Source: a virus
IMG/VR virus record: IMGVR_UViG_3300035181_001974
Length of the DNA: 64,000 nt
Reading direction: 5' to 3' (one strand)
In this document: piece by piece, positions 1 to 64,000 of the stretch
Layout of the letters: the number at the start of each line of letters is the position of its first letter
How positions within the stretch are numbered: the stretch's first letter is position 1
Made by a program: the position numbers and the translations under genes
The notes under the pieces: model-generated
What the model was told of the DNA's origin: nothing
Seen by the model: only the letters and a program-made list of their open reading frames with translations
Database searches by the model: none

Positions 1-27
1 TGTTCTCTGACAATCTACGTTCCAAAT

Positions 28-99
28 CCCTGAGTAGCTCAAGCTCGAGCGCCGGCCGCCTTAGGTCGGATATGACGGTATCGAATCCGTCCTCGGGGG
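28..99 (+). tRNA. tRNA, anticodon unresolved by eye
   Basis: 7-bp acceptor CCCTGAG/CTCGGGG + GCCA, D-stem GCTC/GAGC, T-loop-like TATCGAA; preceded by conserved CGTTCCA motif. Confidence 0.3.
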
Positions 100-105
100 C
101 CACAT

Positions 106-176
106 TCCGGTATCGTTCAACGGGAGGACGTCTAGCTGTTTACTAGATCATCGAGGTTCGAATCCTTGTGCCGGAG
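106..176 (+). tRNA. tRNA-Asn(GTT)-like (anticodon loop CTGTTTA, pyrimidine at 37)
   Basis: acceptor TCCGGTA/TGCCGGA, D GTTC..GGAC, anticodon stem TCTAG/CTAGA, T-arm GAGGTTCGAATCC, CCA encoded. Confidence 0.45.
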
Positions 177-180
177 CCAT

Positions 181-266
181 TGCGTCGTAGCACAACCGTA
201 AAGCCGGAGAGGCAGTGCACTCGACTGTTAATCGAGGGGATGAGGGTTCGACTCCTTCCGACGCAG
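181..266 (+). tRNA. tRNA with canonical Asn loop CTGTTAA (GTT) and a 21-nt D-loop insertion (86 nt)
   Basis: perfect acceptor TGCGTCG/CGACGCA, D-stem GCAC/GTGC enclosing hairpin GCCGGAGAGGC, anticodon stem CTCGA/TCGAG, T-arm GAGGGTTCGACTCCTTC. Confidence 0.4.
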
Positions 267-288
267 CCAGATCCTTTGGGATCATCAT

Positions 289-372
289 TCACAGGTAGCC
301 TAGTGGCCAGGCAGCGGGCTGTTAACCCGTAACGGTGAAAGCCTAACGCGGGTTCGAATCCTGCCCTGTGAG
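289..372 (+). tRNA. tRNA, GTT-type anticodon loop CTGTTAA, 19-nt variable region (atypical)
   Basis: acceptor TCACAGG/CCTGTGA, anticodon stem GCGGG/CCCGT, T-arm GCGGGTTCGAATCCTGC, CCA encoded. Confidence 0.35.
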
Positions 373-493
373 CCAGCCGTCAGCAAGACAAACCGCAGAC
401 TCCGTAATCGTGGGAGCGGTAGCCTTGCGATGGCGCAGACATGAGAGCCCACGGAGCGACGGCCAAACTCTCAGCAGAACTTCCGTCGCAACC

Positions 494-570
494 TCGGTCC
501 GAGGTGTTACTGGTATTGCATAGCTCCCTCTTAAGGAGACAGGTGCGGGTTCGAATCCCGCCGGACCGAC
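494..570 (+). tRNA. tRNA, anticodon loop CTCTTAA (CTT-like), irregular
   Basis: acceptor TCGGTCC/GGACCGA, T-arm GCGGGTTCGAATCCCGC. Confidence 0.3.
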
Positions 571-631
571 CGATCGAATAGTAACCACTCAACACGACAC
601 ATGAAGTCGAAGGTGAGGTTCGATCATTCAT

Positions 632-706
632 GCGCTTGTAGCTCAGTGGAACCAGAGCAACTAGTTCTTACCTAGAAGGTCGTGGGTTCGAATCCCACCA
701 GACGCA
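632..706 (+). tRNA. tRNA-Lys(CTT)
   Basis: GCGCTTG TA GCTC AGTGG..GAGC, anticodon stem CTAG/CTAG, loop TTCTTAC, T-arm GTGGGTTCGAATCCCAC. Confidence 0.6.
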
Positions 707-753
707 CTAAGTCAGTGTACACGTTCTAGCGGACAGGGTACAGTGACGGTCAC

Positions 754-825
754 GGGGAGGTAGCTCAGTGAAAGAGCGCCGGCAGAATAAGCCGGGGGTC
801 GTAGGTTCAAGTCCTGCCCTCCCCA
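754..825 (+). tRNA. tRNA, non-canonical anticodon loop AGAATAA (AAT; Ile-like?)
   Basis: perfect acceptor GGGGAGG/CCTCCCC, D GCTC/GAGC, anticodon stem CCGGC/GCCGG, T-arm GTAGGTTCAAGTCCTGC, CCA encoded. Confidence 0.45.
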
Positions 826-829
826 CCAT

Positions 830-902
830 GTGCGAGTAGCTCAGGCAGAAGAGCACCAAGGATTATCCTTGGGGGTCGGTGGTTCAACTCCACCCTCGCG
901 CA
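830..902 (+). tRNA. tRNA, anticodon loop GATTATC (positions 34-36 = TTA; A at 33); possible UUA-anticodon tRNA
   Basis: acceptor GTGCGAG/CTCGCGC, D GCTC AGGCAGAA GAGC, anticodon stem CCAAG/CTTGG, T-arm GGTGGTTCAACTCCACC, CCA encoded. Confidence 0.4.
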
Positions 903-924
903 CCAGTCACAGCAAGTAACCAAA

Positions 925-992
925 TGCGAGTGTGATGGTAGCACAGCAGGCTTTGAACCTGCAAGACCTCGGTTCGAATCCGGGGGTAGCAG
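925..992 (+). tRNA. tRNA-like, anticodon loop CTTTGAA (TTG, Gln-like), short D region
   Basis: anticodon stem GCAGG/CCTGC perfect; T-arm CTCGGTTCGAATCCGGG; acceptor only 5/7 paired. Confidence 0.3.
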
Positions 993-1009
993 GTGAAAGG
1001 TGTGATATT

Positions 1010-1081
1010 GGGTCCGTAACTCAAGTGGAAGAGACCAGTCTTTTAAACTGGCGCGTGGGGTTTCGATTACCTCCGGACCCA
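1010..1081 (+). tRNA. tRNA-Lys(TTT)
   Basis: perfect acceptor GGGTCCG/CGGACCC, anticodon stem CCAGT/ACTGG, loop CTTTTAA, T-loop TTCGATT. Confidence 0.55.
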
Positions 1082-1095
1082 CCTAGATAGATCAT

Positions 1096-1167
1096 AGCGG
1101 GATAGAGCAGCGGTAGCTTGCTAGGCTCATAACCTAGAGGTCGGCGGTTCGATTCCGTCTCCCGCTA
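1096..1167 (+). tRNA. tRNA-Met(CAT) (elongator or Ile-lysidine type)
   Basis: AGCGGGA TA GAGC AGCGGTA GCTT, anticodon stem CTAGG/CCTAG, loop CTCATAA, T-arm CGGCGGTTCGATTCCGTC, CCA encoded. Confidence 0.55.
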
Positions 1168-1189
1168 CCAGTATTAGATTGACCCGGAG

Positions 1190-1247
1190 GAGGGACGGTT
1201 CCCGCTGGGGCCCATAATCCAGAGACGTTCGGCTTAAATCCCTCCAG
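1190..1247 (+). tRNA. short tRNA-like element, unresolved
   Basis: perfect 7-bp GGAGGGA/TCCCTCC helix enclosing about 43 nt with CCCATAA loop; no canonical T-arm. Confidence 0.2.
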
Positions 1248-1273
1248 GCACACCAAAACGAATAACCTATTGC

Positions 1274-2032
1274 ATGGCAATCGTCATCACGGTAGGTAGG
1301 CTTAGGACGCTGCTCGAGATCCTCATCCGCGAAGGTGAGGCGATCGATGCTGATAAGTCCAAGGAACTGTTGAAGAAGTTCCCAAAGGGCATGGCCAAGT
1401 TGGGTCTCAACGTCAACAAGATCGATTCACTGCCTGTTCTCGGAACGGGAACGCGTGGAACCGCCTTGGACATCGGCGGGGGCAAGGTCCTGAAGGTGAC
1501 CAATGACGACAAGGAGGCTGAGGCAGCCTCGGCGCTGGTAGGTAAGGACATCAAGAACGTCGTTCACTTCTACGCGGTGTGGCGCTTTGGCGACACGGGA
1601 TTTTTCGGAATCCTGCAGGAAAAGTTGCAACCGCTTCCGAAGGACGAGGCCAAGGCCTTCAATAACGCTCTTGTTGCCACGGGTCTACCAATCTGGATCA
1701 AGCGAGCCGAGGGCTCTTGGGACAATGCCAAGAAGTTGACGAAGGAGTTTATCGTCTCTCAAGTCAAGAAGAAGTACGGCGGCAACCTGAACTCGCCAGA
1801 GGCTCAAGAGTTCGTCAAGGACATCAACAGCAAGTGGAATGCGCTGGTCACCAAGTACGGTCTCCGCGACATGTTCAACACGCTGACGGAACTCGGCATC
1901 GACTTTCACGACTACCATGCGGGCAATATGATGACCCGTGACGATGGGACGCTGGTCCTGATTGATCTTGGCATGTCGAACGTTCGTGGTGGCGGTAAGA
2001 TCAACACGATCACGGAGAGACGCAAGAAGTGA
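1274..2032 (+). CDS. protein-kinase-like (eukaryotic-like kinase / aminoglycoside phosphotransferase fold) protein
   Basis: 252-aa ORF; Gly-rich loop GTGTRGTALDIGGGK, Lys in VLKV, catalytic-loop-like HDYHAGNMM and LIDLG resembling HxDxxxxN...DFG. Confidence 0.5.
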   Translation: MAIVITVGRLRTLLEILIREGEAIDADKSKELLKKFPKGMAKLGLNVNKIDSLPVLGTGTRGTALDIGGGKVLKVTNDDKEAEAASALVGKDIKNVVHFYAVWRFGDTGFFGILQEKLQPLPKDEAKAFNNALVATGLPIWIKRAEGSWDNAKKLTKEFIVSQVKKKYGGNLNSPEAQEFVKDINSKWNALVTKYGLRDMFNTLTELGIDFHDYHAGNMMTRDDGTLVLIDLGMSNVRGGGKINTITERRKK

Positions 2033-2036
2033 AACT

Positions 2037-2060
2037 TCCCCCTCACGGGGATTATCCTGT
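2037..2060 (+). terminator. putative intrinsic terminator
   Basis: CCCC TCAC GGGG hairpin then ATTATCC immediately after the kinase-like stop codon. Confidence 0.3.
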
Positions 2061-2225
2061 TGCTAGGCCGCTAAGCCAATAGCGACCGAACTACTGAGGA
2101 TGCTGCGACAAAGTCCTGTCAGGATTAGACAGAGAAAATGCACGCAGATCCGGACAAGTCAATAGGTGAAATGAAATGTTCCTCTGAAATCATATATGAG
2201 GCGGGCAAAGTAACTGTTGGCACGC

Positions 2226-2298
2226 GGGGCACTAGCTCAGTTGGAAGAGCGCTTGCACGGCATGCAAGAGGTGATGGGTTCGAATCCCTTGTGCTCCA
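2226..2298 (+). tRNA. tRNA-Ala(GGC) (loop ACGGCAT, C at 33)
   Basis: acceptor GGGGCAC/GTGCTCC with G3:U70 Ala identity pair, D GCTC AGTTGGAA GAGC, T-arm TGGGTTCGAATCCCT, CCA encoded. Confidence 0.5.
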
Positions 2299-2381
2299 CC
2301 AAGATGGAATAGTGATGATCAGACCCGGCCACCGGACAAACGCCTCTCAGGTCAAAGTTCATCGTAAAAATCCTATTTCAT

Positions 2382-2454
2382 GGGGCTGTAGCTCAGTTGG
2401 GAGAGCGCCTCGTTCGCAACGAGGAGGTAGAGGGTTCGAATCCCTTCAGCTCCA
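2382..2454 (+). tRNA. tRNA-Ala(CGC)
   Basis: GGGGCTG/CAGCTCC with G3:U70, anticodon stem CCTCG/CGAGG, loop TTCGCAA, T-arm GAGGGTTCGAATCCCTT. Confidence 0.65.
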
Positions 2455-2583
2455 CCGTAGCCAGTAACCGTTTGGGCAGAGGGCGCCTTTTGCAGGTGAA
2501 AGCCGAATCTTGGGTGTAGATCGATAAAAAGGCCCTCGATCTAATCATTGGTGAAGTATCTTCAAAGACACCCGAGAACATTT

Positions 2584-2656
2584 GGGGCTGTAGCTCAACT
2601 GGGAGAGCGCCTGCCTTGCACGCAGGAGGTCGTGGGTTCGAATCCCATCAGCTCCA
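2584..2656 (+). tRNA. tRNA-Ala(TGC)
   Basis: GGGGCTG/CAGCTCC with G3:U70, anticodon stem CCTGC/GCAGG, loop CTTGCAC, T-arm GTGGGTTCGAATCCCAT. Confidence 0.65.
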
Positions 2657-2890
2657 CCGACGCTTCACAGCGTGGTAAGCTCGAATAGGCACGGGTTGAA
2701 CAGGACATCTGACCGGTGGTGTACCACCGCATTGATGATCATTTCACGAAGGCTGAATGAATTTGTCACGTCGGGTACGCTGTGATGGGGTGCGCATGTA
2801 ACCGCCTGAGCCGGGCTAAACACTCGGAAGGTGAATGCGAGAACGAACTAATGACCCCGACGCGAAGCTCAGCGTGATCGGGTTTTCTTG

Positions 2891-2960
2891 GAGGCGTGGG
2901 CCACTGGAGGCCACTCCCCTGTCTAGGGAATGTACGCGGGTTCGAATCCCGTCGTCTCCG
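2891..2960 (+). tRNA. tRNA-Asp(GTC)-like (loop CTGTCTA, T at 37)
   Basis: acceptor GGAGGCG/CGTCTCC, D GGCC/GGCC, T-arm GCGGGTTCGAATCCCGT, CCA encoded. Confidence 0.45.
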
Positions 2961-2980
2961 CCAAGTTCTTCATTCATCAT

Positions 2981-3052
2981 GCCGGCGTCGTTCAGTGGCT
3001 AGGACGCCGCGCTGTCTACCCGGAAACGGGGTTCGAATCCCCCTCGCCGGTG
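2981..3052 (+). tRNA. tRNA-Asp(GTC)-like, second copy (loop CTGTCTA)
   Basis: acceptor GCCGGCG/CGCCGGT, D GTTC AGTGGCTA GGAC, T-arm GGGGTTCGAATCCCC, CCA encoded. Confidence 0.45.
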
Positions 3053-3076
3053 CCAAGATACGTCTTCTCAGTTCAC

Positions 3077-3150
3077 AGGGGTGTGATGTTCAACGGCTAG
3101 CATGGCCGCCTCCAAAACGGCTCGTCTCGGTTCGAATCCGAGCACCCCTG
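3077..3150 (+). tRNA. tRNA-Trp(CCA)
   Basis: perfect acceptor AGGGGTG/CACCCCT, anticodon loop CTCCAAA, T-arm TCGGTTCGAATCCGAG, CCA encoded. Confidence 0.5.
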
Positions 3151-3155
3151 CCAGT

Positions 3156-3250
3156 CACCGTGTTTGAGGAAAGTTGTGAGGTTCACAGAATCTTACCACG
3201 CGAAAGCGAATGCGGCTGCTATCGCAACGTCTGTTCGATCCAGACCACGG
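3156..3250 (+). tRNA. long (class II-like) tRNA-like gene, anticodon unresolved
   Basis: acceptor CACCGTG/CACGGTG, T-arm GTCTGTTCGATCCAGAC; about 94 nt. Confidence 0.25.
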
Positions 3251-3260
3251 TGACGCTTAT

Positions 3261-3333
3261 TGTCCGGTCGTCTAAATGGGAGGACCCTACGCTCTGAACG
3301 TAGAAAATCCAGGTTCGAATCCTGGGCGGGCAG
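3261..3333 (+). tRNA. tRNA-Gln(CTG)
   Basis: anticodon stem CTACG/CGTAG, loop CTCTGAA, Glu/Gln-type D-arm TCGTCTAAATGGGAGGAC, T-arm CCAGGTTCGAATCCTGG, 3' ..GCAGCCA. Confidence 0.55.
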
Positions 3334-3349
3334 CCATAAATGTAAACAT

Positions 3350-3421
3350 TGGGAGATCATTCAGCGGCAAGGATGGCAGACTTTGACTCTGCTCACGGTG
3401 GTTCGAATCCACCTCTCCCAG
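3350..3421 (+). tRNA. tRNA-Gln(TTG)
   Basis: perfect acceptor TGGGAGA/TCTCCCA, anticodon stem GCAGA/TCTGC, loop CTTTGAC, T-arm GGTGGTTCGAATCCACC, CCA encoded. Confidence 0.55.
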
Positions 3422-3513
3422 CCATCCCGAGAATATTCGGGACAATTGGAACGTAGGTTACAGCCACGTTGATCGATCGTCTATACCAGGCAGGACAAGG
3501 CAGCATGAATCAT

Positions 3514-3585
3514 TCAGGGGTCGTCTAACGGCAGGACCTTCCGCTTTGAACGGAAAAAATGTGGGTTCGAATCCCACTCCCTGAT
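3514..3585 (+). tRNA. tRNA-Gln(TTG)-like, second copy (loop CTTTGAA)
   Basis: acceptor TCAGGGG/TCCCTGA, D-arm TCGTCTAACGGCAGGAC, anticodon stem TTCCG/CGGAA, T-arm GTGGGTTCGAATCCCAC, CCA encoded. Confidence 0.45.
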
Positions 3586-3849
3586 CCAAACCGCTTGAAC
3601 TGAGTTGTGTTTCGAACTAAGTTCGAACACGTAAAACATGAGTTTGTGTGAAAAGTGTCAGAATCCCCATGATGGGTCGTATGGATCGGGTAGATTCTGT
3701 TCTATCAAGTGTGCTTGTGGATTCACGACATCACACGTACGTTCAGAATTGTCACTCTCAAACTAAGACTTTTGCGGCAAGAATATTGTTCACAAAAGAC
3801 AGTCGACCAGCCAGTGAACACCAGCCCGTCTCCGTAGTATGATGGGCGC

Positions 3850-4446
3850 ATGCTAAAGAAATCGATTCTCACCGTTGCAGTCGTGTTCTCGTTCGTTGCG
3901 TGCCAGTCATCGACACTGCCGTCCAGCGATTACGAGACTGGAGTGACTTCTTCCGCGTCTGCATCTACTTCCGCTTCTGGCGCCGGTGCAGACGTCGAGG
4001 CCTCTGTGGACGCAGGGGTCGACTCATCGGTCGAGGTCTCAGTGGCAACGCCGTGTCTTACCTCAGATGGGAAGCGGCGGTTGCCCGATCCTGCGTTGAC
4101 GCCGGGCAAGCTGTGCACTAAGGACGATCCTGACTTTAAGGAGCTGCGCTACCCGGGCAAGATCGCCTACTGTCAGCGCCACATCACCAAGAAGATGAAG
4201 GACACCGTCGCCAAGGCCTACGGCATCGCAGAGGCCGACTACTCGAAGTACGAGTTCGACCATTACATCCCGTTGGCCGCCGGCGGCGCCAACGACGTCA
4301 CCAACCTGTGGCCCCAGCCACTCTCGGATGCCAACAAGAAGGATGTGGTGGAGGACAAAGTCTACACGGGCCTGAAGTCGGGTGCGATTTCACAGGCTGA
4401 CGCAGTCACCGCGATCCGCGCGTGGAAGCCCGCCGATTGCCAGTGA
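3850..4446 (+). CDS. secreted/lipoprotein His-Me-finger (HNH, DUF1524-like) nuclease
   Basis: N-terminal signal with lipobox-like FVAC; Ser/Ala/Thr-rich linker; C-terminal EFDHYIPLAAGGANDVTNLWPQP motif. Confidence 0.5.
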   Translation: MLKKSILTVAVVFSFVACQSSTLPSSDYETGVTSSASASTSASGAGADVEASVDAGVDSSVEVSVATPCLTSDGKRRLPDPALTPGKLCTKDDPDFKELRYPGKIAYCQRHITKKMKDTVAKAYGIAEADYSKYEFDHYIPLAAGGANDVTNLWPQPLSDANKKDVVEDKVYTGLKSGAISQADAVTAIRAWKPADCQ

Positions 4447-4477
4447 AAAACCGTTGAGTTGCGTGGTAAAAAAGACC

Positions 4478-4894
4478 ATGCAGCTTGAACGTGAGCGGGC
4501 CTGGTCAACGAACAGGAACCGGGAAACGATGGCCTTGGTCCGGCAGATCAAGGCCATCGTTCACATGATGGGCGAAAATCGCAGCGAAGAACGCAGGTCG
4601 AAGACGCGCAGCATGGTCCGCAAGTGCGTGAACGATTTCAATGCATTGTCGCTGCCATTTTCGTGGCTCGGCGTTGACACCGACGGACGCCTCCACCTGA
4701 CAAGGATCGCTCGCCTCGAGCGCTTGCCCTGGCTGATCATGCCCTCGCCCGCGGGCCTGGAACGTAATGTCGATTTCATCTGGGAGTTGATGCCCGATGG
4801 TCGCTACTCCATCGTCAAGGACCGCACCGGCGAGTTCGCGGCGTACCACGACAAGAAGACCGAGATCAAGCAGGTCATTCGCTTTGCGATTTAA
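4478..4894 (+). CDS. hypothetical protein
   Basis: ORF in same frame as track ORF 4382..4894, ATG after HNH gene stop. Confidence 0.35.
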   Translation: MQLERERAWSTNRNRETMALVRQIKAIVHMMGENRSEERRSKTRSMVRKCVNDFNALSLPFSWLGVDTDGRLHLTRIARLERLPWLIMPSPAGLERNVDFIWELMPDGRYSIVKDRTGEFAAYHDKKTEIKQVIRFAI

Positions 4895-4968
4895 GCACAG
4901 ATTTTACCAATGTTGTACAGACCCTCGCTTAGAGGTTATAGTGCAATGACCTGTGGTGAGACGAGGGA

Positions 4969-5211
4969 ATGATGTTGAGGATTATCGTCAACATCAACAG
5001 GCAGGACATTGTTCAGACCTACACGGCGGGACAATCATGGCCCACGCTCAACGGCAAGCTCGTCTCTGTCGAGGCCAGTGGCAAGGAACTGCAGCGCCTC
5101 CAGGAAGTCCAGGAGATTCCGATCAATGCAATTGACAGTGCTAGCATCACTTGGCGCGGTCGCCACGCAGGTCACATCCTGCGCACCTTCAAGGAAATCT
5201 TCGACAAGTGA
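4969..5211 (+). CDS. hypothetical protein
   Basis: 80-aa ORF, no recognisable motif. Confidence 0.3.
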   Translation: MMLRIIVNINRQDIVQTYTAGQSWPTLNGKLVSVEASGKELQRLQEVQEIPINAIDSASITWRGRHAGHILRTFKEIFDK

Positions 5212-5375
5212 TGGAAGTGCAAACCACCATCACTGGATGGTAGACTGAAGGTCAACAACATGTCATACTACGATGACGGGCCCGGCCCGTTTGCGGTCAT
5301 CTTGGCGACAACCGTCTTGGTATTCAGCGCCTGCGGCGGCACCGAGCGCGTCTACCAAGTGAAAGGACACTGAAC

Positions 5376-5600
5376 ATGGCGAAGACGATCGCTGAGGTCC
5401 GTGGAACCGTCGGCAAACCTGGACCTAAGCAGCCTCTCAATGACGAGGCACAGGCGGCGATGCTCGAGGCCTTGGGCCTGGCAGACAAGTTGGCGACCTC
5501 CGTGGTTCGTGGTGACTCGCAGGGGCAGATGGCCCGGGCCTTGGCCTTCGTCCGTGCCCTGTCAGATCTCAGTCGAACGTACCGTATCAAGGTGCCCTGA
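5376..5600 (+). CDS. hypothetical protein
   Basis: 74-aa ORF with AAAGGA RBS; ATGA overlap with next ORF. Confidence 0.4.
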   Translation: MAKTIAEVRGTVGKPGPKQPLNDEAQAAMLEALGLADKLATSVVRGDSQGQMARALAFVRALSDLSRTYRIKVP

Positions 5601-5989
5601 TGCAGGCTGGGACCTTCAAGGCTCTGAGCAACGTGCGGCTCATGATCTGGCCCGCCTCGTGGGCCAATCAGTACCGCGACAACTACGAGGCCGCGCTCGC
5701 CAAGCAGCCTCAACCACACACAGTCCAGCTGCCTCTCGACATCACCATCAAGGAAGGACAGGAGTTTACGGTGGAGTTTGGCGCCGAGCGTCGCAAGCTG
5801 CTCGAGGTCATTCGCATCACCAAGAACCAAGAGCATCACGAGGACGAGCGCGACATCAACGTCGTCGACGTGATTGTCAAGGTGGGCTCCAAGACGCACA
5901 CCGGCATCTGCATCGTCTATGACGAGTGTCTACCCGTGATCGTCCAAGATGCCAACGCAATTAGGCCTGTTAAGAAACGCGCGAAGTAG
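5600..5989 (+). CDS. hypothetical protein (ends at TAG)
   Basis: 129-aa ORF, translationally coupled to the upstream ORF; stop codon TAG. Confidence 0.45.
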   Translation: MQAGTFKALSNVRLMIWPASWANQYRDNYEAALAKQPQPHTVQLPLDITIKEGQEFTVEFGAERRKLLEVIRITKNQEHHEDERDINVVDVIVKVGSKTHTGICIVYDECLPVIVQDANAIRPVKKRAK

Positions 5990-6066
5990 AAGTGGTGTAT
6001 AAGCCACGCCTGTAGCATAGAATCAACACACGCAGTTGTAAAGGTTGAGTCAATCGGAGGTACACG

Positions 6067-6452
6067 GTGTCGAAGAACAAGAAGTCATCTCAGCGGCAGT
6101 CGCAGCATGAAACGTTTCACAACCACTACGTTGAGCCGCAGCGTCCTCGGTACCCGGTCGCGGTGCCAGAGGTCATCAACATGGACATCCTCGCGGGGAT
6201 GATGGACGAGGACGTCTATGGACGTCTCAATGCCCTCGAGGCCGACCGGGTCAAGGTCGTGGAATCGCGGCTCGATGCCCGTCCATGGGAGGAAGAGATC
6301 GCCTATATTCGCCGTGAGATTCAGCTCCGGCGTGGTCGTCGCGAGGCGCACGAGGCCTTCATCAGGGAGCAGGCACGCCTCTTTGCCGAAGAAGAGCGCG
6401 ATCTGCCCGCGGCCGACTTCGACAACCTCAAGTTCGTGATGGTGTACCGCTG

Positions 6453-6453
<1 letters not shown>
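6067..6453 (+). CDS. hypothetical protein upstream of the sigma factor
   Basis: GTG start preceded by GGAGGT; ATGA overlap with sigma gene. Confidence 0.45.
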
Positions 6454-7256
<803 letters not shown>

Positions 7257-7393
7257 TGGCATGGGCGGTGGAGTCGTCGATGTTTTTGCCTCACTAGGTG
7301 GCGTATTCATCGGCGGCCTCATCGCCCTCGTCCTGCTTCTTGTGCTCAGAACAATCACTCAGGCTGAGTCACTACGAAGAAGAGAAAAAGACG

Positions 7394-7681
7394 ATGATTG
7401 AGATCGGCGTCTTCCTGATGTGCGTTGGAATCGGCCTGGCTTGCCTGATTGTCGCCTGTGCGCACGCTTATAAGGTCATCACCGAGGTCAACATTCGTAA
7501 GCGTTTGTTTGCCCGTGAGGAGACGCCAGAGGAAGAGACCGACCTCGAGAAGCGCCTCAACGCATTCAGGCAGCAGCAGTTCGGCGTGCCTATCGATCGC
7601 ATGCGCTCACCCGCAGGACGGTTGACTCCGACGCGCGGACGTCCGGGAATCGTCGGTCGCACTCCGGCTGGCGACGAGTGA
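7394..7681 (+). CDS. small membrane protein
   Basis: TM segment IEIGVFLMCVGIGLACLIVACAHAY; lies between the sigma gene and the region-4-like gene. Confidence 0.4.
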   Translation: MIEIGVFLMCVGIGLACLIVACAHAYKVITEVNIRKRLFAREETPEEETDLEKRLNAFRQQQFGVPIDRMRSPAGRLTPTRGRPGIVGRTPAGDE

Positions 7682-7725
7682 AGCTCCACCCGCAATGGTG
7701 GTACAACAGAGGAAGAGGAAAAGGC

Positions 7726-8040
7726 ATGGCACTGAAGAAGGGCACCAAGGTCGAGCGTGGGTATTCCACTGTGGCGGAGGACGAGGGCGTCAACTACCGC
7801 GAGATCGCGGATATCATGACAGAACTCGGGTTCTCTATGAACCACTCCTCGGCCCGTAACTATGTCCTCCGCGTCATGCGGAAGTTTGCGGGTGCGCTCT
7901 CAGAGCGCTACGGTCTCGAGCTGACCGAGAAGCGCATTGACGAGATCGCCAAGTCGCCCGATTTCCAGCAGGGTGTCGCTGAAGTGCTCCATGCCATCGA
8001 AGCTCGCCGTCGCGTGATCCGCGTGCGGTCGGAGCCATAG
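7726..8040 (+). CDS. small HTH protein resembling sigma-70 region 4.2 (possible trans-encoded sigma domain or anti-sigma/accessory factor); ends at TAG
   Basis: NYREIADIMTELGFSMNHSSARNYVLRVMRKFAG fits the TLEEVG..GVTRERIRQIE..ALRKLR pattern; RBS AGAGGAAAAGG. Confidence 0.4.
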   Translation: MALKKGTKVERGYSTVAEDEGVNYREIADIMTELGFSMNHSSARNYVLRVMRKFAGALSERYGLELTEKRIDEIAKSPDFQQGVAEVLHAIEARRRVIRVRSEP

Positions 8041-8083
8041 TTAGTACTACGGCCGCGCCCCGCGGCACCTAACCGGAGACAGG

Positions 8084-8512
8084 ATGAGCAGGATTCACGT
8101 TAAGAACTTGCCGCGCCTAAGGTTGACTGATCTGCTGCGCCGCCGCAAGACGGCGCTCCGGTCGTACCTCAATGAGTTCGGCATCACCACATACGAAGGG
8201 CTCCTTGCCCGGTGTGAACGCATGGGCGTCGCGCCGCCAGAACGCGAAGACTTCGAAAAAGTCGTCGTCGTTCGTGTCAGCTCGCCCCCGGAGGGCGTCG
8301 TTGTCCTCGAGGCGCCCAAGGTCATCAAGGAATCGACGGGTGAAGTCATCGACGTAGACGCCGAAGACGCTCAACATGGCGAGGTCGTCGTCTTGACTGA
8401 GCCAGGTCAGATCGACGGTCTGCTCGCGGTCCAGTCTGGGGCCCTGAAAGGTCCCACGAAAAAGGCGAGAAAAAAGAAGGAAGGCCACCAACAAGGCAAC
8501 GCAAATGAGTGA
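8084..8512 (+). CDS. hypothetical protein
   Basis: 142-aa ORF, RBS GGAGACAGG. Confidence 0.4.
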   Translation: MSRIHVKNLPRLRLTDLLRRRKTALRSYLNEFGITTYEGLLARCERMGVAPPEREDFEKVVVVRVSSPPEGVVVLEAPKVIKESTGEVIDVDAEDAQHGEVVVLTEPGQIDGLLAVQSGALKGPTKKARKKKEGHQQGNANE

Positions 8513-8861
8513 ACCGGCGAACTGCCAACGGCCTCGACGCGTGATGATCGAGATGCCGGGCACGGCAAAGGCGGCGCCGACGAATGGCCGCAATCGAAAG
8601 CGAGGGCGTGGTGTTTCCGCGACCCTGCAACAATCCGAGCCCAAGTCGCTCGAGGCCCAACCCGTCATCAGGGCCGCGCAGGAATACGCTAAGCGAGCCC
8701 ACTCGCTCGGTGCACTGCAGGGTGCCTATGAGATCCAACGGCTGGTCGATCGGATCAATCACCTCGGGATTGACGACGAGCGCCTCCGTGAAATTGTGAC
8801 CTCGGGAGAGCGCGCCGCTGACCAACTGCGTTCTTACCTGAGCAAGGTTTACGGTGACTGA
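8505..8861 (+). CDS. hypothetical protein
   Basis: 118-aa ORF overlapping upstream stop. Confidence 0.4.
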   Translation: MSEPANCQRPRRVMIEMPGTAKAAPTNGRNRKRGRGVSATLQQSEPKSLEAQPVIRAAQEYAKRAHSLGALQGAYEIQRLVDRINHLGIDDERLREIVTSGERAADQLRSYLSKVYGD

Positions 8862-8875
8862 CGAGGGCATACATA

Positions 8876-9286
8876 TTGTTGATGGGGACGGTGCAGATCG
8901 TGGTCAGGCTCGATGACTGGTTCGCTGAGCGCCTCGAGGCGGTCAACTGCAGTCCTGATGCCAGGGCCTATGTGGTCAGCGTGTTGAGCAGCTTTAAGCG
9001 TGCAGATGGTGATCTGAGCGATCGCTCGATCGTGGTGGCCTTTGCCAATGCCCGTGATCACGGGAACTTCGAGCACTTTCAACGAATCGGCGACTGGGTC
9101 CTCTGGACCGCGACAATCATGCCAGGTGCCATCGCTGAACACCGTGAGACCATCGAGACCTTGGGGCGCATGTCATACTACACCTGTCACCGGATGGTCC
9201 AGCGAACGTGGCCTGTCTATGAAGAGTTGGCTGACGAGCTCCCGAGCCTTGCGCAAAAGGTTCGTTGCACCCTGCAACTCCCATGA
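8876..9286 (+). CDS. hypothetical protein
   Basis: 136-aa ORF. Confidence 0.4.
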   Translation: MLMGTVQIVVRLDDWFAERLEAVNCSPDARAYVVSVLSSFKRADGDLSDRSIVVAFANARDHGNFEHFQRIGDWVLWTATIMPGAIAEHRETIETLGRMSYYTCHRMVQRTWPVYEELADELPSLAQKVRCTLQLP

Positions 9287-9339
9287 GAAATTGCCCGCGA
9301 GCAGTGTATCTTCAGCTCGCGCTGTGATACACTAAGACT

Positions 9340-9522
9340 ATGTTCACGGTGAGCCTGAAGCACAACAGCAGTGGCCGCCTCGAAGGCGCCATCCTGCGTG
9401 CTCGTGCCTGCCTTGAATTCGGTCTCGAAGAGGCCCGTGTCCATCAACTTCTGGTCGACAGTGGCTTTCGCTCCTACGAGGCGCACCACGCCATCGTCGC
9501 GGCGAAGATCCTAGGTTGGTGA
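9340..9522 (+). CDS. hypothetical small protein
   Basis: 60-aa ORF. Confidence 0.3.
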   Translation: MFTVSLKHNSSGRLEGAILRARACLEFGLEEARVHQLLVDSGFRSYEAHHAIVAAKILGW

Positions 9523-9526
9523 AACC

Positions 9527-9763
9527 ATGTCGCGAGACAACGTCATCGACTTCAACCTGTATTACGACAAGTGGAAGACGGTTTTCGAAGCTGAGTCCGG
9601 CGACGTCGACCTGCAGATCCACGTGGACACGCGTGTTTGGGCGATCGACATCACCATGGTCAACGTTGAAGGCGAGTCGATGGCTGCGCGCCTCGATGTT
9701 GAGAACTCGTGGGCACTCTACGAGTCGCTGCGGAAGCTCTTCGAGCCCAAGGGCGGTGCCTGA
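9527..9763 (+). CDS. hypothetical protein
   Basis: 78-aa ORF. Confidence 0.35.
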   Translation: MSRDNVIDFNLYYDKWKTVFEAESGDVDLQIHVDTRVWAIDITMVNVEGESMAARLDVENSWALYESLRKLFEPKGGA

Positions 9764-9809
9764 TGTCCTCCAAGCGGCGAATCGACTCGACAAGGCCCGC
9801 TATGACCAG

Positions 9810-10103
9810 GTGATATGGTCGCGGGTCTGTCCTAACTGTGGCAACCACACCGTCATCGACATCGTGAGGATGTCGAAGAAGGACGTGCTCTCGCGGGATT
9901 CGAAGTACCTCGGCACGTACCACTCGTGCGGAGGCCCGCGAGGGTATCGTTGTTGGCACATGACGAAGTTCGAGCCCGCCAAGCCCGAAAAAGCTCTCTA
10001 TGAGACGTTCGGGTCCAAATCGAAGATTCGTGAGTGTATTTATCACTCCGAACCTGGTAGGATCGACCCATCATGGCAAGCAAGATTCGCAAGCACAAGA
10101 TGA
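9810..10103 (+). CDS. zinc-ribbon protein (start uncertain, GTG?)
   Basis: CPNCGNH ... HSCGGPRGYRCWH cysteine/histidine pattern in the 3' part of track ORF 9516..10103. Confidence 0.3.
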   Translation: MIWSRVCPNCGNHTVIDIVRMSKKDVLSRDSKYLGTYHSCGGPRGYRCWHMTKFEPAKPEKALYETFGSKSKIRECIYHSEPGRIDPSWQARFASTR

Positions 10104-10246
10104 AGGAGCCGCGTGAGCTCGTCACGCTCGGCATGATCCTCAACTGTAAGGGTGGTCCGATGAAGGATCGCCGCGCACCTCGCGGGGGTGCTCGAAATCA
10201 CAAGCGCGAGTTTCAGGCCGAGGCCGATCTCGGCTGAGAAGTCGCA

Positions 10247-10471
10247 ATGGAACTCGAAGAGCCTCTCGTAAGCGAGGACGGGCTCATTCAGTGGATCGCA
10301 TTCCTCCAGGATGATGCCCAGAAGAATGGCGGCACCGCCAGCACGTTTTTGCGCCTGAAACCCGAAGGACGCCCGGTGAAGGTGACATGCTGCTCGCGGG
10401 TCGTCATCGTGGAGTTCCTGACTGATATTGAGTTCGCAATCGAAAAAGCGACCTTTTTCATTGCCGTCTGA
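10247..10471 (+). CDS. hypothetical protein
   Basis: 74-aa ORF. Confidence 0.35.
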   Translation: MELEEPLVSEDGLIQWIAFLQDDAQKNGGTASTFLRLKPEGRPVKVTCCSRVVIVEFLTDIEFAIEKATFFIAV

Positions 10472-10515
10472 CAGTGTCAGTGTATTCCCTCCTCACGTTG
10501 GGGTAAACTAGAGCC

Positions 10516-11874
10516 ATGAGCGATACCGTCATCGACATCCTGGAGAGTCTCGAGACCACCGCGGGTTCAAACGCGAAGCGCGACATCCTCAAGCGCAACT
10601 GCGACAACGAGCTGCTCCGCCGCGTCTTCGCAGCGGCCCAGGACCCGTACATGGTTTACTACGTCAACAAGTTCAAGATGCCTCAGGCACAGGCGAGTGC
10701 CCCCGTGGGCGACGACAAGACGCTGACGGCGTTTCTCGACGTCCTCCTTCCCGACCTATCGTCGCGGAAGTTGACGGGTAACGAGGCCAAGTTCACGGTC
10801 TCAGCGGCGTTTCAGCTGATGGACGCTCGCCAGCAGAAGTGGTGCCTTCGAATCCTCTTGAAGAACCTGCGCTGCGGCGTCCAGGAGTCGACGGTCAACA
10901 AGATCTGGCCTGGCACCATCAAGAGCTTCGCCGTTGCCCTGGCGTCTTCGGTGAAGAGCACCTTCGTCAAAGGCGAGGGCATCAAGATCCTCGAGAAGAT
11001 CGCATATCCCGTACGCGTGGAGCCCAAGCTTGACGGTCTGCGTTGCATCGCGGTGAAGAAGGACGGCAGGGTCACGTTCTTCACCCGCAATGGCACCGAG
11101 CTCGAGACCCTGCCGCGAATCAAGGCCGCGTTGGAAGCCGCAGAATACGACAACGTCGTCCTCGACGGCGAGGCGATGGGCGAGGACTGGAACGAGTCCA
11201 GTAGTGTCCTGATGTCGTCCAAGAACAAGAAGGACGACAGCAACATATTCTACAACGTCTTCGACGCGATGGCAGTCGACGATTGGATCGACCAAGAGAC
11301 GACGGTCATCTATTCAGACCGCTGCGAGCTGGTCGCCACCGTGGTCGAAATGGTCAACACCGGCTGTGTGCGCCAGGTGCCCCACATCATGGCCAAGGAC
11401 GAGGCTGAGCTCAAGGCCTTCTTCGCCAAGTGCATGAATGAGGGGTACGAGGGTGTCATGCTGAAGACGCTCGATTCCACCTACGAGTGGGACCGCTCGC
11501 GGAACATCCTGAAGCTGAAGCCCGTGACGACCTTCGAGGGCGTCGTAGTGGGCTGGTACGAGGGTCGCCGCGGTACCAAACGCGAGGGACTTTTCGGTGG
11601 CTTCAACGTGGTGCTGCCCAACGGCGTGGTCACTCGCGTGGGCGGGGGCTTCTCTGACAAGCTGCGTGCCGAGATCATGCTTGAGATGGCTGACTCTTGG
11701 TTGGGCAAGATCGTTGAGGTAGAAGGCCAACCTGACCCACTGACGAAGGACGGGCTCACTGTCGACGGCAAGGTTCGCTTTCCAGTCTACATTCGCGTTC
11801 GGTCGCCCGGCGACGTGGATCCTAAGGTGATAGCCGCGGGCGAGGCGTACCTCGCCAAGGAGATGGCCCAGTGA
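10516..11874 (+). CDS. ATP-dependent DNA ligase
   Basis: motif I KLDGLRCIAV, motif IV EGVMLK, motif V LKLKP; 452 aa. Confidence 0.8.
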   Translation: MSDTVIDILESLETTAGSNAKRDILKRNCDNELLRRVFAAAQDPYMVYYVNKFKMPQAQASAPVGDDKTLTAFLDVLLPDLSSRKLTGNEAKFTVSAAFQLMDARQQKWCLRILLKNLRCGVQESTVNKIWPGTIKSFAVALASSVKSTFVKGEGIKILEKIAYPVRVEPKLDGLRCIAVKKDGRVTFFTRNGTELETLPRIKAALEAAEYDNVVLDGEAMGEDWNESSSVLMSSKNKKDDSNIFYNVFDAMAVDDWIDQETTVIYSDRCELVATVVEMVNTGCVRQVPHIMAKDEAELKAFFAKCMNEGYEGVMLKTLDSTYEWDRSRNILKLKPVTTFEGVVVGWYEGRRGTKREGLFGGFNVVLPNGVVTRVGGGFSDKLRAEIMLEMADSWLGKIVEVEGQPDPLTKDGLTVDGKVRFPVYIRVRSPGDVDPKVIAAGEAYLAKEMAQ

Positions 11875-12104
11875 AGTCCATTGCATTCGACGTTCCGTTC
11901 ACTCGCCACAAACACGTGGAGGTCGACGCCGCCCGCGACAATGAGACCGACTTTTCGGTCAGGTTCTCATTCACCACGAAGGGCGACCATCCAGGTCTGA
12001 GATTCCATGTGGAGCTGGGTCCACTCTATTTTGGCGTGTCGGTCTACGATGACCGTCACTGGGATTGGGACAAGAACACGTACTGCGAGTACGACAACGA
12101 GTAA
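11871..12104 (+). CDS. hypothetical protein
   Basis: 77-aa ORF overlapping the ligase stop. Confidence 0.4.
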   Translation: MKSIAFDVPFTRHKHVEVDAARDNETDFSVRFSFTTKGDHPGLRFHVELGPLYFGVSVYDDRHWDWDKNTYCEYDNE

Positions 12105-12604
12105 TGGCCTTGAACATGTTCGCGAAAGTCGGCGGCGTCTTTGCAGTCCTCGTCTTCTGGCATTTCCTCGCAGATTGGGTCTTCCAGTCGCACAAAGAGG
12201 AAATGCAAAAGTCCAATGACAGGCTAGTCCGCGCCTGGCACTGTCTCAAGTATGCCCTGGTGTTCGTTCCGTTGTTCTGGTGGGCGAGCTTCCCAGACGG
12301 GGCCTTCGAGTGGTCGATGGTAATTCTCTTCGCTTCACACTACGTCATCGACTCCTATGTGCCGGTACTACTGTGGGCCAAGTTCCTGCGAAAGGCGCCT
12401 CAATTCGATTCTGTGGGTAAGGACCTGCCGGCTCCCGTGGGTTGGTCTGACCGCGTCATCGAGTCGCCCAGGTATCGCACCAACGAAGAGGCCCTCAAGG
12501 CCTTCGCCCTGACTCCTCGGGGTCTGGTCCTGATGATCACGATGGACCAGTTCCTGCACATCGCCTTCCTGCTGCCCATCGCCTATTTGGCCGTCGTTCG
12601 CTAA
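12104..12604 (+). CDS. integral membrane protein (DUF3307-like?)
   Basis: several hydrophobic helices, WHFLADWVFQSH and SHYVIDSY motifs. Confidence 0.4.
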   Translation: MALNMFAKVGGVFAVLVFWHFLADWVFQSHKEEMQKSNDRLVRAWHCLKYALVFVPLFWWASFPDGAFEWSMVILFASHYVIDSYVPVLLWAKFLRKAPQFDSVGKDLPAPVGWSDRVIESPRYRTNEEALKAFALTPRGLVLMITMDQFLHIAFLLPIAYLAVVR

Positions 12605-12613
12605 AGAAATCAC

Positions 12614-13870
12614 ATGCCCGTCGACATTGTAGAAATGCTGTGGAAGTGTCCTGCCTGCCGTAGCACCGTCCTGGGACGCTACAAGGCTTGCTACAACTGC
12701 GGTCAATTTCGAACTCCTGACGTGGAGGAGTGGCTGCCGGACGATATCTCTCACGAGGCCGCCGTGCGCGATGCCGAACTGCTGAACAAGTTCGAGGGCG
12801 GCGAGGACCGGCACTGCGAGTACTGCGGTTCTTCGCAATGGAAAGTGGACGACAGTTGCCAGCGTTGCGGTTCACCCGCTCATTCCGAGAAAGTCATCCA
12901 GGAGATCGAGGAAGCGTCGAAGTTGCCGATCTCTGCGGCCGAACAGGACGTCCTCGGCGGACGCAATCATTCTGAGTTTGAACGCCGGGTGACCAAGCAG
13001 TCACAGGATTGGCCTCCGAAGCCCGTCGTCAAGAAGCGGGCGAGCCAACTGATGTACGAGGAAGACATGGGATGGCATCCGCCGTCCAAGGTTCTTTGGG
13101 GCATTGTGGGAGGCGTTGCTGGTGCGATCGCCTTCATCAGCCTCGTTCTCTATCTCATCTTTCACACCGTGACGCATTACTCGGTCGTCACCGCCACGCG
13201 ATGGACCGACACGGTCGAGGTCCAGCGCTACCAGATCAATCACCACGATGGGTGGTCGCCGCCCCTTGACGCGCTTAACGTTAACAACGAGGGCGAACGC
13301 ATCCACCACTACAACCACGTCCTCGACCACTACGACACGGTTTCTTATATGTACCAGGAGGCCTGTGGGCAGACGTGCACGCAAATCCCGCGAACCTGTT
13401 CTAAGACCTCGCGGTCTTGCACTTCAAACAAGAACGGTTCTGCAACCTGCACCGGCGGCGACACCGTCTGCACCGGCGGCGGGCAATCATGCTCGACGAA
13501 GTACTGTACTCGGACGGGAACTCGCCGGGAAGCGCGCTATCGCAACGATCCCGTCTACCAGGCGTACTACTCCTGGCGAGTCTGGGAGTGGACGTTCAAT
13601 CGTAACGTGGTCGCGGCAGGCAATGACACTGCGCCGCACAGCCCGACGAGCGACCAACTCGCCCTCAATGCCAACGTTCACGACAGCGAGAAGGAGCGGA
13701 CTGCGGGCGAATCGCTAGAGCTCAACGTCGTCTTTACCGATGACGACGACCACGAGAACCATGACTACACGCCTCACGATGTCAGCGAGTTCAAGTCGCT
13801 GCCGGTCGGGACCCACAAGGTCATCGAGGTGGGTACCATGGGTGGCGTGGCGATCGCTAGGGAAAAGTGA
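12614..13870 (+). CDS. zinc-ribbon / single-pass membrane / Cys-Thr-Gly-rich protein
   Basis: CPACRS..CYNCGQ and CEYCGS..CQRCGS ribbons, TM helix WGIVGGVAGAIAFISLVLYLIF, C/T/G-rich low-complexity stretch. Confidence 0.5.
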   Translation: MPVDIVEMLWKCPACRSTVLGRYKACYNCGQFRTPDVEEWLPDDISHEAAVRDAELLNKFEGGEDRHCEYCGSSQWKVDDSCQRCGSPAHSEKVIQEIEEASKLPISAAEQDVLGGRNHSEFERRVTKQSQDWPPKPVVKKRASQLMYEEDMGWHPPSKVLWGIVGGVAGAIAFISLVLYLIFHTVTHYSVVTATRWTDTVEVQRYQINHHDGWSPPLDALNVNNEGERIHHYNHVLDHYDTVSYMYQEACGQTCTQIPRTCSKTSRSCTSNKNGSATCTGGDTVCTGGGQSCSTKYCTRTGTRREARYRNDPVYQAYYSWRVWEWTFNRNVVAAGNDTAPHSPTSDQLALNANVHDSEKERTAGESLELNVVFTDDDDHENHDYTPHDVSEFKSLPVGTHKVIEVGTMGGVAIAREK

Positions 13871-14139
13871 GATTTGCACAGTAGAATCTCACGGATTTCA
13901 ATGACAGTGTAATCCCACCGTGTCTTCTCGTGTGGTCAGCAATGGGAAACCCCGTCCGGCTTGTGAAAACGGCACGGTGGGTCACGTGAGGGCACCCAGA
14001 GCGGTGCAAAGGCCGGACCTGACCGGGTAGGATGACTTCATGAAGCGCACTCGATTCAATCCCGAGCGCCGCGCTTGGCGCGGGCGTTCCTATCATCGCA
14101 GGGGAACCTGCGTGCGCGAGCTCCGCGATCGCGCGGGCT

Positions 14140-15597
14140 ATGCAAAACACACCTTCGATGGGGTACAGTAATATCATGCACTCCCACTGGAACCCCTGCG
14201 GTCCGAACGACCCAACGTTCAACATCGAACGCCACCTGCTGGTCTTCCTCCAGGAGAACGCCTACTATGCCGAGATCTCGCGTCACCTGCGTAAGGTGGC
14301 GACGCTCGACATACCGACGGCTGCGGTCACCTTCGACGTGGTAAACGATGAGTTCGTCATGTACTACAACCCGGTCTTCTTCGCGGGCGGCAAGTACACC
14401 GACAAGAAGACGGGCGAGGAAATCGAGTGCACGCCGCTCTCCAACTGGGAGGTTCGCGGTGTGGTTCGCCACGAGTTCGACCACCTGACGTTCGGCCACC
14501 TAACGCACCGGCGCCCAGCGAAGCGGGAACTCGCCGTCCGACACAATATCGCAGGCGACCTTGCAATCAACTCGCTGATCGTCTCCTCGGCCGGCATGCG
14601 ACAGGAGGACGACCGCCTCGACGCGCGTCCACTGCCGAAGAGCGCGCTGATCCCCGGGCAGCGACCCTGGGTCGACCCGAAGCAGTTCGCGGCGCTGACT
14701 CCGGAACGCAAGAAGGCCATCGAGGAGTTCTCGGACATCATCGAGAAGTTCCCGAAGGACCAGGCGACTGAGTTCTACTTCAACAAGCTCAACGAAATCG
14801 CACAGAAGAAGCAGAAGCAGTCGGGCGGCTCCTGCGATGCCGATGGCAGCGGCTTCGATATCGACAGCGTCCTGGGCACGCTTGATGACCATGATGGTTG
14901 GGACGATGTCCCGGACGATCAGGTCGACTACGTCGAAGGCAAGATCAAGGCGATGGTCGAAAAGGCCGTCGCCAACGCCGACGGGAAGCCCAACGGTTGG
15001 GGCAGCATTCCGGTACACATCCAGGCTGAGATCCGTCGCAGCATCAGCACCATCGTCGACTGGCGCGCGGTCCTTCGCCAGTTCGTTGGCTCGCTGATGC
15101 GTGGTGAACGCACTACCTCGATCAAGCGCATCAACCGTCGCTACCCATACATTCACCCGGGCGTCAAGCGAGGCTACACGGCTCGCATCCTCGTTGCCAT
15201 CGACCAATCAGGGTCCGTCGACGACGGCCAGATGTCGATGTTCTTCGATGAGCTGGCCACGCTGACCAAGCGCGTGGGTGTCGACATTCTCCCGTTCGAC
15301 TGCGGCGCCGACGTCCGCGAGATCTTCGAATGGAAGAAGGGAACCAACCCGAAGATCAAGCGCACTCGAATGGGTGGCACCGACTTCAACGCCCCATCTG
15401 ACATCGTCAACGACGTCAAGAACCGTGGTCGTTGGGACGGCTACCTCATCATGACCGATGGCGAGTGCAGCGCTCCTCGTGGCTCGCGGGTGAAGCGTGG
15501 TTGGGTCCTGAGCAAGGGTCACAAGTTGCTCTTCAACAGCGATGAGCTTCAGGTTTACCTGGACGACACGAAGCCCATGACCGGCGCCTGGCGCTGA
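14140..15597 (+). CDS. DUF2201-type HExxH metallopeptidase-like domain fused to a von Willebrand factor A domain
   Basis: HEFDHLTFGH motif; MIDAS-like ILVAIDQSGSVDD; 485 aa. Confidence 0.6.
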   Translation: MQNTPSMGYSNIMHSHWNPCGPNDPTFNIERHLLVFLQENAYYAEISRHLRKVATLDIPTAAVTFDVVNDEFVMYYNPVFFAGGKYTDKKTGEEIECTPLSNWEVRGVVRHEFDHLTFGHLTHRRPAKRELAVRHNIAGDLAINSLIVSSAGMRQEDDRLDARPLPKSALIPGQRPWVDPKQFAALTPERKKAIEEFSDIIEKFPKDQATEFYFNKLNEIAQKKQKQSGGSCDADGSGFDIDSVLGTLDDHDGWDDVPDDQVDYVEGKIKAMVEKAVANADGKPNGWGSIPVHIQAEIRRSISTIVDWRAVLRQFVGSLMRGERTTSIKRINRRYPYIHPGVKRGYTARILVAIDQSGSVDDGQMSMFFDELATLTKRVGVDILPFDCGADVREIFEWKKGTNPKIKRTRMGGTDFNAPSDIVNDVKNRGRWDGYLIMTDGECSAPRGSRVKRGWVLSKGHKLLFNSDELQVYLDDTKPMTGAWR

Positions 15598-15604
15598 GGG
15601 TACC

Positions 15605-15829
15605 ATGCACATTCTGTTCATCTTGACGATGATGGGTCTCGGCCTGCTCTTCCCGAAGGGAATGAAGTTCCTCGTCGCCGCGCCGCTGTTCGGCATCGCG
15701 GCCGGTGGCGTGGGATGGGCCATCGTGGCCACAATCGTCAACTCTCTCATCACCCTGCATGCCTTTGGCCTGTTCCTACTGTCGGGCGTGCTACTCGCAG
15801 AGGTCCTCGCGTTGTTCGACACCAACTGA
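15605..15829 (+). CDS. small membrane protein 1 of 3
   Basis: 74 aa, 2-3 predicted TM helices, RBS GAGGG. Confidence 0.45.
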   Translation: MHILFILTMMGLGLLFPKGMKFLVAAPLFGIAAGGVGWAIVATIVNSLITLHAFGLFLLSGVLLAEVLALFDTN

Positions 15830-15846
15830 AAGAAAGGAATCATATC

Positions 15847-16074
15847 ATGCTGCAGCGCGTCACCGTTGCGGGCCTTCTCGTCCTCGTCACCCTGTTGCTC
15901 TGCGCCCTCATGGCGCTGATCAGCAGCGTCTTCCTCTATGCGGGCTGGAACTGGGATCTTGTGCCCGTCACCGGGCTCCACCCGCTCACCGACGTCTTCC
16001 GGGCGTTCTGGTTGGCGTTCGGTCTCACCGTGCTTGGCAGCCTTGTCAAGGGCGCGTCGGCGAAGGTCGAGTGA
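15847..16074 (+). CDS. small membrane protein 2 of 3
   Basis: TM helices LLVLVTLLLCALMALISSVFLY and AFWLAFGLTVLGSLV, RBS AAAGGAA. Confidence 0.45.
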   Translation: MLQRVTVAGLLVLVTLLLCALMALISSVFLYAGWNWDLVPVTGLHPLTDVFRAFWLAFGLTVLGSLVKGASAKVE

Positions 16075-16075
16075 A

Positions 16076-16276
16076 ATGGAAAATCGAAGCAAGTTCGCCA
16101 ACGTGATGGCGATCCTGTGGGCGCTGCTCGTGGCCTTTTGCCTCGTTGGCGCCTTTCTTAAGCACCAGAATGCCACGTTGATGGCGATTCTGGTGGCGGT
16201 GATGTGGACGTTGGTCCGCATCATCAACGAGGGAATCGAAGCCACCAAGGAACTGTTCGCCAACAAGAAGGAGTGA
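16076..16276 (+). CDS. small membrane protein 3 of 3
   Basis: 66 aa, TM helices; start overlaps upstream stop (GTGAAATG). Confidence 0.45.
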   Translation: MENRSKFANVMAILWALLVAFCLVGAFLKHQNATLMAILVAVMWTLVRIINEGIEATKELFANKKE

Positions 16277-16292
16277 GGTCCTACTTGCTCTT

Positions 16293-16541
16293 ATGAGGCT
16301 TAGAGCAGGCGACCTGGTCAAGGCCGCGTCCATCGCCGGGGCGGTGGAATTGACAGCGTCTCCCGCGGGACCCGCGACCATGAGTCACGTCATCAACATC
16401 CTTGAACCCAAGGATGTCGCACTCGTCATTTCGCTCGACCGCCACGATGGTCGCTGCGTCTATGTCTTGGGCCCCCGCGGTGGCGGTTGGGCCCTTGGTG
16501 CATTTCTAGTCCAGGTGGTGACGGATACCTCATCTCAATAA
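16293..16541 (+). CDS. hypothetical protein
   Basis: 82-aa ORF. Confidence 0.35.
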   Translation: MRLRAGDLVKAASIAGAVELTASPAGPATMSHVINILEPKDVALVISLDRHDGRCVYVLGPRGGGWALGAFLVQVVTDTSSQ

Positions 16542-16602
16542 GCGCGAATATTCTGTGTGTCACGGGTGTAACACATTTGGACCCTCAGAGTACCATTAAG
16601 GG

Positions 16603-16800
16603 ATGAAGCAGCCGATCGAGAAGGGTGCATTGGTCGTGGTTTACGGGAGACGGGACATCATCCCTCGCGTGATTGACGTCAACTACGTGGACTGCGAGGC
16701 ACGTTGGGTTATCACCCTTGACTGGGGTGAATTCGGCCTGAGCCGCGTATACGACCACGACGAGGACAAGGTCTGGTATCGCTACAGCAGCGCCAACTGA
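16603..16800 (+). CDS. hypothetical protein
   Basis: 65-aa ORF, RBS AAGGGATG. Confidence 0.35.
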   Translation: MKQPIEKGALVVVYGRRDIIPRVIDVNYVDCEARWVITLDWGEFGLSRVYDHDEDKVWYRYSSAN

Positions 16801-17072
16801 TCAGACACAGTCGACGGGCGTGGGAGGTGGGGACGCGGATCCCGAGGGCGCTAGCGTCAGCGAGCCTGTGAAGTCGGAAGTCAGGATGACGTCGGGCGTC
16901 AAAATTGACGACAACGTTCCCGACAGGGACCCCGTCAACATCACCCTGAAGGCTCCACCGACGTTCGACCAACGATCGACGAGAGGCCTGATCCAAACCT
17001 GCTCGTGATCACGAGATGCTGCGTCGAGTGCCGCCTGTAGTCGAGCCCTTGAGATGATTTGTGTGGTAGATT

Positions 17073-19862
17073 TCACAGCCATCGTAGCACCAGTTCAAGC
17101 TTGAGGACAAAACCCGCGCCGGCGGCGGGTGCCGCAGGGTTCCAGGCACCCGCCAGAACATCAAGGAACTCAACGCTGGGACCCTGATCCGCCAGCCACG
17201 CCGTCACTGACGGCAGCTCGACCTCAAAGAACCCAGGCGCGGTAATCGTGGTGTCGACGACGCTTGATCGATAGATAGTGGCGCCCGGTGAACCGACAGC
17301 ACCATTGGTGTCAATCAGTTTCACCGCTACGTTGCCGGGACCGCCCCCGCCGACGTTGTTGTCGGCCCACATGCAGCCTCGGAGATAAGCACGAATCTTG
17401 TCAGACCTGCCTCTGTCGGCATACACGGTCCGCGTCGCACCACCGCCCGGAAATGAATACCTCTTGGAGTGCCAGGCTGCCCTGATTGGGTGCCACAGGC
17501 GGCACGCGCCGATAGGAAGATACGTCAAAGCATTTACGCCATTGATCTCGCTGTAACCTGCCGTCAAGTTGAGGACATACTCGTTGGAAGTGCCGCCGCC
17601 AAATCGAACTGGCAGCGGTTGGTCCATCCACGAGATGCCCGAGATCGACAGGGACGGTTCGGGTGACGTCACCTCGAGGTCAATCGTGGCAAATGTCCCT
17701 GATTGACCGTGGCTGACGATTGCAGTCCCGGGCGACACTGGGACGATTGCGCCCGTCGTGGTACCAAGCCCGGGTTGACTGACGATCGTGCAGCTGTCAG
17801 GATCGATCATGTATGTGTTGCCCTGGTACCAATTTTCGCTGTACAAGGGGTTGACCGCCGAGTTGACCCAAAGGTATTGACCATCGAACGCGAGACGTAG
17901 GTACTGCCTGGCCCCTGAAACGTTATTGTAACCAGCATTCTTAAAATCAATGAAGCTGCCCCCCGCGGGCGTCGATGTGACCTTGCCGACAATGCAGCCA
18001 GCTCGAGGATCAACCTTCCACACAGTTCCCTGGGGCGCTGAGGGTCCTTCGATTTTGGGAGCTGACAGGGCATCCAGGACCCAGACGTGCTTGCCGTCGA
18101 AGACCAAATCTATGATATTGGGAAATTTAATGGTGACGACTGGGCTTGGGACCAGCTCATTGGTCCAACTGCTGATCCTGTACTTCTCTAGCCTGCATGT
18201 CGTTGCGTTTTCAATGTGTCTCTGCGCGACGGCGACCCACAGGTAGCCTTCGTTGTCGACGCAACCGCACAACGGCGTGTCAAATTGGCGACCCGTGAAG
18301 TCCAGCAGCACTGTTCCAGGGGAGTTCTTGTTGCCATCAAAGCCCAAGATCGACTTTAGAACGGGCGCAAACAGGAAGATCTGCCCCATCTTGTCCTTTG
18401 AACTCTGACCGATAGGCGAGTAGCACAAACGTGCGTCTTGGAACGTACCGGCGACTACCGAGTACTTGTACGTGTAGTTGTATGAAGGAACTGGCCAGAT
18501 ACTGTCGCTGCCCAGGCTCAACAAGAAGAATGCGTTGGCATGGACGACCGCTAGCTGCTGGCCATTGAACCAATTCTTGAGTGCCAGGATGTCTGACGCA
18601 TTTCTTGCACTGATTGACGACGGCCCTGGTCCATCATTCTTCGTGCCTGCCAACGTGAGCCAATCGGTGAAGCGACCCGTGAACTGATTGAACGACAATA
18701 GTTCGCCTTCACCTTCACCTTCACCCGTTCCTGCAGTGAAGAAGAGCTCCTCATCCAACAAGGCTGCGCAAGAAAAAGCCTTTTCGTAGTTGGCGGTGTC
18801 GGTGAGTGTCGGGTGGTCCTGGTCCGTGCCATCCCAATAACCGATCGTCATTGATCCGCTGATGTACGAGCGATTGCTGTGCCGATAGTCGAATGAATCA
18901 TCTGCGTAGCGGCCACCAGATACGCCGCCTCGTGAGAACAACGTCGCCTTCTTGCCAGCTCCTGAATCACCCGGGGCGTATCTCGTGCTGCTGATCTCGT
19001 TGCCTCCACCGATCACGTGCCAGGCACCGCCCCAAGCAACGAACGTGACCTCGTCACCTTGTGCCTTGAGGACGTACGAAGAAGGATACTCGTTCTCGAG
19101 TGTATCTGGATCATTATCAGACACGTAGCCCGAGCCTGAGATGACATCGATCTGCGTGCCTCGTTGAGCATCCTTTAGAGGCAATGGCGTATAGATGTGC
19201 ACTGAGTTGGGACTCGGATCGATTTTCTTGTAGCGCAACATCGACCCAGAAGACCAACTCGTTATGGGCAAATTGTCAGTCTTTGAAAGCTGCCCAGTGT
19301 CGCTGAGGCTCGGCAGCGCAATGAACGCAGGGCTGTTGCCATCTGGATCGATGCTAAGCTGCTGCGCGCCGCTGGCATCGATCAGGTTGATCAGCGCTGT
19401 GGCGGCGCTTGGCAATTTGCCATACGCGTCTTGATTGATCTTATCGTCAAGGAAATACTGCAGATCGTTCGTGCGCCAACCTGGAGAAATTTCGCCCGCT
19501 GCGTACTTGGCCAACTTGGTGTTGAAGCGCAGACCTCCCGCGGGACCAGCGTTGTTACTTGACCATTCATTGCAGTTAGAGTTAAGGATGCTGAGGCTGC
19601 CTGAGATGACCACGTCGCCCGCAAACACCTGCGTGTTTCTGCCGACTTGATTCACTTCGTCAACGTCATTGCCACCATCGACCCATAGTGCCACGTCCCA
19701 ACCAACCGTGGGTCGTTGAGTGCTGTAAGGTGGGTTATGCGCGCCGATGTCACCCGGTCCTTTGTAGACGCTGAGCGGTCCCAGGTAACCCACGCTTCCC
19801 GACAGTGTCGTCAGACGGTAGAACCAACCGGGGCGTTGTGTTGGACGTGCGTACGTTTTCAT
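17073..19862 (-). CDS. large virion/receptor-binding-like protein with beta-propeller-type repeats
   Basis: 929-aa uninterrupted ORF; recurring YLWV / HVWVLD / YLWVNSA repeat signatures, GEGEGEGE linker. Confidence 0.5.
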   Translation of the reverse strand: MKTYARPTQRPGWFYRLTTLSGSVGYLGPLSVYKGPGDIGAHNPPYSTQRPTVGWDVALWVDGGNDVDEVNQVGRNTQVFAGDVVISGSLSILNSNCNEWSSNNAGPAGGLRFNTKLAKYAAGEISPGWRTNDLQYFLDDKINQDAYGKLPSAATALINLIDASGAQQLSIDPDGNSPAFIALPSLSDTGQLSKTDNLPITSWSSGSMLRYKKIDPSPNSVHIYTPLPLKDAQRGTQIDVISGSGYVSDNDPDTLENEYPSSYVLKAQGDEVTFVAWGGAWHVIGGGNEISSTRYAPGDSGAGKKATLFSRGGVSGGRYADDSFDYRHSNRSYISGSMTIGYWDGTDQDHPTLTDTANYEKAFSCAALLDEELFFTAGTGEGEGEGELLSFNQFTGRFTDWLTLAGTKNDGPGPSSISARNASDILALKNWFNGQQLAVVHANAFFLLSLGSDSIWPVPSYNYTYKYSVVAGTFQDARLCYSPIGQSSKDKMGQIFLFAPVLKSILGFDGNKNSPGTVLLDFTGRQFDTPLCGCVDNEGYLWVAVAQRHIENATTCRLEKYRISSWTNELVPSPVVTIKFPNIIDLVFDGKHVWVLDALSAPKIEGPSAPQGTVWKVDPRAGCIVGKVTSTPAGGSFIDFKNAGYNNVSGARQYLRLAFDGQYLWVNSAVNPLYSENWYQGNTYMIDPDSCTIVSQPGLGTTTGAIVPVSPGTAIVSHGQSGTFATIDLEVTSPEPSLSISGISWMDQPLPVRFGGGTSNEYVLNLTAGYSEINGVNALTYLPIGACRLWHPIRAAWHSKRYSFPGGGATRTVYADRGRSDKIRAYLRGCMWADNNVGGGGPGNVAVKLIDTNGAVGSPGATIYRSSVVDTTITAPGFFEVELPSVTAWLADQGPSVEFLDVLAGAWNPAAPAAGAGFVLKLELVLRWL

Positions 19863-19909
19863 TGTCTAGTTTTCTCTCACAGGATCTGTCTTGACTTTGC
19901 GCTCAAAAT

Positions 19910-22105
19910 TCACCAAGGTCCGGGTATCTGCTTCGGCATTGGCATTGGACCTTTGCCATTGGGAGACGCAGCCCAAGCACCCGAGCCCGTCAACACCGTC
20001 CACGGCAAGATGCCTGGCACGATTCTAGTGCCAGTCAGTGTGTCGACGATGGGCGTGTCATACCACTGGCGCTCTTGCGGCATAGACCCTTCGGTGATGT
20101 AATCCAAGATGATGCTGCCGGTAGGGGGCGGTGCAGGAGAGTAACTTGGTGTCGAGTACGGCGTGTAGATGGTCGAATTTTGGTTACGAAGTTCAAAGAC
20201 TGACTTGGGATATCCCAAACGATCAATTCTCGTAAACCACGGGTTCAACGTGTAAATACCATTGTTGGCACCATCCATGACTGTGTCGCCATCGATCAAT
20301 GATCCCACGTCGACTATGGAATCACCGTCCATTGAGAAGACACACCCAGTCACAGCGGCAGGACAACCAGCATCGTCTGGATGACCTGAGGTATCTGTCT
20401 TGTGCCAAGCTGAGGGCCGCGGCATGCCGGCGTCAGCCTTGGCACCCAGGCTGAGTTTAGAACGTTCCATCGAGAAGTTGACGTTGAACAGCGAGCTATC
20501 GTCGACCTCCAACAGTGAGTCCTTCATGTAGACGTTGTTGGGCAGAGGAATGCCTTCCAGTTTTGGCATGAATTGACCCTGATCAGTGCCCGTGATGCCA
20601 GAGAGGCTGAATCCGACCCTTGCGTCTTGGAAGATGACGATGGGCGACTTGTCACTGCAATAGAACCAGCCTTTGCCCATGGGTGGACCAGGGTTGGCTC
20701 CAAAGCCTTCTGGGTAATTTTCGGTGTATGGCACAGCCGTCAACAACGATGCGTTGAACGTGATGGGTCCACCTTGGATGATAAGCTTGCCCAGGGTATT
20801 GAAAACATTACACTTAGTGAAGATCAGCCTTGAGGCCTCGTCACCCGTCACAGTCATGTCTGGTGCGATCTTATTGTTGAAGAACTCGAGTTCTCCAGCT
20901 ATTCCCACATCAAGCGAGTGGAAGACGCAGGTGCCAGCGCCTTCGACAGAGACCTCACTCGTGTTGATCTTTGCGAAGTCAACGTTGTAAACCTTAAGTT
21001 GAGTGCCAGTGCCCCAGTCAGTTGGCCACATGGGTGCGTATGGGCCAGCATAGGGTCCACCCGCGCCCGGCTGCGCATCGGGCCACATGTGTAGACCAGC
21101 TCGGGCATACTGTGAGTTGGTGTCACCTTCCCGCGGAAAAGGCGTGATCATGTACTTGAACGACGTGGCGCTGGCATACGTGTTATCGTAGACCTCTTCC
21201 ATGAACCAACCGAAGAACATTGGCTGCGAACCCTCAAATTTGGGTTCCACAAAGATGCACTGCGGCTTTTTGAATGGAGGTTCGATGTTGTAGGCATCGT
21301 ACGACGACGAGATCATCGGAATCATCAAGATCGATCCTCCATCACCACGTGCCTGGTAACCGTACGCAATGCTTCCGGTGGCTCCGTAGTCGGCATAGCC
21401 GATCTGTGAGATGTACACGTGGCGTCCGTACTGCCACGGATCGAGCGCAGTGATTCCGTAACCGGGCCCTCCACCACCGTAGGTGCGGTAGCCTTCGAAC
21501 TTGATGCTGCCGGACGCAAACTTGACGTTGACGCCAAGTTTTGCCTGAACCGACGATGTGACCTGTGACGTGACGTTGACAACGTAGTCGCCTTCAAGGC
21601 CATCTGGGCGGCTAAGCAAGCGTAGCGTCAATTCGTCGATGGTACGCAGCGCTGTCTCGGGCGTCTTGCCGTCGTTCTCATCGTAGCCGTAGTCGGCATT
21701 GACCCACCAAGTCTGCTGTGCAGACCATTCGCGGCTCAACCTCAATCGTAGCCAGTACATCAAGGGATACGGTGCGATGGTCCCGTTGGCAGGCACCGCG
21801 TCGGTGTGCGTACCTGAATACGGAAACATAGTGGGCTGCGTTGTTGGATCAAGGAACGATGAAAAAGGCAGCAGCGAGAAGTAATCGCCGACTGACTTGA
21901 CGTAAGCGATCATGCCGCGGGAGGCGCAGCCGGTCGCCGCGGCCGCTGCAACGTCGAATGCCGCCAACTCTGCGATGTTGTTGAAGGTTTGCAATTTAGA
22001 CCCCGGGCATCCTGTCACGGCCGCGGCTACCATGGCCTCGACCACGGGAGGAGACCGGTAGAACGAGTACGTCTTTCGTGATCGAGTCTTGTCTCTGATG
22101 GTCAT
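19910..22105 (-). CDS. large virion protein, tail-spike / beta-helix-like
   Basis: 731-aa ORF, Gly/Asn/Thr-rich with repetitive short-strand character. Confidence 0.45.
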   Translation of the reverse strand: MTIRDKTRSRKTYSFYRSPPVVEAMVAAAVTGCPGSKLQTFNNIAELAAFDVAAAAATGCASRGMIAYVKSVGDYFSLLPFSSFLDPTTQPTMFPYSGTHTDAVPANGTIAPYPLMYWLRLRLSREWSAQQTWWVNADYGYDENDGKTPETALRTIDELTLRLLSRPDGLEGDYVVNVTSQVTSSVQAKLGVNVKFASGSIKFEGYRTYGGGGPGYGITALDPWQYGRHVYISQIGYADYGATGSIAYGYQARGDGGSILMIPMISSSYDAYNIEPPFKKPQCIFVEPKFEGSQPMFFGWFMEEVYDNTYASATSFKYMITPFPREGDTNSQYARAGLHMWPDAQPGAGGPYAGPYAPMWPTDWGTGTQLKVYNVDFAKINTSEVSVEGAGTCVFHSLDVGIAGELEFFNNKIAPDMTVTGDEASRLIFTKCNVFNTLGKLIIQGGPITFNASLLTAVPYTENYPEGFGANPGPPMGKGWFYCSDKSPIVIFQDARVGFSLSGITGTDQGQFMPKLEGIPLPNNVYMKDSLLEVDDSSLFNVNFSMERSKLSLGAKADAGMPRPSAWHKTDTSGHPDDAGCPAAVTGCVFSMDGDSIVDVGSLIDGDTVMDGANNGIYTLNPWFTRIDRLGYPKSVFELRNQNSTIYTPYSTPSYSPAPPPTGSIILDYITEGSMPQERQWYDTPIVDTLTGTRIVPGILPWTVLTGSGAWAASPNGKGPMPMPKQIPGPW

Positions 22106-22125
22106 ATGCCTGCGCCGTCATTGCG

Positions 22126-22548
22126 GTGACTGCAGATACGTATCTGTCGACGTTCGGAATGGTACCCGGCACGCGCAATCGGGTGTTATATGATGAAACA
22201 CACAGGACGCACGACATGATTGATTTGAGCGGGTTCGACCTAGACGTTGTTTCGAGCATTGTCGATGCTCACGAGGAGGCAATCGATTGGCCCATCGGGG
22301 ATTACCGCGTTGAAGCTCACGAGTTATACCAGTCACTGTTCACCTCGGCAGTCTGGCATGTCGTTGTCAAGATCAATGGCAAGGAGGTCGACATGTCCGA
22401 AGAGTCCACGTGGCCTCATGGTGAGTCGTTCATCAAGCTCTGGATGGAGCAACTGATCAGGCAGCGCTGTGATGACTGGCTACGGTGGGTGGGCGTTGAC
22501 GTTGAAAACGAGTATGAACGTTGGGCCAGCGCCGGAGACGACCTGTGA
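22126..22548 (+). CDS. hypothetical protein (true start possibly ATG near 22216)
   Basis: 140-aa ORF. Confidence 0.35.
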   Translation: MTADTYLSTFGMVPGTRNRVLYDETHRTHDMIDLSGFDLDVVSSIVDAHEEAIDWPIGDYRVEAHELYQSLFTSAVWHVVVKINGKEVDMSEESTWPHGESFIKLWMEQLIRQRCDDWLRWVGVDVENEYERWASAGDDL

Positions 22549-22763
22549 CGTACGCTCATTGGTCCGTCGATGCCTTGCGCGGTTACCTCGTCATGGCTGA
22601 TGCCCTCCTATCGGGCACCACGTCGCCGGAGCTTCGCGCAAGCTATGCGACAAAGATCCACGATGTCAAAGCTGAACTCGGTAAGAGGTCTGACTCCGCG
22701 CTGGACCACCGAAGCCTCGCCTATCCCGCTGAGTCGGCCATGAGTGGGTCAGCTGGCAGCTAG
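22521..22763 (+). CDS. hypothetical protein (ends TAG)
   Basis: 80-aa ORF. Confidence 0.3.
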   Translation: MGQRRRRPVTYAHWSVDALRGYLVMADALLSGTTSPELRASYATKIHDVKAELGKRSDSALDHRSLAYPAESAMSGSAGS

Positions 22764-22774
22764 TTAAAGCTGCC

Positions 22775-23548
22775 ATGACATCGCCCATCATCCCAGTTTC
22801 CGAGACGCCGATCACCGCCGCACAGTTCGTCAGCGAAGTGACGGGCATGGATCACATCACCCGTGACGCTCACGCCGTCGCAGCCTTGCTCGCGGGCAAC
22901 GTGCCTGCGCACATGCGATCATTTGTCGACGTGACGACGACGTTTCGCTCAGCCGACAACCAGACGCACACTCTGACGCTCCACGTGATGCCCGACGTGT
23001 TGTGCATCGGCACTAATGCTGACTACCTACGTACCTCGTTGTCTCCGCTCGCGGCGCAGCAGGTGTGCGATGCGTGGGATTGCATGCTACCGACGACTAG
23101 GATGTCTGACCTGATTTGGGCCGCAGCGGTCAACAAGCTGCAACCTCTCCCATGGGGCCCGCCTTATGATGCGTCAATGATGACAACTGAGCGTCTGGTC
23201 ATTCACAACCAGCGCATCAACAAGCAACTCGAGATGATGAAGCTCGATGCCACCAAGTTGACCGCGGGTCACAAGAAGGATGTCGTCATGACGCAGCGCT
23301 TGGAGCGTCAGACGAAGCAGGTCGCCATCTATGGTTGGCAGCAGCTCAATGGGCGGCCGATCCAGCCTCTGTACCTAGGCCATGAGAACACGTACGCCGA
23401 CTACAGCCACGGTCTGAGGCTGGTGAGCCTAGACTGCGAGCTGGATGGGACGACGATGCGGTTGCCCGTGATCCTCGCCGACGCTAATCTTTCGCTTGGG
23501 ATTTCGTCTGAGGGCGCGCAGACCGTCTACCGCCAGCCTCCCGCATAA
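22775..23548 (+). CDS. hypothetical protein
   Basis: 257-aa ORF. Confidence 0.45.
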   Translation: MTSPIIPVSETPITAAQFVSEVTGMDHITRDAHAVAALLAGNVPAHMRSFVDVTTTFRSADNQTHTLTLHVMPDVLCIGTNADYLRTSLSPLAAQQVCDAWDCMLPTTRMSDLIWAAAVNKLQPLPWGPPYDASMMTTERLVIHNQRINKQLEMMKLDATKLTAGHKKDVVMTQRLERQTKQVAIYGWQQLNGRPIQPLYLGHENTYADYSHGLRLVSLDCELDGTTMRLPVILADANLSLGISSEGAQTVYRQPPA

Positions 23549-23645
23549 GTTCGCAGAGAGCCCATCGAAAAAAGTGAAAAAAGCAGTGTACGAGACCCAA
23601 GGAGCATGATACTGTATGTTCACGATGGTTGCAAGGCCATCAAAT

Positions 23646-23718
23646 GGCCCTATCTTCTAACGGCTCAGGATGCTAGCCTCTCACGCTGGCGACCCGGGTT
23701 CGAATCCCGTTAGGGTCA
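23646..23718 (+). tRNA. tRNA-Glu(CTC)
   Basis: acceptor GGCCCTA/TAGGGTC, Glu-type D-arm TCTTCTAACGGCTCAGGA, anticodon stem CTAGC/GCTGG, loop CTCTCAC, T-arm CGGGTTCGAATCCCG. Confidence 0.45.
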
Positions 23719-23929
23719 CCGAGTCACTACAACTCACTCCTAACCGAAAACGAGATTTACAATGTCACGCGGAACCACAACGACGATGATGAGCATGGAA
23801 GGCGAAAGCCTCTGTTGCCTCTTGTCTGTGACCACGTTGTCGTTGCCGTTTCGGTCGCCGCACCCCCATAGGGGTTGAAAGTGGCGCAGCCGGGCAGAGA
23901 CAACCGGCAGACAGACAGAAGAAACTCAT

Positions 23930-24003
23930 CGGGGTGTAGCACAACCTGGTAGTGCGCGTGCTTTGGGTGCACGATGTTGTCGGTTCAAATCCGACCTCCC
24001 CGA
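23930..24003 (+). tRNA. tRNA-Pro(TGG)
   Basis: C1-G72 acceptor CGGGGTG/CTCCCCG, D GCAC AACCTGGTA GTGC, anticodon stem CGTGC/GCACG, loop TTTGGGT, T-arm GTCGGTTCAAATCCGAC, CCA encoded. Confidence 0.55.
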
Positions 24004-24061
24004 CCAGGAAACAGACCGCAAGGTCCGTTCTTCCTTGTTCTCTGACAACCTGCGTTCCAAT

Positions 24062-24156
24062 GGACCCGTGGTGTAACGGGCATACACGGTGTTGCTGTTC
24101 CTCCATGTCAGGAGGTTACGGGCACCCGACAGGGCGGTTCGATCCCGCCGGGTCCA
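24062..24156 (+). tRNA. long (about 95 nt) class II-like tRNA, anticodon unresolved
   Basis: perfect acceptor GGACCCG/CGGGTCC, D GTGT/ACAC, variable-arm hairpin CGGGCACCCG, T-arm GGCGGTTCGATCCCGCC; 11 extra nt before a CCTCC/GGAGG stem with 6-nt loop ATGTCA. Confidence 0.35.
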
Positions 24157-24161
24157 CTAAT

Positions 24162-24234
24162 CGGCACTTAGCTCAGGGGCTAGATCGCTGCTCTCACACA
24201 GCAGAGGTCGTGGGTTCAGATCCCATCGTGCCGA
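24162..24234 (+). tRNA. tRNA-Val(CAC)
   Basis: TA GCTC AGGGGCTA GATC, anticodon stem CTGCT/AGCAG, loop CTCACAC, T-arm GTGGGTTCAGATCCCAT. Confidence 0.5.
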
Positions 24235-24551
24235 CCGTCGATCGTCTGATCGTCTCGTGGCTGAAGTTCATCCCTGCTCGGGGAAAGGCACTGGCACCGG
24301 GAACTGGTCAGGTCCGAGGCGCATGGAAGCGTAACGTCGTCCGACGTGGGATCAGGCAGTTCCCTATTCTCACGAGAGACAGTGCACCGACAATACCGGA
24401 TCAGAGCTGGGGTGCATGCAGGTAAATTCCTGCTGGGATGTTGAGGCGGTCTAGCTAACTGCTGAGTCCTATGACGGAACAACGCGACTGCTGCGAGGTA
24501 GGTGAGAGGGAGTGATGCCCTTCTCCTAGACGATCAGTCGATCGACGCTAT

Positions 24552-24623
24552 CAGGGTGTAAGTCAGAAGCAGACGGCCTCGTTCGGATCGAGGAGGACGG
24601 GAGTGCAAGTCTCCCCACCCTGA
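24552..24623 (+). tRNA. tRNA-Pro(CGG) with unusual T-loop TGCAAGT
   Basis: C1-G72 acceptor CAGGGTG/CACCCTG, 3-bp D-stem GTC/GAC, anticodon stem CCTCG/CGAGG, loop TTCGGAT, T-stem GGGAG/CTCCC, CCA encoded. Confidence 0.45.
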
Positions 24624-24636
24624 CCAAGTTTCACAT

Positions 24637-24712
24637 CGGAATGTAGCGTAGTTTGGTTTAGCGCACCCGTCTGGGGGACAGGGGGTCGCCGGTTCGAATC
24701 CGGCCATTCCGA
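24637..24712 (+). tRNA. tRNA-Pro(GGG)
   Basis: C1-G72 acceptor CGGAATG/CATTCCG, anticodon loop CTGGGGG, T-arm GCCGGTTCGAATCCGGC, CCA encoded. Confidence 0.45.
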
Positions 24713-24837
24713 CCAATCGCCACGTGGCGATGGCATACCTCTGAAACCGGATTCACCGGCGAGGGTAGTAAGACGGTCGGCACAGGGGTGATTCTCAGCG
24801 TCGAGTGAGAAACGTGGGGTGTACAAGCACCCCACAT

Positions 24838-24910
24838 GCTGGTGTAGCACAAAGGCAGATGCGCCTCTCTCGTAAGGAGGATCATGTGGGTTCGACTCCC
24901 ATCGCCAGCT
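24838..24910 (+). tRNA. tRNA-Thr(CGT)
   Basis: acceptor GCTGGTG/CGCCAGC, anticodon stem CCTCT/GGAGG, loop CTCGTAA, T-arm TGGGTTCGACTCCCA, CCA encoded. Confidence 0.55.
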
Positions 24911-24965
24911 CCACGTCGTGATGGCCAACTCGAAATCTCGCCGTGTTTCACGGTGCCATCAAATT

Positions 24966-25037
24966 CAGGATGTAAGTCAGCGGCAGACAACCTCGTCTGG
25001 AGCGAGGGAGCCGTGGGTTCGAGTCCCACCATCCTGA
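24966..25037 (+). tRNA. tRNA-Pro(TGG)-like second copy (loop TCTGGAG, C at 33)
   Basis: perfect C1-G72 acceptor CAGGATG/CATCCTG, D GTC/GAC, anticodon stem CCTCG/CGAGG, T-arm GTGGGTTCGAGTCCCAC. Confidence 0.4.
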
Positions 25038-25039
25038 CT

Positions 25040-25108
25040 GTGACCGCCCGATAACGGGTCATTTGACTGTGAATCAGACAAGTGCGGGTGCAACTCCCGT
25101 CGGTCACC
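25040..25108 (+). tRNA. tRNA-His(GTG)-like with compact D region and T-loop TGCAACT
   Basis: acceptor GTGACCG/CGGTCAC with discriminator C, anticodon stem TTTGA/TCAGA, loop CTGTGAA. Confidence 0.35.
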
Positions 25109-25187
25109 CATGCATGTGTCGTCTAATGCAAGACGCCGGAAAAAGCAAATCCGGAAATGTTGGGTTGGAACCAACGACACGTTCCAT

Positions 25188-25260
25188 CCCCGAGTAGCCG
25201 GGGTGGCTTTAGCGCCTGCCTGAAGAACAGGAGATGTCGGTTCGACTCCGACCTTGGGGA
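25188..25260 (+). tRNA. tRNA-Phe(GAA) (loop CTGAAGA)
   Basis: acceptor CCCCGAG/CTTGGGG, T-arm GTCGGTTCGACTCCGAC; preceded by conserved ACGTTCCA motif. Confidence 0.45.
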
Positions 25261-25275
25261 CCGGATTTCATGCAT

Positions 25276-25352
25276 CCACCCTTGGCGTAATGGTAGCGCA
25301 CTTGGTTGAAACCCAGGAGGCCTCGATTCAATCCTGAGAGGGAGAGGGTGGA
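25276..25352 (+). tRNA. tRNA-Phe(GAA) (canonical loop TTGAAAC), irregular T region
   Basis: perfect acceptor CCACCCT/AGGGTGG with CCA, D GCGT AATGGTA GCGC, anticodon stem CTTGG/CCAGG; 6 extra nt before the acceptor 3' strand. Confidence 0.4.
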
Positions 25353-25369
25353 CCACATACTTAGATCGT

Positions 25370-25756
25370 ATGAAGATCAGGTTGTCTGAGCTGCGGCAGA
25401 TCATCCGCAACGTTGTCAAGGAGTGCTACGGTTGGCCCGTCGAAAAGGAAGAACACCTCTACGGTGCACCTACCAAGATCGACGTGCAGAATCCGCGTGA
25501 TCCTAAGAACAGTTTGGTCAGTATGCCAAAGGGGCCCAACAGCCGCTCAGGAATGAATGAATCATTCCAGAAGATCTCACAGGCCGAACTCAAGGCTTGG
25601 AAGCAGGGCGACTACCGCGAAATCAATGAGGTGGACGGTTCGTTTGATCCTTGCGAGGGCTGTGGTGAAATGGTCCCGTCTAACCAGCTGCAGCAGGTCG
25701 AAGGCAAGTATATGTGCCAGGCCTGCTCGGGCGGAATGGATCAGTCCAGCTACTAA
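25370..25756 (+). CDS. hypothetical protein, member of a small paralogous family (N-terminus MKIRLSELRQIIRNVV)
   Basis: 128-aa ORF inside tRNA array; N-terminus similar to ORF 33660..34043; C-terminal CEGCGEM..CQAC Cys pairs. Confidence 0.45.
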   Translation: MKIRLSELRQIIRNVVKECYGWPVEKEEHLYGAPTKIDVQNPRDPKNSLVSMPKGPNSRSGMNESFQKISQAELKAWKQGDYREINEVDGSFDPCEGCGEMVPSNQLQQVEGKYMCQACSGGMDQSSY

Positions 25757-26036
25757 CAGTGCAAACCACTCGATCGGTGTGGTACAACCGATCTCATGTC
25801 GAGGTACGCCATTGGAGAGCGGCCTGTCTGCAAAACAGGTGTCTGCGAGCTCAACTCTCGCCCTCGACTCTAATCTCTTCGCGAGTAATCCAGATGCCTA
25901 CTGCGAGCAATCGTGTGTAGTGGTGGAATGGCAAACGCGATCGGCGTAAAAACCCGGCGACTCGGTCGACACTTGATGTCGAACTAGGGTTTGTGGGCTC
26001 GAGTCCCGGTGGGTGAAAGCTAGAGAAATGTTTTGC

Positions 26037-26107
26037 TGACATGGTGTAAGTGGCATCACGCTTCCTTGGTACGGAAGAATCCCGAGTTCGATTCTCGGTG
26101 TCAGCTC
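26037..26107 (+). tRNA. tRNA-Thr(GGT)
   Basis: perfect acceptor GCTGACA/TGTCAGC, anticodon stem CTTCC/GGAAG, loop TTGGTAC, T-arm CCGAGTTCGATTCTCGG. Confidence 0.55.
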
Positions 26108-26129
26108 CGATTGCTCAAGTAACCACACA

Positions 26130-26215
26130 GCACAGTGGTGGAATCGGCATACACGGCCGGCAGAAAACCGGCTCGCCTCGCGAGGGGTGGTGGGGGTTCA
26201 AGTCCCTCCTGTCGA
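26130..26215 (+). tRNA. class II-like tRNA, anticodon loop CAGAAAA (A at 33), unresolved
   Basis: anticodon stem GCCGG/CCGGC perfect, variable-arm hairpin CCTCGCGAGG, T-arm GGGGGTTCAAGTCCCTC; acceptor not resolved. Confidence 0.25.
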
Positions 26216-26236
26216 AGGTGAAAGATCGATCGCAAT

Positions 26237-26310
26237 GCGGCCGTGGCCCAGTGGTACGGCGTCTCCTTGCCATGGAGAATCTCACGGGTTCGATTCCTGT
26301 CGGCCGCTCA
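26237..26310 (+). tRNA. tRNA-Gly(GCC)
   Basis: perfect acceptor GCGGCCG/CGGCCGC, D GCC CAGTGGTAC GGC, anticodon stem TCTCC/GGAGA, loop TTGCCAT, T-arm ACGGGTTCGATTCCTGT. Confidence 0.6.
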
Positions 26311-26329
26311 GAGTTAGTAACTCTTGGGC

Positions 26330-26400
26330 GCTAACGCGTCTGACTTAGTGTAACGGTAGCACATTTGCCTAAAAAGCGAGTAGAACGGTTCGATTCCGTG
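26330..26400 (+). tRNA. tRNA-like gene, loop CTAAAAA, unresolved
   Basis: D-like TAGTGTAACGGTAGCAC, T-arm ACGGTTCGATTCCGT; acceptor pairing not found by eye. Confidence 0.2.
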
Positions 26401-26417
26401 CAAGTGAAAATTCATGC

Positions 26418-26489
26418 TGGTGTAGCATAATGGCGATGCAGCTGCCTTGTAAGCAGCAGACTGTCGGTTCGAGTCCGACCATCAGCTCC
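26418..26489 (+). tRNA. tRNA-Thr(TGT)
   Basis: acceptor GCTGGTG/CATCAGC, D GCAT AATGGCG ATGC, anticodon stem GCTGC/GCAGC, loop CTTGTAA, T-arm GTCGGTTCGAGTCCGAC, CCA encoded. Confidence 0.6.
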
Positions 26490-26496
26490 ATTGAAG

Positions 26497-26588
26497 CGTG
26501 GTAGAACGGTTTATCACACCTGTCTCGAAGCTTAGCAGGAGGGTCCTCATGGGCCCAGAGGTTTGAATCCCTTCGCTTCCGCCAACTG
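26497..26588 (+). tRNA. class II tRNA, Ser-like (contains CTCGAAG, possible anticodon CGA), unresolved
   Basis: 3' strand CGCTTCC G CCA identical to Ser(GCT) at 32461; variable-arm hairpin TGGGCCCA; T-loop TTTGAAT. Confidence 0.3.
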
Positions 26589-26803
26589 TGTACACCCTCT
26601 GACGAGGGTGGTAAGGTAGCATTATGCAATTTTCCAAGCTTGTCAGGGTGGCAACTGTCGCAACACTTACGGCCGCAGCTGTTGCAGCGGTGGTCTTCAT
26701 CGTCAAGAAGGTCAAGGCAGCGTCCGAGAAATCTAACAGCTGAAGTTTGCGACCCTTCGGGTGATCGCAGGGTCCGCCGGACTCCCCAAAAAGTCCGGTC
26801 TAT

Positions 26804-26877
26804 GGTGGGCGTGGTATAGTGGTTCTGCACGTCAGGTTGTGGCCCTGAAGGTGGGGGTTCGAATCCCCTCGCTCACC
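26804..26877 (+). tRNA. tRNA-His(GTG)
   Basis: extra 5' G (G-1) pairing with discriminator C73, acceptor GTGGGCG/CGCTCAC, anticodon stem TCAGG/CCTGA, loop TTGTGGC, T-arm GGGGGTTCGAATCCCC. Confidence 0.5.
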
Positions 26878-27053
26878 CTGTGCAACTCGATCGAATATCG
26901 AAGTTGTCGATAAATAGATCGTGTTTCATTACGTCTACTGCATCGAAAATCTCGTTTAACGGAAAGGTCTACGTCGGGAAACACTCGTCTGATGATCTCG
27001 ATGATGGGTGCATGGGTAGTGGTAAGTTGCTAACACGTGCAATCGCCAAGTAT

Positions 27054-27125
27054 GGCCCCATCGACCAGTGGCTAAGTCGCCTGGCTTTCAACCAGGAGAA
27101 GCGGGATCGAAACCCGCTGGGGTCA
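27054..27125 (+). tRNA. tRNA-Glu(TTC)
   Basis: acceptor GGCCCCA/TGGGGTC, 3-bp D-stem GAC/GTC, anticodon stem CCTGG/CCAGG, loop CTTTCAA, T-arm GCGGGATCGAAACCCGC, CCA encoded. Confidence 0.55.
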
Positions 27126-27260
27126 CCAAGCATTAGTTACGTCGCCGTGGAGGAATTAGGCAGACGCGCTAGTCTCAGACCCTAGTTAGGGTAACTTCTC
27201 TAGGCAGGTCCGATCCCCTGTCATCGACACCAGAATTGACTCGAGAATATTCAACGTAAT

Positions 27261-27343
27261 GCCAGTGTGGTGGAACCAGGCAGACACAGCGGTCTCAAAA
27301 ACCGCCGCCCACAAGCGTGAGGGTTCGAATCCCTCCACTGGCA
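27261..27343 (+). tRNA. tRNA-Leu(CAA), class II
   Basis: perfect acceptor GCCAGTG/CACTGGC, D GTG GAACCAGGCAGA CAC, anticodon stem GCGGT/ACCGC, loop CTCAAAA, long variable arm, T-arm GAGGGTTCGAATCCCTC, CCA encoded. Confidence 0.55.
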
Positions 27344-27363
27344 CCAGAAACGTAAGTAACTCA

Positions 27364-27440
27364 TGAGACGTAGCTCAGTCTGGTAGAGCAGGTGGTGTCC
27401 AACTACTGGGTCGTCGGTTCGAATCCGATCGTGAAGGTGA
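27364..27440 (+). tRNA. tRNA-like gene with canonical D-arm but unpaired acceptor, unresolved
   Basis: TAGCTCAGTCTGGTAGAGCA D-arm, T-arm GTCGGTTCGAATCCGAT; no complementary acceptor strands found. Confidence 0.2.
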
Positions 27441-27548
27441 AGCGTTTCAACCTTTGAGGTGGGGACAGGTAACTGTCAACCAAGAGGAATGATCGTCCAC
27501 CCGCTTAGGGTGAACAAACCCGGTTTACGACTCACCTCACTAAATCAT

Positions 27549-27621
27549 GCGCCCGTAGCCTAGTGGATGAGGCACTTGTCTACGAAACAAGTTTACGTAG
27601 GTTCAAATCCTGCCGGGCGCG
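27549..27621 (+). tRNA. tRNA-Arg(ACG)
   Basis: perfect acceptor GCGCCCG/CGGGCGC, D GCC TAGTGGATGA GGC, anticodon stem CTTGT/ACAAG, loop CTACGAA, T-arm GTAGGTTCAAATCCTGC, CCA encoded. Confidence 0.65.
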
Positions 27622-27739
27622 CCAGCAAGTAACCACTGGCTCGGGTGAAACTCCCAGGATGGCAGCAAGTGCTGTTATCGGCGGTGTCCACCAGCACAGG
27701 TCATGGAGACCTGTGGGTGAACGCTTGGCTGAAGAAAAG

Positions 27740-27920
27740 TCTGATTAGATCGGGACTTAAGAAAATGAGTGTGAAGAGTGCGGATTCCCAGAATAGAGAG
27801 GAAACATCTCTGCGTTCATGTTGATCATGTGAACCGGAATCCACGGGATCACAGGCTTGAAAATTTTCGCATGCTGTGTCCCAATTGCCACAGTCAAACA
27901 CCTACCTACTGCGGTAGAAA
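27740..27920 (+). pseudogene. frameshifted remnant of an HNH (homing-type) endonuclease
   Basis: CEECG zinc-finger motif in one frame followed in a different frame by HVDHVNRNPRDHRLENFRMLCPNCH (HNH core); stops interrupt both frames. Confidence 0.4.
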
Positions 27921-27921
27921 T

Positions 27922-28001
27922 GCCAGAGTGGTGGAACGGCAGACACACTCCGTTTAGAGCGGAGCGCCAAAAGCGTGCGGGTTCAAATCCCGCCTCTGGT
28001 A
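27922..28001 (+). tRNA. tRNA-Leu(TAG), class II
   Basis: acceptor GCCAGAG/CTCTGGT, D GTG GAACGGCAGA CAC, anticodon stem CTCCG/CGGAG, loop TTTAGAG, variable arm, T-arm GCGGGTTCAAATCCCGC, CCA encoded. Confidence 0.55.
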
Positions 28002-28059
28002 CCAGAATGAAGAGATCTTCGTAGAAGTAACCACTCGAGTTGGGTTGGCGCGTGATGCC

Positions 28060-28150
28060 CACCCCCTGTAGGTGAGCGCAGGTTGGCCTCCCAATGGCTC
28101 AGCGGCAACAGCACCCATCTCATACGTGGGGAATCGTGGATTCGAGTCCC
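28060..28150 (+). tRNA. tRNA-like element, unresolved
   Basis: T-arm-like CGTGGATTCGAGTCCCA; acceptor not resolved; preceded by AGTAACCA motif. Confidence 0.2.
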
Positions 28151-28246
28151 ATCTCAACAGGAACCATCATGACAGACTGATCTCTCTTCAACGTCCAGGC
28201 TCTACGTGAGGGTCAGACGGTCAAGTTTCGCCCACACGGGAACAGT

Positions 28247-28480
28247 ATGGTCCCGCGGATCTGCAGCGGGCAGCTGGTCACGGTCGCCCCTGTCACGGAC
28301 GAAACGTTGGTCGAGGTTGACGACGTTGTCCTGTGCAAGGTCAACGGCATCCAGATGCTTCACAAGGTGTCAGCTATCGGCAGCGATGGTCGCTACCAGA
28401 TCAGCAACAATCACGGCCACATCAACGGTTGGTGCACGAGGAAGACCGTCTTCGGCATCCTCGTTGCCGTGGAGGACTAA
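28247..28480 (+). CDS. hypothetical small protein upstream of prfB
   Basis: 77-aa ORF. Confidence 0.4.
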   Translation: MVPRICSGQLVTVAPVTDETLVEVDDVVLCKVNGIQMLHKVSAIGSDGRYQISNNHGHINGWCTRKTVFGILVAVED

Positions 28481-28481
28481 C

Positions 28482-29151
28482 ATGGAAACTGTCATCATCG
28501 AGATCAGGGCCGCCGAGGGCGGCGAGGACGCAAGACTTCTCGTTCAGGAGCAGCTCCGGGCATACGCCAACGCGGCGGCCCGGAGGGGTCTTTGAGGCGA
28601 CTGTAATCGATGATCGACCAGGGATGGTGATGCTCTCTGTCTCCGGCCCAGGAACCCTGCAGACCTTTGCAAATGAAGGCGGCGGGCACAGGTGGCAGCG
28701 CGTTCCACCGACAGAAAAGCGTGGTCGTGTGCAAACGTCGACAGTGACGGTCGCGGTCTTAAACCCAGACACCGTCATCGGCCAGGCACTAGACCCCCGT
28801 GATGTGGAAATCACCACTGCCCGAGGCTCGGGTCCGGGCGGCCAAAATCGCAACAAGACAGAGTCGTGCGTCATCGCGGTCCACAAGCCCACCGGCTTTC
28901 AGGTTCGCATTGACAACGAGCGCTCGCAGCACCAGAACCGGGCGATGGCCTTCAAGGTCTTGGCCGCTCGCCTCTACGAGGCTGAGTCTGAACGGCTCTA
29001 CCGCGAGCGCTCCAACGAGCGCAAGCAACAGGTGGGCTCAGGTCAGCGCGGCGACAAGGTACGAACCTACCGGACACAGGACGACCTGGTCACTGACCAT
29101 AGGACAGGTCAGAAGTACAACCTGTCGAAGTGGCTCAAGGGTGACTGGTGA
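28482..29151 (+). CDS. prfB: peptide chain release factor 2 (prfB) with +1 programmed ribosomal frameshift; coding as join(28482..28592,28594..29151)
   Basis: N-terminal METVIIEIRAAEGGEDARL (PCRF) ending at in-frame TGA inside GGAGGGG-T-CTT-TGA-G (SD-like + CUU UGA shift site); +1 frame continues FEATVIDDR..., universal GGQ motif in RGSGPGGQNRNKTESC, RSQHQNR. Confidence 0.85.
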
Positions 29152-29192
29152 ACAGTTGCCGTTCCCTTTGATAGGGTGAGGCGGAGGCCAAA

Positions 29193-29654
29193 GTGTCAGC
29201 AAAGATCGACAGGTTCATCAATGAGTTCGCGTTCTTGTCGAACTTTCATCCATCCACCATCATCGTCGACGGCCGGCATTATGCCACGGTTGAGCATGCC
29301 TATCAGGCTGCCAAGACCCTAGACGAGACGCAACGTGAGATGGTGCGCAAGTCGAAGACGGCGGCCGAGGCCAAGAAGCTCGGCCGCTCTGTCACCCTCC
29401 GCGAGGATTGGGACCAGGTCAAGGTCGACTTGATGCGAAAGTTCGTCAAGGCCAAGTTCGAGAACCCGCTGCTCCGCGAGATGTTGCTGGCGACTGAGGA
29501 TGCTGAGCTCATCGAGGGCAACCACTGGAACGATAAGTTTTGGGGCGTTTGTCGCGGGCAGGGACAGAATTGGTTGGGTCGTATCTTGCAGGAGGTTCGT
29601 GATGAAATCAGGGCCGAAGTTGATGCAGAGTCAGCCCTCGATGACATTCCCTGA
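29193..29654 (+). CDS. NADAR (YbiA/DUF1768) family protein
   Basis: GTG start with GGAGG RBS; FLSNFHPS..HYATVEHAYQAAK..NHWNDKFWGV, a strong YbiA/NADAR signature. Confidence 0.75.
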   Translation: MSAKIDRFINEFAFLSNFHPSTIIVDGRHYATVEHAYQAAKTLDETQREMVRKSKTAAEAKKLGRSVTLREDWDQVKVDLMRKFVKAKFENPLLREMLLATEDAELIEGNHWNDKFWGVCRGQGQNWLGRILQEVRDEIRAEVDAESALDDIP

Positions 29655-30053
29655 CGCCTCGGGTCGCCTGTCACCAAAATACAGGTCACCGCCGAAGAGG
29701 ACCAACACGGGTGGCTACCGCGTCAAGCTCTTTCACGGGCTCGACCAGATTGGTTACGTCAATGTCTGTGAGTCGTTCGTTCGTGCGGCGAAGCGTAATG
29801 TCAAGGTCCTTGAGACGCACTCATTGCTGAAAAAGAATACCGTGGTCGCGGTCTCGGCATCGCCATGTGCGCGGCTGCCATCAAGTATGCCCTCGACAGA
29901 GGCAAGACGATCACCTCGTCATACTCGCCCAGCGCCTTCGCACAGCGCGTGTGGCGTTCCAAGCGATTGTCAGCGATGTTCTTTGTCACGAAGTTTGCGC
30001 GGAGGTGGTGGGTCTCGCTCTCGCGAGCTGTGAACGAAGCGACAGGAGGGTGA
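29641..30053 (+). CDS. GNAT N-acetyltransferase, reading frame split by -1 at an A5G run (29829-29835): programmed slippage, indel or pseudogene
   Basis: frame 1 29641..~29835 (MTFPDAS...KVLETHSLLKK); frame -1 continues EYRGRGLGIAMCAAAIKYALDRGK...SPSAFAQRVW (GNAT motif A/B) to TGA at 30053. Confidence 0.45.
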
Positions 30054-30207
30054 TAGAGTATTCAAGGTGTAGCGATGAAATTCGAAGACGTAAAGAGGGC
30101 AAGTTGGTACGTCCTGGTAGCGACCGGGTACGCGCTTGTGGCCCTCATTCTGGCTACTGCTGCGTTGGGTCTCTATGGCCTCGTGCAGTTATTCTTCAAG
30201 TGATACA

Positions 30208-30290
30208 CGCGGTCGTGGCGGAATGGCAGACGCGCTGGTTTCAGGTACCAGTGGGGCAATACCTGTGTGGGTTCAAGTCCCACCGACCGT
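30208..30290 (+). tRNA. tRNA-Leu(CAG), class II
   Basis: acceptor GCGGTCG/CGACCGT, D GCG GAATGGCAGA CGC, anticodon stem CTGGT/ACCAG, loop TTCAGGT, variable arm, T-arm TGGGTTCAAGTCCCA, CCA encoded. Confidence 0.55.
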
Positions 30291-30315
30291 ACCAATCAAC
30301 GGTAACCTACAGCCA

Positions 30316-30388
30316 GTTAGACATCGAGTGGAGCAATGGTAGCTTACCTGACTTGTACTCAGGGGGTTGCAGGTTCGATTCCTGCCTC
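30316..30388 (+). tRNA. tRNA-like, anticodon loop CTTGTAC (TGT), weak acceptor
   Basis: D GAGC AATGGTA GCTT, anticodon stem CCTGA/TCAGG, T-arm GCAGGTTCGATTCCTGC; acceptor 5/7. Confidence 0.3.
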
Positions 30389-30429
30389 GAATGAAGGTGA
30401 AGTTGATTGAACAGTGACGTGCGCACAAT

Positions 30430-30505
30430 TAGTAACCATCGATGGTGTATGGGTTAACACACCGGGCTCGTGATCCGGGGCAGCAGGTTCGAATCCTGCA
30501 TCAGG
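30430..30505 (+). tRNA. tRNA-like, anticodon loop CTCGTGA (CGT), acceptor unpaired
   Basis: D GTGT ATGGGTTA ACAC, anticodon stem CCGGG/TCCGG, T-arm GCAGGTTCGAATCCTGC. Confidence 0.25.
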
Positions 30506-30574
30506 TGAAGCACGTTTGACACGAGAAAGATCGCATGACTTCCACCAAAGGAGGCTATCACGTTAGCAAGAATT

Positions 30575-30648
30575 TCTCCCCGTAGCTCAGCGGATCAGAG
30601 CGCGTGTCTCCGAAGCACGAGGTCGTGGGTTCAAATCCCACCGGGGAG
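30575..30648 (+). tRNA. tRNA-Arg(CCG)
   Basis: perfect acceptor CTCCCCG/CGGGGAG, D GCTC AGCGGATCA GAGC, anticodon stem CGTGT/GCACG, loop CTCCGAA, T-arm GTGGGTTCAAATCCCAC, CCA encoded. Confidence 0.6.
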
Positions 30649-30656
30649 GCCAACTA

Positions 30657-30733
30657 TGCCGCTGTATCCCCTCGGTTTCCTAAACCGTTGAAAGGGTAGC
30701 TGGATGCACGTGGGTTCGAATCCCTCCAGCGGT
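30657..30733 (+). tRNA. atypical tRNA-Arg(CCT)-like: no D-arm at normal position, 22-nt region after anticodon arm
   Basis: acceptor GCCGCTG/CAGCGGT + GCCA, anticodon hairpin CGGT TTCCTAA ACCG, segment TTGAAAGGGTAGCTGGATGCAC, T-arm GTGGGTTCGAATCCCTC. Confidence 0.35.
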
Positions 30734-30743
30734 GCCACCATCA

Positions 30744-30818
30744 CGCCCCCGTATGCCGCGTGCCTTCGAAGCACGAGAAAGCTAACGGACACATGCAGGT
30801 TCGAATCCTGTCGGGGGT
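30744..30818 (+). tRNA. atypical tRNA-Arg(TCG)-like: 5 nt between position 9 and anticodon stem, 18-nt post-anticodon region
   Basis: acceptor GCCCCCG/CGGGGGT + GCCA, anticodon arm CGTGC CTTCGAA GCACG (near-identical to Arg(CCG) at 30575), segment AGAAAGCTAACGGACAC, T-arm GCAGGTTCGAATCCTGT. Confidence 0.35.
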
Positions 30819-30825
30819 GCCATCA

Positions 30826-30902
30826 TGCCCCTGTATCGACTCTGCCTTCTAAGCAGGTGAAATCGTAATTGGACACATGCGAGTTCGACTCTCGCCAGGG
30901 GT
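30826..30902 (+). tRNA. atypical tRNA-Arg(TCT)-like, same architecture
   Basis: acceptor GCCCCTG/CAGGGGT + GCCA, anticodon arm TCTGC CTTCTAA GCAGG, segment TGAAATCGTAATTGGACAC, T-arm GCGAGTTCGACTCTCGC. Confidence 0.35.
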
Positions 30903-31065
30903 GCCAGTGTAACTCGAGCGGTCGGTATGGTATCTTGAATCAAGAGGCCACGCATGGCGAAGGCAAAAGCGATTTCCGGTCGTCTCCTAAGAATGGAACG
31001 AGTTTGAACGAGGTTGGAGCTGTCGCCCTGACGGGGCCACGCTTCACCTGACCGAGGCAGACCAC

Positions 31066-31257
31066 GTGGCATTCGAGAAGGACTATTGGGCCAAGATGCT
31101 CAAGGAGGTCCTAGATGAGTATAACCGACCCAGCGGCAGCCCCAAGATCATCGATGTTGATTCGGACATGTACAATCGCATCAAAGAGAGCCACAATGGC
31201 ATCTGGTTCCGGCAGATGGACTACTCGAAGCTCCTTCGGGAGATGAGGGCCATGTGA
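31066..31257 (+). CDS. hypothetical protein
   Basis: 63-aa ORF, GTG start. Confidence 0.3.
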   Translation: MAFEKDYWAKMLKEVLDEYNRPSGSPKIIDVDSDMYNRIKESHNGIWFRQMDYSKLLREMRAM

Positions 31258-31442
31258 AGAAGCTAATCGTCACGGTGATTGCGATTGCGACCCTCGCTGT
31301 CGCTGGTTGCTACACGGAATGGGACATTCCCAAGGTGCGACGCCGCGATCCTTGCACTCGTCTTCTCGAAGAAGGTTATGTCTACGTCAACCCCACGTGT
31401 CGCTATCCAGCGCCACCTCCACATCCAAAGTCACCTGACTGA
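31254..31442 (+). CDS. small lipoprotein
   Basis: MKKLIVTVIAIATLAVAGC signal with lipobox; ATGTGA overlap with upstream ORF. Confidence 0.4.
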   Translation: MKKLIVTVIAIATLAVAGCYTEWDIPKVRRRDPCTRLLEEGYVYVNPTCRYPAPPPHPKSPD

Positions 31443-31460
31443 AGAAGGAAACGGAATCAC

Positions 31461-31790
31461 ATGAACCTGAAGGCTACCAAGAAGCTCAACAACGTCCGTA
31501 AGTTCACCGGCGGCGGCCCGCGGCCCGATCTGCGCAAGCTGCGTCAAAAAGAGGCGAAGGAACGCCTCACGGTGTGGCAGAAGCTGTCGCCTCGGGAACA
31601 GCTCGCCAGCCTCGACGGCCGGCTTGGCAAGGGTGTTGGTGCCCAGAAGCAGCGCGCCCGGATCGCGGTGGCTCTCGCAGAGTCCAAGCCGTTGACCGGC
31701 ATTGGCAAGCGAACTGCGCCCGCTGAGCAGGTGAAGCAGAAGGCGAAGGAACGTCGCGCACAAGAAAAGGCGGAGCGCCCCAGCAAGTGA
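31461..31790 (+). CDS. Lys/Arg-rich basic protein
   Basis: 109-aa highly basic ORF (KKLNNVRKF, KQKAKERRAQEKAERPSK). Confidence 0.4.
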   Translation: MNLKATKKLNNVRKFTGGGPRPDLRKLRQKEAKERLTVWQKLSPREQLASLDGRLGKGVGAQKQRARIAVALAESKPLTGIGKRTAPAEQVKQKAKERRAQEKAERPSK

Positions 31791-31948
31791 ACTGAACCTC
31801 GAACTTCCGATACTTATCAAGGCCGGTTATGCGCCCGCAAGACCTATCAACTCCCAAGACGCGCAAGCGTCCGAGATTCGGCGAAGAGCCGAGGGGGAAG
31901 CCCGTGCCGAAAGGCACGAGACCGATCCTTGACAAGCCGGAGGACACC

Positions 31949-32335
31949 ATGAGTGACGTGAAGCAGGTCATCGTCGTACGAAAGGACCTGAACATGAAAA
32001 AGGGCAAATTGGCCGCCCAGGTCGCCCATGCTTCGATGAAGTTTCTCGTTGACAACAACGAAGCGCAACGTGGAGACGAGGTCGTCATCAAGCTGACACC
32101 CGCAGAGGCCACATGGTTGTCGGGTTCCTTCACCAAGATCGTGGTGGGTGTGGATTCGGAAGATGCCTTGAAGGACCTCATCTTCAAGGCAGAAATTGAG
32201 GACGTCGAGGTGCATCCCATCATCGACGCCGGAAGGACAGAGTTCAATGGAGTTCCGACATTGACTTGTGCAGCCTTCGGACCATGCGAGGGTGCGCTGC
32301 TCGACAGGATCACAGGTAACCTGAAGTTGATTTGA
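31949..32335 (+). CDS. peptidyl-tRNA hydrolase, PTH2 family
   Basis: KQVIVVRKDLNMKKGKLAAQVAHASMKF and IDAGRTEFNGVPTLTCAAFGP match the PTH2 signature; RBS GGAGG. Confidence 0.7.
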   Translation: MSDVKQVIVVRKDLNMKKGKLAAQVAHASMKFLVDNNEAQRGDEVVIKLTPAEATWLSGSFTKIVVGVDSEDALKDLIFKAEIEDVEVHPIIDAGRTEFNGVPTLTCAAFGPCEGALLDRITGNLKLI

Positions 32336-32364
32336 GGCGAGCGGGGGTGCTATCCCCCGCAATC

Positions 32365-32447
32365 GGAGCATAGTTCAGCGGTAGAATGCCTGGTTTACAC
32401 CCAGGAGGCCCATAGGGTTCACGGGGGTTCGAATCCCTCTGCTCCGA
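32365..32447 (+). tRNA. tRNA-Val(TAC)-like with long variable region
   Basis: acceptor CGGAGCA/TGCTCCG, D GTTC AGCGGTA GAAT, anticodon stem CCTGG/CCAGG, loop TTTACAC, T-arm GGGGGTTCGAATCCCTC. Confidence 0.4.
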
Positions 32448-32460
32448 CCCGAACGAACTT

Positions 32461-32547
32461 GGAAGCGTGCGAGAGTGGTTTATTCGACCGGTTTGCTAAA
32501 CCGGAGGGTTTGAAAGGGCCTCGGGGGTTCGAATCCCCCCGCTTCCG
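32461..32547 (+). tRNA. tRNA-Ser(GCT), class II
   Basis: perfect acceptor GGAAGCG/CGCTTCC, anticodon stem CCGGT/ACCGG, loop TTGCTAA, long variable arm, T-arm GGGGGTTCGAATCCCCC, CCA encoded. Confidence 0.55.
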
Positions 32548-32552
32548 CCATC

Positions 32553-32804
32553 ATGCAGACGATTTGTCCCAACTGCCGTCATGAGGTCATTGCCAACTCG
32601 GCACCCGTGCGTGGGCTAAGCAATGACGGGACCGAGATTTGGCTGTGCCTCAAATGCCCAGTCATTGTCTGCGGAAATCCCATCGATCTCGGGAATGGTA
32701 ACAGCGTTCCTTGCTATGCAAGCCACCTCGAGAAGGCCCATCCAGAAGTCTATGGCCTCAAACCTGGGCCCACGAAAGGTGGCAAGAAAAATAAGAAAAA
32801 GTAG
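32553..32804 (+). CDS. small zinc-ribbon protein (paralog 1); ends at TAG
   Basis: CPNCRH...CLKCPVIVC...basic tail GGKKNKKK. Confidence 0.45.
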   Translation: MQTICPNCRHEVIANSAPVRGLSNDGTEIWLCLKCPVIVCGNPIDLGNGNSVPCYASHLEKAHPEVYGLKPGPTKGGKKNKKK

Positions 32805-32818
32805 AGTGTGGTATATTG

Positions 32819-32899
32819 GAGGATTGGTAGAGTGGTTTATTCGACCGGTTTGCTAGACCGAAGGGTCTGCAAGGATCATGGGTTCAAATCCCCGCTTCC
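32819..32899 (+). tRNA. degenerate second copy of tRNA-Ser(GCT) (possible pseudo-tRNA)
   Basis: anticodon arm CCGGT TTGCTAG ACCGA, 3' strand CGCTTCCGCC retained, 5' acceptor strand diverged (GGAGGAT). Confidence 0.3.
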
Positions 32900-32904
32900 G
32901 CCGG

Positions 32905-33105
32905 ATGATCATTCCCTGTCCAAGCTGTAGTTCGAAGGTTGAATTAAAGAGAGTGCGTCCGTCCGCTGGCACGCCTCTGACACGTCAGAAGTGTGGATCT
33001 GCATCAAGTGTGCAGTGATCGTCTGCATCGATTGTTACCACGAACACTCACGAAAAAAGCACCCGGAGACGGTGAACGAAATCAAGAAGCCGAAGAAGAA
33101 GTGAC
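32905..33105 (+). pseudogene. zinc-ribbon protein paralog 2, needs a -1 frame change near 32975 to align with paralog 1
   Basis: MIIPCPSCSSKVELKRVRPSAGTP in one frame, SDTSEVWICIKCAVIVCIDCYHEHSRKKHPETVNEIKKPKKK in the -1 frame. Confidence 0.35.
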
Positions 33106-33107
33106 TT

Positions 33108-33194
33108 GGAAGGTTTGGGCATTGGCAGGCCCATCGGTCTTGAAAACCGACATAGGTGATGAGCCTATTGCGAGTTCGACTCTCGCACCTTCCG
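33108..33194 (+). tRNA. tRNA-Ser(TGA), class II
   Basis: acceptor GGAAGGT/ACCTTCC, anticodon stem TCGGT/ACCGA, loop CTTGAAA, long variable arm, T-arm GCGAGTTCGACTCTCGC. Confidence 0.5.
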
Positions 33195-33244
33195 CAAGTT
33201 AGAACAGGCGCTTTACACCATTTACATGCAAAGCATGATTCTAA

Positions 33245-33472
33245 ATGCCTCAATGTGATTATGGATGTGGCAACGAAGGAGTGAAATTCTTCATAAGCAC
33301 AAAACGCTGGTGTTGCAACACTAGTGTCAATGCATGTCCCGCTAAGAAAGAACGAGATGCTTCACATAAACGAGGCAAGAATCCCCTTGAGGGTCGTGAA
33401 CATCCACGCGGAATCTTAGGAAAGAAAAGTTGGAGTCACGGGCAGACAACTTCTCCCGAAGTGCGCGAGTAA
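33245..33472 (+). CDS. Cys-rich hypothetical protein inside a low-GC insert
   Basis: 75-aa ORF CDYGCGNEG...WCCNTSVNAC in a visibly AT-richer about 450-bp segment. Confidence 0.25.
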   Translation: MPQCDYGCGNEGVKFFISTKRWCCNTSVNACPAKKERDASHKRGKNPLEGREHPRGILGKKSWSHGQTTSPEVRE

Positions 33473-33582
33473 ATTAGGATAGCACTCACGAATAATCTTA
33501 ATTGTCGTGGCATAGCCTCCTCTCCTGAAAAGGATGTCGTTCGACGACAACGTATTCGTGAAGCAGCTAAACGTGACGGAAA

Positions 33583-33657
33583 TATTGGAGGTTATCGCAA
33601 AGGTAGCGGGGAGGGCCCCAAGGGTTCGAATTCCTCCTCTTCCGCCATAGTTACTGG
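33583..33657 (+). tRNA. tRNA-like gene, unresolved
   Basis: T-arm-like AAGGGTTCGAATTCC and 3' CTTCCGCCA end; 5' half not resolved. Confidence 0.2.
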
Positions 33658-33659
33658 AC

Positions 33660-34043
33660 ATGAAGATTACCCTTGGCAAACTGAGGAACCTCATTAAAGA
33701 GGTTGTCTTGGCAGAATCGTATCCGACTTGGGATAAGTCGACCCGTAAGCAGCAGATTGAGCCTGAGCCTGAGTATTCGGACCTCTACGACGAAGAAGGC
33801 TACGATTACATGGATGATGACATCGTGGAGCCTCCTCTAGAGAATCCTCCGCTCGATGGTGAAGTCTCGCCCGAAGAACCCGCGAGCCCGTATGAGGACA
33901 TGGACCCACCCACCAGGATCCCGTTGAAGGGCGGCGATGAGGTTGATGCTCTGACCGGATGGAAGAATATGTTGAAGTGGAAGCCTGGTCAGCGCGCGGC
34001 AGCAAAGAACTCATACAACCGACGTTTGAGGCGAGCAGGTTGA
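33660..34043 (+). CDS. hypothetical protein, paralog family (N-terminus MKITLGKLRNLIKEVV), acidic middle
   Basis: 127-aa ORF; N-terminal 17 aa resemble ORF 25370..25756. Confidence 0.45.
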   Translation: MKITLGKLRNLIKEVVLAESYPTWDKSTRKQQIEPEPEYSDLYDEEGYDYMDDDIVEPPLENPPLDGEVSPEEPASPYEDMDPPTRIPLKGGDEVDALTGWKNMLKWKPGQRAAAKNSYNRRLRRAG

Positions 34044-34057
34044 GGGACGCAGGTTAC

Positions 34058-34129
34058 AATAGCACAGTGCAGGTGTAGTTCAGTAGTAGAACATCTCGTT
34101 GCCAATGAGATGGTCGTGGGTTTGAATTT
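34058..34129 (+). tRNA. tRNA-Gly(GCC)-like with weak, AT-rich T-stem
   Basis: perfect acceptor GCAGGTG/CACCTGC, D GTTC AGTAGTA GAAC, anticodon stem TCTCG/TGAGA, loop TTGCCAA, T-loop TTTGAAT, CCA encoded. Confidence 0.4.
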
Positions 34130-34153
34130 TATCACCTGCTCCAAAATTCAAGT

Positions 34154-34224
34154 GCGGGTCTGGTATAGTGGTTGTGCCCTAGCCTTCCAAGCTAGAGAGA
34201 TCGGTTCGATTCCGGTGACCCGCT
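34154..34224 (+). tRNA. tRNA-Gly(TCC)
   Basis: perfect acceptor GCGGGTC/GACCCGC, anticodon stem CTAGC/GCTAG, loop CTTCCAA, T-arm ATCGGTTCGATTCCGGT, CCA encoded. Confidence 0.55.
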
Positions 34225-34368
34225 CCAGCAAGTAATCACCACCAAGGCCGTCCCCAATGGCCTACATGTGAAAGCTTTTGTGATCGTGGCGTAGTGGTAT
34301 CGTACCACCGACGATCTAGGGCTATCGATGACATCGATGGCGACGAATGTTTTTCTGTGAAGAAAGTC

Positions 34369-34986
34369 ATGAAATCATATCCCTCAATCCCCTACGCCAC
34401 CGAGTGCCGAGTCCCAATCGTCGCCTTCGACAAGCTCGACGGGTCCAACGTCCGCGCCGAGTGGTCGCGCAAAAAAGGCTTCTACAAGTTCGGCACCCGC
34501 ACGCGGCTAGTGGACGCATCCGATCCTGTCTTCGGTAAGGTGCCCGGACTGATCAACGACAAGTACGGCAAGGGCATCGACGAGGTGCTCAAGGAATCGA
34601 AGTGGGTCTCGGCCTGCTGCTTCTTCGAATTTTGGGGGCCCAATAGTGCCTTCGGCATGCACGACCTCAAGGAAGACCAGACGGTAACCCTGATCGACGT
34701 GGCGCCCTTCGGCGCCGGCATTCTGGAGCCTGAGCTCTACCTGAAGTTGTTTGGTCACCTCGACCACGCCAAGGTCTTGTACGAAGGCGAAGTGACGGAA
34801 GCCTTCATAGAGAGCGTTCGGGACGGTTCGCTGCCCGGCATGACCTTTGAAGGCGTCGTCTGCAAAGGCAAGAACGACAAGAAAACCAAGGCACCCGTGA
34901 TGTTCAAGCAGAAGTCGCGGGCCTGGTTCGACAAGCTGAAGGCTTACTGCGGCGACAATAACGAGTTGTTCCGGACTCTACGGTAA
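34369..34986 (+). CDS. small nucleotidyltransferase-superfamily RNA ligase-like protein (KxDG)
   Basis: motif I FDKLDGSNVRAEW, downstream EFWGPNS and EGVVCKGKNDKK (motif IV/V-like); true start likely ATG 34369 (MKSYPSIPY). Confidence 0.55.
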   Translation: MKSYPSIPYATECRVPIVAFDKLDGSNVRAEWSRKKGFYKFGTRTRLVDASDPVFGKVPGLINDKYGKGIDEVLKESKWVSACCFFEFWGPNSAFGMHDLKEDQTVTLIDVAPFGAGILEPELYLKLFGHLDHAKVLYEGEVTEAFIESVRDGSLPGMTFEGVVCKGKNDKKTKAPVMFKQKSRAWFDKLKAYCGDNNELFRTLR

Positions 34987-34994
34987 CATAACAA

Positions 34995-35067
34995 CCGCCC
35001 GGGTCGGAGTGGTCCTCCGAGCGCGTCTTATAAGCGCGCCAAGCCGGTTCAATTCCGGACGGTCGGA
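34995..35067 (+). tRNA. tRNA with anticodon loop CTTATAA (TAT; Ile-UAU-like)
   Basis: acceptor CCGCCCG/CGGTCGG (6/7), D TCGG AGTGGTCCT CCGA, anticodon stem CGCGT/GCGCG, T-arm GCCGGTTCAATTCCGGA. Confidence 0.4.
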
Positions 35068-35105
35068 CCGTTGAAGTACACGTGGGCATGGAGTAGAATC
35101 ATCCC

Positions 35106-35495
35106 ATGGCAGATCGTCCTGACGTGAAGGTAGCACTTGCAAAGTTGGTTATGCGTCATGAGAGGCTAATTAACGCCCTGTCTGACGGTTTCTTCGACGT
35201 TGTTAAGCTGCTGATTCCTCAGGTTGAGAGGTGTAACGCAGGGGAGTGCAGTGTTCCGGCGACAGTCCGGCACAAGCGCCTCAACGTTGCCATGTGCGAT
35301 CATCACTGCGCGGCGGCAATCGTCAATGCTGAAAAGAACCTCATCAAGTCACAGCCAAGAGACACCCTCAACTCAATCCGAGGGACCCTGATGAAGGAAG
35401 AAGATTGGGACGACGTTCCCAATGCCGAGAGCATCAGGCGACTCACGGATTACCTAGGATTGGTGGGCAACTCTTCTAGCCACACGATCAATTGA
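35106..35495 (+). CDS. hypothetical protein
   Basis: 129-aa ORF. Confidence 0.4.
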   Translation: MADRPDVKVALAKLVMRHERLINALSDGFFDVVKLLIPQVERCNAGECSVPATVRHKRLNVAMCDHHCAAAIVNAEKNLIKSQPRDTLNSIRGTLMKEEDWDDVPNAESIRRLTDYLGLVGNSSSHTIN

Positions 35496-35504
35496 GGGAA
35501 CACC

Positions 35505-35966
35505 GTGAAAAAAATCCGCATTGAGTTGAAGAACAAGGCGTTGGGCAAGCCCTTCAGGTTCTTCGATTCTGCCGAGGCGCTCTACCTCTGGCTAAACGAC
35601 GTGGGTGCAGGTCCCGATCCAGATGGCTCGTCAGTGGTGACGTTGTTGCCCGGTGACTTTCTTGAAGTTGAGTGGCGTGGTTGTGAGTTCGCTCACGAGG
35701 GAGCCGATCGCTATCGACGTCTCGACTACGTGAGGTTCGCCAAGGGCTCACCGACCAAGAACGCCTCTGGGCTGGTTGTCTCAGTCGATCACGGTTGGGT
35801 CGCTGATGATACGTTCATCTTTCGCGATATTGAAGACGAACTCACGCGCACCAGGCTGCTGACCTCTGAGGCTGAGTGGCGCCTCGATTTGGATGCTCTG
35901 TTCCAGGACGGCAGCGACGATCCAGATGAGGAGGATCCTGATGGAAGCGACGTTGAAGACGGGTGA
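35505..35966 (+). CDS. hypothetical protein with acidic C-terminus
   Basis: 153-aa ORF, GTG start, DDPDEEDPDGSDVEDG tail. Confidence 0.4.
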   Translation: MKKIRIELKNKALGKPFRFFDSAEALYLWLNDVGAGPDPDGSSVVTLLPGDFLEVEWRGCEFAHEGADRYRRLDYVRFAKGSPTKNASGLVVSVDHGWVADDTFIFRDIEDELTRTRLLTSEAEWRLDLDALFQDGSDDPDEEDPDGSDVEDG

Positions 35967-36236
35967 TCTGGTCAGATTCATCGACATGTATGAGAGGACT
36001 CATGCCGAGGCTATCATCGTCAAGCGCTTGACAGAGGCGGACTTCGTCACCCATCGCTTCGCTTGAAGCATGATACAGTGATGATCGTCCTCGTTGAGAC
36101 GATGCCAAAGTCTACCAGATACTGCGCGACGAAATGCAAATGCAGCCGAGCGATGATCCCGGCGGGCTATTCATCGTACTCAACCGCGCAGAAGATCAGT
36201 GGTCGCTGTGTCTAACCTCTAACGGCATCTACGCAA

Positions 36237-36860
36237 TCAAATCTTGTTCCTTGATCGCGGTTGCAGCGGAGGATATGGGTGTGGCATCGGCTTCGACTGG
36301 TGCACAATGTGTCGCGCAATCACCTTGACGTCAGGGTGTTTGTCCTGCAGGGCGCGGACTGCCTCAACATTCTTGCTCGAGTCATCAAAGAACTCAATCA
36401 AGTGCAGGTCATCACGCACGATGCGGGCATCGATCCAATTGGCTTTGGCCTGCGGGTTGGAGGTGCCCAGAGCAATGACCTCAATCCCGTCAAATCCTGC
36501 TTGATGCAGGAACTGATGAATGGGCGCTGTCGCGTGGCGTGCTGTCAGGATGACGACACCACTAGGTCCGTACTTGTCGTAGATGTTCTTTAGGACGCGG
36601 CCCGTCCAGACGTAGGCCTTGGGCTCGATCAACTGACCAAACTCAGTGAAGTCAAACTGCTCGTCGGGCGTAGGCTGGTAGACAGCAAATTCTCCCGGCA
36701 ACAATGACTTCCGCGAACCATCGGGTCGAATGACCCAGACCTTGGAACCTGTCTGCGCCAGAGTGTCATCGAAGTCGAACACACGCAGTTTTCGCGGGCC
36801 GATGACTTCCAGGACGAGACCCTCGACGCACTCTTTCAAGAGTTTCGTCTTGGATTGCAT
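36237..36860 (-). CDS. HAD-family polynucleotide 3'-phosphatase (T4 Pnk phosphatase-domain-like); no kinase P-loop seen
   Basis: DxDxT motif LRVFDFDDTLA, downstream VVILTAR and IEFFDDS motifs; start taken at the internal Met (MQSKTKLL). Confidence 0.55.
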   Translation of the reverse strand: MQSKTKLLKECVEGLVLEVIGPRKLRVFDFDDTLAQTGSKVWVIRPDGSRKSLLPGEFAVYQPTPDEQFDFTEFGQLIEPKAYVWTGRVLKNIYDKYGPSGVVILTARHATAPIHQFLHQAGFDGIEVIALGTSNPQAKANWIDARIVRDDLHLIEFFDDSSKNVEAVRALQDKHPDVKVIARHIVHQSKPMPHPYPPLQPRSRNKI

Positions 36861-36937
36861 GTATAATCGTACATGGTCTCGACGCAGTGTATTAGTCCGT
36901 CCCGGCATGGTATGCTAGAGTAACTAGGAGGCATGAG

Positions 36938-38209
36938 ATGAAGCCGTTGGTGTTGGAGTACCTGCGTTCCCATACGTTCCGTGAGCTCGAGGACGAGCAC
37001 GGTGTCTGTGCGCGGCCCAACTCGCGCTTCGATAAGTTCTCACTCAACTATGATCAGATCTTGGCGAAGTCGGGCAATGCCTTGATGGAACAGTGCCGCG
37101 GCATGGTGATTCGTCCATCTCGCGAGCAGACGGAGCAGTTCCTCCACGATGAGGCCCGGCGTGGTGGCGCGCCTCTGTCGACAGCAAAGTGGCGCGACCG
37201 CGTCGTAGGCGACTGCGAGCTGTTGGCCTGGCCCATGAATCGCTTCTACAACCACGGCGATGTCGCGGCCGCGGGGGTCGACTGGTCGGATCCCGAGCTC
37301 CGCGTCTACGAGAAGCTCGATGGCACGTGTTGCATCGTCTACTGGGACGAACTTCATGGTCAGTGGCACGTCGGTACGCGGTCGGTTCCCGAGGCTGACC
37401 TGCCGATCCGCAAGGATGACATGTCGATCGGCAACATGACGTTCCGCGACCTGTTCTTCAAGGCCCTGATCGAGACCCGTGAGGCGAACTCGGGCCAAAA
37501 GCTAGACTGGGTTCCGAGCGACTTCGATCAGGTCGTTCATCTCAACAAGGAACTGACGTACGTCTTCGAGCTAACGAGCCCGCACAACCGCATCGTGGTT
37601 CGCTATGACGAGCCTCGTGTGACGCTGTTGGCGATTCGTCACACGGCATCGGGCAATGAATCGGTCATCGAGGAGCTGCAACTGCAGCACGTCAACCGGC
37701 CGCAGCGTTGGAAGTTGTCGGAACCGAAGGCGCTGGCAGCGTTTGTTGAGGCGGCGGACCCATCAAAGTTGGAAGGCGCGGTCGTCGTTGACTCGAATTT
37801 CAACCGTCAGAAGGTCAAGTCTCGGGCCTGGGTCCTGTCTTCCAAAGCGAAGGACCTAGTGACTGTCTCGAAGCGATCCGCAGTCGAGGCCATCATCCGC
37901 GGCACGATTGATGACGTCATCCCGTTGGTCGAGGCCGACGTGGCTGGGGAGCTGCGTTCGATGCAGGCTGCGGTGCGCGAGTATCTCATCTCTGTCGATC
38001 GCAACTTCGAGGCCTGGCGTGATTACGCAGCGGGTTCGCGGAAGCTCTTCGCTGAGAAGGTGATGCAGTCCAACGATTGGGCGGCGCCCTACTTCAACTT
38101 GTGGGAAAGCCGTGCGGCCAATGCCCGCGAGTGGTGTGAGTTGATGGCGTCCAAGGAAAAGCTCAACGCCTCGTCCTACGACACCATCCTGAATAAGATC
38201 GGCCGCTGA
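36938..38209 (+). CDS. ATP-dependent RNA ligase (Rnl-type)
   Basis: motif I YEKLDGTCCIVYWD, 423 aa, further nucleotidyltransferase motifs (FELTSPHNRIV, EGAVVVD); RBS TAGGAGG. Confidence 0.7.
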   Translation: MKPLVLEYLRSHTFRELEDEHGVCARPNSRFDKFSLNYDQILAKSGNALMEQCRGMVIRPSREQTEQFLHDEARRGGAPLSTAKWRDRVVGDCELLAWPMNRFYNHGDVAAAGVDWSDPELRVYEKLDGTCCIVYWDELHGQWHVGTRSVPEADLPIRKDDMSIGNMTFRDLFFKALIETREANSGQKLDWVPSDFDQVVHLNKELTYVFELTSPHNRIVVRYDEPRVTLLAIRHTASGNESVIEELQLQHVNRPQRWKLSEPKALAAFVEAADPSKLEGAVVVDSNFNRQKVKSRAWVLSSKAKDLVTVSKRSAVEAIIRGTIDDVIPLVEADVAGELRSMQAAVREYLISVDRNFEAWRDYAAGSRKLFAEKVMQSNDWAAPYFNLWESRAANAREWCELMASKEKLNASSYDTILNKIGR

Positions 38210-38225
38210 AGGCTGAACACAACCG

Positions 38226-38268
38226 GGGGTATTACGCGAATATTCGTGGGTGCCCCCGTGTTCCATTT
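38226..38268 (+). terminator. putative terminator hairpin after RNA ligase
   Basis: ACCGGGGG ... CCCCCGTG stem followed by TTCCATTTGG. Confidence 0.25.
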
Positions 38269-38310
38269 GGGCCTTCCCACGGGCCCGGAATGTGTTACGG
38301 TGGTTAGAGG

Positions 38311-38505
38311 GTGCCCGATACTTACGTTTCGGAGGTTAACATGATCGTAATTGATTTGGGCAGTGAGGGGGAAGACGTCGTGGTTACTCGCAATGATGGT
38401 CCGCCCGTCGACAAGGCAGAACAAGAGCGACTACGCCACGAGCGGTGGTACGAGTACCTAAAGCGAGCTCCTCAACCCCAAGTGATTCTGGTTGAGAAGC
38501 CTTAG
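38311..38505 (+). CDS. hypothetical small protein (ends TAG TAG)
   Basis: 64-aa ORF with RBS GGAGG. Confidence 0.35.
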   Translation: MPDTYVSEVNMIVIDLGSEGEDVVVTRNDGPPVDKAEQERLRHERWYEYLKRAPQPQVILVEKP

Positions 38506-39770
38506 TAGCGACCGTTCTCTGCTGCAAAAACGGCGGTGAACCAAGAACCTGGTCGTGCCACGTCGCACACGCGCAAGGCATTGACGTAAGTGTTCGGGTA
38601 CTCGCTGTTATTGGGATCTGACCCGGTGCACCAGCTCCCGCAAGCGTCTGCTCCCGCATTGTTCCAATCGATCGTGCTACTGCCAAATGCGGGTGACGTA
38701 TAGACGAGATTACCGTTGACATACACTCGATACTTGCTGTCAGCTTGATCGAACGTCAGACCTACGAAGACCCACTCTCCATACGGGATAATCTTGGGCG
38801 TGTCAAACTGAAAACGTGTGCCTGCTCCGTCGGGGCCCAATGTGAGGTACAATGACGTGGTATTGTCAGAGTGCCAGGTCATCAACACAGTGGCAAATGG
38901 CGCAAACCAGCCGTAAGCCGACCCTGTAATGCGATACCGTTTGTAGAACAATAACGTATCAGATGCGGCCAAGAGCTTAAACCAACCAGCAACAGTGAAG
39001 CTACCCGTCGGTGATAGGTTACCTGATGTTCCAGCTGGGCCGCCAAGGTACGACCAACCAGAGTGAAAAACGCACTGTGTCACTCGACCAAATTGACACG
39101 GGATATCTTGACCTGCAGTGCCAAGCTGCGTTGCATCATAGCCAACTATAGTTCCATAGTTGAGGTACGGACCTCCTGGTGTAGTGTCGTCAAACTTCCA
39201 CAAGATTTTGTCGTGTGAATCGAGAGGATAAAGCGATGCGGCTCCTCCACCAGCACCATTGGTCGCACCCCCGCCCCCGCTGGTGCCAGTCTTCGTCAAC
39301 AGGATCCAGATGCGTTCCGGGCCAGACCAGACAAAGCCACACGAGTCGTATGGTGTAGTCATACTGACGGGTGACGCACTGCCATCGATCGGCGTCTTAC
39401 CATCGGCGCTGCCGTAGACGTCGATTCTAGCGTTGCCTGCGCTGCCAGAAACATCCTTAATGAAGTGAAGTTGACCATCCCTGGGCTTGGCCGGCAGGTT
39501 GACGCGAATGATGTTTGTTGACGGTGTGTATGCGTTAATAATGCAGGCGACGGTGTCGTACGGCTTCAGGTTGATGATGCCGTTGTTCGCTGGCGCGGTT
39601 CGGTACGTCGTCACGTTGACAGACAGACTGCCCAACACAGACAGTTCGGTTGGATTGCCGGCCATGCCGACCTGCACGGCGCCCGGAAAGGCAACACGCG
39701 AGATCTTGCCCGTGTTGACGTCCTTGACGAACACAAAGAATGAGTGCGCTGCGTCGTCCTTCGTCGGCAT
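38502..39770 (-). CDS. tail-fibre-like structural protein
   Basis: 422 aa, Gly-rich GGGGATNGAGGGAAS segment; first gene of the long minus-strand structural operon. Confidence 0.45.
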   Translation of the reverse strand: MPTKDDAAHSFFVFVKDVNTGKISRVAFPGAVQVGMAGNPTELSVLGSLSVNVTTYRTAPANNGIINLKPYDTVACIINAYTPSTNIIRVNLPAKPRDGQLHFIKDVSGSAGNARIDVYGSADGKTPIDGSASPVSMTTPYDSCGFVWSGPERIWILLTKTGTSGGGGATNGAGGGAASLYPLDSHDKILWKFDDTTPGGPYLNYGTIVGYDATQLGTAGQDIPCQFGRVTQCVFHSGWSYLGGPAGTSGNLSPTGSFTVAGWFKLLAASDTLLFYKRYRITGSAYGWFAPFATVLMTWHSDNTTSLYLTLGPDGAGTRFQFDTPKIIPYGEWVFVGLTFDQADSKYRVYVNGNLVYTSPAFGSSTIDWNNAGADACGSWCTGSDPNNSEYPNTYVNALRVCDVARPGSWFTAVFAAENGRY

Positions 39771-39773
39771 CGT

Positions 39774-42700
39774 TTAGACCGTCAAGTTGCCAAAGACATT
39801 GGACGTGAACGTGATGATCGACTGGTTTAGCGCCGCCGGGTTGGGGTCTGGGCGATTCACGGCTTGACCGTCAAAGTACGGCATCGACGATGTAGCCTCA
39901 GTGCTCAAGTTCTGCGACCAGGTGTTTTCTGGCGGTGTGATCCTGCCTTGTGAGTCGACGAAGGTAACTTGCACCGCACTGCGTAGAACTCCAGCCTTAT
40001 TGTCGGCGGTGTCGGTCGCCTGGTAGTACTTGGTGAACGGGCGCTGCTCGAGCATATCACGGTTTTGACCGTAACGATCACGACGGAACGTAGCGTGGCT
40101 CTTGACCGGCAGTCCGTTATAGAGCCCGTATTTCCAACCTCTGATGATCGGACCGACCAGGTACGTTGCGTATAGGCCCTTTGCAATTTCTTGGTCACGC
40201 CAAGCAGGTTGATTGTTGCAACCCGCCACTGACGATGACGTATAATCTGGCGTGACGTTAGGCCAACTTCCGGTGACCTTTTGGGGCACCATGGTGTTGA
40301 TGTCACCATAGCCATACATGACCCTGATCATATCATCTGGCGACAGTGAGCTGGTGAGGTAATAGGGCGACGATCTTCGAAGGTCAACGTCAGCAGCGAT
40401 CTGCCAGGAGATGGCGAACTGATTCAATGCCAAGTGTAGATAATCTTCAAAGAATCCAACGTGAGGCGTAGTGCCAACAAAGATTGGATAGAACGTGTCG
40501 ATTTCGTGCGGGGTGATCGGAGAGATCATGTTTGACCCACTCGAGTATTCGCGCTCAGCCACCAGCGACTTTGACATGCCTATTGAGCGAGGAATGTCGC
40601 TGTAGCGCGGCTCAAATGGATAAGACCACGTCCAAACGCCGTTAGCGAGGGATTCGATTGTCTCGCTAGCCGAGTCCACTTGATTGTTGAAATAGAGGTA
40701 GCCCACTGTTGGACCTACCTTGACTTTCGTCGAGTCAAACGGCGCGGGTGGAACGTCGCCATTCTTCAAGATCCAGATTCCATTGCCACTTGCCTTGAGG
40801 CACTGCGCGAGGTCTGGAACCATAGAATCATAGTATGTCTCAGAATCAGACAGGAGCTGAGTGACAATGGGCCGGTTTGCTCGCTCGTACCACGGCTGCA
40901 ATCTGAATGACTTCGAGTTGTTCTGCTGAACCTCGTACGAGGTGATTGGAGAAGAGGCGGGCGCGGGCTGCGAACGAGCATCCAACCTCTGAAAGACCTT
41001 GCCCCGCGAGCCGGTCACAAAGTAGCGGCTGCCTCCTGACGAGACGATCGACAACATGCTTCCGGTGATGTAGTCGTCCGTGTACGTCCCCCAGTACGAA
41101 CCAGGGTACTCTACGTTGTACTGATCGAGTACAGGATCATCGCCGATCGTCTCGTGAATTGTGTCAGAACTCAGTGGCTGGTTCAATGTGCTGTGTCGTT
41201 CCCTTGATTCCCGCAGCAACGTGCCGTACAACGTGATCTTGATGGTCCCCGTCGGCAGTGTCACATCGTGACGTAGTGATGCGGTGAAGTAATCCACCGG
41301 CAACGACGACGTCAAATTGTCCTGACCGTTTGTGAAGATCGACGGTCGCATCTTGGAAAGCGCCAACGTCAACTTATCGCCAGGCAGGACCAGATAGGGT
41401 GACGGGTAGGTGCTGCCGACGTTGATGGCAGAGATGACTGCGGCAACGAAGTTGGGATCATTGATCGCGTTTTGGTAGTTCTGCGGCAGTGAGCTCGTCG
41501 ATGAGGTGGTCGAGGCAGAGATGAAGAGGGGATTCTTGAACTGTCCTCGTGAGTTGATAGACGTCTGAGTGGTAACGAACTCTTTTCCGAATACTGAGCG
41601 TCCCGAGGGGTTGAACCCGGTCGCGGCTCGACCAAATGGATCAACGTCCTTGACGACAGTGATGCCGCTACCGCCTTCGAAGATCTCGGTCGTCGAATTG
41701 ACGTCGACGGTTGGGCTCGTCAACCACTTCAACACATTGACGCGGTTGCTTTCGATGTCAGGGTCTGCAAAGATAGACGTGTACTCTGCAATAATTCCAT
41801 TTGAAACGCCCGCGATGGTCGGAATCTCGATGCTACCCGTGAAGTAGTTGTCACCATCAGGTCGCACAACGCTCGAGGGCGTGGCGTTGTATGAGACGAA
41901 GCCTTCAGGAGAGAAGATCCAGGCTGGCAGAATGCCTATGCCGGTATAGTAGTAGACCTTGGTCGCCTTGACGTTTGCGTAGTTATCACCCAACGGGATG
42001 ACGGTTCCTGACGTGATCAGGTCGCGGTACGTGTTGGGCCCGGCTTGCTGTTGGTTGAAGAGCGAGACCGTGATTGCAGGGCCAGCGAAGTCGTACGTAT
42101 AGAAGTTGATGCCACCGTTATAGGCTGAAGTAATCGGAACGCTTGTGGTCGTTCTATCGTTGAACCAGCCAGGACCCATTGTCATCGGAATCTCGAAGAT
42201 GACCTTCTCGATCAAGAATGGGTGGTTGATGGGCAGTTCAAACTGCTCGTCTGAGGTCGCAAGGTATTTCGGATTCGTCTGGACACTATTCGGGTACTGC
42301 CTTGACAGAATGCTGCTTAGCTTGTCGAGGTTGAGATTGAACGGTGGTGGGCTACTGAATCCCAACACGGCGTCTGTCTGCTGTCCCAGATTTTGGTTGT
42401 GTGATCCAGATGAGATGGAGTTGCCGAGCGCACCGAAACCTCGAGCATCTTCAGGATTGACGAGGTAATCGAGCGCCGCCAGCGGATCACTCAGGTCGTA
42501 ATTTCCGTGTCCAAGATTCGTGACAACGTTTCGAGGAACGTACCACCCGCGTGACTGCACATTGTAGTAATAGATGCTGGACGTTGTCTCAAACATCCAG
42601 GTCGCATATTCAATCGGTAGCTCGAGTTTAATCTGAGTCTTGGCTGACAGCGGTTCCTTCAGGTTATCGCCGAAGATGTCGACGTTTGAGCCCGTGGCAT

Positions 42701-44042
42701 AGTATACCTGGCTCGACCTGGACTGCTCGGGTCGTTCATGGTCAGAAAATGGCGTGATGAATTGCTTGGGTTCATTGCCAATGAACGTGTCAGCATTTCC
42801 TTTGATGATGCTGCCAGTGACCTCCATGCTACCGAACAGGTTGATCCTGTCAGGTGCTCCTGGTTCAGAGTCAGCATAACGACGAGGAATTGTCGTCGGA
42901 TAGTCGACGACCACGCCGGGAACGTAGGTCAACGTTCGACGATCATCGAACGCACTCAAACGCGTGCCCAACCTGTCCCCGTCGCCAGTCCTGGCCGCCA
43001 GAGGATACGAGGTTCTTGCGTCACGCTGAGCGAGCTCTCTACGGGGCAGAATCTTGCGACGGTTCTGCGGCGGTGTGAACCGCATTACGCAGCCTTCACT
43101 GTTGAGACCGGGCCAGTGAAGTTCCGGCGTCAGGTTGACGGTGTACGGCACTGACGATAGGCCATCGACATACGTTGAATCGTACACGTAACCGCCCAAC
43201 CTGTACGGCGTGCGATCCTGGTCACGGTAACCCATCCCGACCGTGAAGTCGCGGAATCGCCAGTAACTCGGCGAATTGGGATCGTTGTTCAGGAAGACGC
43301 CGATGGTCGCAGACTCTAGGTGCACTGGGTCGGTCTTGTAGATGCCGATGCGCGTGTGGTAGCGATACTCGATGACGCCGTTTTCGTAGATGACAAGATC
43401 AAAGCGCAGCTTTGAACCTGCGAACGAAAAGTTGCTCAATGAGTTCCAACGAAATACCGTCGCCCGGATGCCTTCCTTCGTCGTGACATAGGCATACTTG
43501 ATGCCGTACTCGACGGCATTGTAACGCTCGTTCGGCAGATCAAGGCCACGCTGCTGATATAGCAGTTGCTGATCCGTGATCTGAGACGGAAAATCATCGC
43601 GGAAATCTTTTCCTGTCTTGTACAGGTTGCGAAGGTCGTCAAACCAGACACACAGCAACACGTGATTGGCAGTGGCGTTGAAAGGCGACCTGATCGAAGA
43701 GTTGTCGTAGGTGACAAACGTACAGTCACCGATGACTGTACCTGATATCGGGCTCGTGGCCGGATCGATCAACACGGCGACGCCGTTGGGGGTCACCTCA
43801 ATTTGAGTGTAGTCGATGCCGTCGAAGTGAAAGACAAATCCCAGGTCGAGATTGATCGACGGACCGTCATCAGCGCCAGGAGCCCCGCCCGTCGGTCCCG
43901 AGGTTGTCCAGCCCGGAACTTCCGTCATCGCAGAAGTTGCGATCGGATACAGGCCCACCTCAGGACTGACGATTCGATTGAGGGTGTAGTCCTCAAATCT
44001 GCGCTGAGGTGCTTTACGAAGTTGGGTCGATGAAGCCGGCAT
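39774..44042 (-). CDS. very large (1422 aa) virion structural protein (fibre/baseplate-associated)
   Basis: uninterrupted 4.3-kb ORF, translationally coupled to flanking structural genes. Confidence 0.5.
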   Translation of the reverse strand: MPASSTQLRKAPQRRFEDYTLNRIVSPEVGLYPIATSAMTEVPGWTTSGPTGGAPGADDGPSINLDLGFVFHFDGIDYTQIEVTPNGVAVLIDPATSPISGTVIGDCTFVTYDNSSIRSPFNATANHVLLCVWFDDLRNLYKTGKDFRDDFPSQITDQQLLYQQRGLDLPNERYNAVEYGIKYAYVTTKEGIRATVFRWNSLSNFSFAGSKLRFDLVIYENGVIEYRYHTRIGIYKTDPVHLESATIGVFLNNDPNSPSYWRFRDFTVGMGYRDQDRTPYRLGGYVYDSTYVDGLSSVPYTVNLTPELHWPGLNSEGCVMRFTPPQNRRKILPRRELAQRDARTSYPLAARTGDGDRLGTRLSAFDDRRTLTYVPGVVVDYPTTIPRRYADSEPGAPDRINLFGSMEVTGSIIKGNADTFIGNEPKQFITPFSDHERPEQSRSSQVYYATGSNVDIFGDNLKEPLSAKTQIKLELPIEYATWMFETTSSIYYYNVQSRGWYVPRNVVTNLGHGNYDLSDPLAALDYLVNPEDARGFGALGNSISSGSHNQNLGQQTDAVLGFSSPPPFNLNLDKLSSILSRQYPNSVQTNPKYLATSDEQFELPINHPFLIEKVIFEIPMTMGPGWFNDRTTTSVPITSAYNGGINFYTYDFAGPAITVSLFNQQQAGPNTYRDLITSGTVIPLGDNYANVKATKVYYYTGIGILPAWIFSPEGFVSYNATPSSVVRPDGDNYFTGSIEIPTIAGVSNGIIAEYTSIFADPDIESNRVNVLKWLTSPTVDVNSTTEIFEGGSGITVVKDVDPFGRAATGFNPSGRSVFGKEFVTTQTSINSRGQFKNPLFISASTTSSTSSLPQNYQNAINDPNFVAAVISAINVGSTYPSPYLVLPGDKLTLALSKMRPSIFTNGQDNLTSSLPVDYFTASLRHDVTLPTGTIKITLYGTLLRESRERHSTLNQPLSSDTIHETIGDDPVLDQYNVEYPGSYWGTYTDDYITGSMLSIVSSGGSRYFVTGSRGKVFQRLDARSQPAPASSPITSYEVQQNNSKSFRLQPWYERANRPIVTQLLSDSETYYDSMVPDLAQCLKASGNGIWILKNGDVPPAPFDSTKVKVGPTVGYLYFNNQVDSASETIESLANGVWTWSYPFEPRYSDIPRSIGMSKSLVAEREYSSGSNMISPITPHEIDTFYPIFVGTTPHVGFFEDYLHLALNQFAISWQIAADVDLRRSSPYYLTSSLSPDDMIRVMYGYGDINTMVPQKVTGSWPNVTPDYTSSSVAGCNNQPAWRDQEIAKGLYATYLVGPIIRGWKYGLYNGLPVKSHATFRRDRYGQNRDMLEQRPFTKYYQATDTADNKAGVLRSAVQVTFVDSQGRITPPENTWSQNLSTEATSSMPYFDGQAVNRPDPNPAALNQSIITFTSNVFGNLTV

Positions 44043-44974
44043 CAGTATGTCATGCCTCCGAAAGCGATCGAGTCGGTGCCGACCGCCGCCGCAGTATCAT
44101 AATCCCAACCCGTCGCCTGTGACCTCTGTTTGCTCGACACGTAGTTGTCGGTCGAGCCTGACATCAGTGACAACGCGGCATCCATGTCGCTGCCGCGTGA
44201 AGAAGAGGCTACATTTCTCGGATAACGCTCATCCTTGAAGGGTTTGAGGTAGACCTTGTCGTAGCGGAAGAAGCCCGTCGAGACGCCCATGGTCCCAAGC
44301 ATGTCGACGTCATCCAGGTACTCGACGATGCGTGATTCGGGATCAAAGTCATCAATGCCGACGATCTGACATGAGGCCCGCGATTGATCCTCGCTGCCAC
44401 CCATGAAAGAACCCTTGATGCTGTGACTCTCGAAGGGAATGTCCATCGAGTAGAAAGCAGCAGGTGCGCGGATCGCCAATGGTTCAATGACACCGTTGGT
44501 GTTGAACGACTCGAGTTGGTCAGAGTCGCCAGTAACGATCGGGAACGTCAGAATTTCCTTGTCAAGGTACGAAATGTGTTCTTGTGCCTCCAGGAAGCGC
44601 ACTGGGTTGAACAGGTCGAGGTCCCCGTAACGTGGGTCCGGGAAGAAGTTCTTGTCTTCACCAAAGTTGTTCTTGCGAAGCACGTGCCCGGGCTCACCAG
44701 CGTGAATCTTGACGAGACCAGCGTCAAAGTGTTTCATCTGTGTCAGCTCAACGCCCTGACGGTAACCGTCGATTTGCGACGTATCGTGGCCCTGCTGCAC
44801 AGCAGTGGCGATCGTGTCAATCTTATTGACAATCATGCCGTTAATCAAAACTGATGCGCTGAAGTATGTGTACTCGTACTTGACGTTGGACTTAGCAGTG
44901 ACGAGAGGTCCCTCATCGAACCAATCGGGCTCCTGAAAGCCTGGATTTCGGAAGAAGTTCAGGTTGACGCCCAT
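44042..44974 (-). CDS. baseplate/tail structural protein
   Basis: 310-aa ORF with 1-nt and 3-nt junctions to neighbours. Confidence 0.45.
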   Translation of the reverse strand: MGVNLNFFRNPGFQEPDWFDEGPLVTAKSNVKYEYTYFSASVLINGMIVNKIDTIATAVQQGHDTSQIDGYRQGVELTQMKHFDAGLVKIHAGEPGHVLRKNNFGEDKNFFPDPRYGDLDLFNPVRFLEAQEHISYLDKEILTFPIVTGDSDQLESFNTNGVIEPLAIRAPAAFYSMDIPFESHSIKGSFMGGSEDQSRASCQIVGIDDFDPESRIVEYLDDVDMLGTMGVSTGFFRYDKVYLKPFKDERYPRNVASSSRGSDMDAALSLMSGSTDNYVSSKQRSQATGWDYDTAAAVGTDSIAFGGMTY

Positions 44975-44975
44975 T

Positions 44976-47900
44976 TTAGTATTTCCTTATGATGCCGGTC
45001 ACTTGCTGCACCAGCAACACGTCGCGGATGCGGCTGCGGTCTTCTTCGCCGAGATAAATCTCGGAGGAGAGGTGTTCCAACTTTGCACGCTCCAACATGT
45101 GCGACTCGATGGTGAAGTTGGTCCCCTTGAACCGCGTCTTGCGGGGAATCAATTGCTCGATGAAGGTTCCCAGCGTCTTGTCGAACCACCTGAAGAACTC
45201 GAAGAAGTCCTGAAAGTTCAGCCTACGGGTGATCCTGTTGAAGTATACGTTACGCAGGTGATCGAGGTTCGGGTAATCAGGTGAATACACCAGCTCCGGT
45301 GCGCCCAAAGCGTTGTCCAGTGCATCGAAGGTGGAAAACAGAGTGACGATGTCGCGGTTCAAGGCGTCGACCAGTGAAAACTCAATGCTCAGCCGCGTGT
45401 CGTCGGTCGGGCGCTCGCTCCTGACGATCTCGTGAACGGGTGCCACCGATGCCCAAGGAGTTGCGTCAACCAGGTCTTGATTCTGGTAGCCTCGAACGCG
45501 GATCTTCTCGTCTGTTGCTGCCTCGTCAAAGTAAGGCGACAGGTAGGAGTGATCAAAGATCTCGCCCACCACCGAATTGACGCCCGGTGGAAAACCAGAT
45601 CCTGTCAAGTGAAGGCCATTGAGCGAGAAGTCGATGAAGGTGATGCTGCCCGAGATTCCCATTGAGCTCGTCACCGCCGCGCGATCCACCTGTTTCTGCA
45701 GTGCATCAATGCGGACGCGGTTCCAGGAGCCCGTGCTCGTCTGGTTAAAGTTGTAGTTGACCAGCGGGTTCTCAACGCCCAGTGACTTGTAGTTTCGAGT
45801 GTGCTCACGGAACTCTGCGTCGGACACGGCCTTTGACCAGAATCGAAGGTTAGACGCACGACCAGTAAATGCCGTCGTCCGGGCCTCCTCAGGGACTGCT
45901 AGAATATCTGCCAAAAACAGACTGCTGGATACTGAAGCCTGGTTTTCGCCAATTGCTAGGTAGCTGCCAGACGGTGCCTCGAGCGTGATGGCTTGCCAGA
46001 CATTTGCTTCTCCAGCAGGATTCTCGAGGAAGAAGCTGCTGGTGCTGGCGAACCAAGTGACATCACCATCGTTCTGTGTGGCAACGCGGAGGAAGTAGCT
46101 CGAGGAAACGTTAGACTTCACCTCGTCGTTGCGGTAGCGACCGAACGAGATGTTCCAACGATCGTAATTGAAGATGCCGCCTGGTGGCAGATCGATCTCC
46201 ATGCGCAGCAGCGGTGACGTCGATGCATTGCCAGGACGTACGTAGAGCAGGACCTTGGGATCAAATGACGACGAGATTGCCAGCAGGTTGGCCACAAAGC
46301 TACCTGACGTGCCCGGAGCGTCACCGACCGCGAGGCGAGCCAACGACTGTGTCGCAGACGTCATCAGTGCAATGTTCTGAGGTGTGAACTTGAAAATGCC
46401 CTCAACGGTCCACGAGCCGCTCGTCAGCAGCCCATCGTTCTGATTCTGCGAAATGCCATGCGGCGGGTAGAGGTCCTGCTGAACCATCGAGCCCGCGGGT
46501 TTGGGAAATCCGACCTCAACACGTGATGCTGAAAGAAAGGGAGACGTTGCCAATGATGAGGTGACGAACTGCACCATGGCGCCAGAATCGAACTTGCGTT
46601 CACGGGAGAATGACAGTGGGCGTTCAGTGGGCCCGCCGTACTCGCGGATCCGCAGCGAGTTCTCGGGGTCGATGCCCATGGCGCGGAGGAATGACTTGAT
46701 CGCGTGCTGCGTGCCCTTTGACCTGACGACTTGGGGCATGTTGATCAACACGCGGCGCAGTAGCTCGTTCTGAACAACCTTCAACGGAAATGCGGAAGTC
46801 GCGATCTCGTAGCCTACGTTCTCGGCGTTGACGTATTGGTCAATCGTCGCACCGCCGAAGAGGGGAGGCAGGTGGAACCCGTATGCACGGACAAAGTCAT
46901 ACAAGAAGTTGTTGGGAGAGTTATCGTGACCCGTGTAGTCAAGGTAGCGCAGGGCGCTGAACGAATCGAGGTACAGCTTCATCTCATCGAAGAAGCGTGC
47001 CCAGATGTAAAGGAACGACAGGACGATCTGCTGCGACGAGGCCTTGCTTTGGCCCGGCATGCCCGTGCCCCCGTAGGGCGCCAGTGGTTCTGTCCAGTCG
47101 ACAGTTCCATCCTGTGCATCGCCCTCGAGGAGGTAATGCTGTGGAACCAGCCTGGTGATCAAATTTGGATTGTGCTTGTCGTATTCAGACGCAGACGCCA
47201 GAAGTTGGGTGTTTAGGTTGACTGTCGTTGGATAGGCCGGGAACAAGACGGGGTACGTCTCTGGCTTCTCATAGATCATCAAGCTCGCAGGATCCTGACT
47301 AGCGTCATGCCTCAACGTGGGCTCGAAATTTGTGATCAAAGCATGCAACGAGTTGCCGCTCGAATCTAGAACAATGGCATTGACCGGGTCGTTGGGATCA
47401 GGCGTCAGCGGAGGAGGTGGCTCATTGAAACGGTAGTAGAGCTTCAGGTCAGGCGTTGCGTAGATCGCCTTCTTGGCATAGAGCTCCTGTTGATTGACTG
47501 TCCGAGCCGAGTGAAAGACACGCAGCTCATCAAGAGAACCGCTGAACGTCGTCTTGGGAATGACGTCAGTGGCACCCAACGAGATCATGGTGCCCGTTCC
47601 GATCAGCACGTCAGAGGCGTCGATGTCGAGCTCTCCGATGTTACTGCTCATACGTGAGCGTTCCTGCAACACCTCATCGACGTAGAAGTCGACGAAGTCG
47701 GTGGTCGACTCGCGGTTCAACGTCACGCAGACGTGATTGAAGCAACCCTTGCGGAGGGTTGCAGCTGCTGTGACATAGCTGCTGCCAGAGACGACAGCAA
47801 ATCGTGCCACACATGAACCCGTCGAGATTGACTTCTCAAGGTACAGCGACAGGCCTTGCTGCGAACCCGACAACTTCTGAAAAATTGTCGAGACGCTATT

Positions 47901-48449
47901 TGTCTTAGGCGGCAGGAAAACGTTGAGCTCTAGGGTGAACGAGACGCCATCCTTGGGATTGATGACGCCTTCACCCGACTTTTTCTTGGAGATTTCTGGG
48001 TACAACGCGCCAGCGAAATCGTTGAGCTTGATCCAGCTGCCCAACGTTCCGTCGACGTCCTCTCCGTACTGCGTACCTGAGAACATCAACTGGCCCTTGA
48101 ACTTCGGAAACTGATCGAAGACCCACCTATCAAAGCCCGTCAGACGCTCAAAGAAGGCTTCGATCTCGGCCCGAGAACCGTCGAACGGGTAACCGTTGAT
48201 GACCTGGTCAAACGCTAGATTGACCTTTGCCTCGGCCGACGAGAAAAAGGTGTGATTCTCGAACTTCGACCAGTCGATGTTGAGCTGCTGCGTGTTCTTC
48301 AGCGGCGCATTCGTCGGATCATAGAGAAATGACGAGGTACTCTGTATGTTGGTATGCTTCACCTCGCTGAACGTCAACTGAACGGGTTTGTTGTCCTCGA
48401 GCGCTGACCTCAGGAAAGAGGGAATGTAGGGTGAAGCTGTGTTCGGCAT
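44976..48449 (-). CDS. large (1157 aa) baseplate/tail structural protein
   Basis: 3.5-kb ORF in structural operon. Confidence 0.5.
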   Translation of the reverse strand: MPNTASPYIPSFLRSALEDNKPVQLTFSEVKHTNIQSTSSFLYDPTNAPLKNTQQLNIDWSKFENHTFFSSAEAKVNLAFDQVINGYPFDGSRAEIEAFFERLTGFDRWVFDQFPKFKGQLMFSGTQYGEDVDGTLGSWIKLNDFAGALYPEISKKKSGEGVINPKDGVSFTLELNVFLPPKTNSVSTIFQKLSGSQQGLSLYLEKSISTGSCVARFAVVSGSSYVTAAATLRKGCFNHVCVTLNRESTTDFVDFYVDEVLQERSRMSSNIGELDIDASDVLIGTGTMISLGATDVIPKTTFSGSLDELRVFHSARTVNQQELYAKKAIYATPDLKLYYRFNEPPPPLTPDPNDPVNAIVLDSSGNSLHALITNFEPTLRHDASQDPASLMIYEKPETYPVLFPAYPTTVNLNTQLLASASEYDKHNPNLITRLVPQHYLLEGDAQDGTVDWTEPLAPYGGTGMPGQSKASSQQIVLSFLYIWARFFDEMKLYLDSFSALRYLDYTGHDNSPNNFLYDFVRAYGFHLPPLFGGATIDQYVNAENVGYEIATSAFPLKVVQNELLRRVLINMPQVVRSKGTQHAIKSFLRAMGIDPENSLRIREYGGPTERPLSFSRERKFDSGAMVQFVTSSLATSPFLSASRVEVGFPKPAGSMVQQDLYPPHGISQNQNDGLLTSGSWTVEGIFKFTPQNIALMTSATQSLARLAVGDAPGTSGSFVANLLAISSSFDPKVLLYVRPGNASTSPLLRMEIDLPPGGIFNYDRWNISFGRYRNDEVKSNVSSSYFLRVATQNDGDVTWFASTSSFFLENPAGEANVWQAITLEAPSGSYLAIGENQASVSSSLFLADILAVPEEARTTAFTGRASNLRFWSKAVSDAEFREHTRNYKSLGVENPLVNYNFNQTSTGSWNRVRIDALQKQVDRAAVTSSMGISGSITFIDFSLNGLHLTGSGFPPGVNSVVGEIFDHSYLSPYFDEAATDEKIRVRGYQNQDLVDATPWASVAPVHEIVRSERPTDDTRLSIEFSLVDALNRDIVTLFSTFDALDNALGAPELVYSPDYPNLDHLRNVYFNRITRRLNFQDFFEFFRWFDKTLGTFIEQLIPRKTRFKGTNFTIESHMLERAKLEHLSSEIYLGEEDRSRIRDVLLVQQVTGIIRKY

Positions 48450-48464
48450 GCTGGCGACTCGAAC

Positions 48465-49964
48465 TTACTGTACTGGGTTGACTTTGAAAACTCCGGACGC
48501 TGCTGGGTGCCGCTGCTGCGTGCCTCCCACGATGACCATGACGTCGACGACGTAGCTGCGCCCAGGGTCCAGATTGCTCATGTCCAGTGCGAAGTACATG
48601 CCAGAACCGTCGGACGACAACCGCGTCGATCCCTTTGAAGTATCGTACGGGATGACGACCCTGTCAGTTGCAACATCGCGAACTGAATAGAAGGCATCGG
48701 AGGCCACGCCCTGCAGACCACCAGGCGATTCGACTGGAATCTTGACCGCTGTGATGCGAGGAGAGGTGTAGTCGAACAGGTTGACGCGGCAGGCCACGAT
48801 CTCGTCTGCATCGTGCTCAGAGTTCAAACCGTTGACAGTGACGACAAAGTGTTTGGGTGCCAGGTTTCTCGAACCACGCGTAGGTGGATAGACTGTGATG
48901 GCAGATGATGCAGTCAAGAACGCCAGCGTGCCATCGAGTGAACCCCAGATCGGTGTCAAGTTGATGCTCGAGCCAGAGGCAACCATCGCCGCTGCGATTA
49001 CAGGATCTGATGATGGGATGAAGACGTTGACATCATACTCACCGACAACAGGATTTACGCCAGCACTGTGTTGGCTGCCCGTGAACACCAGCTCATAGAC
49101 GCCGCCCGAGACGGGCAGTTGCAGCTTCACGATCAGACAATTGGAGCCAGTGACCGGTGAGCTGCCTGACATCAGGTTGGCAGGCCTTCCCTTGTCATAG
49201 TTCCACATGAACAGGTTGCTGTTAGAATCCAACGTCAATCCCTCGGAATCATCGCGGATTGAGTCATCGAATCCTACAAGTAGCCGCGGCCGCTTCGAGT
49301 CGTCGTAGGCGTGCCGTGAAGCAAACCTCTTGACGAAGCGGGTGTATTCATCATTTTCTTCGGCTGCAGTGAATGCGATGCGGAATCCAGCATCTGGAAC
49401 TGTTCCCGACAGGATACCTTTGATGATAGGAGTGACGTCGACCAGCAGGTCCTCTTCGCCCGTGACGAATGACTGTGTGGCCTCGAGATCTGTGAAGTAG
49501 TCACAGGGTCCGGGCAGCGTACCAGAGGCTGTGCAACCAGCTCCCAACCATGGGTTACCGCGTGAGGCTGTCAAGAAGTTACATTCGTCGTAGTCACTGT
49601 AGTAGACCACGTCTTTGCCACGACCTTCATCAAACGACTGCGACAACGGTGTTACCGACAAGGTGAAGTTGTCGGGCGTCGGTTGGCCACCGTAAACGTC
49701 GAACAGGTGAAGTTTGGCCCAAAAGCTGCTGTCAGTTGGATCAATTGAACCTGCGGTGACGGCCTGTTTGAGGGCCGTCAGGTCGAAGTGAACCAGCAAC
49801 CTCGACAACTCTGTATTGGGAACGCTGCCTGACGAGGTCGCGCCATACAGCTTGAAGACATCGAGGGTGCCAGCGATGCCAGTGTTTGACCCGTAGGCCC
49901 GAACACCCTTGACCACGCGATCATTGATGTAGGCATCTTTGTCAGCGCGCAGTGACTTGAACAT
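48465..49964 (-). CDS. baseplate structural protein
   Basis: 499-aa ORF; ATGA-type overlap with the gp6-like gene. Confidence 0.45.
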   Translation of the reverse strand: MFKSLRADKDAYINDRVVKGVRAYGSNTGIAGTLDVFKLYGATSSGSVPNTELSRLLVHFDLTALKQAVTAGSIDPTDSSFWAKLHLFDVYGGQPTPDNFTLSVTPLSQSFDEGRGKDVVYYSDYDECNFLTASRGNPWLGAGCTASGTLPGPCDYFTDLEATQSFVTGEEDLLVDVTPIIKGILSGTVPDAGFRIAFTAAEENDEYTRFVKRFASRHAYDDSKRPRLLVGFDDSIRDDSEGLTLDSNSNLFMWNYDKGRPANLMSGSSPVTGSNCLIVKLQLPVSGGVYELVFTGSQHSAGVNPVVGEYDVNVFIPSSDPVIAAAMVASGSSINLTPIWGSLDGTLAFLTASSAITVYPPTRGSRNLAPKHFVVTVNGLNSEHDADEIVACRVNLFDYTSPRITAVKIPVESPGGLQGVASDAFYSVRDVATDRVVIPYDTSKGSTRLSSDGSGMYFALDMSNLDPGRSYVVDVMVIVGGTQQRHPAASGVFKVNPVQ

Positions 49965-51805
49965 CAGACCACCTTACCCAGAATGTCGACTTCGGGGTAA
50001 CGTACCTCGAAGATTCCGCCAGGAGGCGGCAAAATGATTCCCCTAACCGTGTTGCTGGCCACGTCAAAGGTGTCGTTGCTGTAAGTTCGGTTGTTGACGG
50101 TGCCCGTGATGCTGTTGAACTGCACGCGGTCGACCGCAACGATGCCAGAAACCGAGAAGATCGTGTTGACGATGTCAGAGACGATCAAAGGCTGATCGAT
50201 GTGGTAGTTCTTGATGTTGAACGTCGACTGCAACTTGGTCAGGACGTTTTGCAGCACCGTGCTCTTGTTCAAGGCAGGATCAACGACGACCTCAAAGTCC
50301 AACGTCAAGTTGATGATCCGAGCATCCAGGATGTCGATGGCGTCTGAGATCATCCTGTAGGGATTCAAATACTTCTGCAGGTTGGTCTTCAGAGTGTCAG
50401 GCGACGTGATTAGCTTCTGTTCTGGTGACCGCGAGACGATGAACAGCTGCGTGGCCAGTGGGTTGTTCGAATTCGACTTGACAGATGCGCGAAAGACGCG
50501 ACCGAAGTTGGATGGAATCGTGTAGACTCGAGCGACCAGATCCTCACGGGAAACGATGCGCTCTTGGCTGTTCCTGACCGACGGGATCAAGGCCTTCAGG
50601 TCGTCCGCCGAGGGCGCGTCCTCACCGCCAGATGCTTGGATCAGGTTGGCACACTCCATCGTGTTGCGGACCTGCGCCGCGATGGCAGCAGGCGGATTGC
50701 CGGGAAAAAAGAGGTTGGCGATCTTGATCGTCTTGATGCTACCTGCAGAGACGTTGTGATTCAGGCCGCCGCCGTAGCGATAGTCGACGGTCACTGTCGT
50801 GTTGACAGCAGCCACGCCCAGAGTTTTGGTCTGCAGCAACTGCTGCGGATTGACTGAAATCCGCGAGAAGGTGCGAGAGTACGGAAACGAGATCGCAAAC
50901 TCTGAGGGATCGGGAATGACGTCGTCTTCTAGACTGTCAGCGCTGCCGCCGCCGAACGTTAGCACTGTGCGCCGTGTTGCCAAATCGACGTCAGAGGTGT
51001 ACCTGTAAGGCGCCGGAATGACCTTGATCGATTCTGGTACGATGTCATTGTCACTGGCGGTGTTCAGGACGTTGCGGTAAACGACATCGTGGCTCAGGGC
51101 CGAGACCTGGTAGTAGATGTTGCCCAGCGTGTCTGTGACGTTGATAATGTCAGTGACGTTAGCGTTGCTCAACGTCAACTGCCTAAACGGGACAAACGCT
51201 TGACTGATCGGAAAGGCGTCCTGTCCAACCTTGCCTGAAACGCAGAGGCCTGTTTGGGCCATGATGAAAGTTCGAGGCACGCCGGCCGGAGACTTGTTTC
51301 CCACTTTGACGGTGGCCTTGAGTGATCCATCGGCGCGTCGCGCGCCGAAGTCGATGTCCTCGAGGAGGATGAACTCAGTTCCGTTATCAGCGGTGAAGAT
51401 CGTGTTCATCTGCATCACCGGGATGCAGTCGGGCCGCGGGCCGATTGAGTTGCCGATGGCGGCAGCCGGAACCTGGATATAGACTGTGACAGGAACCAAC
51501 GCGGGTGCTGCTCCAGTGATCGGGACGCCTGCTGTTCTGAGGTGACGCTGAATGTTGTTTGTCTCGACTGCAGTCTCGGGATTCAGTTCCGAGTACTGGT
51601 GATCGAGGTAGAACGACATGTTGTCGCCCACGTAGGCCGCCATGTCAAGGAACAAGCCACCCAGTGACGCCTCTGAAAAGTCACGCAACCTGTCAGGGTA
51701 GTACAACCGAGCGTACTCCAACAGCTGCGCGCGCAGACTGTCAAAGTCTTTGCCCAAATACTTCCGTTGCCTGACAGGCACGATGTCGTCACGCTTTAGC
51801 GCCAT
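49964..51805 (-). CDS. baseplate wedge protein, gp6 / Baseplate_J-like
   Basis: 613 aa, lies immediately upstream of the gp25-like gene as in T4-like and Mu-like baseplate modules. Confidence 0.5.
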   Translation of the reverse strand: MALKRDDIVPVRQRKYLGKDFDSLRAQLLEYARLYYPDRLRDFSEASLGGLFLDMAAYVGDNMSFYLDHQYSELNPETAVETNNIQRHLRTAGVPITGAAPALVPVTVYIQVPAAAIGNSIGPRPDCIPVMQMNTIFTADNGTEFILLEDIDFGARRADGSLKATVKVGNKSPAGVPRTFIMAQTGLCVSGKVGQDAFPISQAFVPFRQLTLSNANVTDIINVTDTLGNIYYQVSALSHDVVYRNVLNTASDNDIVPESIKVIPAPYRYTSDVDLATRRTVLTFGGGSADSLEDDVIPDPSEFAISFPYSRTFSRISVNPQQLLQTKTLGVAAVNTTVTVDYRYGGGLNHNVSAGSIKTIKIANLFFPGNPPAAIAAQVRNTMECANLIQASGGEDAPSADDLKALIPSVRNSQERIVSREDLVARVYTIPSNFGRVFRASVKSNSNNPLATQLFIVSRSPEQKLITSPDTLKTNLQKYLNPYRMISDAIDILDARIINLTLDFEVVVDPALNKSTVLQNVLTKLQSTFNIKNYHIDQPLIVSDIVNTIFSVSGIVAVDRVQFNSITGTVNNRTYSNDTFDVASNTVRGIILPPPGGIFEVRYPEVDILGKVV

Positions 51806-51854
51806 TGGTTCACCGTCAACCGTAAGTATCGTATCCTAACGCGTGGGCTACCGC

Positions 51855-52328
51855 TCACATCGCGTAGAGATTGATCTCAAGCAGTTTATTGACGATGTTC
51901 AACGTTGGGACGCTGTAGGTGATCTTGATGTTAACGTGAGCAGTGTTCTTGTTGTCAGTGCGATCCGTGTTGGACAGGTAGTTCTCGAGGGAGACGTAGG
52001 GCATCCACCGCGAGACCGCGTTGGAGATTCTGTCAATCGCCTTGCCGTCGAAATCATCGAGTGAGACGAACTCTGCCATCAGAGGTCGCAAGTTCCCACC
52101 AAAATCGTAGAGGCCCAAGCGCTCGCCCCAGTTGGTCAACAACAGGTTGCGCAGGTTATCGTGTACAGTGTCAGCCAGATTGTCGTAGGTGGCCACGATC
52201 TCGGTCCCGTCGCCTTCGTTCAATTGTAGAGGCGTTCGGATGCCAATGGGCGTCTTGCTGCTCTCGAGTGTCTCGACGAGCTTTTGCTCTTGCGTCTTGC
52301 CAGAGCTCTTGAATGAATACACGGCCAT
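51855..52328 (-). CDS. baseplate wedge protein, gp25 / GPW-like
   Basis: 157 aa; motif TNWGERLGLYDFGGNLRPLM matches the gp25 GERxxxPxFG signature. Confidence 0.7.
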   Translation of the reverse strand: MAVYSFKSSGKTQEQKLVETLESSKTPIGIRTPLQLNEGDGTEIVATYDNLADTVHDNLRNLLLTNWGERLGLYDFGGNLRPLMAEFVSLDDFDGKAIDRISNAVSRWMPYVSLENYLSNTDRTDNKNTAHVNIKITYSVPTLNIVNKLLEINLYAM

Positions 52329-52344
52329 GATCTATCTACCATCC

Positions 52345-53184
52345 TCAAGCCGCCGGAGGCGTCTCTCCGTTTGACCGAGCCACGGCACCCACCATCCCAC
52401 CGGGCGCAGCACCCAATGTTGATCCGATGGCGGCATAGACGATGCAATTTGCAGTCTTACGCAGTAGAACCAACGCAACAGTTGCCATCATTGTCGGCAT
52501 GGGCGTCAGCTTGAAGGCCGGATTACCCAGGACGAGCGGGCCCAATGCGTCGGTAAATGCCTTGCAGAGTCCCATCTTGGGAAATTGTAGGATGGCCGTC
52601 GGAATACTAAGCGTGAAATTCAGGAAGACTTCGGGCAGCTTCGGGACAAGGTCGAACACCGCCGTCAGGGTAAACGATAGCCTGGAATCATCAATCTGAG
52701 GCAGCTCGAACTTTGGCATCGGGATAGCAGGCGACACCGGAGGCGGGAACTGGATGTCCAGCGAGGGCAACTTTGCCACGATTTCTGGAAGGGCTAGTTT
52801 AGCAGCGATCTTGGGCGACCATGCTGGAATATCGGGAGGCAGTGACACGTCAATGTCAAAGTCGATTCCCAGCTTGAGGCCGAGCGCGATCGGATCAACG
52901 ACGGGTAGAAACTTGAAGTCGCTATCAAGGTTCAGGCCTCTTGCGATCGACTCGTAGAGGTTGAAGACGTATCGGTGGAACTCTGGGAACTTCGAGGCAT
53001 CTTCGAGAGGAATCGAGTCAGATCCAGGCGTGGGTGGCACTTCAAAACACAGCAACTTGCCATCATCGATGCCAGTGACGCCATTGACGAGAATGCTCTT
53101 GACCTCCTTGATGAAGGAGTCCTTTGCAGATTGCGTCAGTTTTTCCTTTGCGTCGAGGATGCCTGCCGCTTCCTGTGACTTCAT
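52345..53184 (-). CDS. baseplate component (start set at internal Met to avoid 130-nt overlap)
   Basis: track ORF 52345..53310; Met at FDEMKSQEA gives an ATGA junction with the upstream gene. Confidence 0.4.
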   Translation of the reverse strand: MKSQEAAGILDAKEKLTQSAKDSFIKEVKSILVNGVTGIDDGKLLCFEVPPTPGSDSIPLEDASKFPEFHRYVFNLYESIARGLNLDSDFKFLPVVDPIALGLKLGIDFDIDVSLPPDIPAWSPKIAAKLALPEIVAKLPSLDIQFPPPVSPAIPMPKFELPQIDDSRLSFTLTAVFDLVPKLPEVFLNFTLSIPTAILQFPKMGLCKAFTDALGPLVLGNPAFKLTPMPTMMATVALVLLRKTANCIVYAAIGSTLGAAPGGMVGAVARSNGETPPAA

Positions 53185-54635
53185 TTCATCAAAACTTTCT
53201 TGGCGTATTGGCCTTGACCTGGCGCGCCTGTTCCCTGCTGCCCACCCATGGAGTCCGTGATTGGAATCGCGGACACTTGGCCGTCGATGGGCGTCGGACT
53301 GTCCTGACACAGGACCGCAAGATTCGCATCATCGCCGCCCAACTTGACGTAGCCCTTCTTCGAAGGCCTGTGGATGATGTCTCCGTTGCTTCTGATCACG
53401 ATGGCGGCATAGTTGTCAGGGTCGTTCAGCGCCTTGGCATTGCCTCTTGCGTCGGTCTCGTAGCCCGAGACGAGAATTTCGACGTCCATTCGAGCCACGA
53501 TCCTGACCTTGTCGGTGCGAATCAACACGGCGCCGGCACCCTTGCTCGGATCCTTGACGTCTGGAAAGTTGCTGGCATTGTAGCCATCGAGTCCAATGTT
53601 CTTGTCGATCATGGTGCGCTGGACAATGAGGACCCGAGAGCGGTCGTTCTTGAGGTCCGGGTCGCCCTCCTTTTCAGAGAGCTCCGCGCCTGATTTGCCC
53701 AACTCCTTATTGAAGTCTGACTTGTCGAGTTTCTTGTTGGTGACCTCCTTGCCTCGCGTGTCGTCTGTCTGTCCACGGCCAGCGACCAGGTCGATCATGC
53801 CTGCATCGCCGTCCATGTCAGAGTCAAGCTTAGCGGGCACCGTCCCCTTCTTTGGATCAGCGGGCCTCGTCAGGTCGGCAGCGGGTCCCACGCGGTCAGT
53901 GCCCAGGACGATCAACGTATTGTTGCTACCCTCAAAAGCAAGGTCCCCGGGCCTCTTACGGTACCTGGGAATTGCCTCGTATTTCATCACCTGGCTACCA
54001 TCTGAGTTTGTCAACAATTTTTCGTAGATCGCCTCGTCATCACTGGGCACCACGTGGCTGCTGGCCACGGTGTAACGCTCGCCTTCTTGGATATCGACGC
54101 GGCCGTTGCGGAACTCGTACTTGGCCTCGGCAGTTCCGTCAAAGACGTCTTTGATCTTGGGCGTAAATGATGGGTCCCAGGCCCGCGGCCCATGAGTGTG
54201 GTTGACATCGTCAACGTGACCCAACTCGGTGATCTTGCAAAACCAGTAACCCAATGAGGTCTCAACGGTTCCCGGAGCCTCGTACATCACCCAAACGTGT
54301 TCACCTGGTTTACATGGCATTGCCAAGTGACTCGAGAAGAATGGAAACAGAAAGACGGGTGCCTCGGTGGCTCCGTCCAGTATCCGTTGAGCGATGATGG
54401 CATTGCGCGGTAGCACGGCAGCGTACTCCATGTTGGCGACGCCGATGCCGTGCTCCCAGAAGTCGAGCTTAGCCTTGTCAATGATCGTTGGGTCGAAGAC
54501 CACGTCCAGGACAACATAGCGATAGAACGCTGGAAACTGAGCGTGTGTGCCGTGTTCCAGGGCCGACCGGTCCCGCATGATGCGGCCGGCTTCGCCCTCG
54601 ACGATGTGCTTCGTTAGCTTGGCATAGTCTGTCAT
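53181..54635 (-). CDS. baseplate hub / central spike-like protein
   Basis: 484 aa, position at head of baseplate module. Confidence 0.4.
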   Translation of the reverse strand: MTDYAKLTKHIVEGEAGRIMRDRSALEHGTHAQFPAFYRYVVLDVVFDPTIIDKAKLDFWEHGIGVANMEYAAVLPRNAIIAQRILDGATEAPVFLFPFFSSHLAMPCKPGEHVWVMYEAPGTVETSLGYWFCKITELGHVDDVNHTHGPRAWDPSFTPKIKDVFDGTAEAKYEFRNGRVDIQEGERYTVASSHVVPSDDEAIYEKLLTNSDGSQVMKYEAIPRYRKRPGDLAFEGSNNTLIVLGTDRVGPAADLTRPADPKKGTVPAKLDSDMDGDAGMIDLVAGRGQTDDTRGKEVTNKKLDKSDFNKELGKSGAELSEKEGDPDLKNDRSRVLIVQRTMIDKNIGLDGYNASNFPDVKDPSKGAGAVLIRTDKVRIVARMDVEILVSGYETDARGNAKALNDPDNYAAIVIRSNGDIIHRPSKKGYVKLGGDDANLAVLCQDSPTPIDGQVSAIPITDSMGGQQGTGAPGQGQYAKKVLMK

Positions 54636-54664
54636 GTCCTACGTACCTAATCGACCCAGTGCGT

Positions 54665-55042
54665 TCAGCCACCCTTCTTGATGCGCTCGAACATATCTTC
54701 AGGATCGATCTCTTCATCAGCACGTTCAGCCTTGGCAATCAACTCCGCCAGCTTGATGAGTTGATCGTTAGCCTTGCTCATGCGTTCGATATAGGTGGCG
54801 ATTGTCTTACCGTGAACGGCGTGTTCGGAACTCTTGTCCGACACGATTTTGACCAGGCGAGCGAACATGGCGTAGGAGTTCTGGCGATCTGAGATTGCAT
54901 TCTCGTAGATCTCCAACCACAGCTTGCGCTTCTTGTCGTTTAGGCTTTCGATCTGGTTGAGTAGGCCAGAAAAGTCCTTAATGCGCTCCTCGACGGTGCG
55001 ATCCTCGACTTCAACCAGATCATTCTTTTCTTCGACCGCCAT
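54665..55042 (-). CDS. hypothetical acidic protein (possible late-transcription accessory factor)
   Basis: 125 aa, immediately downstream of gp55-like gene. Confidence 0.35.
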   Translation of the reverse strand: MAVEEKNDLVEVEDRTVEERIKDFSGLLNQIESLNDKKRKLWLEIYENAISDRQNSYAMFARLVKIVSDKSSEHAVHGKTIATYIERMSKANDQLIKLAELIAKAERADEEIDPEDMFERIKKGG

Positions 55043-55050
55043 GATCTTCC

Positions 55051-55863
55051 TCAGAACAGGCGAAACTTAGCGTCGCCCTTCAACTTGCGATAGTGCTTCT
55101 TGACCATCTGCATCGTCGTTGTCAACTGCTTAGGACTCAGGCCCGACAGTTCACGCATGTAGAGCAGGATGGCACTCTTGCTCAACAAGTCAACATCATC
55201 AACGTTTTCGAAGATGGTGATGATGGAGTTGATGCACGCCAGCTCATTCTCTGTCTTGACGCGGGTCCTGATTTCGTACAACATCTTCAGGACGCCAGCT
55301 GCGCTGGTCTCATTCTCCATGATCATCTCAGCAGACGGGACCATGTTGTGCTCTTCGACGATGTTGAACTCATGAGCATTCAGCGAGTTGGGATCGTCCA
55401 GCGACACCGAACGCTTGACGCGCTGTGCCTTCTGCTTTGTCCTGATGATCAACCAGTTCTTGGCGACCACGTTGAAGTACGAAAAAGCGTTGGTCCCTCG
55501 CGTGCCGTCGAACTTGTGAATCGTCTCAAAGAGGAAGTTGACGCAGTCGTTCTTCAAATCATCGTAGGTGTCGTGCAGGCTGGTGAACTTGTGAATGTTG
55601 ATCAGGTTCTCTGTCAACTTCTCAAACGCTGGCATGATTTCATTGACGTAGAGCCTCTCGCGTTCCTTCCTGTCAGTTTCCTTCTGGTAGGCGCAGATCG
55701 CGGCCTGCGTATTTTGATTGAAGTACATCCTCGACTGCTTCGCAGCCTTCTTCTGTTCCTCCGTCTTGGGCTCTTCCTTCTCAGGGGGAGAAGATGGGAC
55801 GATTGCGGCGAGTGCTGCCTTCTTTGCGGGTGATTTCTGGGTCGTCTTTTTGCGGGCGGCCAT
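55051..55863 (-). CDS. gp55-like late-transcription sigma factor
   Basis: segment DCVNFLFETIHKFDGTRGTNAFSYFNVVAKNWLIIRTKQKAQR parallels T4 gp55 [39 protein letters not shown]; basic N-terminal extension. Confidence 0.55.
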   Translation of the reverse strand: MAARKKTTQKSPAKKAALAAIVPSSPPEKEEPKTEEQKKAAKQSRMYFNQNTQAAICAYQKETDRKERERLYVNEIMPAFEKLTENLINIHKFTSLHDTYDDLKNDCVNFLFETIHKFDGTRGTNAFSYFNVVAKNWLIIRTKQKAQRVKRSVSLDDPNSLNAHEFNIVEEHNMVPSAEMIMENETSAAGVLKMLYEIRTRVKTENELACINSIITIFENVDDVDLLSKSAILLYMRELSGLSPKQLTTTMQMVKKHYRKLKGDAKFRLF

Positions 55864-56172
55864 CTATTTGTTGCCTTCCTCGTCGTCCTGAATCGGCTCG
55901 ACAATCAAGTTTGCAACAAGCAGTATGGCGTCACGGGACATTTTGATGTCCTGCACGAGCTCACGGACGACGGGTTCGTCGCTCATGACCTCGAGCTCTG
56001 CCCGTGCGGCCGCTCGTTGATAGCACGTGTTCAACACGTCAAGCGCTACCTCTGTCTGATCGACGATTTCCTGCATCTTGTCTTGGTACTCGAGGTTCCT
56101 CTTTACGCTAACGTAGATGAAGAACGCAAGTGTCAGACAGAGCAGCGACAGTATGACAATCGTCGTAATCAT
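55864..56172 (-). CDS. small membrane protein (ends TAG, abuts gp55-like ATG)
   Basis: N-terminal TM helix ITTIVILSLLCLTLAFFIYV. Confidence 0.4.
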   Translation of the reverse strand: MITTIVILSLLCLTLAFFIYVSVKRNLEYQDKMQEIVDQTEVALDVLNTCYQRAAARAELEVMSDEPVVRELVQDIKMSRDAILLVANLIVEPIQDDEEGNK

Positions 56173-57332
56173 CAGAGCACGTCTTTCAGGAGTTCGTCAT
56201 ATTGTTTGGCGATCTCCGGGAAACTGAAGTGTCCTCGCAGGCGAGTGGCTAGCTCGTCGGCCCACTCCTTCGGGATGGTATGAGAGTTGCGAAACTTGAC
56301 GATTCGCTTCTTGAAGTCCTCCTCGGAAGGATTGGCCCACTTGGAGCCCTTCACGAAGATCTGGCCATCGATCCTGGACGGGTGTACCTCACCGAGTTGA
56401 TAGTAGATGCTAACGTACTTGCCCAGCTTCATAAAATCGAGGTGCCCTGACCATCCGGTTGCGATGACTGGTAGGCCACTGGCAGCTGCCTCGAGGATCG
56501 GCAATCCATAGCCTTCGCCCCGCGTCAAGGTGACCAGGCCCTTGATCTGTGGGTGACGGTACAACGCTGCTACCTCAAGGTCATCCATGTCACCGTGAAG
56601 CAGGTGAACCTTGGGATACGGACCCTTGCGAGCCTCAGCCAGGACGCCCGACAGGACATTCTTGATGATGTTCCTGTCGATCTTTGTATTACGCCCGGCG
56701 TTGGTCTTGATGACGATGCCCACGTCCTTGTCATCCTTGAATGCTTCACACAGCCATTTCAGGGTGAAGAAGGTGTTCTTGCGATCGTTGAACGGGTTGT
56801 TACCCGTCAACTGACCAAAAACCAAGAAGTTGAACTTGGTTGAGAACTCGGGCAACTTAGGCAGCTTGTCGTCGTCCAACAGCACCGAATCAACGAACGA
56901 CTCAGGAACCACTGCGATGGGCGTCGACACCTTGCCCGTGCTTGTCAGGTTGGCCAACACGTGCTGACTTGGAACGATGATCTGTGACATCCTGTTGCAG
57001 TATTCAATCCACGATGGGTTGCAGCGATCTGTCTCGACACCGGCTGTCATGCCTACGTTCCAAGCAGCAACCTTTGGGTCCCACTCATTGGGCAACTGCA
57101 GCTGAAATGACACGTCACTATGGGCGTCAGGGCCGACCGAGCGCTTCATCACTTCGCCCACCAGACCTTCATGTGCGTTGCTGTCGAGCAACCAAGGCGT
57201 GTCACCCCAAGGCAGCAAGTGAAATTTGACATCGATACCGGGCTTGTCGAGCAACCAACGTGCAACCTGGCGAGCGTGAACGCCGTATCCTGATTGGGTC
57301 AACGTTGGACCCCGAAGAATCACAGTCTTCAT
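56172..57332 (-). CDS. glycosyltransferase
   Basis: Rossmann-like GT pattern; track ORF 56172..57386 trimmed to internal Met MKTVILRGP to remove a 50-nt overlap. Confidence 0.5.
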   Translation of the reverse strand: MKTVILRGPTLTQSGYGVHARQVARWLLDKPGIDVKFHLLPWGDTPWLLDSNAHEGLVGEVMKRSVGPDAHSDVSFQLQLPNEWDPKVAAWNVGMTAGVETDRCNPSWIEYCNRMSQIIVPSQHVLANLTSTGKVSTPIAVVPESFVDSVLLDDDKLPKLPEFSTKFNFLVFGQLTGNNPFNDRKNTFFTLKWLCEAFKDDKDVGIVIKTNAGRNTKIDRNIIKNVLSGVLAEARKGPYPKVHLLHGDMDDLEVAALYRHPQIKGLVTLTRGEGYGLPILEAAASGLPVIATGWSGHLDFMKLGKYVSIYYQLGEVHPSRIDGQIFVKGSKWANPSEEDFKKRIVKFRNSHTIPKEWADELATRLRGHFSFPEIAKQYDELLKDVL

Positions 57333-57336
57333 CTGA

Positions 57337-58590
57337 TCAAAGCTCCACGTGTTCCCAGCGCTTATGTCGTGTGCGCCAATTATCAATGGTGTCGGTCAGC
57401 GTTTCGTCCCAACGATTGATGATCGTCTGCAGGTCATAGTCCCTGTGAGCATGCGCCAATGCCTTCTGGCCCAACTCGGCACGAGCCTCAGGGCCCAATT
57501 CATACATCTTCATGAATGCATTGGCAACTGTCTCATGAGAGACAAAATCCTCGAAAATGTAGGGTACCAGTTGGTTGCCGACCAGCGACTTGACCTCGGG
57601 CTCAAGGGCGATGCCGTACTGTTCACCAGTCTCATGGTCCTCGACCTGCCGAGTCAAACCTCCCGTCTTCAAGGCAATGATCGGCTTGCCGCACATCATG
57701 GCCTCAAGGGTGCCGAGACCGAAGCCCTCGTTGCACGAACGATTGATGATGACATCGCTCATGTTATAGAGACCCACCATCTCCGGGAACCCGACTCTGT
57801 CCTTCGAGAAGACCACATGTTCCTTCAACTGTAGGACGTCGAGCACATGGTGCAGGTTGGCACCTTCTGGATCGAGCGGATCGGCATGCATGACCAGCGT
57901 GGCCTTGGTGTGACCATACTTAGCGCGGAGCTGTTCAATGAACATGCGCCAGGAGACCAGGATGTCACCCGGCATCTTGCGGCGGGCGTTTCTGGAGACA
58001 AACAACACAATGAAGTGGTCCTCGCGGGCCGGGCCCAACAACGACTTCTTGAACCGCGCAACATCCGCGGGCGGCAGCGGGCGGAATAGATCCTTGGGCA
58101 CTCCATGTGGAATGTAGTTGGTCTTCTCCGGAAATCGCTTGCTGACCATCTCGTACGTTGGGTAGTTGATGCAGTTAATCAAGTCGGTGCTGTCGTACAG
58201 CGTTCTGTTGAACTCAGGCCAAGGCGGATTGTCCCACAGGTGATTGTAGGTGATCGGACAGATCTGGTGAACCTCGTCTTCCATCTCCCAGACCCAGATG
58301 AAGAACCGTGGGTCGGTGAAAAGCAACAAGGCGTCTGGCTTCACCTGAACCAGGGCCTTGCGAAGGAGATTCTTGTCACCAAAGCCGTTAGTCGGCTTGA
58401 TGATGAAGTCCTCACTGACAGCGATCTCGTCGTAGTTCTCGTGACGAATGGCGCCGCCGAAGACGCGAAAGCTGTACTTGCCGGTTCCGATCAGTCCATT
58501 GATCAACCAGCGGGCTTGCGTGCCGACGCCACTTGTGCTAAGAGGATGGTCACTTAGCATCAAAATCTTTTTCTTTTCAACCACTTGCAT
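57337..58590 (-). CDS. glycosyltransferase, family 1 (GT4-like)
   Basis: EGFGLGTLEAMMCGKPIIA resembles the GT-B E-x7-E motif; 417 aa. Confidence 0.65.
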   Translation of the reverse strand: MQVVEKKKILMLSDHPLSTSGVGTQARWLINGLIGTGKYSFRVFGGAIRHENYDEIAVSEDFIIKPTNGFGDKNLLRKALVQVKPDALLLFTDPRFFIWVWEMEDEVHQICPITYNHLWDNPPWPEFNRTLYDSTDLINCINYPTYEMVSKRFPEKTNYIPHGVPKDLFRPLPPADVARFKKSLLGPAREDHFIVLFVSRNARRKMPGDILVSWRMFIEQLRAKYGHTKATLVMHADPLDPEGANLHHVLDVLQLKEHVVFSKDRVGFPEMVGLYNMSDVIINRSCNEGFGLGTLEAMMCGKPIIALKTGGLTRQVEDHETGEQYGIALEPEVKSLVGNQLVPYIFEDFVSHETVANAFMKMYELGPEARAELGQKALAHAHRDYDLQTIINRWDETLTDTIDNWRTRHKRWEHVEL

Positions 58591-58620
58591 CTCTTTTGCT
58601 GCACGAAAGTGCTGTCTCAG

Positions 58621-59322
58621 TTAACCTTTGAAACACGTTCTGCTTGTCAGAATAGTACTCACTCTCTCACACTGTGATCGTGTAGCAACCTTTTGTTGCA
58701 TCACGCTCATTCGTTCTGCGTCTTCAGCCCAAATCTGTTCTGCGTACTTCTTCTTCAGTGGATGGTAGAAGGAACCGCTGTACTTGATAGGATTGCAGTG
58801 CCAGTAGTCGCCGTTGTACTCAACGACCATCTTGGCTTTGTCGCTGAAGATGTCGATGCAGTACTTGTGTGTGCCTCCATGGAACAGTTTCTCACCTTCA
58901 AACTGTGCTGCAGGTATGCTGCTGGATAGGTGATCGATGATTTCCTGCTGGGCTTTTGAAACCGTACGGTGCTTGCTCAGAAAGAATGCGTTGGTTACGC
59001 CGTGGTTCTGCAACAATGTTCGTCTAGACTTGTCGAGGACTTCTTCACTGTTTTTGCGACCGAACATAGGATTGCCAGAACCCATGAACTTGCGTCCAAA
59101 ATACGTTCTACCACACTGTCGACACGTCCGCTCGACCTTATGAGACTCGATGTTCTTGGCGCCGTACTCCTTGCGGTGCTCAGAGAAACACATCGGGCCG
59201 CAAAACCGCTTGCTGGCGACTGCGGCCTCAAAGGGTCGTTGACAACGCTCACATGTTCGGATGAACATCCAGACCAGATGTATCTGGTCCATTGAATCTG
59301 TAAAGCGTAGCAATACAGGCAC
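58621..59322 (-). CDS. zinc-ribbon + DUF559 / Vsr-like (PD-(D/E)xK) endonuclease
   Basis: N-terminal CERCQ..C..C and CRQCGR ribbons; C-terminal YCIDIFSDKAKMVVEYNGDYWH matches the DUF559 D..EvDG..H core. Confidence 0.5.
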   Translation of the reverse strand: MPVLLRFTDSMDQIHLVWMFIRTCERCQRPFEAAVASKRFCGPMCFSEHRKEYGAKNIESHKVERTCRQCGRTYFGRKFMGSGNPMFGRKNSEEVLDKSRRTLLQNHGVTNAFFLSKHRTVSKAQQEIIDHLSSSIPAAQFEGEKLFHGGTHKYCIDIFSDKAKMVVEYNGDYWHCNPIKYSGSFYHPLKKKYAEQIWAEDAERMSVMQQKVATRSQCERVSTILTSRTCFKG

Positions 59323-59586
59323 CCCAGGGAGTGAATGAAGCTACACACATTGCGTCACACACCCGTCGAGGCGGTTCACTTAACAGAACCTTCACAGCAA
59401 ATTTGTCATCATCAAGTTGAAGGCACGCAACGACAAGACCGATCGTTTCGAAATCCAGATACGCTACGTCATCTTCGTCTTTGCGCTTCAAGCCTTCAAA
59501 TGTGCGGTAAGCAACTGTCGGAGGCAAAGATCCGTCTAGGTGGCTGACAATGAAATTTATAGTTGAGCCGGGCTTGATCGGTGTTA

Positions 59587-60417
59587 TCAAGTGCAGTGCT
59601 CGGTATTCTTGTAGTCGCAATAGGTGCAAGAGTCCCTGTTCTTGATGAAGATCTTACGGCGGATGGAAACCACCGCATTGTTGAGGACCTTCAGCGACCT
59701 ACCAGTGGTGACGTCACCCACTGACACCTTGACGAGTTCGCAGTGACTGCCTACCTTGGCACTGCGTTTCAACAGGACGAAGCCACAGCGGACGTGCTTG
59801 GGATCGGTGCCTGTCTTGGATGACCAGAAGTTCTTGTAGAAGACCAGTTGCTGCAGCACGCGTGGGTCAGACTTCTTGTCGGCTGTCCATCCCCATGCGG
59901 TTGTCTTCCAGTCGATCAGCCAATAGACGGGTTCACCACGCTTGCCTTTGGCCTTGATGATGCCGTCGATGAAGCCCTTGAAGGCATGTGGATGCTTTTC
60001 CATCGACTCGTAGAGCTCGTGTTCGGCGTCAACGTATTCCCAATCCGGGAAGTTCTCGTCCATGAATGCCGGCACGTCTGCACAAATCGAGGTGGCCTCA
60101 GCCAACATCTGTTGCAGGAGCTCAGGCGTGTATGCAGGACGGGCCTTGTGCGTCTCGAAGAACTTCCTCAGAGAAATATGGGCAATCTCGGGTTCCATCA
60201 CACGCGTCTCTAGGAACTTCTCACAGGCCGAGTGGACCGCGGTCCCAAAGTCGATGATGGGAACAGGCTCGAAGACGCCGATCTTGTCGATGTACTTCAG
60301 CTTGTGACGATATGAGCAATCCTGCCAGTCGCGCAGTTCAGAAAACGAAATGTGAGGCTTCCCGGTGGGAAGGTTCTCGAAAATGGGCTTCGCCTCATCC
60401 AGGCCGCTGTCGCTCAT
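59587..60417 (-). CDS. PD-(D/E)xK exonuclease of the Cas4 / RecB-nuclease-domain type with Fe-S Cys cluster
   Basis: one N-terminal Cys (WQDCSYRH) plus C-terminal CTYCDYKNTEHC; central DxK-type motifs (IDWKT). Confidence 0.6.
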   Translation of the reverse strand: MSDSGLDEAKPIFENLPTGKPHISFSELRDWQDCSYRHKLKYIDKIGVFEPVPIIDFGTAVHSACEKFLETRVMEPEIAHISLRKFFETHKARPAYTPELLQQMLAEATSICADVPAFMDENFPDWEYVDAEHELYESMEKHPHAFKGFIDGIIKAKGKRGEPVYWLIDWKTTAWGWTADKKSDPRVLQQLVFYKNFWSSKTGTDPKHVRCGFVLLKRSAKVGSHCELVKVSVGDVTTGRSLKVLNNAVVSIRRKIFIKNRDSCTYCDYKNTEHCT

Positions 60418-60898
60418 TCCAACAATGTATCAACGTTTCTGCGCGAAGTTCATCGAGCCACCAACCCAGTGAATGAAGTACTCCTGCTCTGTCTCGTGAT
60501 ACATCGGTCCACAGGGCACCATGCGCCATGTACCGCCATAGCGATGATACTCATGACACAGATGATAACGTTGAAGCGGTTCTTCTGGCTCATCGCGCCG
60601 GAGTCGAAACTATTCAGCGAGCCTCTCTAGACCAGAGTTGTTGTAGAAGGCTGGATCACTCACGGAGCTCAAGCATTTGCTCGAGGCTACAACGCTTGCC
60701 GCAGTGATCACAGATAAAGGCAGTTTCCATGACGCTCCCGAAGGGACTTGAACCCTCAACGCATGGTGTTAGAATCCGTCACTCTGCCATTGAGTTACAG
60801 GAGCAGTGCCCCGAGTGGGAGTCGAACCCACGATCGCGGTTTTAGAGACCGCAGCTTTAGCCCGCTAAGCTACCGAGGCAAACCTCAAAATTGTACGG

Positions 60899-61507
60899 TC
60901 AGTAGCAGCACTTGTTTCTCCGTCTCGGCTCGGACCAGGTCACGCAGCGTCTGGGGGTGATTGAGATAGGTGCGGGCGTCAGAGTCATCATGACGTCGAA
61001 CAACGGAAAGTACTTCTCGCGGGTCTCTGCGACCTGCTTGACACGGAACTCCTTAGAGGCTGCCCCCAACGTCCTGAGATTGTCGAGCCGATCACGTGCC
61101 TTGATGAACGGACGCCAGTCGGTCGACATGTTGAAGCACTCAAAATAACCTTCCTCGGGCACCTTGTTCAAAGTCTTGATGATCTCGATGACATCGGTGC
61201 CGAAGCAGCGCTCGATCAACACGGGCGGCAGGTTGGGAGCGTCTTCCGCCACGTCATGGAGCAACGCAGAGATTATCATCTCTGACTTGACGATCTTGGC
61301 CTTGTCGATCAGGACGATGGCCACTTGGCGCACGTGCTCGAAGTACCTGACGGGATCACCGTGGTCGTCCAATTCCTTTCGAACCTACGCGCGGTTGCCA
61401 TACTTTGCCATCGTGTAGGCATGCTGCACGTTGAGGATGACGCTCGGGGCTAGGAACGAATCCAAATGCCTGAAGAAACTTTCGCGATTTCCGTTGCCAT
61501 GATTCAT
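60899..61507 (-). CDS. RelA/SpoT-type HD hydrolase (small alarmone hydrolase-like) interrupted by an in-frame TAG at 61385-61387
   Basis: HD motif ISALLHDVAEDAP and upstream YFEHVRQVAIVL; ATG 61505-61507 ORF hits TAG between ..AKYGNRA and VRKELDDHG.., aligning with the conserved Gln of the H.GQ.RK motif. Confidence 0.5.
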
Positions 61508-61548
61508 GGCAAGCAAAACGGGCGGTGAATTTCACCGCCCGCCCTTGC

Positions 61549-61905
61549 TCAACCGATTCGTTCTCCCCAGGGAACTCCCATACACGTGGCAAGTGTAACT
61601 GTGCCCGTCACCGGGTCATGTCCTGCTAGAAGCATTCCGTGTGATTCAACGCCCATCATCTTGCGAGGCGCAAGGTTGACCACGGCCAACACCCGAGTGC
61701 CGACCAACATCTCCACGTGGTAGCTCTTAGCGATGCCGGCCATAATGGTGCGATAGCCGATCTCGGATCCAAAGTAGACCTCGAGCTTGACAAGTTTGTC
61801 GCTCTTGGGCACTGCCTCTGACTTAGTGATTTCGCCCACACGAATATCGACCTTCAAGAAGTCATCGAAGGTGATTGTGTCGGGCGCCTTGTGTTCGTCG
61901 CTCAT
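61549..61905 (-). CDS. tRNA-binding domain protein (Trbp111 / CsaA / EMAP-II-like)
   Basis: FLKVDIRVGEITKSE...KLVKLEVYFG...VGTRVLAVVNLAPRKMMGVESHGMLL classic OB-fold tRNA-binding signature. Confidence 0.7.
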   Translation of the reverse strand: MSDEHKAPDTITFDDFLKVDIRVGEITKSEAVPKSDKLVKLEVYFGSEIGYRTIMAGIAKSYHVEMLVGTRVLAVVNLAPRKMMGVESHGMLLAGHDPVTGTVTLATCMGVPWGERIG

Positions 61906-62261
61906 GACAGTTCCTTGAGCGCCAGTGGCAGGTTCTTACAGAGCTCTGCCGTCTTGGGATGTGGCTCGATGGCGATCGCCGTGATGGCGCCTCCCACGTT
62001 AGGTTCACGGAAAGCACTCCAACGCAGGCCATGGTCCTTGGCAGCGGTGATAAGACGCATCAGCTCTACCTCATCGGCCACTGACAGCAACGCGAGGTAG
62101 TTAGAGTTGGTAAACCACTCACCATCGCGATCAGGATGATCAGCCGTGAACTGTCGAATGGCATGGCAAGACTGCACGGCCTGGTAACCAGGCGCAATGT
62201 CTCGCCGCGTGACGAGGTACAATTTATCCCCCGTCTTAACCTTGTGGTTTCCACCACTCAT
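61902..62261 (-). CDS. second PTH2-fold (peptidyl-tRNA hydrolase 2-like) protein
   Basis: KLYLVTRRDIAPGYQAVQSCHA and NVGGAITAIAIEPH parallel PTH2 motifs; start at internal Met MSGGNHKV directly after the upstream stop. Confidence 0.45.
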   Translation of the reverse strand: MSGGNHKVKTGDKLYLVTRRDIAPGYQAVQSCHAIRQFTADHPDRDGEWFTNSNYLALLSVADEVELMRLITAAKDHGLRWSAFREPNVGGAITAIAIEPHPKTAELCKNLPLALKELS

Positions 62262-62644
62262 TTTTCGAGCCTTTTTTCCGTGGGCTCGAGAAGGGCCTGC
62301 ACCGCCTCCACCGTGAGCTTTTTTGCCTCCCAAGGAGGCATGTGGGCGAGCATCAGCTCGTGAATCCTTGCGGGACTGGGTCGATTTACGTTTGAGCAAT
62401 GTTCAATCCTCTCATACGGGATGCCGCGAAGCAAACCGTAAGCAATCAGGTGCTCCCTGTTGAAGGTTCCAATCCTTCGCTTTTCCTGCCACAGCGAATC
62501 ACGTCGCTTGCCGCTCGTCTTGCGGATACGATTGTGGATCGAAACGCCGGTGGCCTGCAGACCGCGGATCTTGGCGCGAAGTACGCGCAAATAGATGTTC
62601 TTCATGATGTCCTCTCTTTTCTTTCTGAAAGTGCACTCAATCAC
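62258..62644 (-). CDS. hypothetical basic protein
   Basis: 128-aa ORF. Confidence 0.35.
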   Translation of the reverse strand: MIECTFRKKREDIMKNIYLRVLRAKIRGLQATGVSIHNRIRKTSGKRRDSLWQEKRRIGTFNREHLIAYGLLRGIPYERIEHCSNVNRPSPARIHELMLAHMPPWEAKKLTVEAVQALLEPTEKRLEK

Positions 62645-62879
62645 GGGTGAGGTAAGAGCGCGAAAAGGAGGACCTCGCGGCAGCTAATGCTCGCGGAGAA
62701 TCATCTGTGGATAGTTCTGCGTATACATGACGTACATGGCGATGCCTTTGTATTGTAAATACAACACAGGTGGCGTCTTGTACAGGTCCCTAAAACTTCT
62801 GTAATCTTTGCACATAAAGGACACATGTTGATGTCAAATTCGTCTTTTATGTACAAAGATTGACACAGAGGGCTTAAAC

Positions 62880-63359
62880 CTACTTGAGGTTGTCGTGGAC
62901 CCAAGCCACAAATGTCTTGTTCGACAAGGCATACTGACGGCGCCGTTTGATCGTCTCGACGCAGACGTGGCCATTCCAACCTGTCAACTCATGAAGGGCC
63001 ATCGCGGTCACAATCCCGCTGCGATTGTACCCTGACATGCATGTGACTAGGACCTTCTTGCCTGACCTGACGTGGCTGGCTACCTCTCGGGCGGCCGCCT
63101 GCCATGTCGGCAAGAAGTTCATAAGTCGATGTGGACGTTCATCGTCATCGCCCGGTGCGAGGATGACATGAAGACCCGGGTACCATGAGGCGTCCTGGTG
63201 ATCACTTGCTGCGAGCACCACGACATCAAAACCCTTATCACGCAGCAGGCTGCCTGCCGGCGGAATGGCACCCTGCCAAAGGGTACCGTGGATGTTGTTG
63301 ATGTCCAATACGTTCATGATGTCATCGTAATCCGGATCGTCGTCCATGTCAACCCTCAC
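62880..63359 (-). CDS. dual-specificity / tyrosine-type protein phosphatase (CX5R)
   Basis: VLVTCMSGYNRSGIVTAMA active-site loop; ATGA overlap with NAMPT gene. Confidence 0.65.
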   Translation of the reverse strand: MRVDMDDDPDYDDIMNVLDINNIHGTLWQGAIPPAGSLLRDKGFDVVVLAASDHQDASWYPGLHVILAPGDDDERPHRLMNFLPTWQAAAREVASHVRSGKKVLVTCMSGYNRSGIVTAMALHELTGWNGHVCVETIKRRRQYALSNKTFVAWVHDNLK

Positions 63360-64000
63360 AGGGCTGCGCGGGCTCGCACCTCATCGAGGGTGTATTCTTT
63401 CAGGACCTCACCGTCCAGGAACACCGTCTCCATGATTGAGTACGGCAGCTTCTCTTTGCCAACTGGGACTCGGCCCGTGGTGAATCGCCCCTCAAAGACC
63501 TCGAGGTCCAGACGCCCCTTCTTCGAGCGCTTGCCCGAGTCGGTCACTGGTTCCTTGAAGACGTCGATCTCAAGGCCGTCTGCCACAATATGACTACACT
63601 TCATGGCGAACTTCTGCGTATCGCGGTTGTGTTGCTGCAACAACGCGCCTCCCATGCCGAAGGCGATGTTGGTCGCCGAGAAGCCGGCCTTCACCGCCGC
63701 GTCCAGGATCGCATAGATGCTGTCACGGTTGATTCCGTCACCTTGGATGACGCGAACGTTGTTCAGGACCTTGTAGCCCTTCGAGTTGACAGTTGAACCG
63801 AACTTGGACTCCAAGAGTCGCAGACAGTTGAGCACCACGGTTGGCGGGTGACCCGAATCCGGACGTACCACCACGATGGCGCCCGAATCCTTGACCTCCT
63901 GACGCAGGGTCTCGCCCCAGATGTGCTCACAGGCATTGTAGATGTCGTACGAGTCGCTGACCACCGCGACCAGTGCTCCAGGCTTAGCGAAGTTCCGTAG
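63356..64000 (-). CDS. nicotinamide phosphoribosyltransferase (NAMPT), C-terminal part; gene continues beyond the window
   Basis: VRPDSG, VIQGDGI, FGMGGALLQ motifs typical of NAMPT. Confidence 0.8.
   Translation of the reverse strand, partial: LRNFAKPGALVAVVSDSYDIYNACEHIWGETLRQEVKDSGAIVVVRPDSGHPPTVVLNCLRLLESKFGSTVNSKGYKVLNNVRVIQGDGINRDSIYAILDAAVKAGFSATNIAFGMGGALLQQHNRDTQKFAMKCSHIVADGLEIDVFKEPVTDSGKRSKKGRLDLEVFEGRFTTGRVPVGKEKLPYSIMETVFLDGEVLKEYTLDEVRARAAL

Follow-up and report, generated by a model that had tools for sequence, protein, structure and literature searches.

Phage T4 repairs tRNA-Lys cleaved by PrrC with the enzymes Pnkp and Rnl1. Large phage tRNA sets as such are already known. 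Genomes of huge phages can hold tRNAs by the dozen, with a reported maximum of 67, next to release factors and further translation genes (Al-Shayeb et al. 2020, PMC7162821), and cluster BE Streptomyces phages carry 43-48 tRNAs and a tmRNA (PMC5764925). Mutated loops have been proposed to let phage tRNAs evade anticodon nucleases (van den Berg et al. 2023, PMC10264068). Among non-canonical tRNAs, the D-armless mitochondrial tRNA-Ser(AGY) has no D hairpin between acceptor and anticodon arms and an extended anticodon branch (e.g., PMC9427863), and the allo-tRNAs and the (8/4) tRNA-Ser and tRNA-His of bacteria and their phages, which came to light in metagenomes and frequently have anticodon UAU, occur in phage tRNA clusters (Mukai et al. 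2017, PMC5389517). Here we describe a phage tRNA island that includes arginine tRNAs with a rewired core.

The tRNA island and its relatives

The window, meaning the whole 64,000-nt stretch of DNA analyzed, derives, by its gene content, from an uncultured large T4-like phage, with homologues of baseplate wedge, gp25, gp55-like late sigma, Rnl1, and NAMPT proteins. No near DNA match was found among cultured phages. The best phage matches of its RF1-like protein, whose RF1-homologous part spans only residues 99-271, are huge-phage records of PMC7162821, although none is a close relative (39-45% identity for the release factor and 29% for the baseplate wedge). The island is found, with its gene order preserved, in related viral contigs of up to 340 kb, which hold 33, 35, and 24 tRNAs in at most 20 kb around the RF1-like gene (68-71% identity) and 17-21 around the kinase-like open reading frame (54-69% identity), which occupies the same place. 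One 340-kb relative (loci L002 and L006) has 56 tRNAs called by ARAGORN plus one rewired Arg gene, or at least 57.

An earlier note, made from the letters alone, had counted roughly 55-60 tRNA or tRNA-like genes in five arrays. The ARAGORN run that it proposed as a check returned, at default settings, 44 tRNA genes on the plus strand of positions 1-35,070 (at 106-34,227), none on the minus strand of that region, and two on the minus strand at 60,731-60,879, giving 46 in the whole window. Only 24062-24157 was flagged as a possible pseudogene, and 26 of the 44 encode CCA. Matches to Rfam RF00005 that reached the gathering score raised the 44 to 48 loci (adding 25276-25346, 26346-26399, 27368-27432, and 30441-30503), a dedicated covariance model contributed three further Arg genes at 83-94 bits, and lowered ARAGORN thresholds, sub-threshold Rfam matches, and hand reading contributed about 11 tRNA-like loci. 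The sum of about 62 loci, all co-oriented in five arrays (Table 1), bears out the large complement. About 50 of these genes look functional from their sequence, while a dozen appear degenerate. A T-arm descriptor matched 51 sites in the arrays and 7 elsewhere on the plus strand, as well as 14 on the minus strand, of which 2 are real.

Table 1. Coordinates of the tRNA arrays and associated genes in the window.
Feature	Position	Strand	Content and remarks
Array 1	28..1170	+	ARAGORN, Rfam, hand reading; in order: odd tRNA-like with 6-nt loop (28-102), Asn-GUU with U37, Asn-GUU with 22-nt D-loop (181-269), Asn-GUU with long variable arm (289-375), Lys-CUU x2, two well-folded genes with non-U33 loops AGAAUAA and GAUUAUC (754-905), truncated Gln-UUG, Lys-UUU, Met-CAU
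Kinase-like ORF	1274..2032	+	Weak similarity; between arrays 1 and 2
Array 2	2226..3588	+	Ala-GGC (C33), Ala-CGC, Ala-UGC, Asp-GUC x2 (U37), Trp-CCA, tRNA-like element with 9-bp acceptor stem (3154-3252), Gln-CUG, Gln-UUG x2
Array 3	23646..28152	+	18 ARAGORN-default genes: Glu, Pro x4, Val, Thr x3, Phe, Cys, Gly, His, Glu, Leu x2, Arg-ACG, others; extras: second Phe, second His (T-loop UGCAACU), Leu-CAG-like, Ser-CGA-like with 13-nt loop, conserved Leu-like element with loop CAGAAAA, decayed Met (28095-28152)
RF1-like release factor	28333..29151	+	PxT (PPT) and GGQ motifs kept
NADAR-domain protein	29193..29654	+	
Array 4	30209..30906	+	Leu-CAG, Thr-UGU-like with 5-bp acceptor stem, tRNA-like element (30438-30506), Arg-CCG, three rewired Arg genes
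Rewired tRNA-Arg(CCU)	30658..30737	+	Encoded CCA; 83.4 bits (dedicated model); 27.8 bits (Rfam tRNA model); no ARAGORN call
Rewired tRNA-Arg(UCG)	30745..30822	+	Encoded CCA; 86 bits (dedicated model); no Rfam or ARAGORN call
Rewired tRNA-Arg(UCU)	30827..30906	+	Encoded CCA; 93.8 bits (dedicated model); no ARAGORN call
Pth2 peptidyl-tRNA hydrolase	31829..32335	+	
Array 5	32363..35069	+	Val-UAC with inserted long variable arm, Ser-GCU, decayed Ser-GCU copy, Ser-UGA, Ser 3' fragment (33596-33650), Gly-GCC, Gly-UCC, Ile-UAU-like (34995-35069); interspersed with small zinc-ribbon ORFs and an RNA ligase gene
RNA ligase, nucleotidyltransferase family	34294..34986	+	PF09414, phrog_548
RNA ligase, T4 Rnl1-type	36938..38209	+	
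Tandem CUA tRNAs x2 (amber suppressors)	60731..60879	-	ARAGORN, Rfam
Second small translation-related cluster	60899..62399	-	Adjoins suppressors; HD-domain, tRNA-binding-domain, and Pth2-like proteins
Extra tRNA-like loci	28-102, 181-269, 3154-3252, 25035-25110, 26144-26216, 26492-26584, 27141-27232, 28095-28152, 32817-32904, 33596-33650 (3' fragment), 34995-35069	+	Counted within arrays 1, 2, 3, and 5

The anticodon list drawn up by hand was almost entirely right, including G3:U70 in all three Ala and C1-G72 in all four Pro tRNAs, and lacked Cys-GCA (25798-25870) as well as the pair of CUA tRNAs. Calling the isoacceptor sets complete was an overstatement. The window holds 33 canonical anticodons plus the three rewired Arg tRNAs, and Ile-GAU, Tyr-GUA, Val-GAC, Leu-GAG, Ser-GGA/CGA, and Gly-CCC are absent from it. 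In relatives, Ile-GAU and Tyr-GUA lie immediately upstream of the point matching the window start.

One of the two amber suppressors is also found in the closest relative, L037. Within a single genome, the RF1-like factor and these suppressors oppose each other at UAG. We considered it very improbable that TAG, or another stop, encodes an amino acid over some portion of the genome. The CUA tRNAs, the presence of a release factor gene within the island, and the rarity of TAG (2 of 37 stops in confident genes) would fit such recoding. However, the standard code yields intact long structural genes, reading through TAG does not lengthen them (the largest open reading frames stay at 1441 and 1163 codons), and the encoded factor is of the RF1 type, which recognizes UAG, whereas recoding of TAG would call for the reverse.

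Arginine and isoleucine tRNAs with a rewired core

The three rewired Arg genes have no D hairpin. U8-A9-U is followed by a 3-bp helix that immediately flanks the anticodon arm on both sides and is closed by a GAAA linker, with the D-loop consensus (A14 R15 Y16 Y17 G18 G19 A20 .. A21) and CAU displaced to just 5' of the T arm. As read from the sequence, this core would equal a canonical tRNA in which three strand connections are permuted (7 to 22, 43 to 10, and 21 to 49), so that the L-shape and identity elements could be kept. We infer that the rewired tRNAs are aminoacylated and equivalent to canonical tRNAs in three dimensions. Folding of single sequences was no better than for shuffles (z of -1.1 to -1.7). 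Mitochondrial tRNA-Ser(AGY) likewise has no D hairpin, but the phage class retains the whole D-loop consensus, including G18 G19, 3' of the anticodon arm, combines it with an ordinary T arm, and would read Arg or Ile codons. The allo-tRNAs and (8/4) tRNAs differ in their acceptor/T split (8/4 or 9/3) and long variable arms, whereas the rewired class is 7/5 with altered D and anticodon connectivity.

A covariance model separated members (≥ 55 bits) from canonical tRNAs (≤ 37 bits) and found the architecture in 27 of the 36 sequences that were searched first. A second scan with an independent 5' pattern gave 83 distinct sequences among the matches listed and the architecture in at least 80 contigs, every contig fetched being positive. 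In total, the rewired core occurs in at least 88 phage sequences outside the window. It also occurs in cultured Streptomyces and Microbacterium phages, among them the cluster BE phages Yaboi and Mildred21, siphoviruses of ~131 kb that are unrelated to the window phage yet have a rewired Arg gene within their tRNA clusters. These genes are unannotated in their records, none was annotated in the three database records inspected, and ARAGORN detected 0 of the 83 distinct sequences. Judged against the open-access literature, the rewired class appears to be new. Annotation tools largely overlook the three window genes, which receive marginal scores from Rfam and no ARAGORN call.

Among 22 sequences, 96.8% of cells were paired and 17 of 20 pairs showed double changes, values reached by 0 of 500 shuffles; the new helix was CG in 11, GC in 7, AU in 3, and GU in 1. 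Among the 83 distinct sequences listed from the second scan, 94.4% of cells were paired, 19 of 20 pairs covaried, and the new helix was paired in 100%. This covariation effectively refutes decay of the rewired class. Within the window's clade, rewired Arg-UCU sits in the slot of a canonical Arg-UCU: orthologues with the same architecture occupy the same position in L001 and L002, and L003 has a canonical Arg-UCU there.

In E. coli, A20 is a determinant for ArgRS and A73 for IleRS. The rewired anticodons among the matches listed were limited to Arg (UCU, ACG, UCG, CCU) and Ile (UAU, GAU). Among the same matches, the nucleotide following GG was A in 35 of 36 Arg members and U in 44 of 47 Ile members, and the discriminator was A in all 47 Ile members. 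A canonical tRNA with the same anticodon was present in the same fetched locus for just 6 of 96 rewired genes, a weak indication that they complement the canonical set because the fetched loci are partial.

Alternatively, the rewired elements might be tRNA-shaped decoys or sponges that bind host tRNA-targeting enzymes and have no decoding role. They keep the acceptor/T minihelix and the anticodon loop, and the window has other tRNA-like elements with invariant loops and poor acceptor stems, such as a conserved CCGG-CAGAAAA-CCGG hairpin. We give this alternative little credence, as rewired genes fill otherwise empty anticodon slots rather than duplicating canonical genes, and have a perfect 7-bp acceptor, a discriminator, often an encoded CCA, and the nucleotides that direct ArgRS or IleRS.

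Unusual loops and decaying loci

The loop peculiarities described in the earlier note are real: U33 is replaced at 754, 830, 2226, and 24966, U37 occurs at 106, 830, 2890, and 2981, and the T-loops TGCAAGT and TGCAACT are found at 24599 and 25084. Position 33 deviates, mostly to C33, in 4 of 45 window loci, 24 of 144 in relatives, and 38 of 716 other phage loci. The orthologous tRNAs of relatives share C33 in Ala-GGC and Pro-UGG as well as U37 in Asp and in Asn, as illustrated by ACGGCAU in Ala-GGC (window, L007, and L008), UCUGGAR in Pro (window and L002), and CUGUCUA in Asp (window, L006, and L007). This recurrence indicates that the loops are maintained and not decaying at random. They fit the proposal of loop-mediated escape (PMC10264068) and may confer nuclease resistance. 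Like the phages of that study and others (PMC11555353, PMC11464382), the window is rich in tRNAs and has non-consensus loops and RNA ligases, but its loops deviate from the universal consensus (U33, R37) rather than from host sequence.

Part of the island is junk, since a number of its tRNA-like loci are plainly in decay. The acceptor and T stems are broken in Met 28095-28152, as are several stems in the Ser-GCU copy at 32817-32904, and of the Ser gene at 33596-33650 just a 3' fragment is left. The 13-nt loop of Ser-CGA-like 26492-26584 and the ARAGORN flag on 24062-24157 also speak for decay. It is nonetheless improbable that the odd loci as a whole, including the rewired Arg and C33/U37 genes, are functionless pseudogenes or relics of tandem duplication. 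The C33/U37 loops recur in orthologues with diverged stems. The rewired class has compensatory changes in all four helices across the 83 distinct sequences, whose fetched loci differ widely in base composition (35-71% G+C), and its identity nucleotide co-varies with an anticodon restricted to two amino acids.

Codon usage and the role of the island

The tRNA set reads 47-50 of 61 sense codons, corresponding to ~81% of the phage's own codon occurrences. The earlier note held that tRNAs for G-ending codons go beyond codon-usage compensation. This argument fails because the phage itself strongly prefers G-ending codons (AAG 85%, GAG 69%, CAG 71%, ACG 39%), and its C34 tRNAs match that usage.

A possible but less likely explanation is that the island merely supplies tRNAs for codons used more than by the host, or for the phage's preferred codons, and plays no part in defense. 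C34 tRNAs exist exactly for preferred codons (Lys-CUU x2, Glu-CUC, Gln-CUG, and Leu-CAG, together with Thr-CGU, Pro-CGG, and Ala-CGC in a phage favoring G/C-ending codons), and tRNA number generally climbs with phage genome size (PMC7162821). However, rare codons are served as well (AUA 3%, AGA 5%, GUA 6%, CUA 7%), the top Val codon GUC (51%) has no tRNA in the window, and Gln-UUG is present in 2-3 copies despite CAA accounting for just 29%. Codon matching also leaves the conserved non-consensus loops, the ligases, and the rewired cores unexplained.

With moderate confidence, we favor the reading that this island of a large T4-like phage, rewired Arg tRNAs included, sustains translation when host tRNAs fail. 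Survival of host tRNA depletion or cleavage, as the earlier note suggested, is an already published hypothesis that is partly supported here. In its favor are the size of the set, its conserved order and coverage, the maintained loops, and the RF1-like, Pth2, ligase, and NADAR context; the G-ending argument, the incomplete sets, the plain pseudogenes, and the failure to find a polynucleotide kinase/phosphatase in the window count against it. As in T4 repair there is an Rnl1-family ligase, here with a second RNA ligase beside the tRNAs, but the Rnl1 match is weak (55 bits versus an equivalog cut-off of 242) and no Pnkp-like end-healing partner was found within the window.

Transcription of the co-oriented genes is presumably polycistronic, with processing left to the RNase P and the CCA-adding enzyme of the host, and the products would form a nearly self-sufficient decoding set. 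The host tRNA pool could fail through host tRNA-cleaving defenses or phage-induced shut-off. In that event, C33/U37 loops and non-canonical bodies may make phage tRNAs poor substrates for host tRNA-targeting enzymes, cut tRNAs could be resealed by the island-adjacent ligases, and adjoining genes (RF1-like factor, Pth2, two RNA ligases, and tRNA-binding protein) would act on tRNAs or the ribosome. The genes are present and conserved in relatives, and we infer that they are expressed and benefit the phage against host nucleases.

The tRNA island and its companion genes

With default settings, ARAGORN found 46 tRNA genes in the window, 44 of them on the plus strand between 106 and 34,227; the minus strand of that region had none. 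Only the call at 24062-24157 was flagged as a possible pseudogene. The Rfam tRNA model RF00005 likewise gave 46 matches at gathering score, including four loci added to the ARAGORN set, which brings to 48 the loci in 1-35,070 supported at normal threshold by ARAGORN, Rfam or both. These 48 loci count as canonical cloverleaf tRNAs, a class marked by a 7-bp acceptor, a 5-bp T stem, a GTTCRA-type T loop and scores above detector thresholds. Lowered thresholds, sub-threshold Rfam matches and reading of spacers added about 14 tRNA-like loci, for a total of about 62 in five arrays. At 85% of its threshold, ARAGORN also called about a dozen false genes within coding sequence of either strand, and its low-score calls therefore need corroboration. 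A T-arm descriptor matched 51 times within the arrays versus 7 times elsewhere on the plus strand.

These counts from ARAGORN, Rfam and hand reading bear out an earlier note on this DNA, which had seen about 55-60 tRNA or tRNA-like genes in five arrays and proposed the ARAGORN run as a check. Its hand annotation was accurate in nearly every item: three Ala genes with G3:U70, four Pro genes with C1-G72, Arg genes with anticodons ACG, CCG, CCU, UCG and UCU, three Asn-type genes, one UAU gene, and the Thr, Gln, Gly, Leu, Ser, Lys, Glu, Asp (two), Phe (two), His, Trp, Val (two) and Met genes. Missing from its list were Cys-GCA and two CUA genes.

Coordinates of features in the window
Feature	Position	Strand	Remarks
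Array 1	28-1170	+	
Array 2	2226-3588	+	
Array 3	23646-28152	+	
Array 4	30209-30906	+	
Array 5	32363-35069	+	
tRNA loci added by Rfam	25276-25346, 26346-26399, 27368-27432, 30441-30503		at or above gathering score
Rewired Arg-CCU	30658-30737		directly after Arg-CCG
Rewired Arg-UCG	30745-30822		
Rewired Arg-UCU	30827-30906		
G33 loop	754-828		
A33 and U37 loop	830-905		
C33 loops	2226-2301, 24966-25038		
U37 loops	106-179, 2890-2963, 2981-3055		
8-nt anticodon loop	24062-24157		
Asn-GUU, 22-nt D loop	181-269		
Asn-GUU, long variable arm	289-375		likewise in relative L009, 3538-3621 (-)
Val-UAC, 18-nt variable region	32363-32450		normal 73-74-nt gene in relatives
Met-CAU homologue	28095-28152		homologue of L003 9148-9221; acceptor and T stems destroyed
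Damaged Ser-GCU copy	32817-32904		
Ser 3' half only	33596-33650		behind an AT-richer insert
Ser-CGA-like, 13-nt loop	26492-26584		
Spacer-motif examples	580, 915, 2463, 26118, 27628, 28026, 30431, 34231; 26217, 27436, 30396, 30504		
Direct repeat, 25 nt	1-25, 24036-24060		
RF1-like factor	28333-29151	+	PPT and GGQ motifs; RF1-homologous part, residues 99-271 only
Two tandem tRNA-CUA	60731-60879	-	ARAGORN and Rfam; one scores 126 in ARAGORN
Second cluster	60.7-62.4 kb	-	two CUA tRNAs, HD protein, tRNA-binding-domain protein, Pth2-like protein

The window is phage DNA. It encodes baseplate wedge and gp25 homologues, a gp55-like late sigma factor and a sigma-70 family factor, an ATP-dependent DNA ligase, RNA ligases of the T4 Rnl1 and Rnl2 types, NAMPT and large tail-fibre-like ORFs; these structural and T4-type genes rule out a bacterial chromosomal tRNA array. 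A near-identity search with 20 kb of the window against 50,697 phage records returned no match, and a 929-aa ORF had no tblastn match. The best protein matches, 27-45% identical, came from metagenomic huge phages and from Flavobacterium and Microcystis myophages. Relatives exist in IMG/VR. Three contigs around the RF1-like gene (68-71% identity) carry 33, 35 and 24 tRNAs in at most 20 kb, in the order of arrays 3-5, and four contigs around the kinase-like ORF carry 17-21 each, matching arrays 1-2. A single 340,433-bp contig accounts for two of these loci, which jointly hold 56 ARAGORN tRNAs plus one found later. Contigs of 340 kb and 324 kb hold relatives, and the genome behind the 64-kb window may likewise exceed the 200 kb that marks a huge phage. 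Array 1 of the relatives opens with Ile-GAU and Tyr-GUA; the window begins inside array 1, and therefore both genes probably lie just upstream of it.

The confident genes represent 33 different anticodons. By standard wobble they read 47 of the 61 sense codons, which make up 81% of the codons used in 36 confident genes of the window; with the unusual genes included, 50 codons are read. The earlier note had described complete isoacceptor sets. Within the window they are not complete, as Ile-GAU, Tyr-GUA, Val-GAC, Leu-GAG, Ser-GGA/CGA and Gly-CCC are missing, most of which are present in relatives. Nor did its argument hold that tRNAs for G-ending codons exceed codon compensation: the phage prefers G/C-ending codons (AAG 85%, GAG 69%, CAG 71%), so the C34 tRNAs match its own usage and are no argument against codon matching. 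Pointing the other way, rare codons are served (AUA 3%, AGA 5%, GUA 6%), and GUC, 51% of Val codons, has no tRNA in the window. The strategy against tRNA depletion that it proposed is reasonable and already published, and our results support it in part.

Companion genes inside or adjoining the arrays encode the RF1-like factor, a NADAR protein, a Pth2, a 230-aa RNA ligase and an Rnl1-type ligase. The RF1-like protein is closest to RF1 and scores 83 bits with the PrfH model, and its first ~98 residues are unrelated to RF1; judged from these features, it may be a ribosome-rescue factor rather than a general terminator. The Rnl1-type ligase matches PF09511 (37 bits, cut-off 28.3) and phrog_562 (8e-36), and scores 55 bits on the Rnl1 equivalog model versus a cut-off of 242 bits. 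T4-type tRNA repair combines Pnkp with Rnl1. The window phage shares the Rnl1-family ligase, but no polynucleotide kinase/phosphatase end-healing domain was found among the scanned window ORFs, and such a partner could lie outside the window. With structural and T4-type genes, at least 48 tRNAs, the RF1-like factor, two Pth2 genes and a tRNA-binding-domain protein, the region has the make-up of a huge-phage translation island. Huge phages encode up to 67 tRNAs and RF1/RF2 (PMC7162821), and as a large phage tRNA complement the island is expected biology, one more example of its kind.

The tandem tRNA-CUA pair adjoins the HD, tRNA-binding and Pth2-like genes in a genome with the standard code and the RF1-like factor, and one copy is conserved in the closest relative (L037, 250-324). 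Of the two marks of a recoded phage, suppressor tRNAs are present in duplicate and no in-frame reassigned stops were found, with long genes intact under the standard code. An alternative genetic code was rejected, given that reading TAG as sense neither merges nor extends large ORFs. TAG ends 2 of 37 confident genes. Amber suppression would fuse a 102-aa ORF (55864-56172, minus strand) to the gp55-like sigma factor (55051-55863), whose ATG follows the TAG stop of the ORF directly and in the same frame.

Arginine and isoleucine tRNAs without a D hairpin

Three Arg genes of array 4 lack the D hairpin of canonical tRNAs, which stands between positions 9 and 26. Each has a perfect 7-bp acceptor, G73, an encoded CCA, a normal T arm and a textbook anticodon hairpin. 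Between acceptor and anticodon stem there is only UAU plus 4 nt, whereas some 20 nt follow the anticodon arm before the T arm is reached. The 3 nt after UAU pair with the 3 nt after a conserved GAAA, forming a new helix around the anticodon arm. We refer to this design as rewired. ARAGORN called none of the three genes, and the Rfam tRNA model gave 27.8 bits for one and nothing for the other two. An Arg-UCU of the same design stands at the corresponding position in two relatives (L001, L002), and a third (L003) has a canonical Arg-UCU there with an identical acceptor sequence. Readings as a canonical cloverleaf, an intron-containing gene or a permuted gene do not fit, as there is no alternative anticodon hairpin and pairing of the termini is normal. 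Thermodynamic folding of single sequences gave no information on these genes.

An exact-pattern scan of IMG/VR returned 20 more members; the descriptor search for this design had a background of 0.2 matches in shuffled sequence. The resulting 22 sequences align readily and support four helices, including the new one, with 96.8% of cells paired and both-side changes in 17 of 20 pairs. None of 500 shuffles and no slid register came near the observed pairing, and the new helix varied among CG (11), GC (7), AU (3) and GU (1). A covariance model built for the class scored members at 80-95 bits and canonical tRNAs at no more than 37 bits, and it also recovered members outside the training set (L002, L034, L035). 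To guard against circularity, we scanned IMG/VR a second time with the 5' part of the pattern only, which matched at least 120 stretches. Among these matches listed, all 80 fetched loci carry a model match of 55-93 bits. Across 83 distinct sequences from the matches listed, 94.4% of cells are paired and covariation is seen in 19 of 20 pairs. Pairing in the new helix is complete (100%), and its outer pair is CG (49), AU (22), GC (9) or UA (3). The outermost pair of the anticodon stem is usually a U-U mismatch, so that this stem consists of four Watson-Crick pairs.

The segment after the new helix is conserved as U-A-A-Y-U-G-G-N-N-A-C-A-U. This is the D-loop consensus A14 R15 Y16 Y17 G18 G19 N20 .. 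A21 followed by 3 nt, the last of which, a U, is able to pair with A15. By analogy with canonical tRNA geometry, we infer that the helices and the D loop would occupy their usual places and that only the connections 7->22, 43->10 and 21->49 would be permuted. Three known systems invite comparison. Mitochondrial Ser-AGY tRNAs likewise lack the D hairpin, but there a short loop replaces the D arm and no D-loop sequence is kept, whereas the rewired class keeps UAAYUGG[A/U]NAC AU 3' of the anticodon arm. Allo-tRNAs have a 12-bp acceptor branch split 8/4 or 9/3 and a long variable arm, in contrast to the 7-bp acceptor and 5-bp T stem found here, both covarying. In permuted genes of the red-alga type the 3' half precedes the 5' half and mature ends are made after circularisation, whereas the two ends of rewired genes form an ordinary acceptor stem, followed by a discriminator and in many cases CCA.

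Among the matches listed, the wider set has anticodons UAU (33), GAU (14), UCU (15), ACG (15), UCG (4) and CCU (2), and the class is therefore restricted to Ile and Arg. Directly after GG, 35 of 36 Arg members have A and 44 of 47 Ile members have U; every one of the 47 Ile members also has A as its discriminator. In E. coli, ArgRS relies outside the anticodon mainly on A20, and A73 is among the determinants for IleRS. A canonical tRNA of the same anticodon stands in the same fetched locus for only 6 of 96 rewired genes, which may therefore fill empty anticodon slots instead of duplicating canonical genes.

The first pattern occurred in only six places across 185,579 species genomes of bacteria and archaea, and two of these places had the rewired architecture, both on MAG contigs full of tRNAs. 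A BLAST search matched the rewired element to cultured phages of Streptomyces (Yaboi, Stanimal, Mildred21, Braelyn, Persimmon and others) and of Microbacterium (A3Wally, Zooman). Most of these matches have no annotated feature beneath them; in six records the match overlaps a protein-coding feature only, never a tRNA, and in Yaboi, A3Wally and Mildred21 a model match of 79-86 bits falls in an unannotated gap inside a tRNA cluster. The genes concerned are Arg-CCU in Yaboi (NC_048730.1, 91004-91080) and Arg-ACG in both Mildred21 (NC_042008.1, 94857-94933) and A3Wally (MZ150783.1, 93609-93685). ARAGORN found none of the 83 sequences, even at 90% of its threshold, and the Rfam tRNA model reached gathering score marginally (29-36.5 bits) in 7 of 15 checked members, the rest falling below threshold. 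The class may have been overlooked because ARAGORN is blind to it and covariance-model tools score it at the threshold edge. We found no description of it in open-access full text, including a 2020 review of non-canonical tRNAs and the allo-tRNA paper (PMC5389517), a scope that makes this result no proof of novelty.

Together, these observations leave evenly balanced, in our judgement, the proposal that the rewired genes represent a natural, functional and undescribed tRNA topology. It would have the three permuted connections with the anticodon arm nested in the D stem, be confined to Arg and Ile, occur in 80 of 80 fetched viral contigs (among the matches listed) and in cultured actinophages, be charged by ordinary ArgRS and IleRS, and be missed by current tools.

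Two neighbouring observations concern other contigs. An unrelated viral contig with two rewired tRNAs has a GOLLD RNA (159.5 bits; L065, 6036-6505, minus strand) next to its tRNA cluster. Three Acidobacteriota MAG loci (L031-L033) hold 20-33 tRNA-like genes in at most 8 kb and show the GGACACAUG-T-arm junction of the rewired class without its core; these dense arrays are probably the allo-tRNA polycistrons described for Acidobacteria.

Loop departures, inserted arms and decay

All canonical window tRNAs have a 7-nt anticodon loop with U33 and purine 37, except seven genes with a substitution at 33 or 37 and the gene with an 8-nt loop at 24062-24157. The loop peculiarities reported in the earlier note were seen again: of 45 loops with seven nucleotides, U33 is missing from four and U37 is present in four, and the T loops UGCAAGU and UGCAACU are present. 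U33 is absent from 24 of 144 loops in relatives (21 of them C33) and from 38 of 716 tRNAs in unrelated phage loci. Several variants recur in relatives: the Ala-GGC loop ACGGCAU in L007 and L008, the second Pro-UGG loop UCUGGAR in L002 (UCCGGAG in L001), the Asp loop CUGUCUA in L006 and L007, and the Asn loop CUGUUUA in L006. The stems have diverged in every such case, and the G55 T loops are likewise recurrent. The recurring variants are not random. It has been suggested that phage tRNAs escape anticodon nucleases through loop changes (PMC10264068), an idea also found in PMC11555353 and PMC11464382. The recurring variants would fit this idea, as departures from the universal consensus and not from host tRNA. 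Nuclease-evading phage tRNAs are defined by substitutions relative to the host tRNA at cleavage or recognition sites, whereas the window loops were compared with the universal consensus and relatives only.

At the place in array 1 that corresponds to 754-905 of the window, all relatives have between two and four tRNA-like genes (L006 7879-9347; L007 9210-9430) that fold well but whose anticodon loops are aberrant, either 6 or 8 nt long or with G33/A33 (AGAAUAA, GAUUAUC, CGUUGAG). Other genes have enlarged D loops or variable regions. Origin of the long-armed Asn-GUU gene from tRNA-Tyr is ruled out by alignment: U1-A72, G73 and an Asn-like D arm identify it as an Asn tRNA with an inserted arm.

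Real decay is present among the odd loci, as the Met-CAU homologue and the Ser fragments show. A tRNA-Ser(GCU) gene and a small zinc-ribbon ORF form a unit that occurs twice in tandem (32461-33195 and 33196-33650), with the second tRNA copy decayed. A Ser 3' half sits behind an AT-richer insert of ~400 nt that contains remnants of broken Cys-rich ORFs, a picture suggesting that a mobile element inserted into a Ser gene. A Leu-like class II element lies between Thr-GGU and Gly-GCC in the window (26127-26225) and in two relatives (L001 6765-6858, L003 6590-6675). It has an invariant hairpin CCGG-CAGAAAA-CCGG (A33), always followed by RAAGTGAAAGA, and hand folding found no consistent acceptor stem. 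The other odd loci gave almost no BLAST matches in relatives, and their status is therefore judged from position and hand folding.

The spacers hold recurrent motifs of their own. AGTAAYC lies 4-22 nt after many tRNA 3' ends (14 observed vs 6 expected, 10 in arrays) and GGTGAAR occurs 44 times vs 18 expected; both also occur in spacers of relatives, and no pairing between them was found. Most genes are preceded by CAT at -3 to -1. The direct repeat TGTTCTCTGACAAYCTRCGTTCCAA occurs just upstream of two aberrant tRNA-like genes, 28-102 and 24062-24157, the second unit being absent from relatives.

Implications for phage tRNAs

What raises the finding above known biology is the rewired Arg/Ile class, reached through three 'difficult' Arg genes. 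The island as a whole is a clade-level comparative data set in which departures at U33, purine 37 and psi55 are maintained in phages, and these bear on the debate over whether phage tRNAs serve survival of tRNA-targeting defences. If the rewired tRNAs are functional, canonical cloverleaf connectivity would not be obligatory for cytoplasmic-type translation, and phage tRNA counts and anticodon repertoires would be systematically under-reported. The decoders concerned, Arg (AGA, AGG, CGN) and Ile (AUA), are exactly those sought by codon-usage studies. Since cultured phages of Streptomyces and Microbacterium carry the class, it is directly testable, and its core could offer a new scaffold for orthogonal tRNA engineering.

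Follow-up and report, generated by a model that had tools for sequence, protein, structure and literature searches.

The region 27915-38300 of a viral DNA stretch of 64,000 nucleotides (the window, to which all coordinates refer) carries genes acting on RNA and translation among tRNA genes, raising the question of whether these form one dedicated system or were gathered separately. The genes described in a first-pass annotation are real and lie at the positions given there, but neither its identification of one of them as release factor 2 (RF2) nor its count of about 20 tRNA genes was sustained.

Phage context and tRNA genes

The proteins of the window were also found on a contig of 309,481 bp, and baseplate and tail genes provide a phage context; the source is, roughly, an uncultured myovirus-type phage of ~309 kb. 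Judged from stop-codon usage, this phage uses the standard code, with TGA (47), TAA (21) and TAG (11) as ordinary terminators and no split genes seen.

The region is best explained as the terminal part of this phage's tRNA-gene zone, the whole window holding 46 tRNAs which cover 19 amino acids. Within 27915-38300 ARAGORN identified nine tRNAs with default settings and 12 with relaxed ones, and Rfam added three to four weak tRNA-like units, giving nine confident genes, or 12-16 counting the weak ones. All those listed for this region are on the plus strand. The first is tRNA-Leu(tag) (27922..28004; ARAGORN; Rfam tRNA 50.5 bits), followed at 30209..30652 by tRNA-Leu(cag), tRNA-Thr(tgt), a weak tRNA-Thr(cgt) (30438-30506) and tRNA-Arg(ccg) (ARAGORN, Rfam), and at 30658..30903 by three degenerate tRNA-like units in tandem (Rfam 27.8, 36.5 and 33.8 bits, E-value search only). 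The segment 32363..33195 carries tRNA-Val(tac), tRNA-Ser(gct), an 83-aa zinc-finger-like ORF (32553-32804), a weak tRNA-Ser (32817-32904) and tRNA-Ser(tga). tRNA-Gly(gcc) and tRNA-Gly(tcc) are located at 34069..34227 (ARAGORN, Rfam), and a weak tRNA-Ile(tat)-like sequence at 34995..35069 (ARAGORN -ps90; Rfam 24.5 bits, sub-threshold). A second translation-related cluster, outside the region first described, lies on the minus strand at 60731..62399 and comprises two CUA-anticodon tRNAs (a clean one at 60806-60879 and another beside it), an HD_4 hydrolase, a tRNA_bind protein and a divergent PTH2-like protein. The window yielded no tRNA(UCA).

A release-factor gene with a +1 frameshift site

The release-factor gene is in two parts on the plus strand. 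The frame-0 part (28482..28595) consists of 37 codons (METVIIEIRAAEGG...RRGL, 28482-28592) and a TGA at 28593-28595, while the +1-frame part (28594..29151) has 185 codons plus stop and encodes the decoding loop with PPT, the GGQ motif and RF1 domains 2-4. At their junction is a programmed +1 frameshift cassette, GGAGG-GGT-CTT-TGA-G (28582..28596, plus strand), made up of a Shine-Dalgarno-like GGAGG (28582-28586), a 3-nt spacer, the slippery CUU and the stop codon. The joined product of 222 aa matches Pfam PCRF (positions 101-194 of 194) plus RF-1. The frame-0 peptide matches positions 109-145 of the bacterial RF1 HMM, and hence is homologous to RF1; it shares 59-89% identity with its counterparts in nine loci (L010-L018), and its (I/V)EIRA(A/G)EGG core is kept across the wider family. 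Just upstream, a 77-aa ORF with no assigned function (28247..28480, plus strand) precedes the release-factor gene in relatives as well (50-75% identity by tblastn in six loci); it gave no Pfam, NCBIfam or PHROG match.

RF2 identity was rejected on the basis of the higher prfA/RF1 scores and the tripeptide, which is PPT and not SPF. The joined factor scored 219 bits with the prfA HMM, 135 bits with prfB and 95.9 bits with PrfH, being below the NCBIfam cut-offs for prfA (400 bits) and PrfH (166.65 bits); against solved structures (PDB) the values were 160 bits for RF1, 102 bits for RF2 and 68 bits for PrfH. The RF1 determinants PPT, Gln of QRVP and Thr of QTS are kept, domains 2-4 are collinear with bacterial RF1, and there are short deletions in domain 2, as well as a His-to-Gln change in the RxHTS segment, beside the conserved Thr. 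Domain 1, which in RF1 is the RF3/L11-side domain, was found neither in the gene nor in any of the six reading frames of the window. By these comparisons the factor is RF1-type without domain 1, its 222 aa contrasting with ~360 in bacterial RF1. PrfH (RFH) likewise lacks domain 1 and keeps a decoding-like domain and GGQ, but the phage factor scores far higher as RF1 and retains the codon-reading RF1 tripeptide. PrfH pairs with RtcB and is linked to RNA repair genes (PMC6514570); no RtcB was found near the phage release-factor gene.

The frameshift cassette across the family

On sequence grounds, the factor is a member of a large family of RF1 proteins without domain 1 in huge phages, a family also present in the genomes LR745208, LR745206 and LR756504 of Al-Shayeb et al. 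Nearly all members have a PPT/PxT tripeptide; the loop variants PPN, SPT and APN occur, and in one member (L023) the loop is deleted. Among 185,579 species genomes of bacteria and archaea, the best 80 matches comprised one probable phage contig and otherwise sequences of 36-45% identity. Those open to checking (46) continue in frame for ~119 aa upstream, which is what an ordinary full-length RF1 with domain 1 would show. The comparison supports restriction of the domain-1-less family to phages.

GGAGG-NNN-CTT-stop interrupts the gene after codon 37 in 58 distinct phage sequences, the stop being TGA in 47, TAG in nine and TAA in two. In these 58 contexts C-T-T is invariant, GGAGG lies at -8 to -4 and T never follows the stop; the position-specific consensus is CGGAGGnGT CTT TGA C. 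The cassette is kept down to ~45% protein identity, with both gene halves conserved at the protein level, and in uninterrupted family members the two parts are joined in frame and GGAGG is absent. A rough tree indicates that the stop has switched many times, also between close relatives. The tripeptide is the same in TGA-type and TAG-type genes. One subgroup has a second shift site near codon 46, and low-GC members have several in-frame TGAs, some exactly at a conserved Trp codon. Four independent assemblies of this phage extend to the gene, and the identical split was seen in two of them; it was also present in all nine close viral loci. Based on these assemblies and loci, the 58 contexts, the RF1-homologous frame-0 peptide and the in-frame uninterrupted members, the +1 shift is judged to be real.

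The first-pass annotation, which spoke of an RF2 with the canonical +1 frameshift, was right about the split but not about the family or the position. The cassette is that of prfB, with an SD-like GGAGG, a 3-nt spacer, CUU and a stop that is mostly UGA. As reported for prfB, family members that have no stop are without the SD-like element too, and C is favoured and T never found after the stop (PMC12421855); for prfA, programmed frameshifting is reported to be absent (PMC12421855). In contrast to prfB, the phage gene is RF1-type with domain 1 missing, its shift takes place in domain 2 (codon 37) and not in domain 1, TAG occurs at the site (9/58 against 0/8,164 prfB genes) and it is not self-evident that the loop is autoregulatory when the stop is UGA. 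The E. coli prfB shift site is at codon 25/26. Comparison of the sequences indicates that the prfB frameshift cassette is copied at a non-homologous position in an RF1-type gene.

RNA ligases, phosphatase and neighbouring genes

Both ligase genes that had been proposed are supported as RNA ligases by sequence and predicted fold. Ligase 1 (34369..34986, plus strand) is a minimal ATP-dependent RNA ligase of 205 aa consisting of the nucleotidyltransferase domain only (KLDGSN, FFEFWG, EGVVCK, FKQKS), and its phrog_548 match covers 4-238 of 341. An Rnl2/Rnl5-like minimal ligase with predicted activity is supported; it lacks the Rnl2 C-terminal domain, and its length leaves no room for the extra N-terminal domain which Rnl5 carries. 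Ligase 2 (36938..38209, plus strand), with a C-terminal domain, is of the T4 Rnl1 (gp63) family (Pfam RNA_lig_T4_1 4.3e-9, 37 bits against a cut-off of 28.3; phrog_562 8.2e-36; T4 Rnl1 structure 2c5u 3.4e-7, with motifs E, EG and KxK aligned). Its catalytic motifs KLDG, E, EG and KxK are all kept, and annotated homologues occur in 578 phage records.

The expected phosphatase gene is present on the minus strand (36237..36860; 207 aa, counted from Met at 36860) and is oriented divergently to ligase 2, an arrangement seen in six loci. Its product is supported as a predicted stand-alone phosphatase of the HAD superfamily; members of its own family also occur far from any ligase. The remark that a kinase P-loop is missing was correct: GxxxxGK[ST] occurs in no ORF of at least 80 aa within the 64 kb. 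The claim of a complete enzymology for tRNA healing and sealing consequently fails, since the window lacks a 5'-kinase and its genes could not by themselves seal the 5'-OH ends that PrrC/RloC-type nucleases produce. The window likewise yielded no cyclic phosphodiesterase, so that repair of HEPN- or colicin-type cuts would also be incomplete as encoded here. T4 tRNA repair (Pnkp and Rnl1, with Rnl2) is resembled in the Rnl1-family and Rnl2-like ligases and the HAD phosphatase, but the HAD protein has no kinase fused to it or encoded close by.

The PTH2-type peptidyl-tRNA hydrolase (31829..32335, plus strand) was confirmed by a full-profile Pfam match (3.9e-29) and NCBIfam arch_pth2 (87.2 bits against a cut-off of 82). 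A 109-aa basic ORF (31461..31790, plus strand) is kept just upstream of it (39-50% tblastn identity in three loci) and had no family match. A NADAR-domain gene (29193..29654, plus strand; Pfam 3.1e-29; phrog_1017 1.6e-45), missing from the first-pass annotation, accompanies PTH2 in six relatives. Ligase 1 and the HAD gene flank two conserved plus-strand ORFs (35106..35966), of 129 aa (Cys-rich) and 153 aa (with an acidic tail), which are syntenic in six relatives and matched no Pfam, NCBIfam or PHROG family.

Organization of the region and alternative explanations

Several relatives have NADAR, PTH2, ligase 1, HAD and ligase 2 in syntenic order, all enzyme classes first proposed other than RF2 are found within 10 kb and amid tRNAs, and the window tRNAs, proposed as a private set, cover 19 amino acids. 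Ligases, HAD, PTH2, NADAR and many tRNAs likewise belong to the comparative-genomics picture of jumbo phages, for which RNA repair and ribosome rescue against host attack on tRNA have already been proposed (Iyer et al. 2021, PMC7824862); here, unlike in that repertoire or in T4, tRNA genes are interspersed among them. That they constitute one consolidated island undoing PrrC/RloC-type attack is nevertheless rather doubtful. The factor is RF1-type and the kinase is absent; among nine loci related to the region the release factor is found in one, HAD is absent in four and ligase 1 in three, pointing to independent loss; the genes are on both strands in several transcription units with tRNAs between; and a second PTH2-like gene, with a tRNA-binding protein, lies 24 kb away. 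Of 80 release-factor family loci, 41 are part of tRNA arrays, but the family is weakly linked to ligase 1 (7/80), ligase 2 (2/80) and HAD (1/80). What stands of the earlier interpretation is the presence of ligase, phosphatase and PTH2 families beside tRNA genes, and counter-defence by the RNA-repair genes is plausible; completeness, RF2 and consolidation do not stand, nor does novelty, the idea restating what was described for T4 and by Iyer et al. 2021.

RF2-like negative feedback, with a factor of RF1 ancestry reading its own shift-site stop through altered or relaxed specificity, is unlikely. It would agree with the prfB architecture, where TGA is taken as a mark of autoregulation (PMC12421855), with the variable decoding loop, and with the interchange of TGA, TAG and TAA between close relatives, which is most easily explained if the factor reads all three. 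The RF1 determinants kept here and the tripeptide shared by TGA-type and TAG-type genes argue against it, and bacterial-type omnipotent release factors are not known. The Rnl1-family protein might instead serve mainly in tail-fibre attachment, the second role of T4 gp63, with an HAD neighbour unrelated to RNA. In the six related loci extending past this gene it adjoins LamG-type and 1422-aa tail-fibre-like genes, as it does in three independent assemblies of this phage; the PHROG family is named 'RNA ligase and tail fiber protein attachment catalyst', and homologues of the HAD gene are found elsewhere within a structural module. Such an exclusive role has a low probability given the intact catalytic motifs, fibre genes that are convergent on the opposite strand, and the second ligase and tRNAs on the other side; moreover, the two roles of gp63 are not exclusive. 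Stop-codon reprogramming, in which the factor acts with the CUA-anticodon tRNAs and not in repair, finds a parallel in the RF1 and RF2 of recoded phages (10.1101/2021.08.26.457843) and in the in-frame TGAs of low-GC members. It is improbable in a phage where all three stops terminate ordinarily: a UAG suppressor would be opposed by RF1, the CUA tRNAs are 32 kb off on the other strand, and tRNA(UCA) is missing from the window. Gene callers divide the release-factor gene into ORFs of 37 and 173 aa, but a pseudogene or assembly error is hardly conceivable, being already contradicted by the comparative data on assemblies, site and conserved halves.

Proposed role of the genes

The most probable explanation (about 0.6), drawn from sequence and predicted folds, is that accessory translation-acting genes were gathered one by one in the tRNA zone, together with a frameshifted domain-1-less RF1-type factor; the genes are best explained as forming neither one operon nor one fixed system. 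The two ligases would reseal broken tRNA or other RNA with 3'-OH and 5'-phosphate ends, the HAD enzyme would strip 3'-phosphates, and 5'-phosphorylation would be supplied by a gene elsewhere in the genome or by the host. PTH2 may release tRNA from dropped-off or stalled peptidyl-tRNA. Counting against this explanation, the constant position of the Rnl1-family gene by tail-fibre genes agrees with the other function of T4 gp63, which is non-catalytic.

The RF1-type factor would give extra, RF3-independent UAA/UAG termination capacity, its dose being set at codon 38. Slow reading of the stop (UGA here) by the host factor would allow tRNA-Leu, aided by GGAGG 3 nt upstream, to slip from CUU to UUU and yield the full 222-aa protein, whereas fast termination would give the 37-aa peptide alone. 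Synthesis of the factor in this phage would then be gated by host RF2 activity. Counting against such gating, an RF1-type factor could not itself relieve slow UGA termination, and TAG or TAA at the site in 11/58 sequences, with repeated switching, is not predicted by a strict 'RF2 sensor' model.

Phage-encoded RF1 and RF2 have been noted in surveys of huge phages, including recoded huge and gut phages (Lak, Jade, Agate), but those reports are silent on domain-1 loss or frameshifting and the present phage has the standard code. No description of a frameshifted RF1-type factor was found in the literature searched. The new item is the release factor, as programmed +1 frameshifting has so far been reported for bacterial RF2 only.

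The release factor

The release factor of this phage was found to be encoded by a split gene (28482-29151, + strand) within the tRNA-rich region 27915-38300. Its frame-0 part starts at the ATG at 28482 and comprises 37 codons (METVIIEIRAAEGG...AARRGL) followed by a TGA at 28593-28595; the remainder lies in the +1 frame (28594-29151), and the joined product is a protein of 222 aa. The Pfam domains RF-1 (2e-30) and PCRF (2e-19) were recognized, the latter aligned only from profile position 101. Among the NCBIfam models prfA scored highest (219.2 bits), followed by prfB (135.4) and PrfH (95.9). Every score fell under the curated cut-off (400 bits for the prfA equivalog and 166.65 bits for PrfH, TIGR03072), because only model positions 105-330 (of 347 in prfA) are covered. 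Against the solved structures in the PDB the scores were 160 bits for RF1, 102 for RF2 and 68 for PrfH. The tripeptide that reads the stop codon, which is PxT in RF1 and SPF in RF2, is PPT, and GGQ is present.

Domain 1 is the RF3-interacting domain of class-I release factors. It was not found in any of the six frames of the window with an HMM built from 33 bacterial RF1 loci, and a full-length RF1 HMM matched exactly the two pieces of the split gene. The protein therefore combines the PxT tripeptide, GGQ and both RF1 domains with a score well short of a full four-domain protein (219 against 400 bits), domain 1 being missing. The first-pass annotation had named the gene RF2, which neither the ranking of the prfA and prfB models and of the RF1 and RF2 structures nor the tripeptide bears out; the best scores for RF1, PPT and the missing domain 1 show that the factor is an RF1 derivative without domain 1 and not an RF2. 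Identification as PrfH was rejected on the basis of the low score and of the lack of an RtcB neighbour; Pfam and PHROG scans of ORFs in the window revealed no RtcB.

The frameshift cassette

The junction (28582-28595) reads GGAGG GGT CTT TGA, followed by G. The architecture is that of the prfB site, with a Shine-Dalgarno-like element, a 3-nt spacer, CUU and UGA, but the shift occurs at a non-homologous position, at codon 37 in domain 2. The "canonical +1 frameshift" proposed earlier is thus correct as regards the elements and their place early in the gene, but not as regards the position homologous to prfB. The split gene was identical in both independent assemblies whose retrieved stretch reaches the release factor gene, and a search with the protein gave nine viral loci (45-74% protein identity), in every one of which the shift follows codon 37 at CTT TGA. 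Fifty-eight distinct shift contexts were present among all the loci collected. In these CTT was invariant, GGAGG was located at -8 to -4 in most, the stop was TGA (47), TAG (9) or TAA (2), and the base 3' of the stop was C (66%), G or A and never T.

A sequencing error or a pseudogene would also produce a gene in two frames; both were rejected since the same split recurs in independent assemblies and the site is kept in 58 contexts, and by this comparison the frameshift is a programmed one. Reading of TGA as Trp in this phage was likewise rejected, as the zero frame past the TGA does not resemble a release factor and TGA terminates the best-supported genes (47 of 79 ORFs). The choice of stop codon at the shift site showed no link to GC content, to local stop-codon usage or to the tripeptide motif, and in a rough neighbour-joining tree the TAG-type sites were scattered among the TGA-type sites. 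Uninterrupted members of the family also occur (proteins of 221-229 aa, and the related loci L033, L041, L052, L069, L073, L086 and L090). In these the two parts are joined in frame and GGAGG is absent at that place; one has RRRGF encoded as CGC CGC CGC GGC TTC.

Distribution and variants of the family

A family-alignment search of IMG/VR gave at least 389 relatives, mostly on contigs of 100-467 kb, and among deposited phages the family was confined to the huge-phage genomes that Al-Shayeb et al. obtained from metagenomes. Cellular genomes were searched in 185,579 bacterial and archaeal species (one genome each) and the best 80 matches were inspected. These consisted of one shift-carrying contig, binned with a Hydrogenophilales MAG, and of matches at 36-45% identity, in which the 46 checkable loci had an in-frame extension of about 119 residues upstream, as expected of ordinary full-length RF1. 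More than 100 clusters in the protein database span the post-shift part only, which indicates that annotation misses the release factor gene.

Several relatives differ at the site. Loci L031 and L032 have an in-frame TGA or TAG after codon 37. One subgroup of the family, beginning EIRPGEGG, has a second, independent site near codon 46 (about nine codons further downstream); L042, L061 and L097 carry an in-frame TGA there, and L106 (the Hydrogenophilales MAG contig NCIF01000008.1) has a +1 shift at CTT TGA C. L023 (LR745208.1 55468-72122, from a 485-kb huge phage of Al-Shayeb et al.) shares the CTT TGA C shift of the family but has a shorter decoding loop (QRT-SNGRIHSS), from which the PxT tripeptide has been lost. 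Loci L088, L089, L095, L100 and L104, from phages of 40-47% GC, have TGA in frame precisely where bacterial RF1 has its conserved Trp codon (KGW); this TGA is either read as Trp or subject to regulated read-through. Several in-frame TGAs are present in the low-GC huge phages L024, L025, L074, L093 and L094, which probably read TGA as Trp.

A 2025 study (PMC12421855) covered over 12,000 bacterial genomes; in these the prfB motif used TGA in 98.6% and TAG never, and no evidence was found for programmed frameshifting in prfA. Papers on huge and recoded phages (e.g. 10.1101/2021.08.26.457843) list RF1 and RF2 genes, with truncation and frameshifting unmentioned, and the release factor review of Burroughs and Aravind (PMC6514570) does not treat the phage versions. 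A search of the full-text open-access literature, which is not proof of absence, returned no description of a frameshifted or truncated phage RF1, and the huge-phage family of frameshift-controlled RF1 proteins without domain 1 is widespread and apparently undescribed.

RNA ligases, HAD phosphatase and PTH2

The protein-coding genes listed in the first-pass annotation were all present at the coordinates given there. The product of the gene at 36938-38209 (+), 423 aa, belongs to the T4 Rnl1 (gp63) family, based on Pfam (RNA_lig_T4_1, 37 bits against a cut-off of 28.3), PHROG (8e-36) and PDB (2c5u, 3e-7) matches. KLDG was identified as motif I from the sequence, while E, EG and KxK (motifs III, IV and V) were aligned to 2c5u, and the C-terminal domain is covered, with alignments reaching position 340 of 373 in the NCBIfam model and 365 of 377 in the PHROG. 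Its NCBIfam score of 55 bits is below the equivalog cut-off of 242, so that it is a member of the family and not an orthologue. Rnl1-family homologues were found in 578 phage records, those listed being annotated as RNA ligase or tail-fibre attachment catalyst.

Ligase 1 (34369-34986, +; 205 aa) consists of the nucleotidyltransferase domain alone. Its Pfam RNA_ligase score (21.4 bits) is under the cut-off of 27, which many close homologues pass; the PHROG match to "RNA ligase" (3.5e-11) covers positions 4-238 of 341 in phrog_548. The catalytic Lys, Glu, Glu-Gly and Lys-x-Lys (motifs I, III, IV and V) are invariant among the homologues, and the nearest structures to the AlphaFold2 model (pLDDT 92) were Naegleria RNA ligase, T4 Rnl2 and the trypanosome editing ligase. 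Unlike Rnl2 and Rnl5, this single-domain model lacks the appended C-terminal domain of the former and the N-terminal domain of the latter. Among cultured phages its closest homologue is found in Xanthomonas phage XacN1, under the name "hypothetical protein"; three Rnl2 paralogues were ascribed to this phage by Iyer et al. (PMC7824862). Searches of the PDB by sequence only, with a single sequence or a profile, gave nothing useful for ligase 1 or for the HAD protein, for which reason fold prediction was needed.

The gene at 36237-36860 (-) had been proposed to encode a Pnk-type 3'-phosphatase whose 5'-kinase partner is missing or divergent. Its product has the HAD fold, the DxDxT nucleophile and motifs II-IV; a fused or adjacent P-loop kinase is absent. 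The missing kinase was also confirmed for the window, where GxxxxGK[ST] did not occur in any ORF of at least 80 aa and Pfam scans of the remaining larger ORFs revealed no P-loop kinase. Of the 618 homologues of the protein almost none has a Pfam domain; the four HAD motifs are invariant. It was traced to four further independent assemblies, and no homologue was detected at the BLAST level (tblastn) in cultured phages. A "Swiss-army-knife" stand-alone HAD of RNA-repair systems was reportedly described by Burroughs and Aravind in 2016. A role of the present protein as RNA 3'-phosphatase is a reasonable possibility. The HAD and Rnl1-family genes form a divergent pair in this phage clade. Homologues of the HAD gene were also seen in a T4-like structural module (gp23, gp13, gp15) beside a PAP2 phosphatase (loci L187 and L188) and two genes away from a Zeta/KTI12-like P-loop kinase (L189 and L190); the substrate of the family may not be the same everywhere.

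The identity of the PTH2 peptidyl-tRNA hydrolase is secure, with scores above both cut-offs (Pfam PF01981, 101.6 bits against 23; NCBIfam arch_pth2, 87.2 against 82). A NADAR protein is encoded at 29193-29654 (Pfam PF08719, 102.7 bits against a cut-off of 35.1), and NADAR and PTH2 occur together in six of nine related loci (L002 and L005-L009). Between ligase 1 and the HAD gene (35106-35966, +) lie a 129-aa Cys-rich ORF and a 153-aa ORF with an acidic tail, kept there in several relatives; neither matched any family, and they are candidates for further parts of a repair module.

A second cluster of translation- and NAD-related genes, outside this region, was identified on the - strand at 60.7-63.4 kb (60899-63964 without its tRNAs). 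It comprises two CUA tRNAs, an HD_4 hydrolase, a tRNA_bind (Trbp111-like) protein (2.3e-22), a dual-specificity phosphatase, another, very divergent PTH2-like protein that shows no similarity to PTH2 by BLAST, and a nicotinamide phosphoribosyltransferase interrupted by the edge of the window.

tRNA genes

ARAGORN predicted 46 tRNAs across the window, representing 19 amino acids (Tyr was not found), and Rfam at gathering score also gave 46 matches, largely the same genes. The figure of about 20 tRNAs put forward for 27915-38300 was too high: nine were found at default and 12 at relaxed ARAGORN settings, in addition to three or four weak tRNA-like units in Rfam at 30658-30903 and 28095. The three units at 30658-30903 (+; 27.8-36.5 bits) are degenerate, lie in tandem directly 3' of tRNA-Arg(ccg) and may be decaying duplicates.

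Two adjoining tRNAs with the anticodon CUA are located at 60731-60879 (-), of which that at 60806-60879 (-) has a textbook anticodon loop, CUCUAAA (Rfam 60.4 bits). These amber-suppressor-type tRNAs share the genome with an RF1-type factor, and there was no obvious TAG recoding in the genes of the window. ARAGORN also called a "tRNA-Stop(tta)" with the ochre-suppressor anticodon UUA at 830-905 (+); it has A33, does not appear among the Rfam matches at gathering score and most resembles the neighbouring tRNA-Ile, and the call is doubtful and probably misregistered. Other tRNAs called (all +) were a 96-nt tRNA with a four-base anticodon (gttc; 24062-24157) and the over-long tRNA-Val (88 nt; 32363-32450) and tRNA-Asn (87 nt; 289-375), whose lengths suggest insertions or small introns. 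An HNH endonuclease remnant overlaps tRNA-Leu at 27778-27957 (+; Pfam 8.7e-4, below cut-off) and a homing-endonuclease-like ORF is present at 58621-59322 (-; phrog_3339, 1.8e-7), which is consistent with mobile-element traffic through the tRNA zone.

Gene organization and phage context

The gene order in the nine related viral loci is NADAR, PTH2, ligase 1, two ORFs without family match, HAD, ligase 2 (the Rnl1-family gene) and tail-fibre genes. The release factor is present in only one of the nine, HAD is missing from four and ligase 1 from three. When 80 loci of the release factor family were inspected, 41 had at least three tRNAs within 8 kb, and few carried NADAR (11), ligase 1 (7), PTH2 (6), ligase 2 (2) or HAD (1). 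Variable gene content in tRNA-rich neighbourhoods indicates that the tRNA zone is a collecting place for translation-related accessory genes and not one co-inherited system. The "consolidated island" of the first-pass annotation does exist, but its organization is looser, its enzymology less complete and its novelty smaller than had been claimed.

The window has a GC content of about 55% and also carries baseplate-wedge, gp25-like and tail-fibre genes, two sigma factors, an ATP-dependent DNA ligase and an exonuclease. No close relative was found among 50,697 deposited phage records, and a near-identity DNA search of cultured phages gave tRNA-sized matches only; identical copies of two of its proteins, one of them the HAD protein, are encoded on a 309,481-bp metagenomic contig. 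Scanning the region for promoters and terminators yielded nothing informative.

Possible function and significance

Sequence and predicted fold establish the identity of the genes, the absence of domain 1 and the conservation of the shift cassette. Going by their families, the ligases would seal RNA bearing 3'-OH and 5'-phosphate ends, the HAD enzyme would strip 3'-phosphates, PTH2 would recycle peptidyl-tRNA, and the factor would terminate at UAA and UAG independently of RF3. Slow reading of the stop at codon 38 would raise the yield of the factor; in this phage such slow reading would correspond to low host RF2 activity. A coherent, speculative reason is that additional RF1-type activity would take over termination at UAA, freeing RF2 for UGA.

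The TAG and TAA variants leave room for a factor of relaxed specificity with true autoregulation. Because UGA, UAG and UAA interchange freely at the site, the decoding loop varies and some members swap the shift for an in-frame stop, the factor may read all three stops. That it is a natural omnipotent bacterial-type release factor, with a prfB-like feedback loop evolved independently in viruses, we consider unlikely, at about one chance in eight; huge phages would then possess their own class-I factor, the synthesis of which is switched on by termination failure at a premature stop.

The RNA-repair part is one more example of a known theme, and its main use is in annotation: gene callers give the HAD protein and ligase 1 the label hypothetical and break the factor up into two ORFs. 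It is the release factor family that deserves further study. Programmed frameshifting in release factors has hitherto been regarded as a hallmark of RF2 autoregulation, and RF1 genes were reported to lack it; in no fewer than 58 phage lineages the same cassette has now been found at another place, within a gene derived from RF1. With all three stops in use and a second site in one subgroup, the family offers a natural experiment on what the cassette senses, and it suggests that the virus controls termination capacity while it infects its host. Its sites are also a source of short, portable +1 frameshift switches, which are expected to be sensitive to the level of RF1 or RF2.

Follow-up and report, generated by a model that had tools for sequence, protein, structure and literature searches.

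A predicted programmed +1 frameshift in an RF1-type release factor gene from tRNA-rich phage DNA

The frameshift in prfB, the gene for release factor 2 (RF2), is a textbook example of autoregulatory recoding. Here we analyzed a 64,000-nucleotide stretch of viral DNA (IMG/VR record IMGVR_UViG_3300035181_001974, hereafter the window), in which a cassette of the prfB kind interrupts a gene for a class-I release factor. The product of this gene is a class-I factor of the RF1 type and not RF2. Comparison with its relatives indicates that a programmed +1 shift is very probably needed to make it, as a 222-aa factor that lacks domain 1 and is encoded in the tRNA arrays of a huge phage.

Layout of the interrupted gene and identity of its product

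The window carries 46 tRNA genes in arrays, with the release factor gene embedded among them, as well as a baseplate-wedge homolog and a T4 gp30.3-like NADAR gene. The NADAR gene and a 77-aa ORF of unknown function are the neighbours of the release factor gene. Together with the presence of relatives on huge-phage contigs of IMG/VR, these genes bear out the phage origin given in a preliminary description of the locus. A 90%-identity cluster mate of the product sits on a 309-kb JGI contig, and the window has the appearance of a huge-phage fragment. An alternative genetic code was considered and rejected, as under code 11 ORFs already fill 52.8 of the 64 kb and each of the three stop codons is used to end them. 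No second release factor gene was found within the 64-kb window, a promoter and terminator scan around the gene gave nothing above shuffled expectation, and the GenBank phage collection held no DNA nearly identical to the locus or to a 20-kb stretch. The features of the gene and of its cassette are as follows.

28471-28476, + strand: initiation Shine-Dalgarno (SD) sequence GGAGGA, 5 nt before the ATG, read from the sequence
28482-28592, + strand: ORF0, frame 0, 37 sense codons, METVIIEIRAAEGGEDARLLVQEQLRAYANAAARRGL
28515-28532, + strand: EGGEDA, codons 12-17, aligned to GGEEA of T. maritima RF1
28582-28588, + strand: putative internal SD-like stimulator GGAGGGG, with its core GGAGG at 28582-28586
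28587-28589, + strand: 3-nt spacer between the SD core and the slippery codon, E-site codon GGU (Gly36)
28590-28593, + strand: slippery CUU_U, with CTT at 28590-28592 and a proposed re-pairing from CUU to UUU (+1)
28593-28596, + strand: gate, in-frame UGA followed by G at +4, read directly
28594-29151, + strand: ORF1, +1 frame, 185 codons and the TGA stop at 29149-29151
28705-28713, + strand: PPT, codons 75-77, PxT-type stop-codon recognition tripeptide of the RF1 type
28837-28845, + strand: GGQ, codons 119-121, catalytic motif for peptidyl-tRNA hydrolysis
Junction peptide of the joined window product: GLEATVIDDRPGMVMLSVSGPGTLQTFANEGGGHR

An upstream ORF ends at TAA 28478-28480, just ahead of the ATG at 28482-28484, and ORF0 in turn ends at codon 38 (TGA 28593-28595). 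The SD-like run is encoded by CGG AGG (Arg34-Arg35) and the start of GGT. Thus, the halt at UGA after a CUU leucine codon, the continuation in +1 and the upstream GGAGGGG, all three named in the preliminary description, can be read directly from the sequence. The complete cassette, GGAGG-GGT-CTT-TGA-G, occupies 28582-28596, and release factor homology goes on in the +1 frame behind it. The cassette of bacterial prfB is AGGGGG-N3-CTT-TGA-C (PMC12421855), with the same spacing as the GGAGG-N3-CTT of the window. The base at +4 in the window is G and not the C that marks a weak termination context; compared with UGA-C, which prfB and most relatives have, this UGA-G makes for stronger termination. 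The earlier wording that the site is exactly like that of prfB therefore stands for the elements and for the 3-nt spacing and fails for the +4 base and for the position of the site, which is not homologous to that in prfB. A second, independent JGI contig is 99.97% identical to the locus across 3,810 nt and carries the identical cassette with its UGA. Thus, the interruption is not an assembly or sequencing error, and the second contig does not restore a continuous frame.

To identify the encoded factor, the 222-aa protein obtained by joining ORF0 and ORF1 was compared with release factor profiles. The best NCBIfam families were the RF1/prfA models TIGR00019 and NF001859, with 219 and 213 bits, followed by the RF2/prfB model TIGR00020 with 135 bits and the PrfH model TIGR03072 with 95.9 bits. 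All of these scores lie below the cutoffs of the models (400 and 423 for the RF1 equivalogs, 370 for RF2 and 166.65 for PrfH), and the RF1 match spans only positions 105-330 of the 347 in the profile. Pfam detects RF-1 and only positions 101-194 of PCRF, i.e. its last half, starting from residue 3 of the protein. A phmmer search of PDB sequences ranked RF1 chains first with 160 bits, ahead of RF2 (about 102) and PrfH (69), and the alignment with RF1 is unbroken across the frameshift junction. The recognition loop RWQRVPPTEKRGRVQTS aligns with RVQRVPVTESGGRIHTS of T. maritima RF1. The window loop RVPPTEK is of the PxT type and matches RVPVTES of T. maritima RF1, while the RF2 tripeptide SPF is absent; the RF1-type determinants Q-R-V-P-x-T and T-S-T are kept in this alignment.

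The structural model agrees with this assignment. AlphaFold (AF2) models the joined protein with a mean pLDDT of 86, and of at least 90 over residues 1-90 including the junction, with a strand at 3-12, a helix at 15-34 and a strand at 38-45. In a Foldseek comparison the top 22 matches were ribosome-bound RF1 or mtRF1a with a TM score of 0.88 and an rmsd of 2.4 Å; the TM score was 0.81 for RF2 and 0.65 for PrfH. The preliminary assignment of the gene to prfB and RF2 is therefore not upheld by profiles, loop or fold. Judged from its motifs, the product would be specific for UAA and UAG, and it is not expected to read UGA.

In the comparison with RF2 the match to the protein opens at position 117 of the 353 in the profile. 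This is the beginning of domain 2, and domain 1 is therefore missing. Domain 1 is the part of a class-I release factor that interacts with RF3 and L11. It was never found encoded in the upstream open frames of relatives, and in the window ORF0 opens right after the upstream stop; the full four-domain architecture of RF1 is thus not present. Domain 2 begins in ORF0 with its first strand and helix alpha-5, including the motif EIRAAEGGEDA, and ORF1 encodes the remainder of domain 2, then domain 3 with GGQ and domain 4 (Pfam PCRF and RF-1). We take EGGEDA to be the counterpart of the GG-x-E tip of helix alpha-5; in RF1 structures, this tip contacts the first base of the stop codon, U1. All relatives share the N-terminal motif, with E12, G13, G14, D16 and A17 invariant in one family alignment (A1), and G119, G120 and Q121 are invariant in both alignments made (A1 and A2). 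As ORF0 supplies an integral strand and helix alpha-5 of domain 2 together with the invariant EGGxDA, it is not a dispensable leader.

Conservation of the cassette across the family

In profile-based scans, the relatives numbered at least 528 in IMG/VR and 182 among GTDB genomes; of each set the best 80 were analyzed. For each locus, the frames of the two halves were placed by local tblastn with the two halves of the protein, which yielded 172 loci. The GTDB matches were overwhelmingly from Myxococcota, and for Archangium gephyra and Minicystis rosea they lie on complete chromosomes; A. gephyra SDU49 and M. rosea DSM 24000 are among the carriers. The genome loci have a local GC content of about 0.68, flanks that look cellular and rarely an adjacent tRNA gene, and the 80 genome loci share no conserved neighbour or operon partner, RtcB-like or other. 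In about half of the viral relatives, tRNA genes lie 1.5-3 kb away or closer. On a neighbour-joining tree, the phage sequences are mixed in with the bacterial ones. Public gene calls consist almost everywhere of the +1 ORF only (170-197 aa, 77-86% coverage). In the JGI calls, the 37-codon ORF0 stands as a gene of its own.

The best relative in the GenBank phage collection, found by tblastn, is LR745208.1, a 485-kb uncultured phage with 47% identity. It has the same arrangement of an ATG, 37 codons, CGGAGGGGTCTTTGAC and then the +1 frame. The shift was present in all of nine IMG/VR relatives at 45-74% identity. Over the whole set, 144 of the 172 loci, from huge-phage contigs of IMG/VR and from Myxococcota genomes, change at this same codon into the +1 frame, in which their C-terminal part is encoded. 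Every one of these 144 frameshifted loci has CTT before the stop. Such a recurrent need for a +1 shift at one codon, always behind CTT, is far beyond chance. The codon choice is specific to the site, as all 131 unique genes have CTT for Leu37 and CTT makes up 9.3% of the 2,051 other Leu codons in the same genes. The gating stop itself is variable, with TGA in 110 of the 144 loci (76%), TAG in 30 (21%) and TAA in four (3%).

Next to the stop, the base at +4 is C in 111, G in 27, A in six and T in none of the 144 loci. Among genes with Asp38, all 70 use GAC at this position; elsewhere in the same genes GAT accounts for 35% of Asp codons (P ~1e-13). This indicates that U is avoided at +4. A U in this position strengthens termination.

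Upstream of the slippery codon, Arg34 is CGG in 95 of 109 genes (background 21%) and Arg35 is AGG in 76 of 82 (background 9%), a 4- to 10-fold enrichment, and it is this choice of CGG-AGG that builds the SD-like element. GGAGG at exactly the prfB-like offset was found in 73 of 133 unique cassettes, with about 25 more showing a partial match, and the 3-nt spacing between SD core and CTT is conserved in the family. About 20% of the family, counted over unique cassettes, have no recognisable SD-like element, which suggests that the element is helpful and not obligatory. Conversely, CTT and GGAGG are both missing from the 11 relatives whose ORF is continuous; a parallel absence of the elements is reported for prfB genes without a frameshift (PMC12421855).

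Purifying selection acts on ORF0 and ORF1 alike. Family alignments contain no conserved internal start codon after the junction, where residue 48 is M, I, L or F. RNAalifold predicted no conserved pairs at the site in 26 diverse cassettes. Transcriptional slippage was considered as another route into the +1 frame and rejected, as the T run is too short. The conservation of the cassette exceeds what the protein sequence would need, and such selection at the nucleotide level, together with the conservation across the family, points to a genuine programmed +1 frameshift. On these comparisons we consider it very likely that the +1 shift is real and required, and the view that a prfB-style cassette interrupts a phage-borne class-I release factor gene in a programmed manner is thereby strengthened.

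Some members without a frameshift have an in-frame stop early on, at codon 38 or within codons 44-52, with TGA at codons 44 and 52 in one type of phage. From this one may suspect that an early stop as a gate is what the family has conserved. In the low-GC relative LR745206.1, which has in-frame TGAs, a general recoding of TGA was not seen over 50 kb.

Proposed mechanism and what the gate may sense

By analogy with prfB, we propose that translation would initiate at the ATG at 28482 and proceed through 37 codons. With CUU and its peptidyl-tRNA-Leu in the P site and with UGA in the A site, the ribosome would then pause, while GGAGG, 3 nt upstream, would pair with the anti-SD of 16S rRNA. This pairing would favour re-pairing of the tRNA on UUU, and decoding would restart at GAG (28594) in the +1 frame. 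Shifting in vivo, its stimulation by the SD-like element and the identity of the factor that tunes it are what we infer.

As shifting would compete with termination, the output of full-length protein should rise whenever the gating stop is read slowly. Since the RF1-type product is not expected to read UGA, host RF2 would most likely set the gate of the window gene. Whether this gate serves to sense termination capacity across factors, through host RF2, we judge to be evenly balanced. RF1 and RF2 share UAA, and one may speculate that RF1-type activity made while RF2 is saturated would free RF2 for UGA. Compared with such cross-sensing, classical autoregulation at the window UGA, as put forward in the preliminary description, is unlikely, given the predicted specificity of the product, the variable stops of the family and the lack of a link between stop and recognition loop.

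Sensing through RF2 does not fit all members, as 24% of the cassettes carry UAG or UAA. Moreover, cassettes with UGA, UAG and UAA are interspersed on the neighbour-joining tree and have been swapped repeatedly within clades, their stop frequencies resemble ordinary stop usage in GC-rich genomes, and across the family the stop shows no correlation with the recognition tripeptide. Together, these observations leave room for a factor of relaxed specificity or for a simple attenuator.

A relaxed factor that reads all three stops, or UGA besides UAA and UAG, could truly autoregulate, and the repeated interchange of stops within clades would be simplest to understand if the identity of the stop were irrelevant to the sensor. 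An altered decoding is also suggested by the variable tripeptide: PxT (PPT in the window) occurs in about 60% of the family, others have PPN, PPG or PPS or a deleted loop, and SPT is also seen. However, the window protein keeps both RF1-type determinants, and loop variant and cassette stop vary independently, so we regard relaxed specificity as unlikely.

Alternatively, the cassette could be a fixed attenuator without any sensing, which would hold a potentially toxic release factor to a constant low fraction. The apparent neutrality of the stop would be expected in this case, overexpression of release factors is harmful in bacteria (PMC12421855), and the gene lies among strongly expressed tRNA arrays. 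Yet the avoidance of U at +4 and the selection for the SD-like element argue for a tuned shift efficiency, stop-dependent shift sites are intrinsically sensitive to release factor levels, and a weak ribosome binding site would cap expression more simply. A fixed attenuator therefore seems rather improbable to us.

The position of the site bears on the origin of the cassette. In prfB the shift occurs at codon 26 in E. coli (PMC12421855), within domain 1, whereas in the window gene it falls at residues 37/38 in domain 2, at about position 150 of the release factor profiles and more than 100 residues away. As the two sites are not homologous, the cassette was not simply kept from prfB, contrary to what had been proposed, and is best read as an independent, convergent acquisition. 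It is very improbable that the gene is a phage copy of prfB with its inherited autoregulatory cassette, whose RF2 product would terminate at its own UGA. The SD-like element, CUU, UGA and their spacing would agree with such a copy, as would the stop usage of the window, where TGA is indeed the commonest stop, as previously stated (42 of 71 ORFs). Against it, the RF1 model leads the RF2 model by 84 bits and PDB sequences rank RF1 above RF2, the loop is PPT and not SPF, domain 1, the home of the prfB site, is absent, and 30 relatives gate with UAG, which never gates prfB (PMC12421855). Finally, the absence of any recoding, be it through a pseudogene, an assembly error or a split gene with ORF1 made from an internal start, would match the gene callers, which give ORF1 alone or ORF0 as a separate 37-aa gene, and is scarcely credible in view of the independent assembly, the 144 loci whose frame breaks at one and the same codon while both ORFs are under purifying selection, the variable residue 48 in place of a conserved start and the modelling of ORF0 as an integral strand and helix of domain 2 with pLDDT above 90.

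Returning to the programmed shift, we tentatively propose that huge phages and Myxococcota have in common an undescribed lineage derived from RF1, devoid of domain 1 and nearly always gated by an early stop, mostly through a convergent +1 shift at codon 38 on UGA, UAG or UAA, which would act as a combined termination-capacity sensor and back-up release factor module. If this is true, it would represent the first natural programmed frameshifting in an RF1-type gene, and the UAG cassettes would be genuine RF1-type autoregulation, which reviews list as unknown. With its hundreds of members, the family would offer a natural experiment on why release factors are gated by stop codons, on whether a gate must be read by its own product and on how easily such a cassette evolves. 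It would suggest that large phages monitor the termination capacity of the host while flooding the cell with their own tRNAs. The annotation of phage RF1 and RF2 genes should also change, as the public calls are systematically truncated or split.

Comparison with known systems

Programmed frameshifting is known in prfB and not in prfA, according to a 2025 survey of 12,753 genomes, in which only 34 had a disrupted prfA, without conserved signals (PMC12421855). A review likewise describes RF1 genes as having no counterpart of the prfB frameshift (PMC5009743), the frameshift is reported as absent from the RF1 family (PMC1586002), and prfB is the sole release factor listed in GeneTack. A survey of bacterial release factor types covers RF1, RF2, ArfB and PrfH only (PMC6514570). 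We found no prior description of a frameshifted RF1-type gene in the literature searched, and programmed frameshifting in an RF1-type family thus appears not to have been reported before.

The window gene shares with bacterial prfB an SD-like purine run, a 3-nt spacer, CUU and an in-frame stop near the 5′ end of a release factor gene. As in prfB, no downstream RNA structure appears to be needed, and the stop lies in a weak +4 context, mostly C in the family although G in the window. Unlike prfB, the gene is of the RF1 type without domain 1 and has its site in domain 2. The gate may also be UAG (21%), and where it is UGA the product should not read its own gate. Furthermore, the family occurs in huge phages and Myxococcota and is not a housekeeping RF2.

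PrfH (RF-H) resembles the window product in that domain 1 is absent while a domain like that for codon recognition and the GGQ motif are kept. It differs in fold, with a TM score of 0.65 against 0.88 for RF1, its model scores the window product below cutoff, RtcB, with which PrfH is paired, is not a neighbour of the window gene, and PrfH has no frameshift.

Genes for RF1 and RF2 have been reported in huge and recoded phages (Al-Shayeb 2020, PMC7162821; Borges 2021 preprint, 10.1101/2021.08.26.457843). Like the window gene, these are class-I release factor genes of large phages; they occur with tRNAs and suppressor tRNAs in modules for the take-over of translation or for a change of code. Those reports mention no frameshift or truncation, whereas the window gene is interrupted and would need recoding, and unlike the recoded phages the window phage keeps to the standard code.

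Among viruses, the closest analogue is the eRF1-type gene of Mimivirus and Megavirus, which needs a frameshift and readthrough (Jeudy 2012, PMC3521657). There too, a viral termination factor is made by passing internal stops through recoding, and the authors read the recoding as a regulatory loop in the bacterial style (PMC3521657). In contrast to the window product, however, that factor is a eukaryotic/archaeal eRF1 of unrelated fold, encoded by a eukaryotic virus and recoded through other signals.

In-frame stops in relatives without the frameshift

In three non-frameshifted relatives of the mini-RF1 gene, an in-frame stop lies exactly at codon 38, the stop position of the +1 frameshift cassette in the family. 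Since this stop follows a non-slippery codon in each of them and no frameshift is present, we suggest that these are readthrough-gated forms of the gene. Early in-frame stops are also conserved among other relatives without the frameshift.

In-frame stops of non-frameshifted relatives
L019, 1501-2160: codon 38, context CTA TGA C
L020, 1501-2160: codon 38, context TAT TAG A
L045, 1501-2145: codon 38, context CTC TGA C
L002, L059, L073: TGA at codons 44 and 52
L003: TGA at codon 44
L062/L064: TGA at codon 44, TAG at codon 52
L032, L043, L060, L049, L081, L090, L141: TGA at codons 46-52

General TGA recoding left no sign in 50 kb of sequence surrounding the gene of L002 (L173, LR745206.1), where long open stretches bridge only three TGA codons versus seven TAA. 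Thus, the in-frame stops seem to be specific to the mini-RF1 gene.

Recognition loop and neighbouring genes

Loop statistics for the family set (L001-L172) showed that the stop-codon recognition loop, located at about 1716-1730 in L001, is variable: about 60% of members carry PPT and about 27% PPN, and the variants PPG, PPS, SPT and APN occur as well. In the 485-kb uncultured phage relative LR745208.1, four residues of the loop are deleted (HRVQRTSNGRIHSS). Given this variation, decoding specificity may differ between family members.

In the closest relatives of the window (L004-L008, L013, L017) the gene is preceded by tRNA-Leu(UAG) and tRNA-Met and followed by tRNA-Arg. On the 191-kb phage contig L009, a tmRNA gene with the tag peptide ANDNATASPALLAA is located at 2218-2576, approximately 400 nt upstream of mini-RF1.

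Gene following mini-RF1 and unusual tRNAs (ARAGORN) of the window
29193-29654, plus: NADAR-domain gene, T4 gp30.3-like (phrog_1017), directly after mini-RF1 on the same strand
60731-60805, minus: tRNA, anticodon CUA, amber-suppressor-like; weak anticodon stem
60806-60879, minus: tRNA, anticodon CUA, amber-suppressor-like, adjoining the former; canonical stems and anticodon loop
830-905, plus: tRNA, anticodon UUA, non-canonical loop (A33, U37)
24062-24157, plus: tRNA-like gene, 96 nt, four-base anticodon 'gttc', amino acid unassigned

The RF1-like factor of the window should compete with the CUA and UUA tRNAs at UAG and UAA. These tRNAs co-occur with an otherwise standard code in the phage. The 96-nt gene may contain an intron or encode an unusual tRNA.

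Annotation and chromosomal copies

Public gene calls (P0001-P0120) systematically predict the +1 ORF alone (170-197 aa), and in some predictions the 37-codon ORF0 is called as a tiny gene of its own. On L174, an independent JGI contig carrying the identical cassette, the calls at 2658-2771 and 2800-3327 are of this kind. The fragment is named 'peptide chain release factor 1' in databases.

The frameshifted gene is also present in myxobacterial chromosomes: in Archangium gephyra (L104, NZ_CP102578.1, 3540004-3546670), Minicystis rosea (L113, CP016211.1), L148 and about 70 further Myxococcota loci. The GC content of the myxobacterial loci is host-like (about 0.68), and no neighbouring gene is conserved next to them. 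Judged by these genomic features, mini-RF1 is in all probability a cellular accessory release factor as well, apparently unannotated as such.
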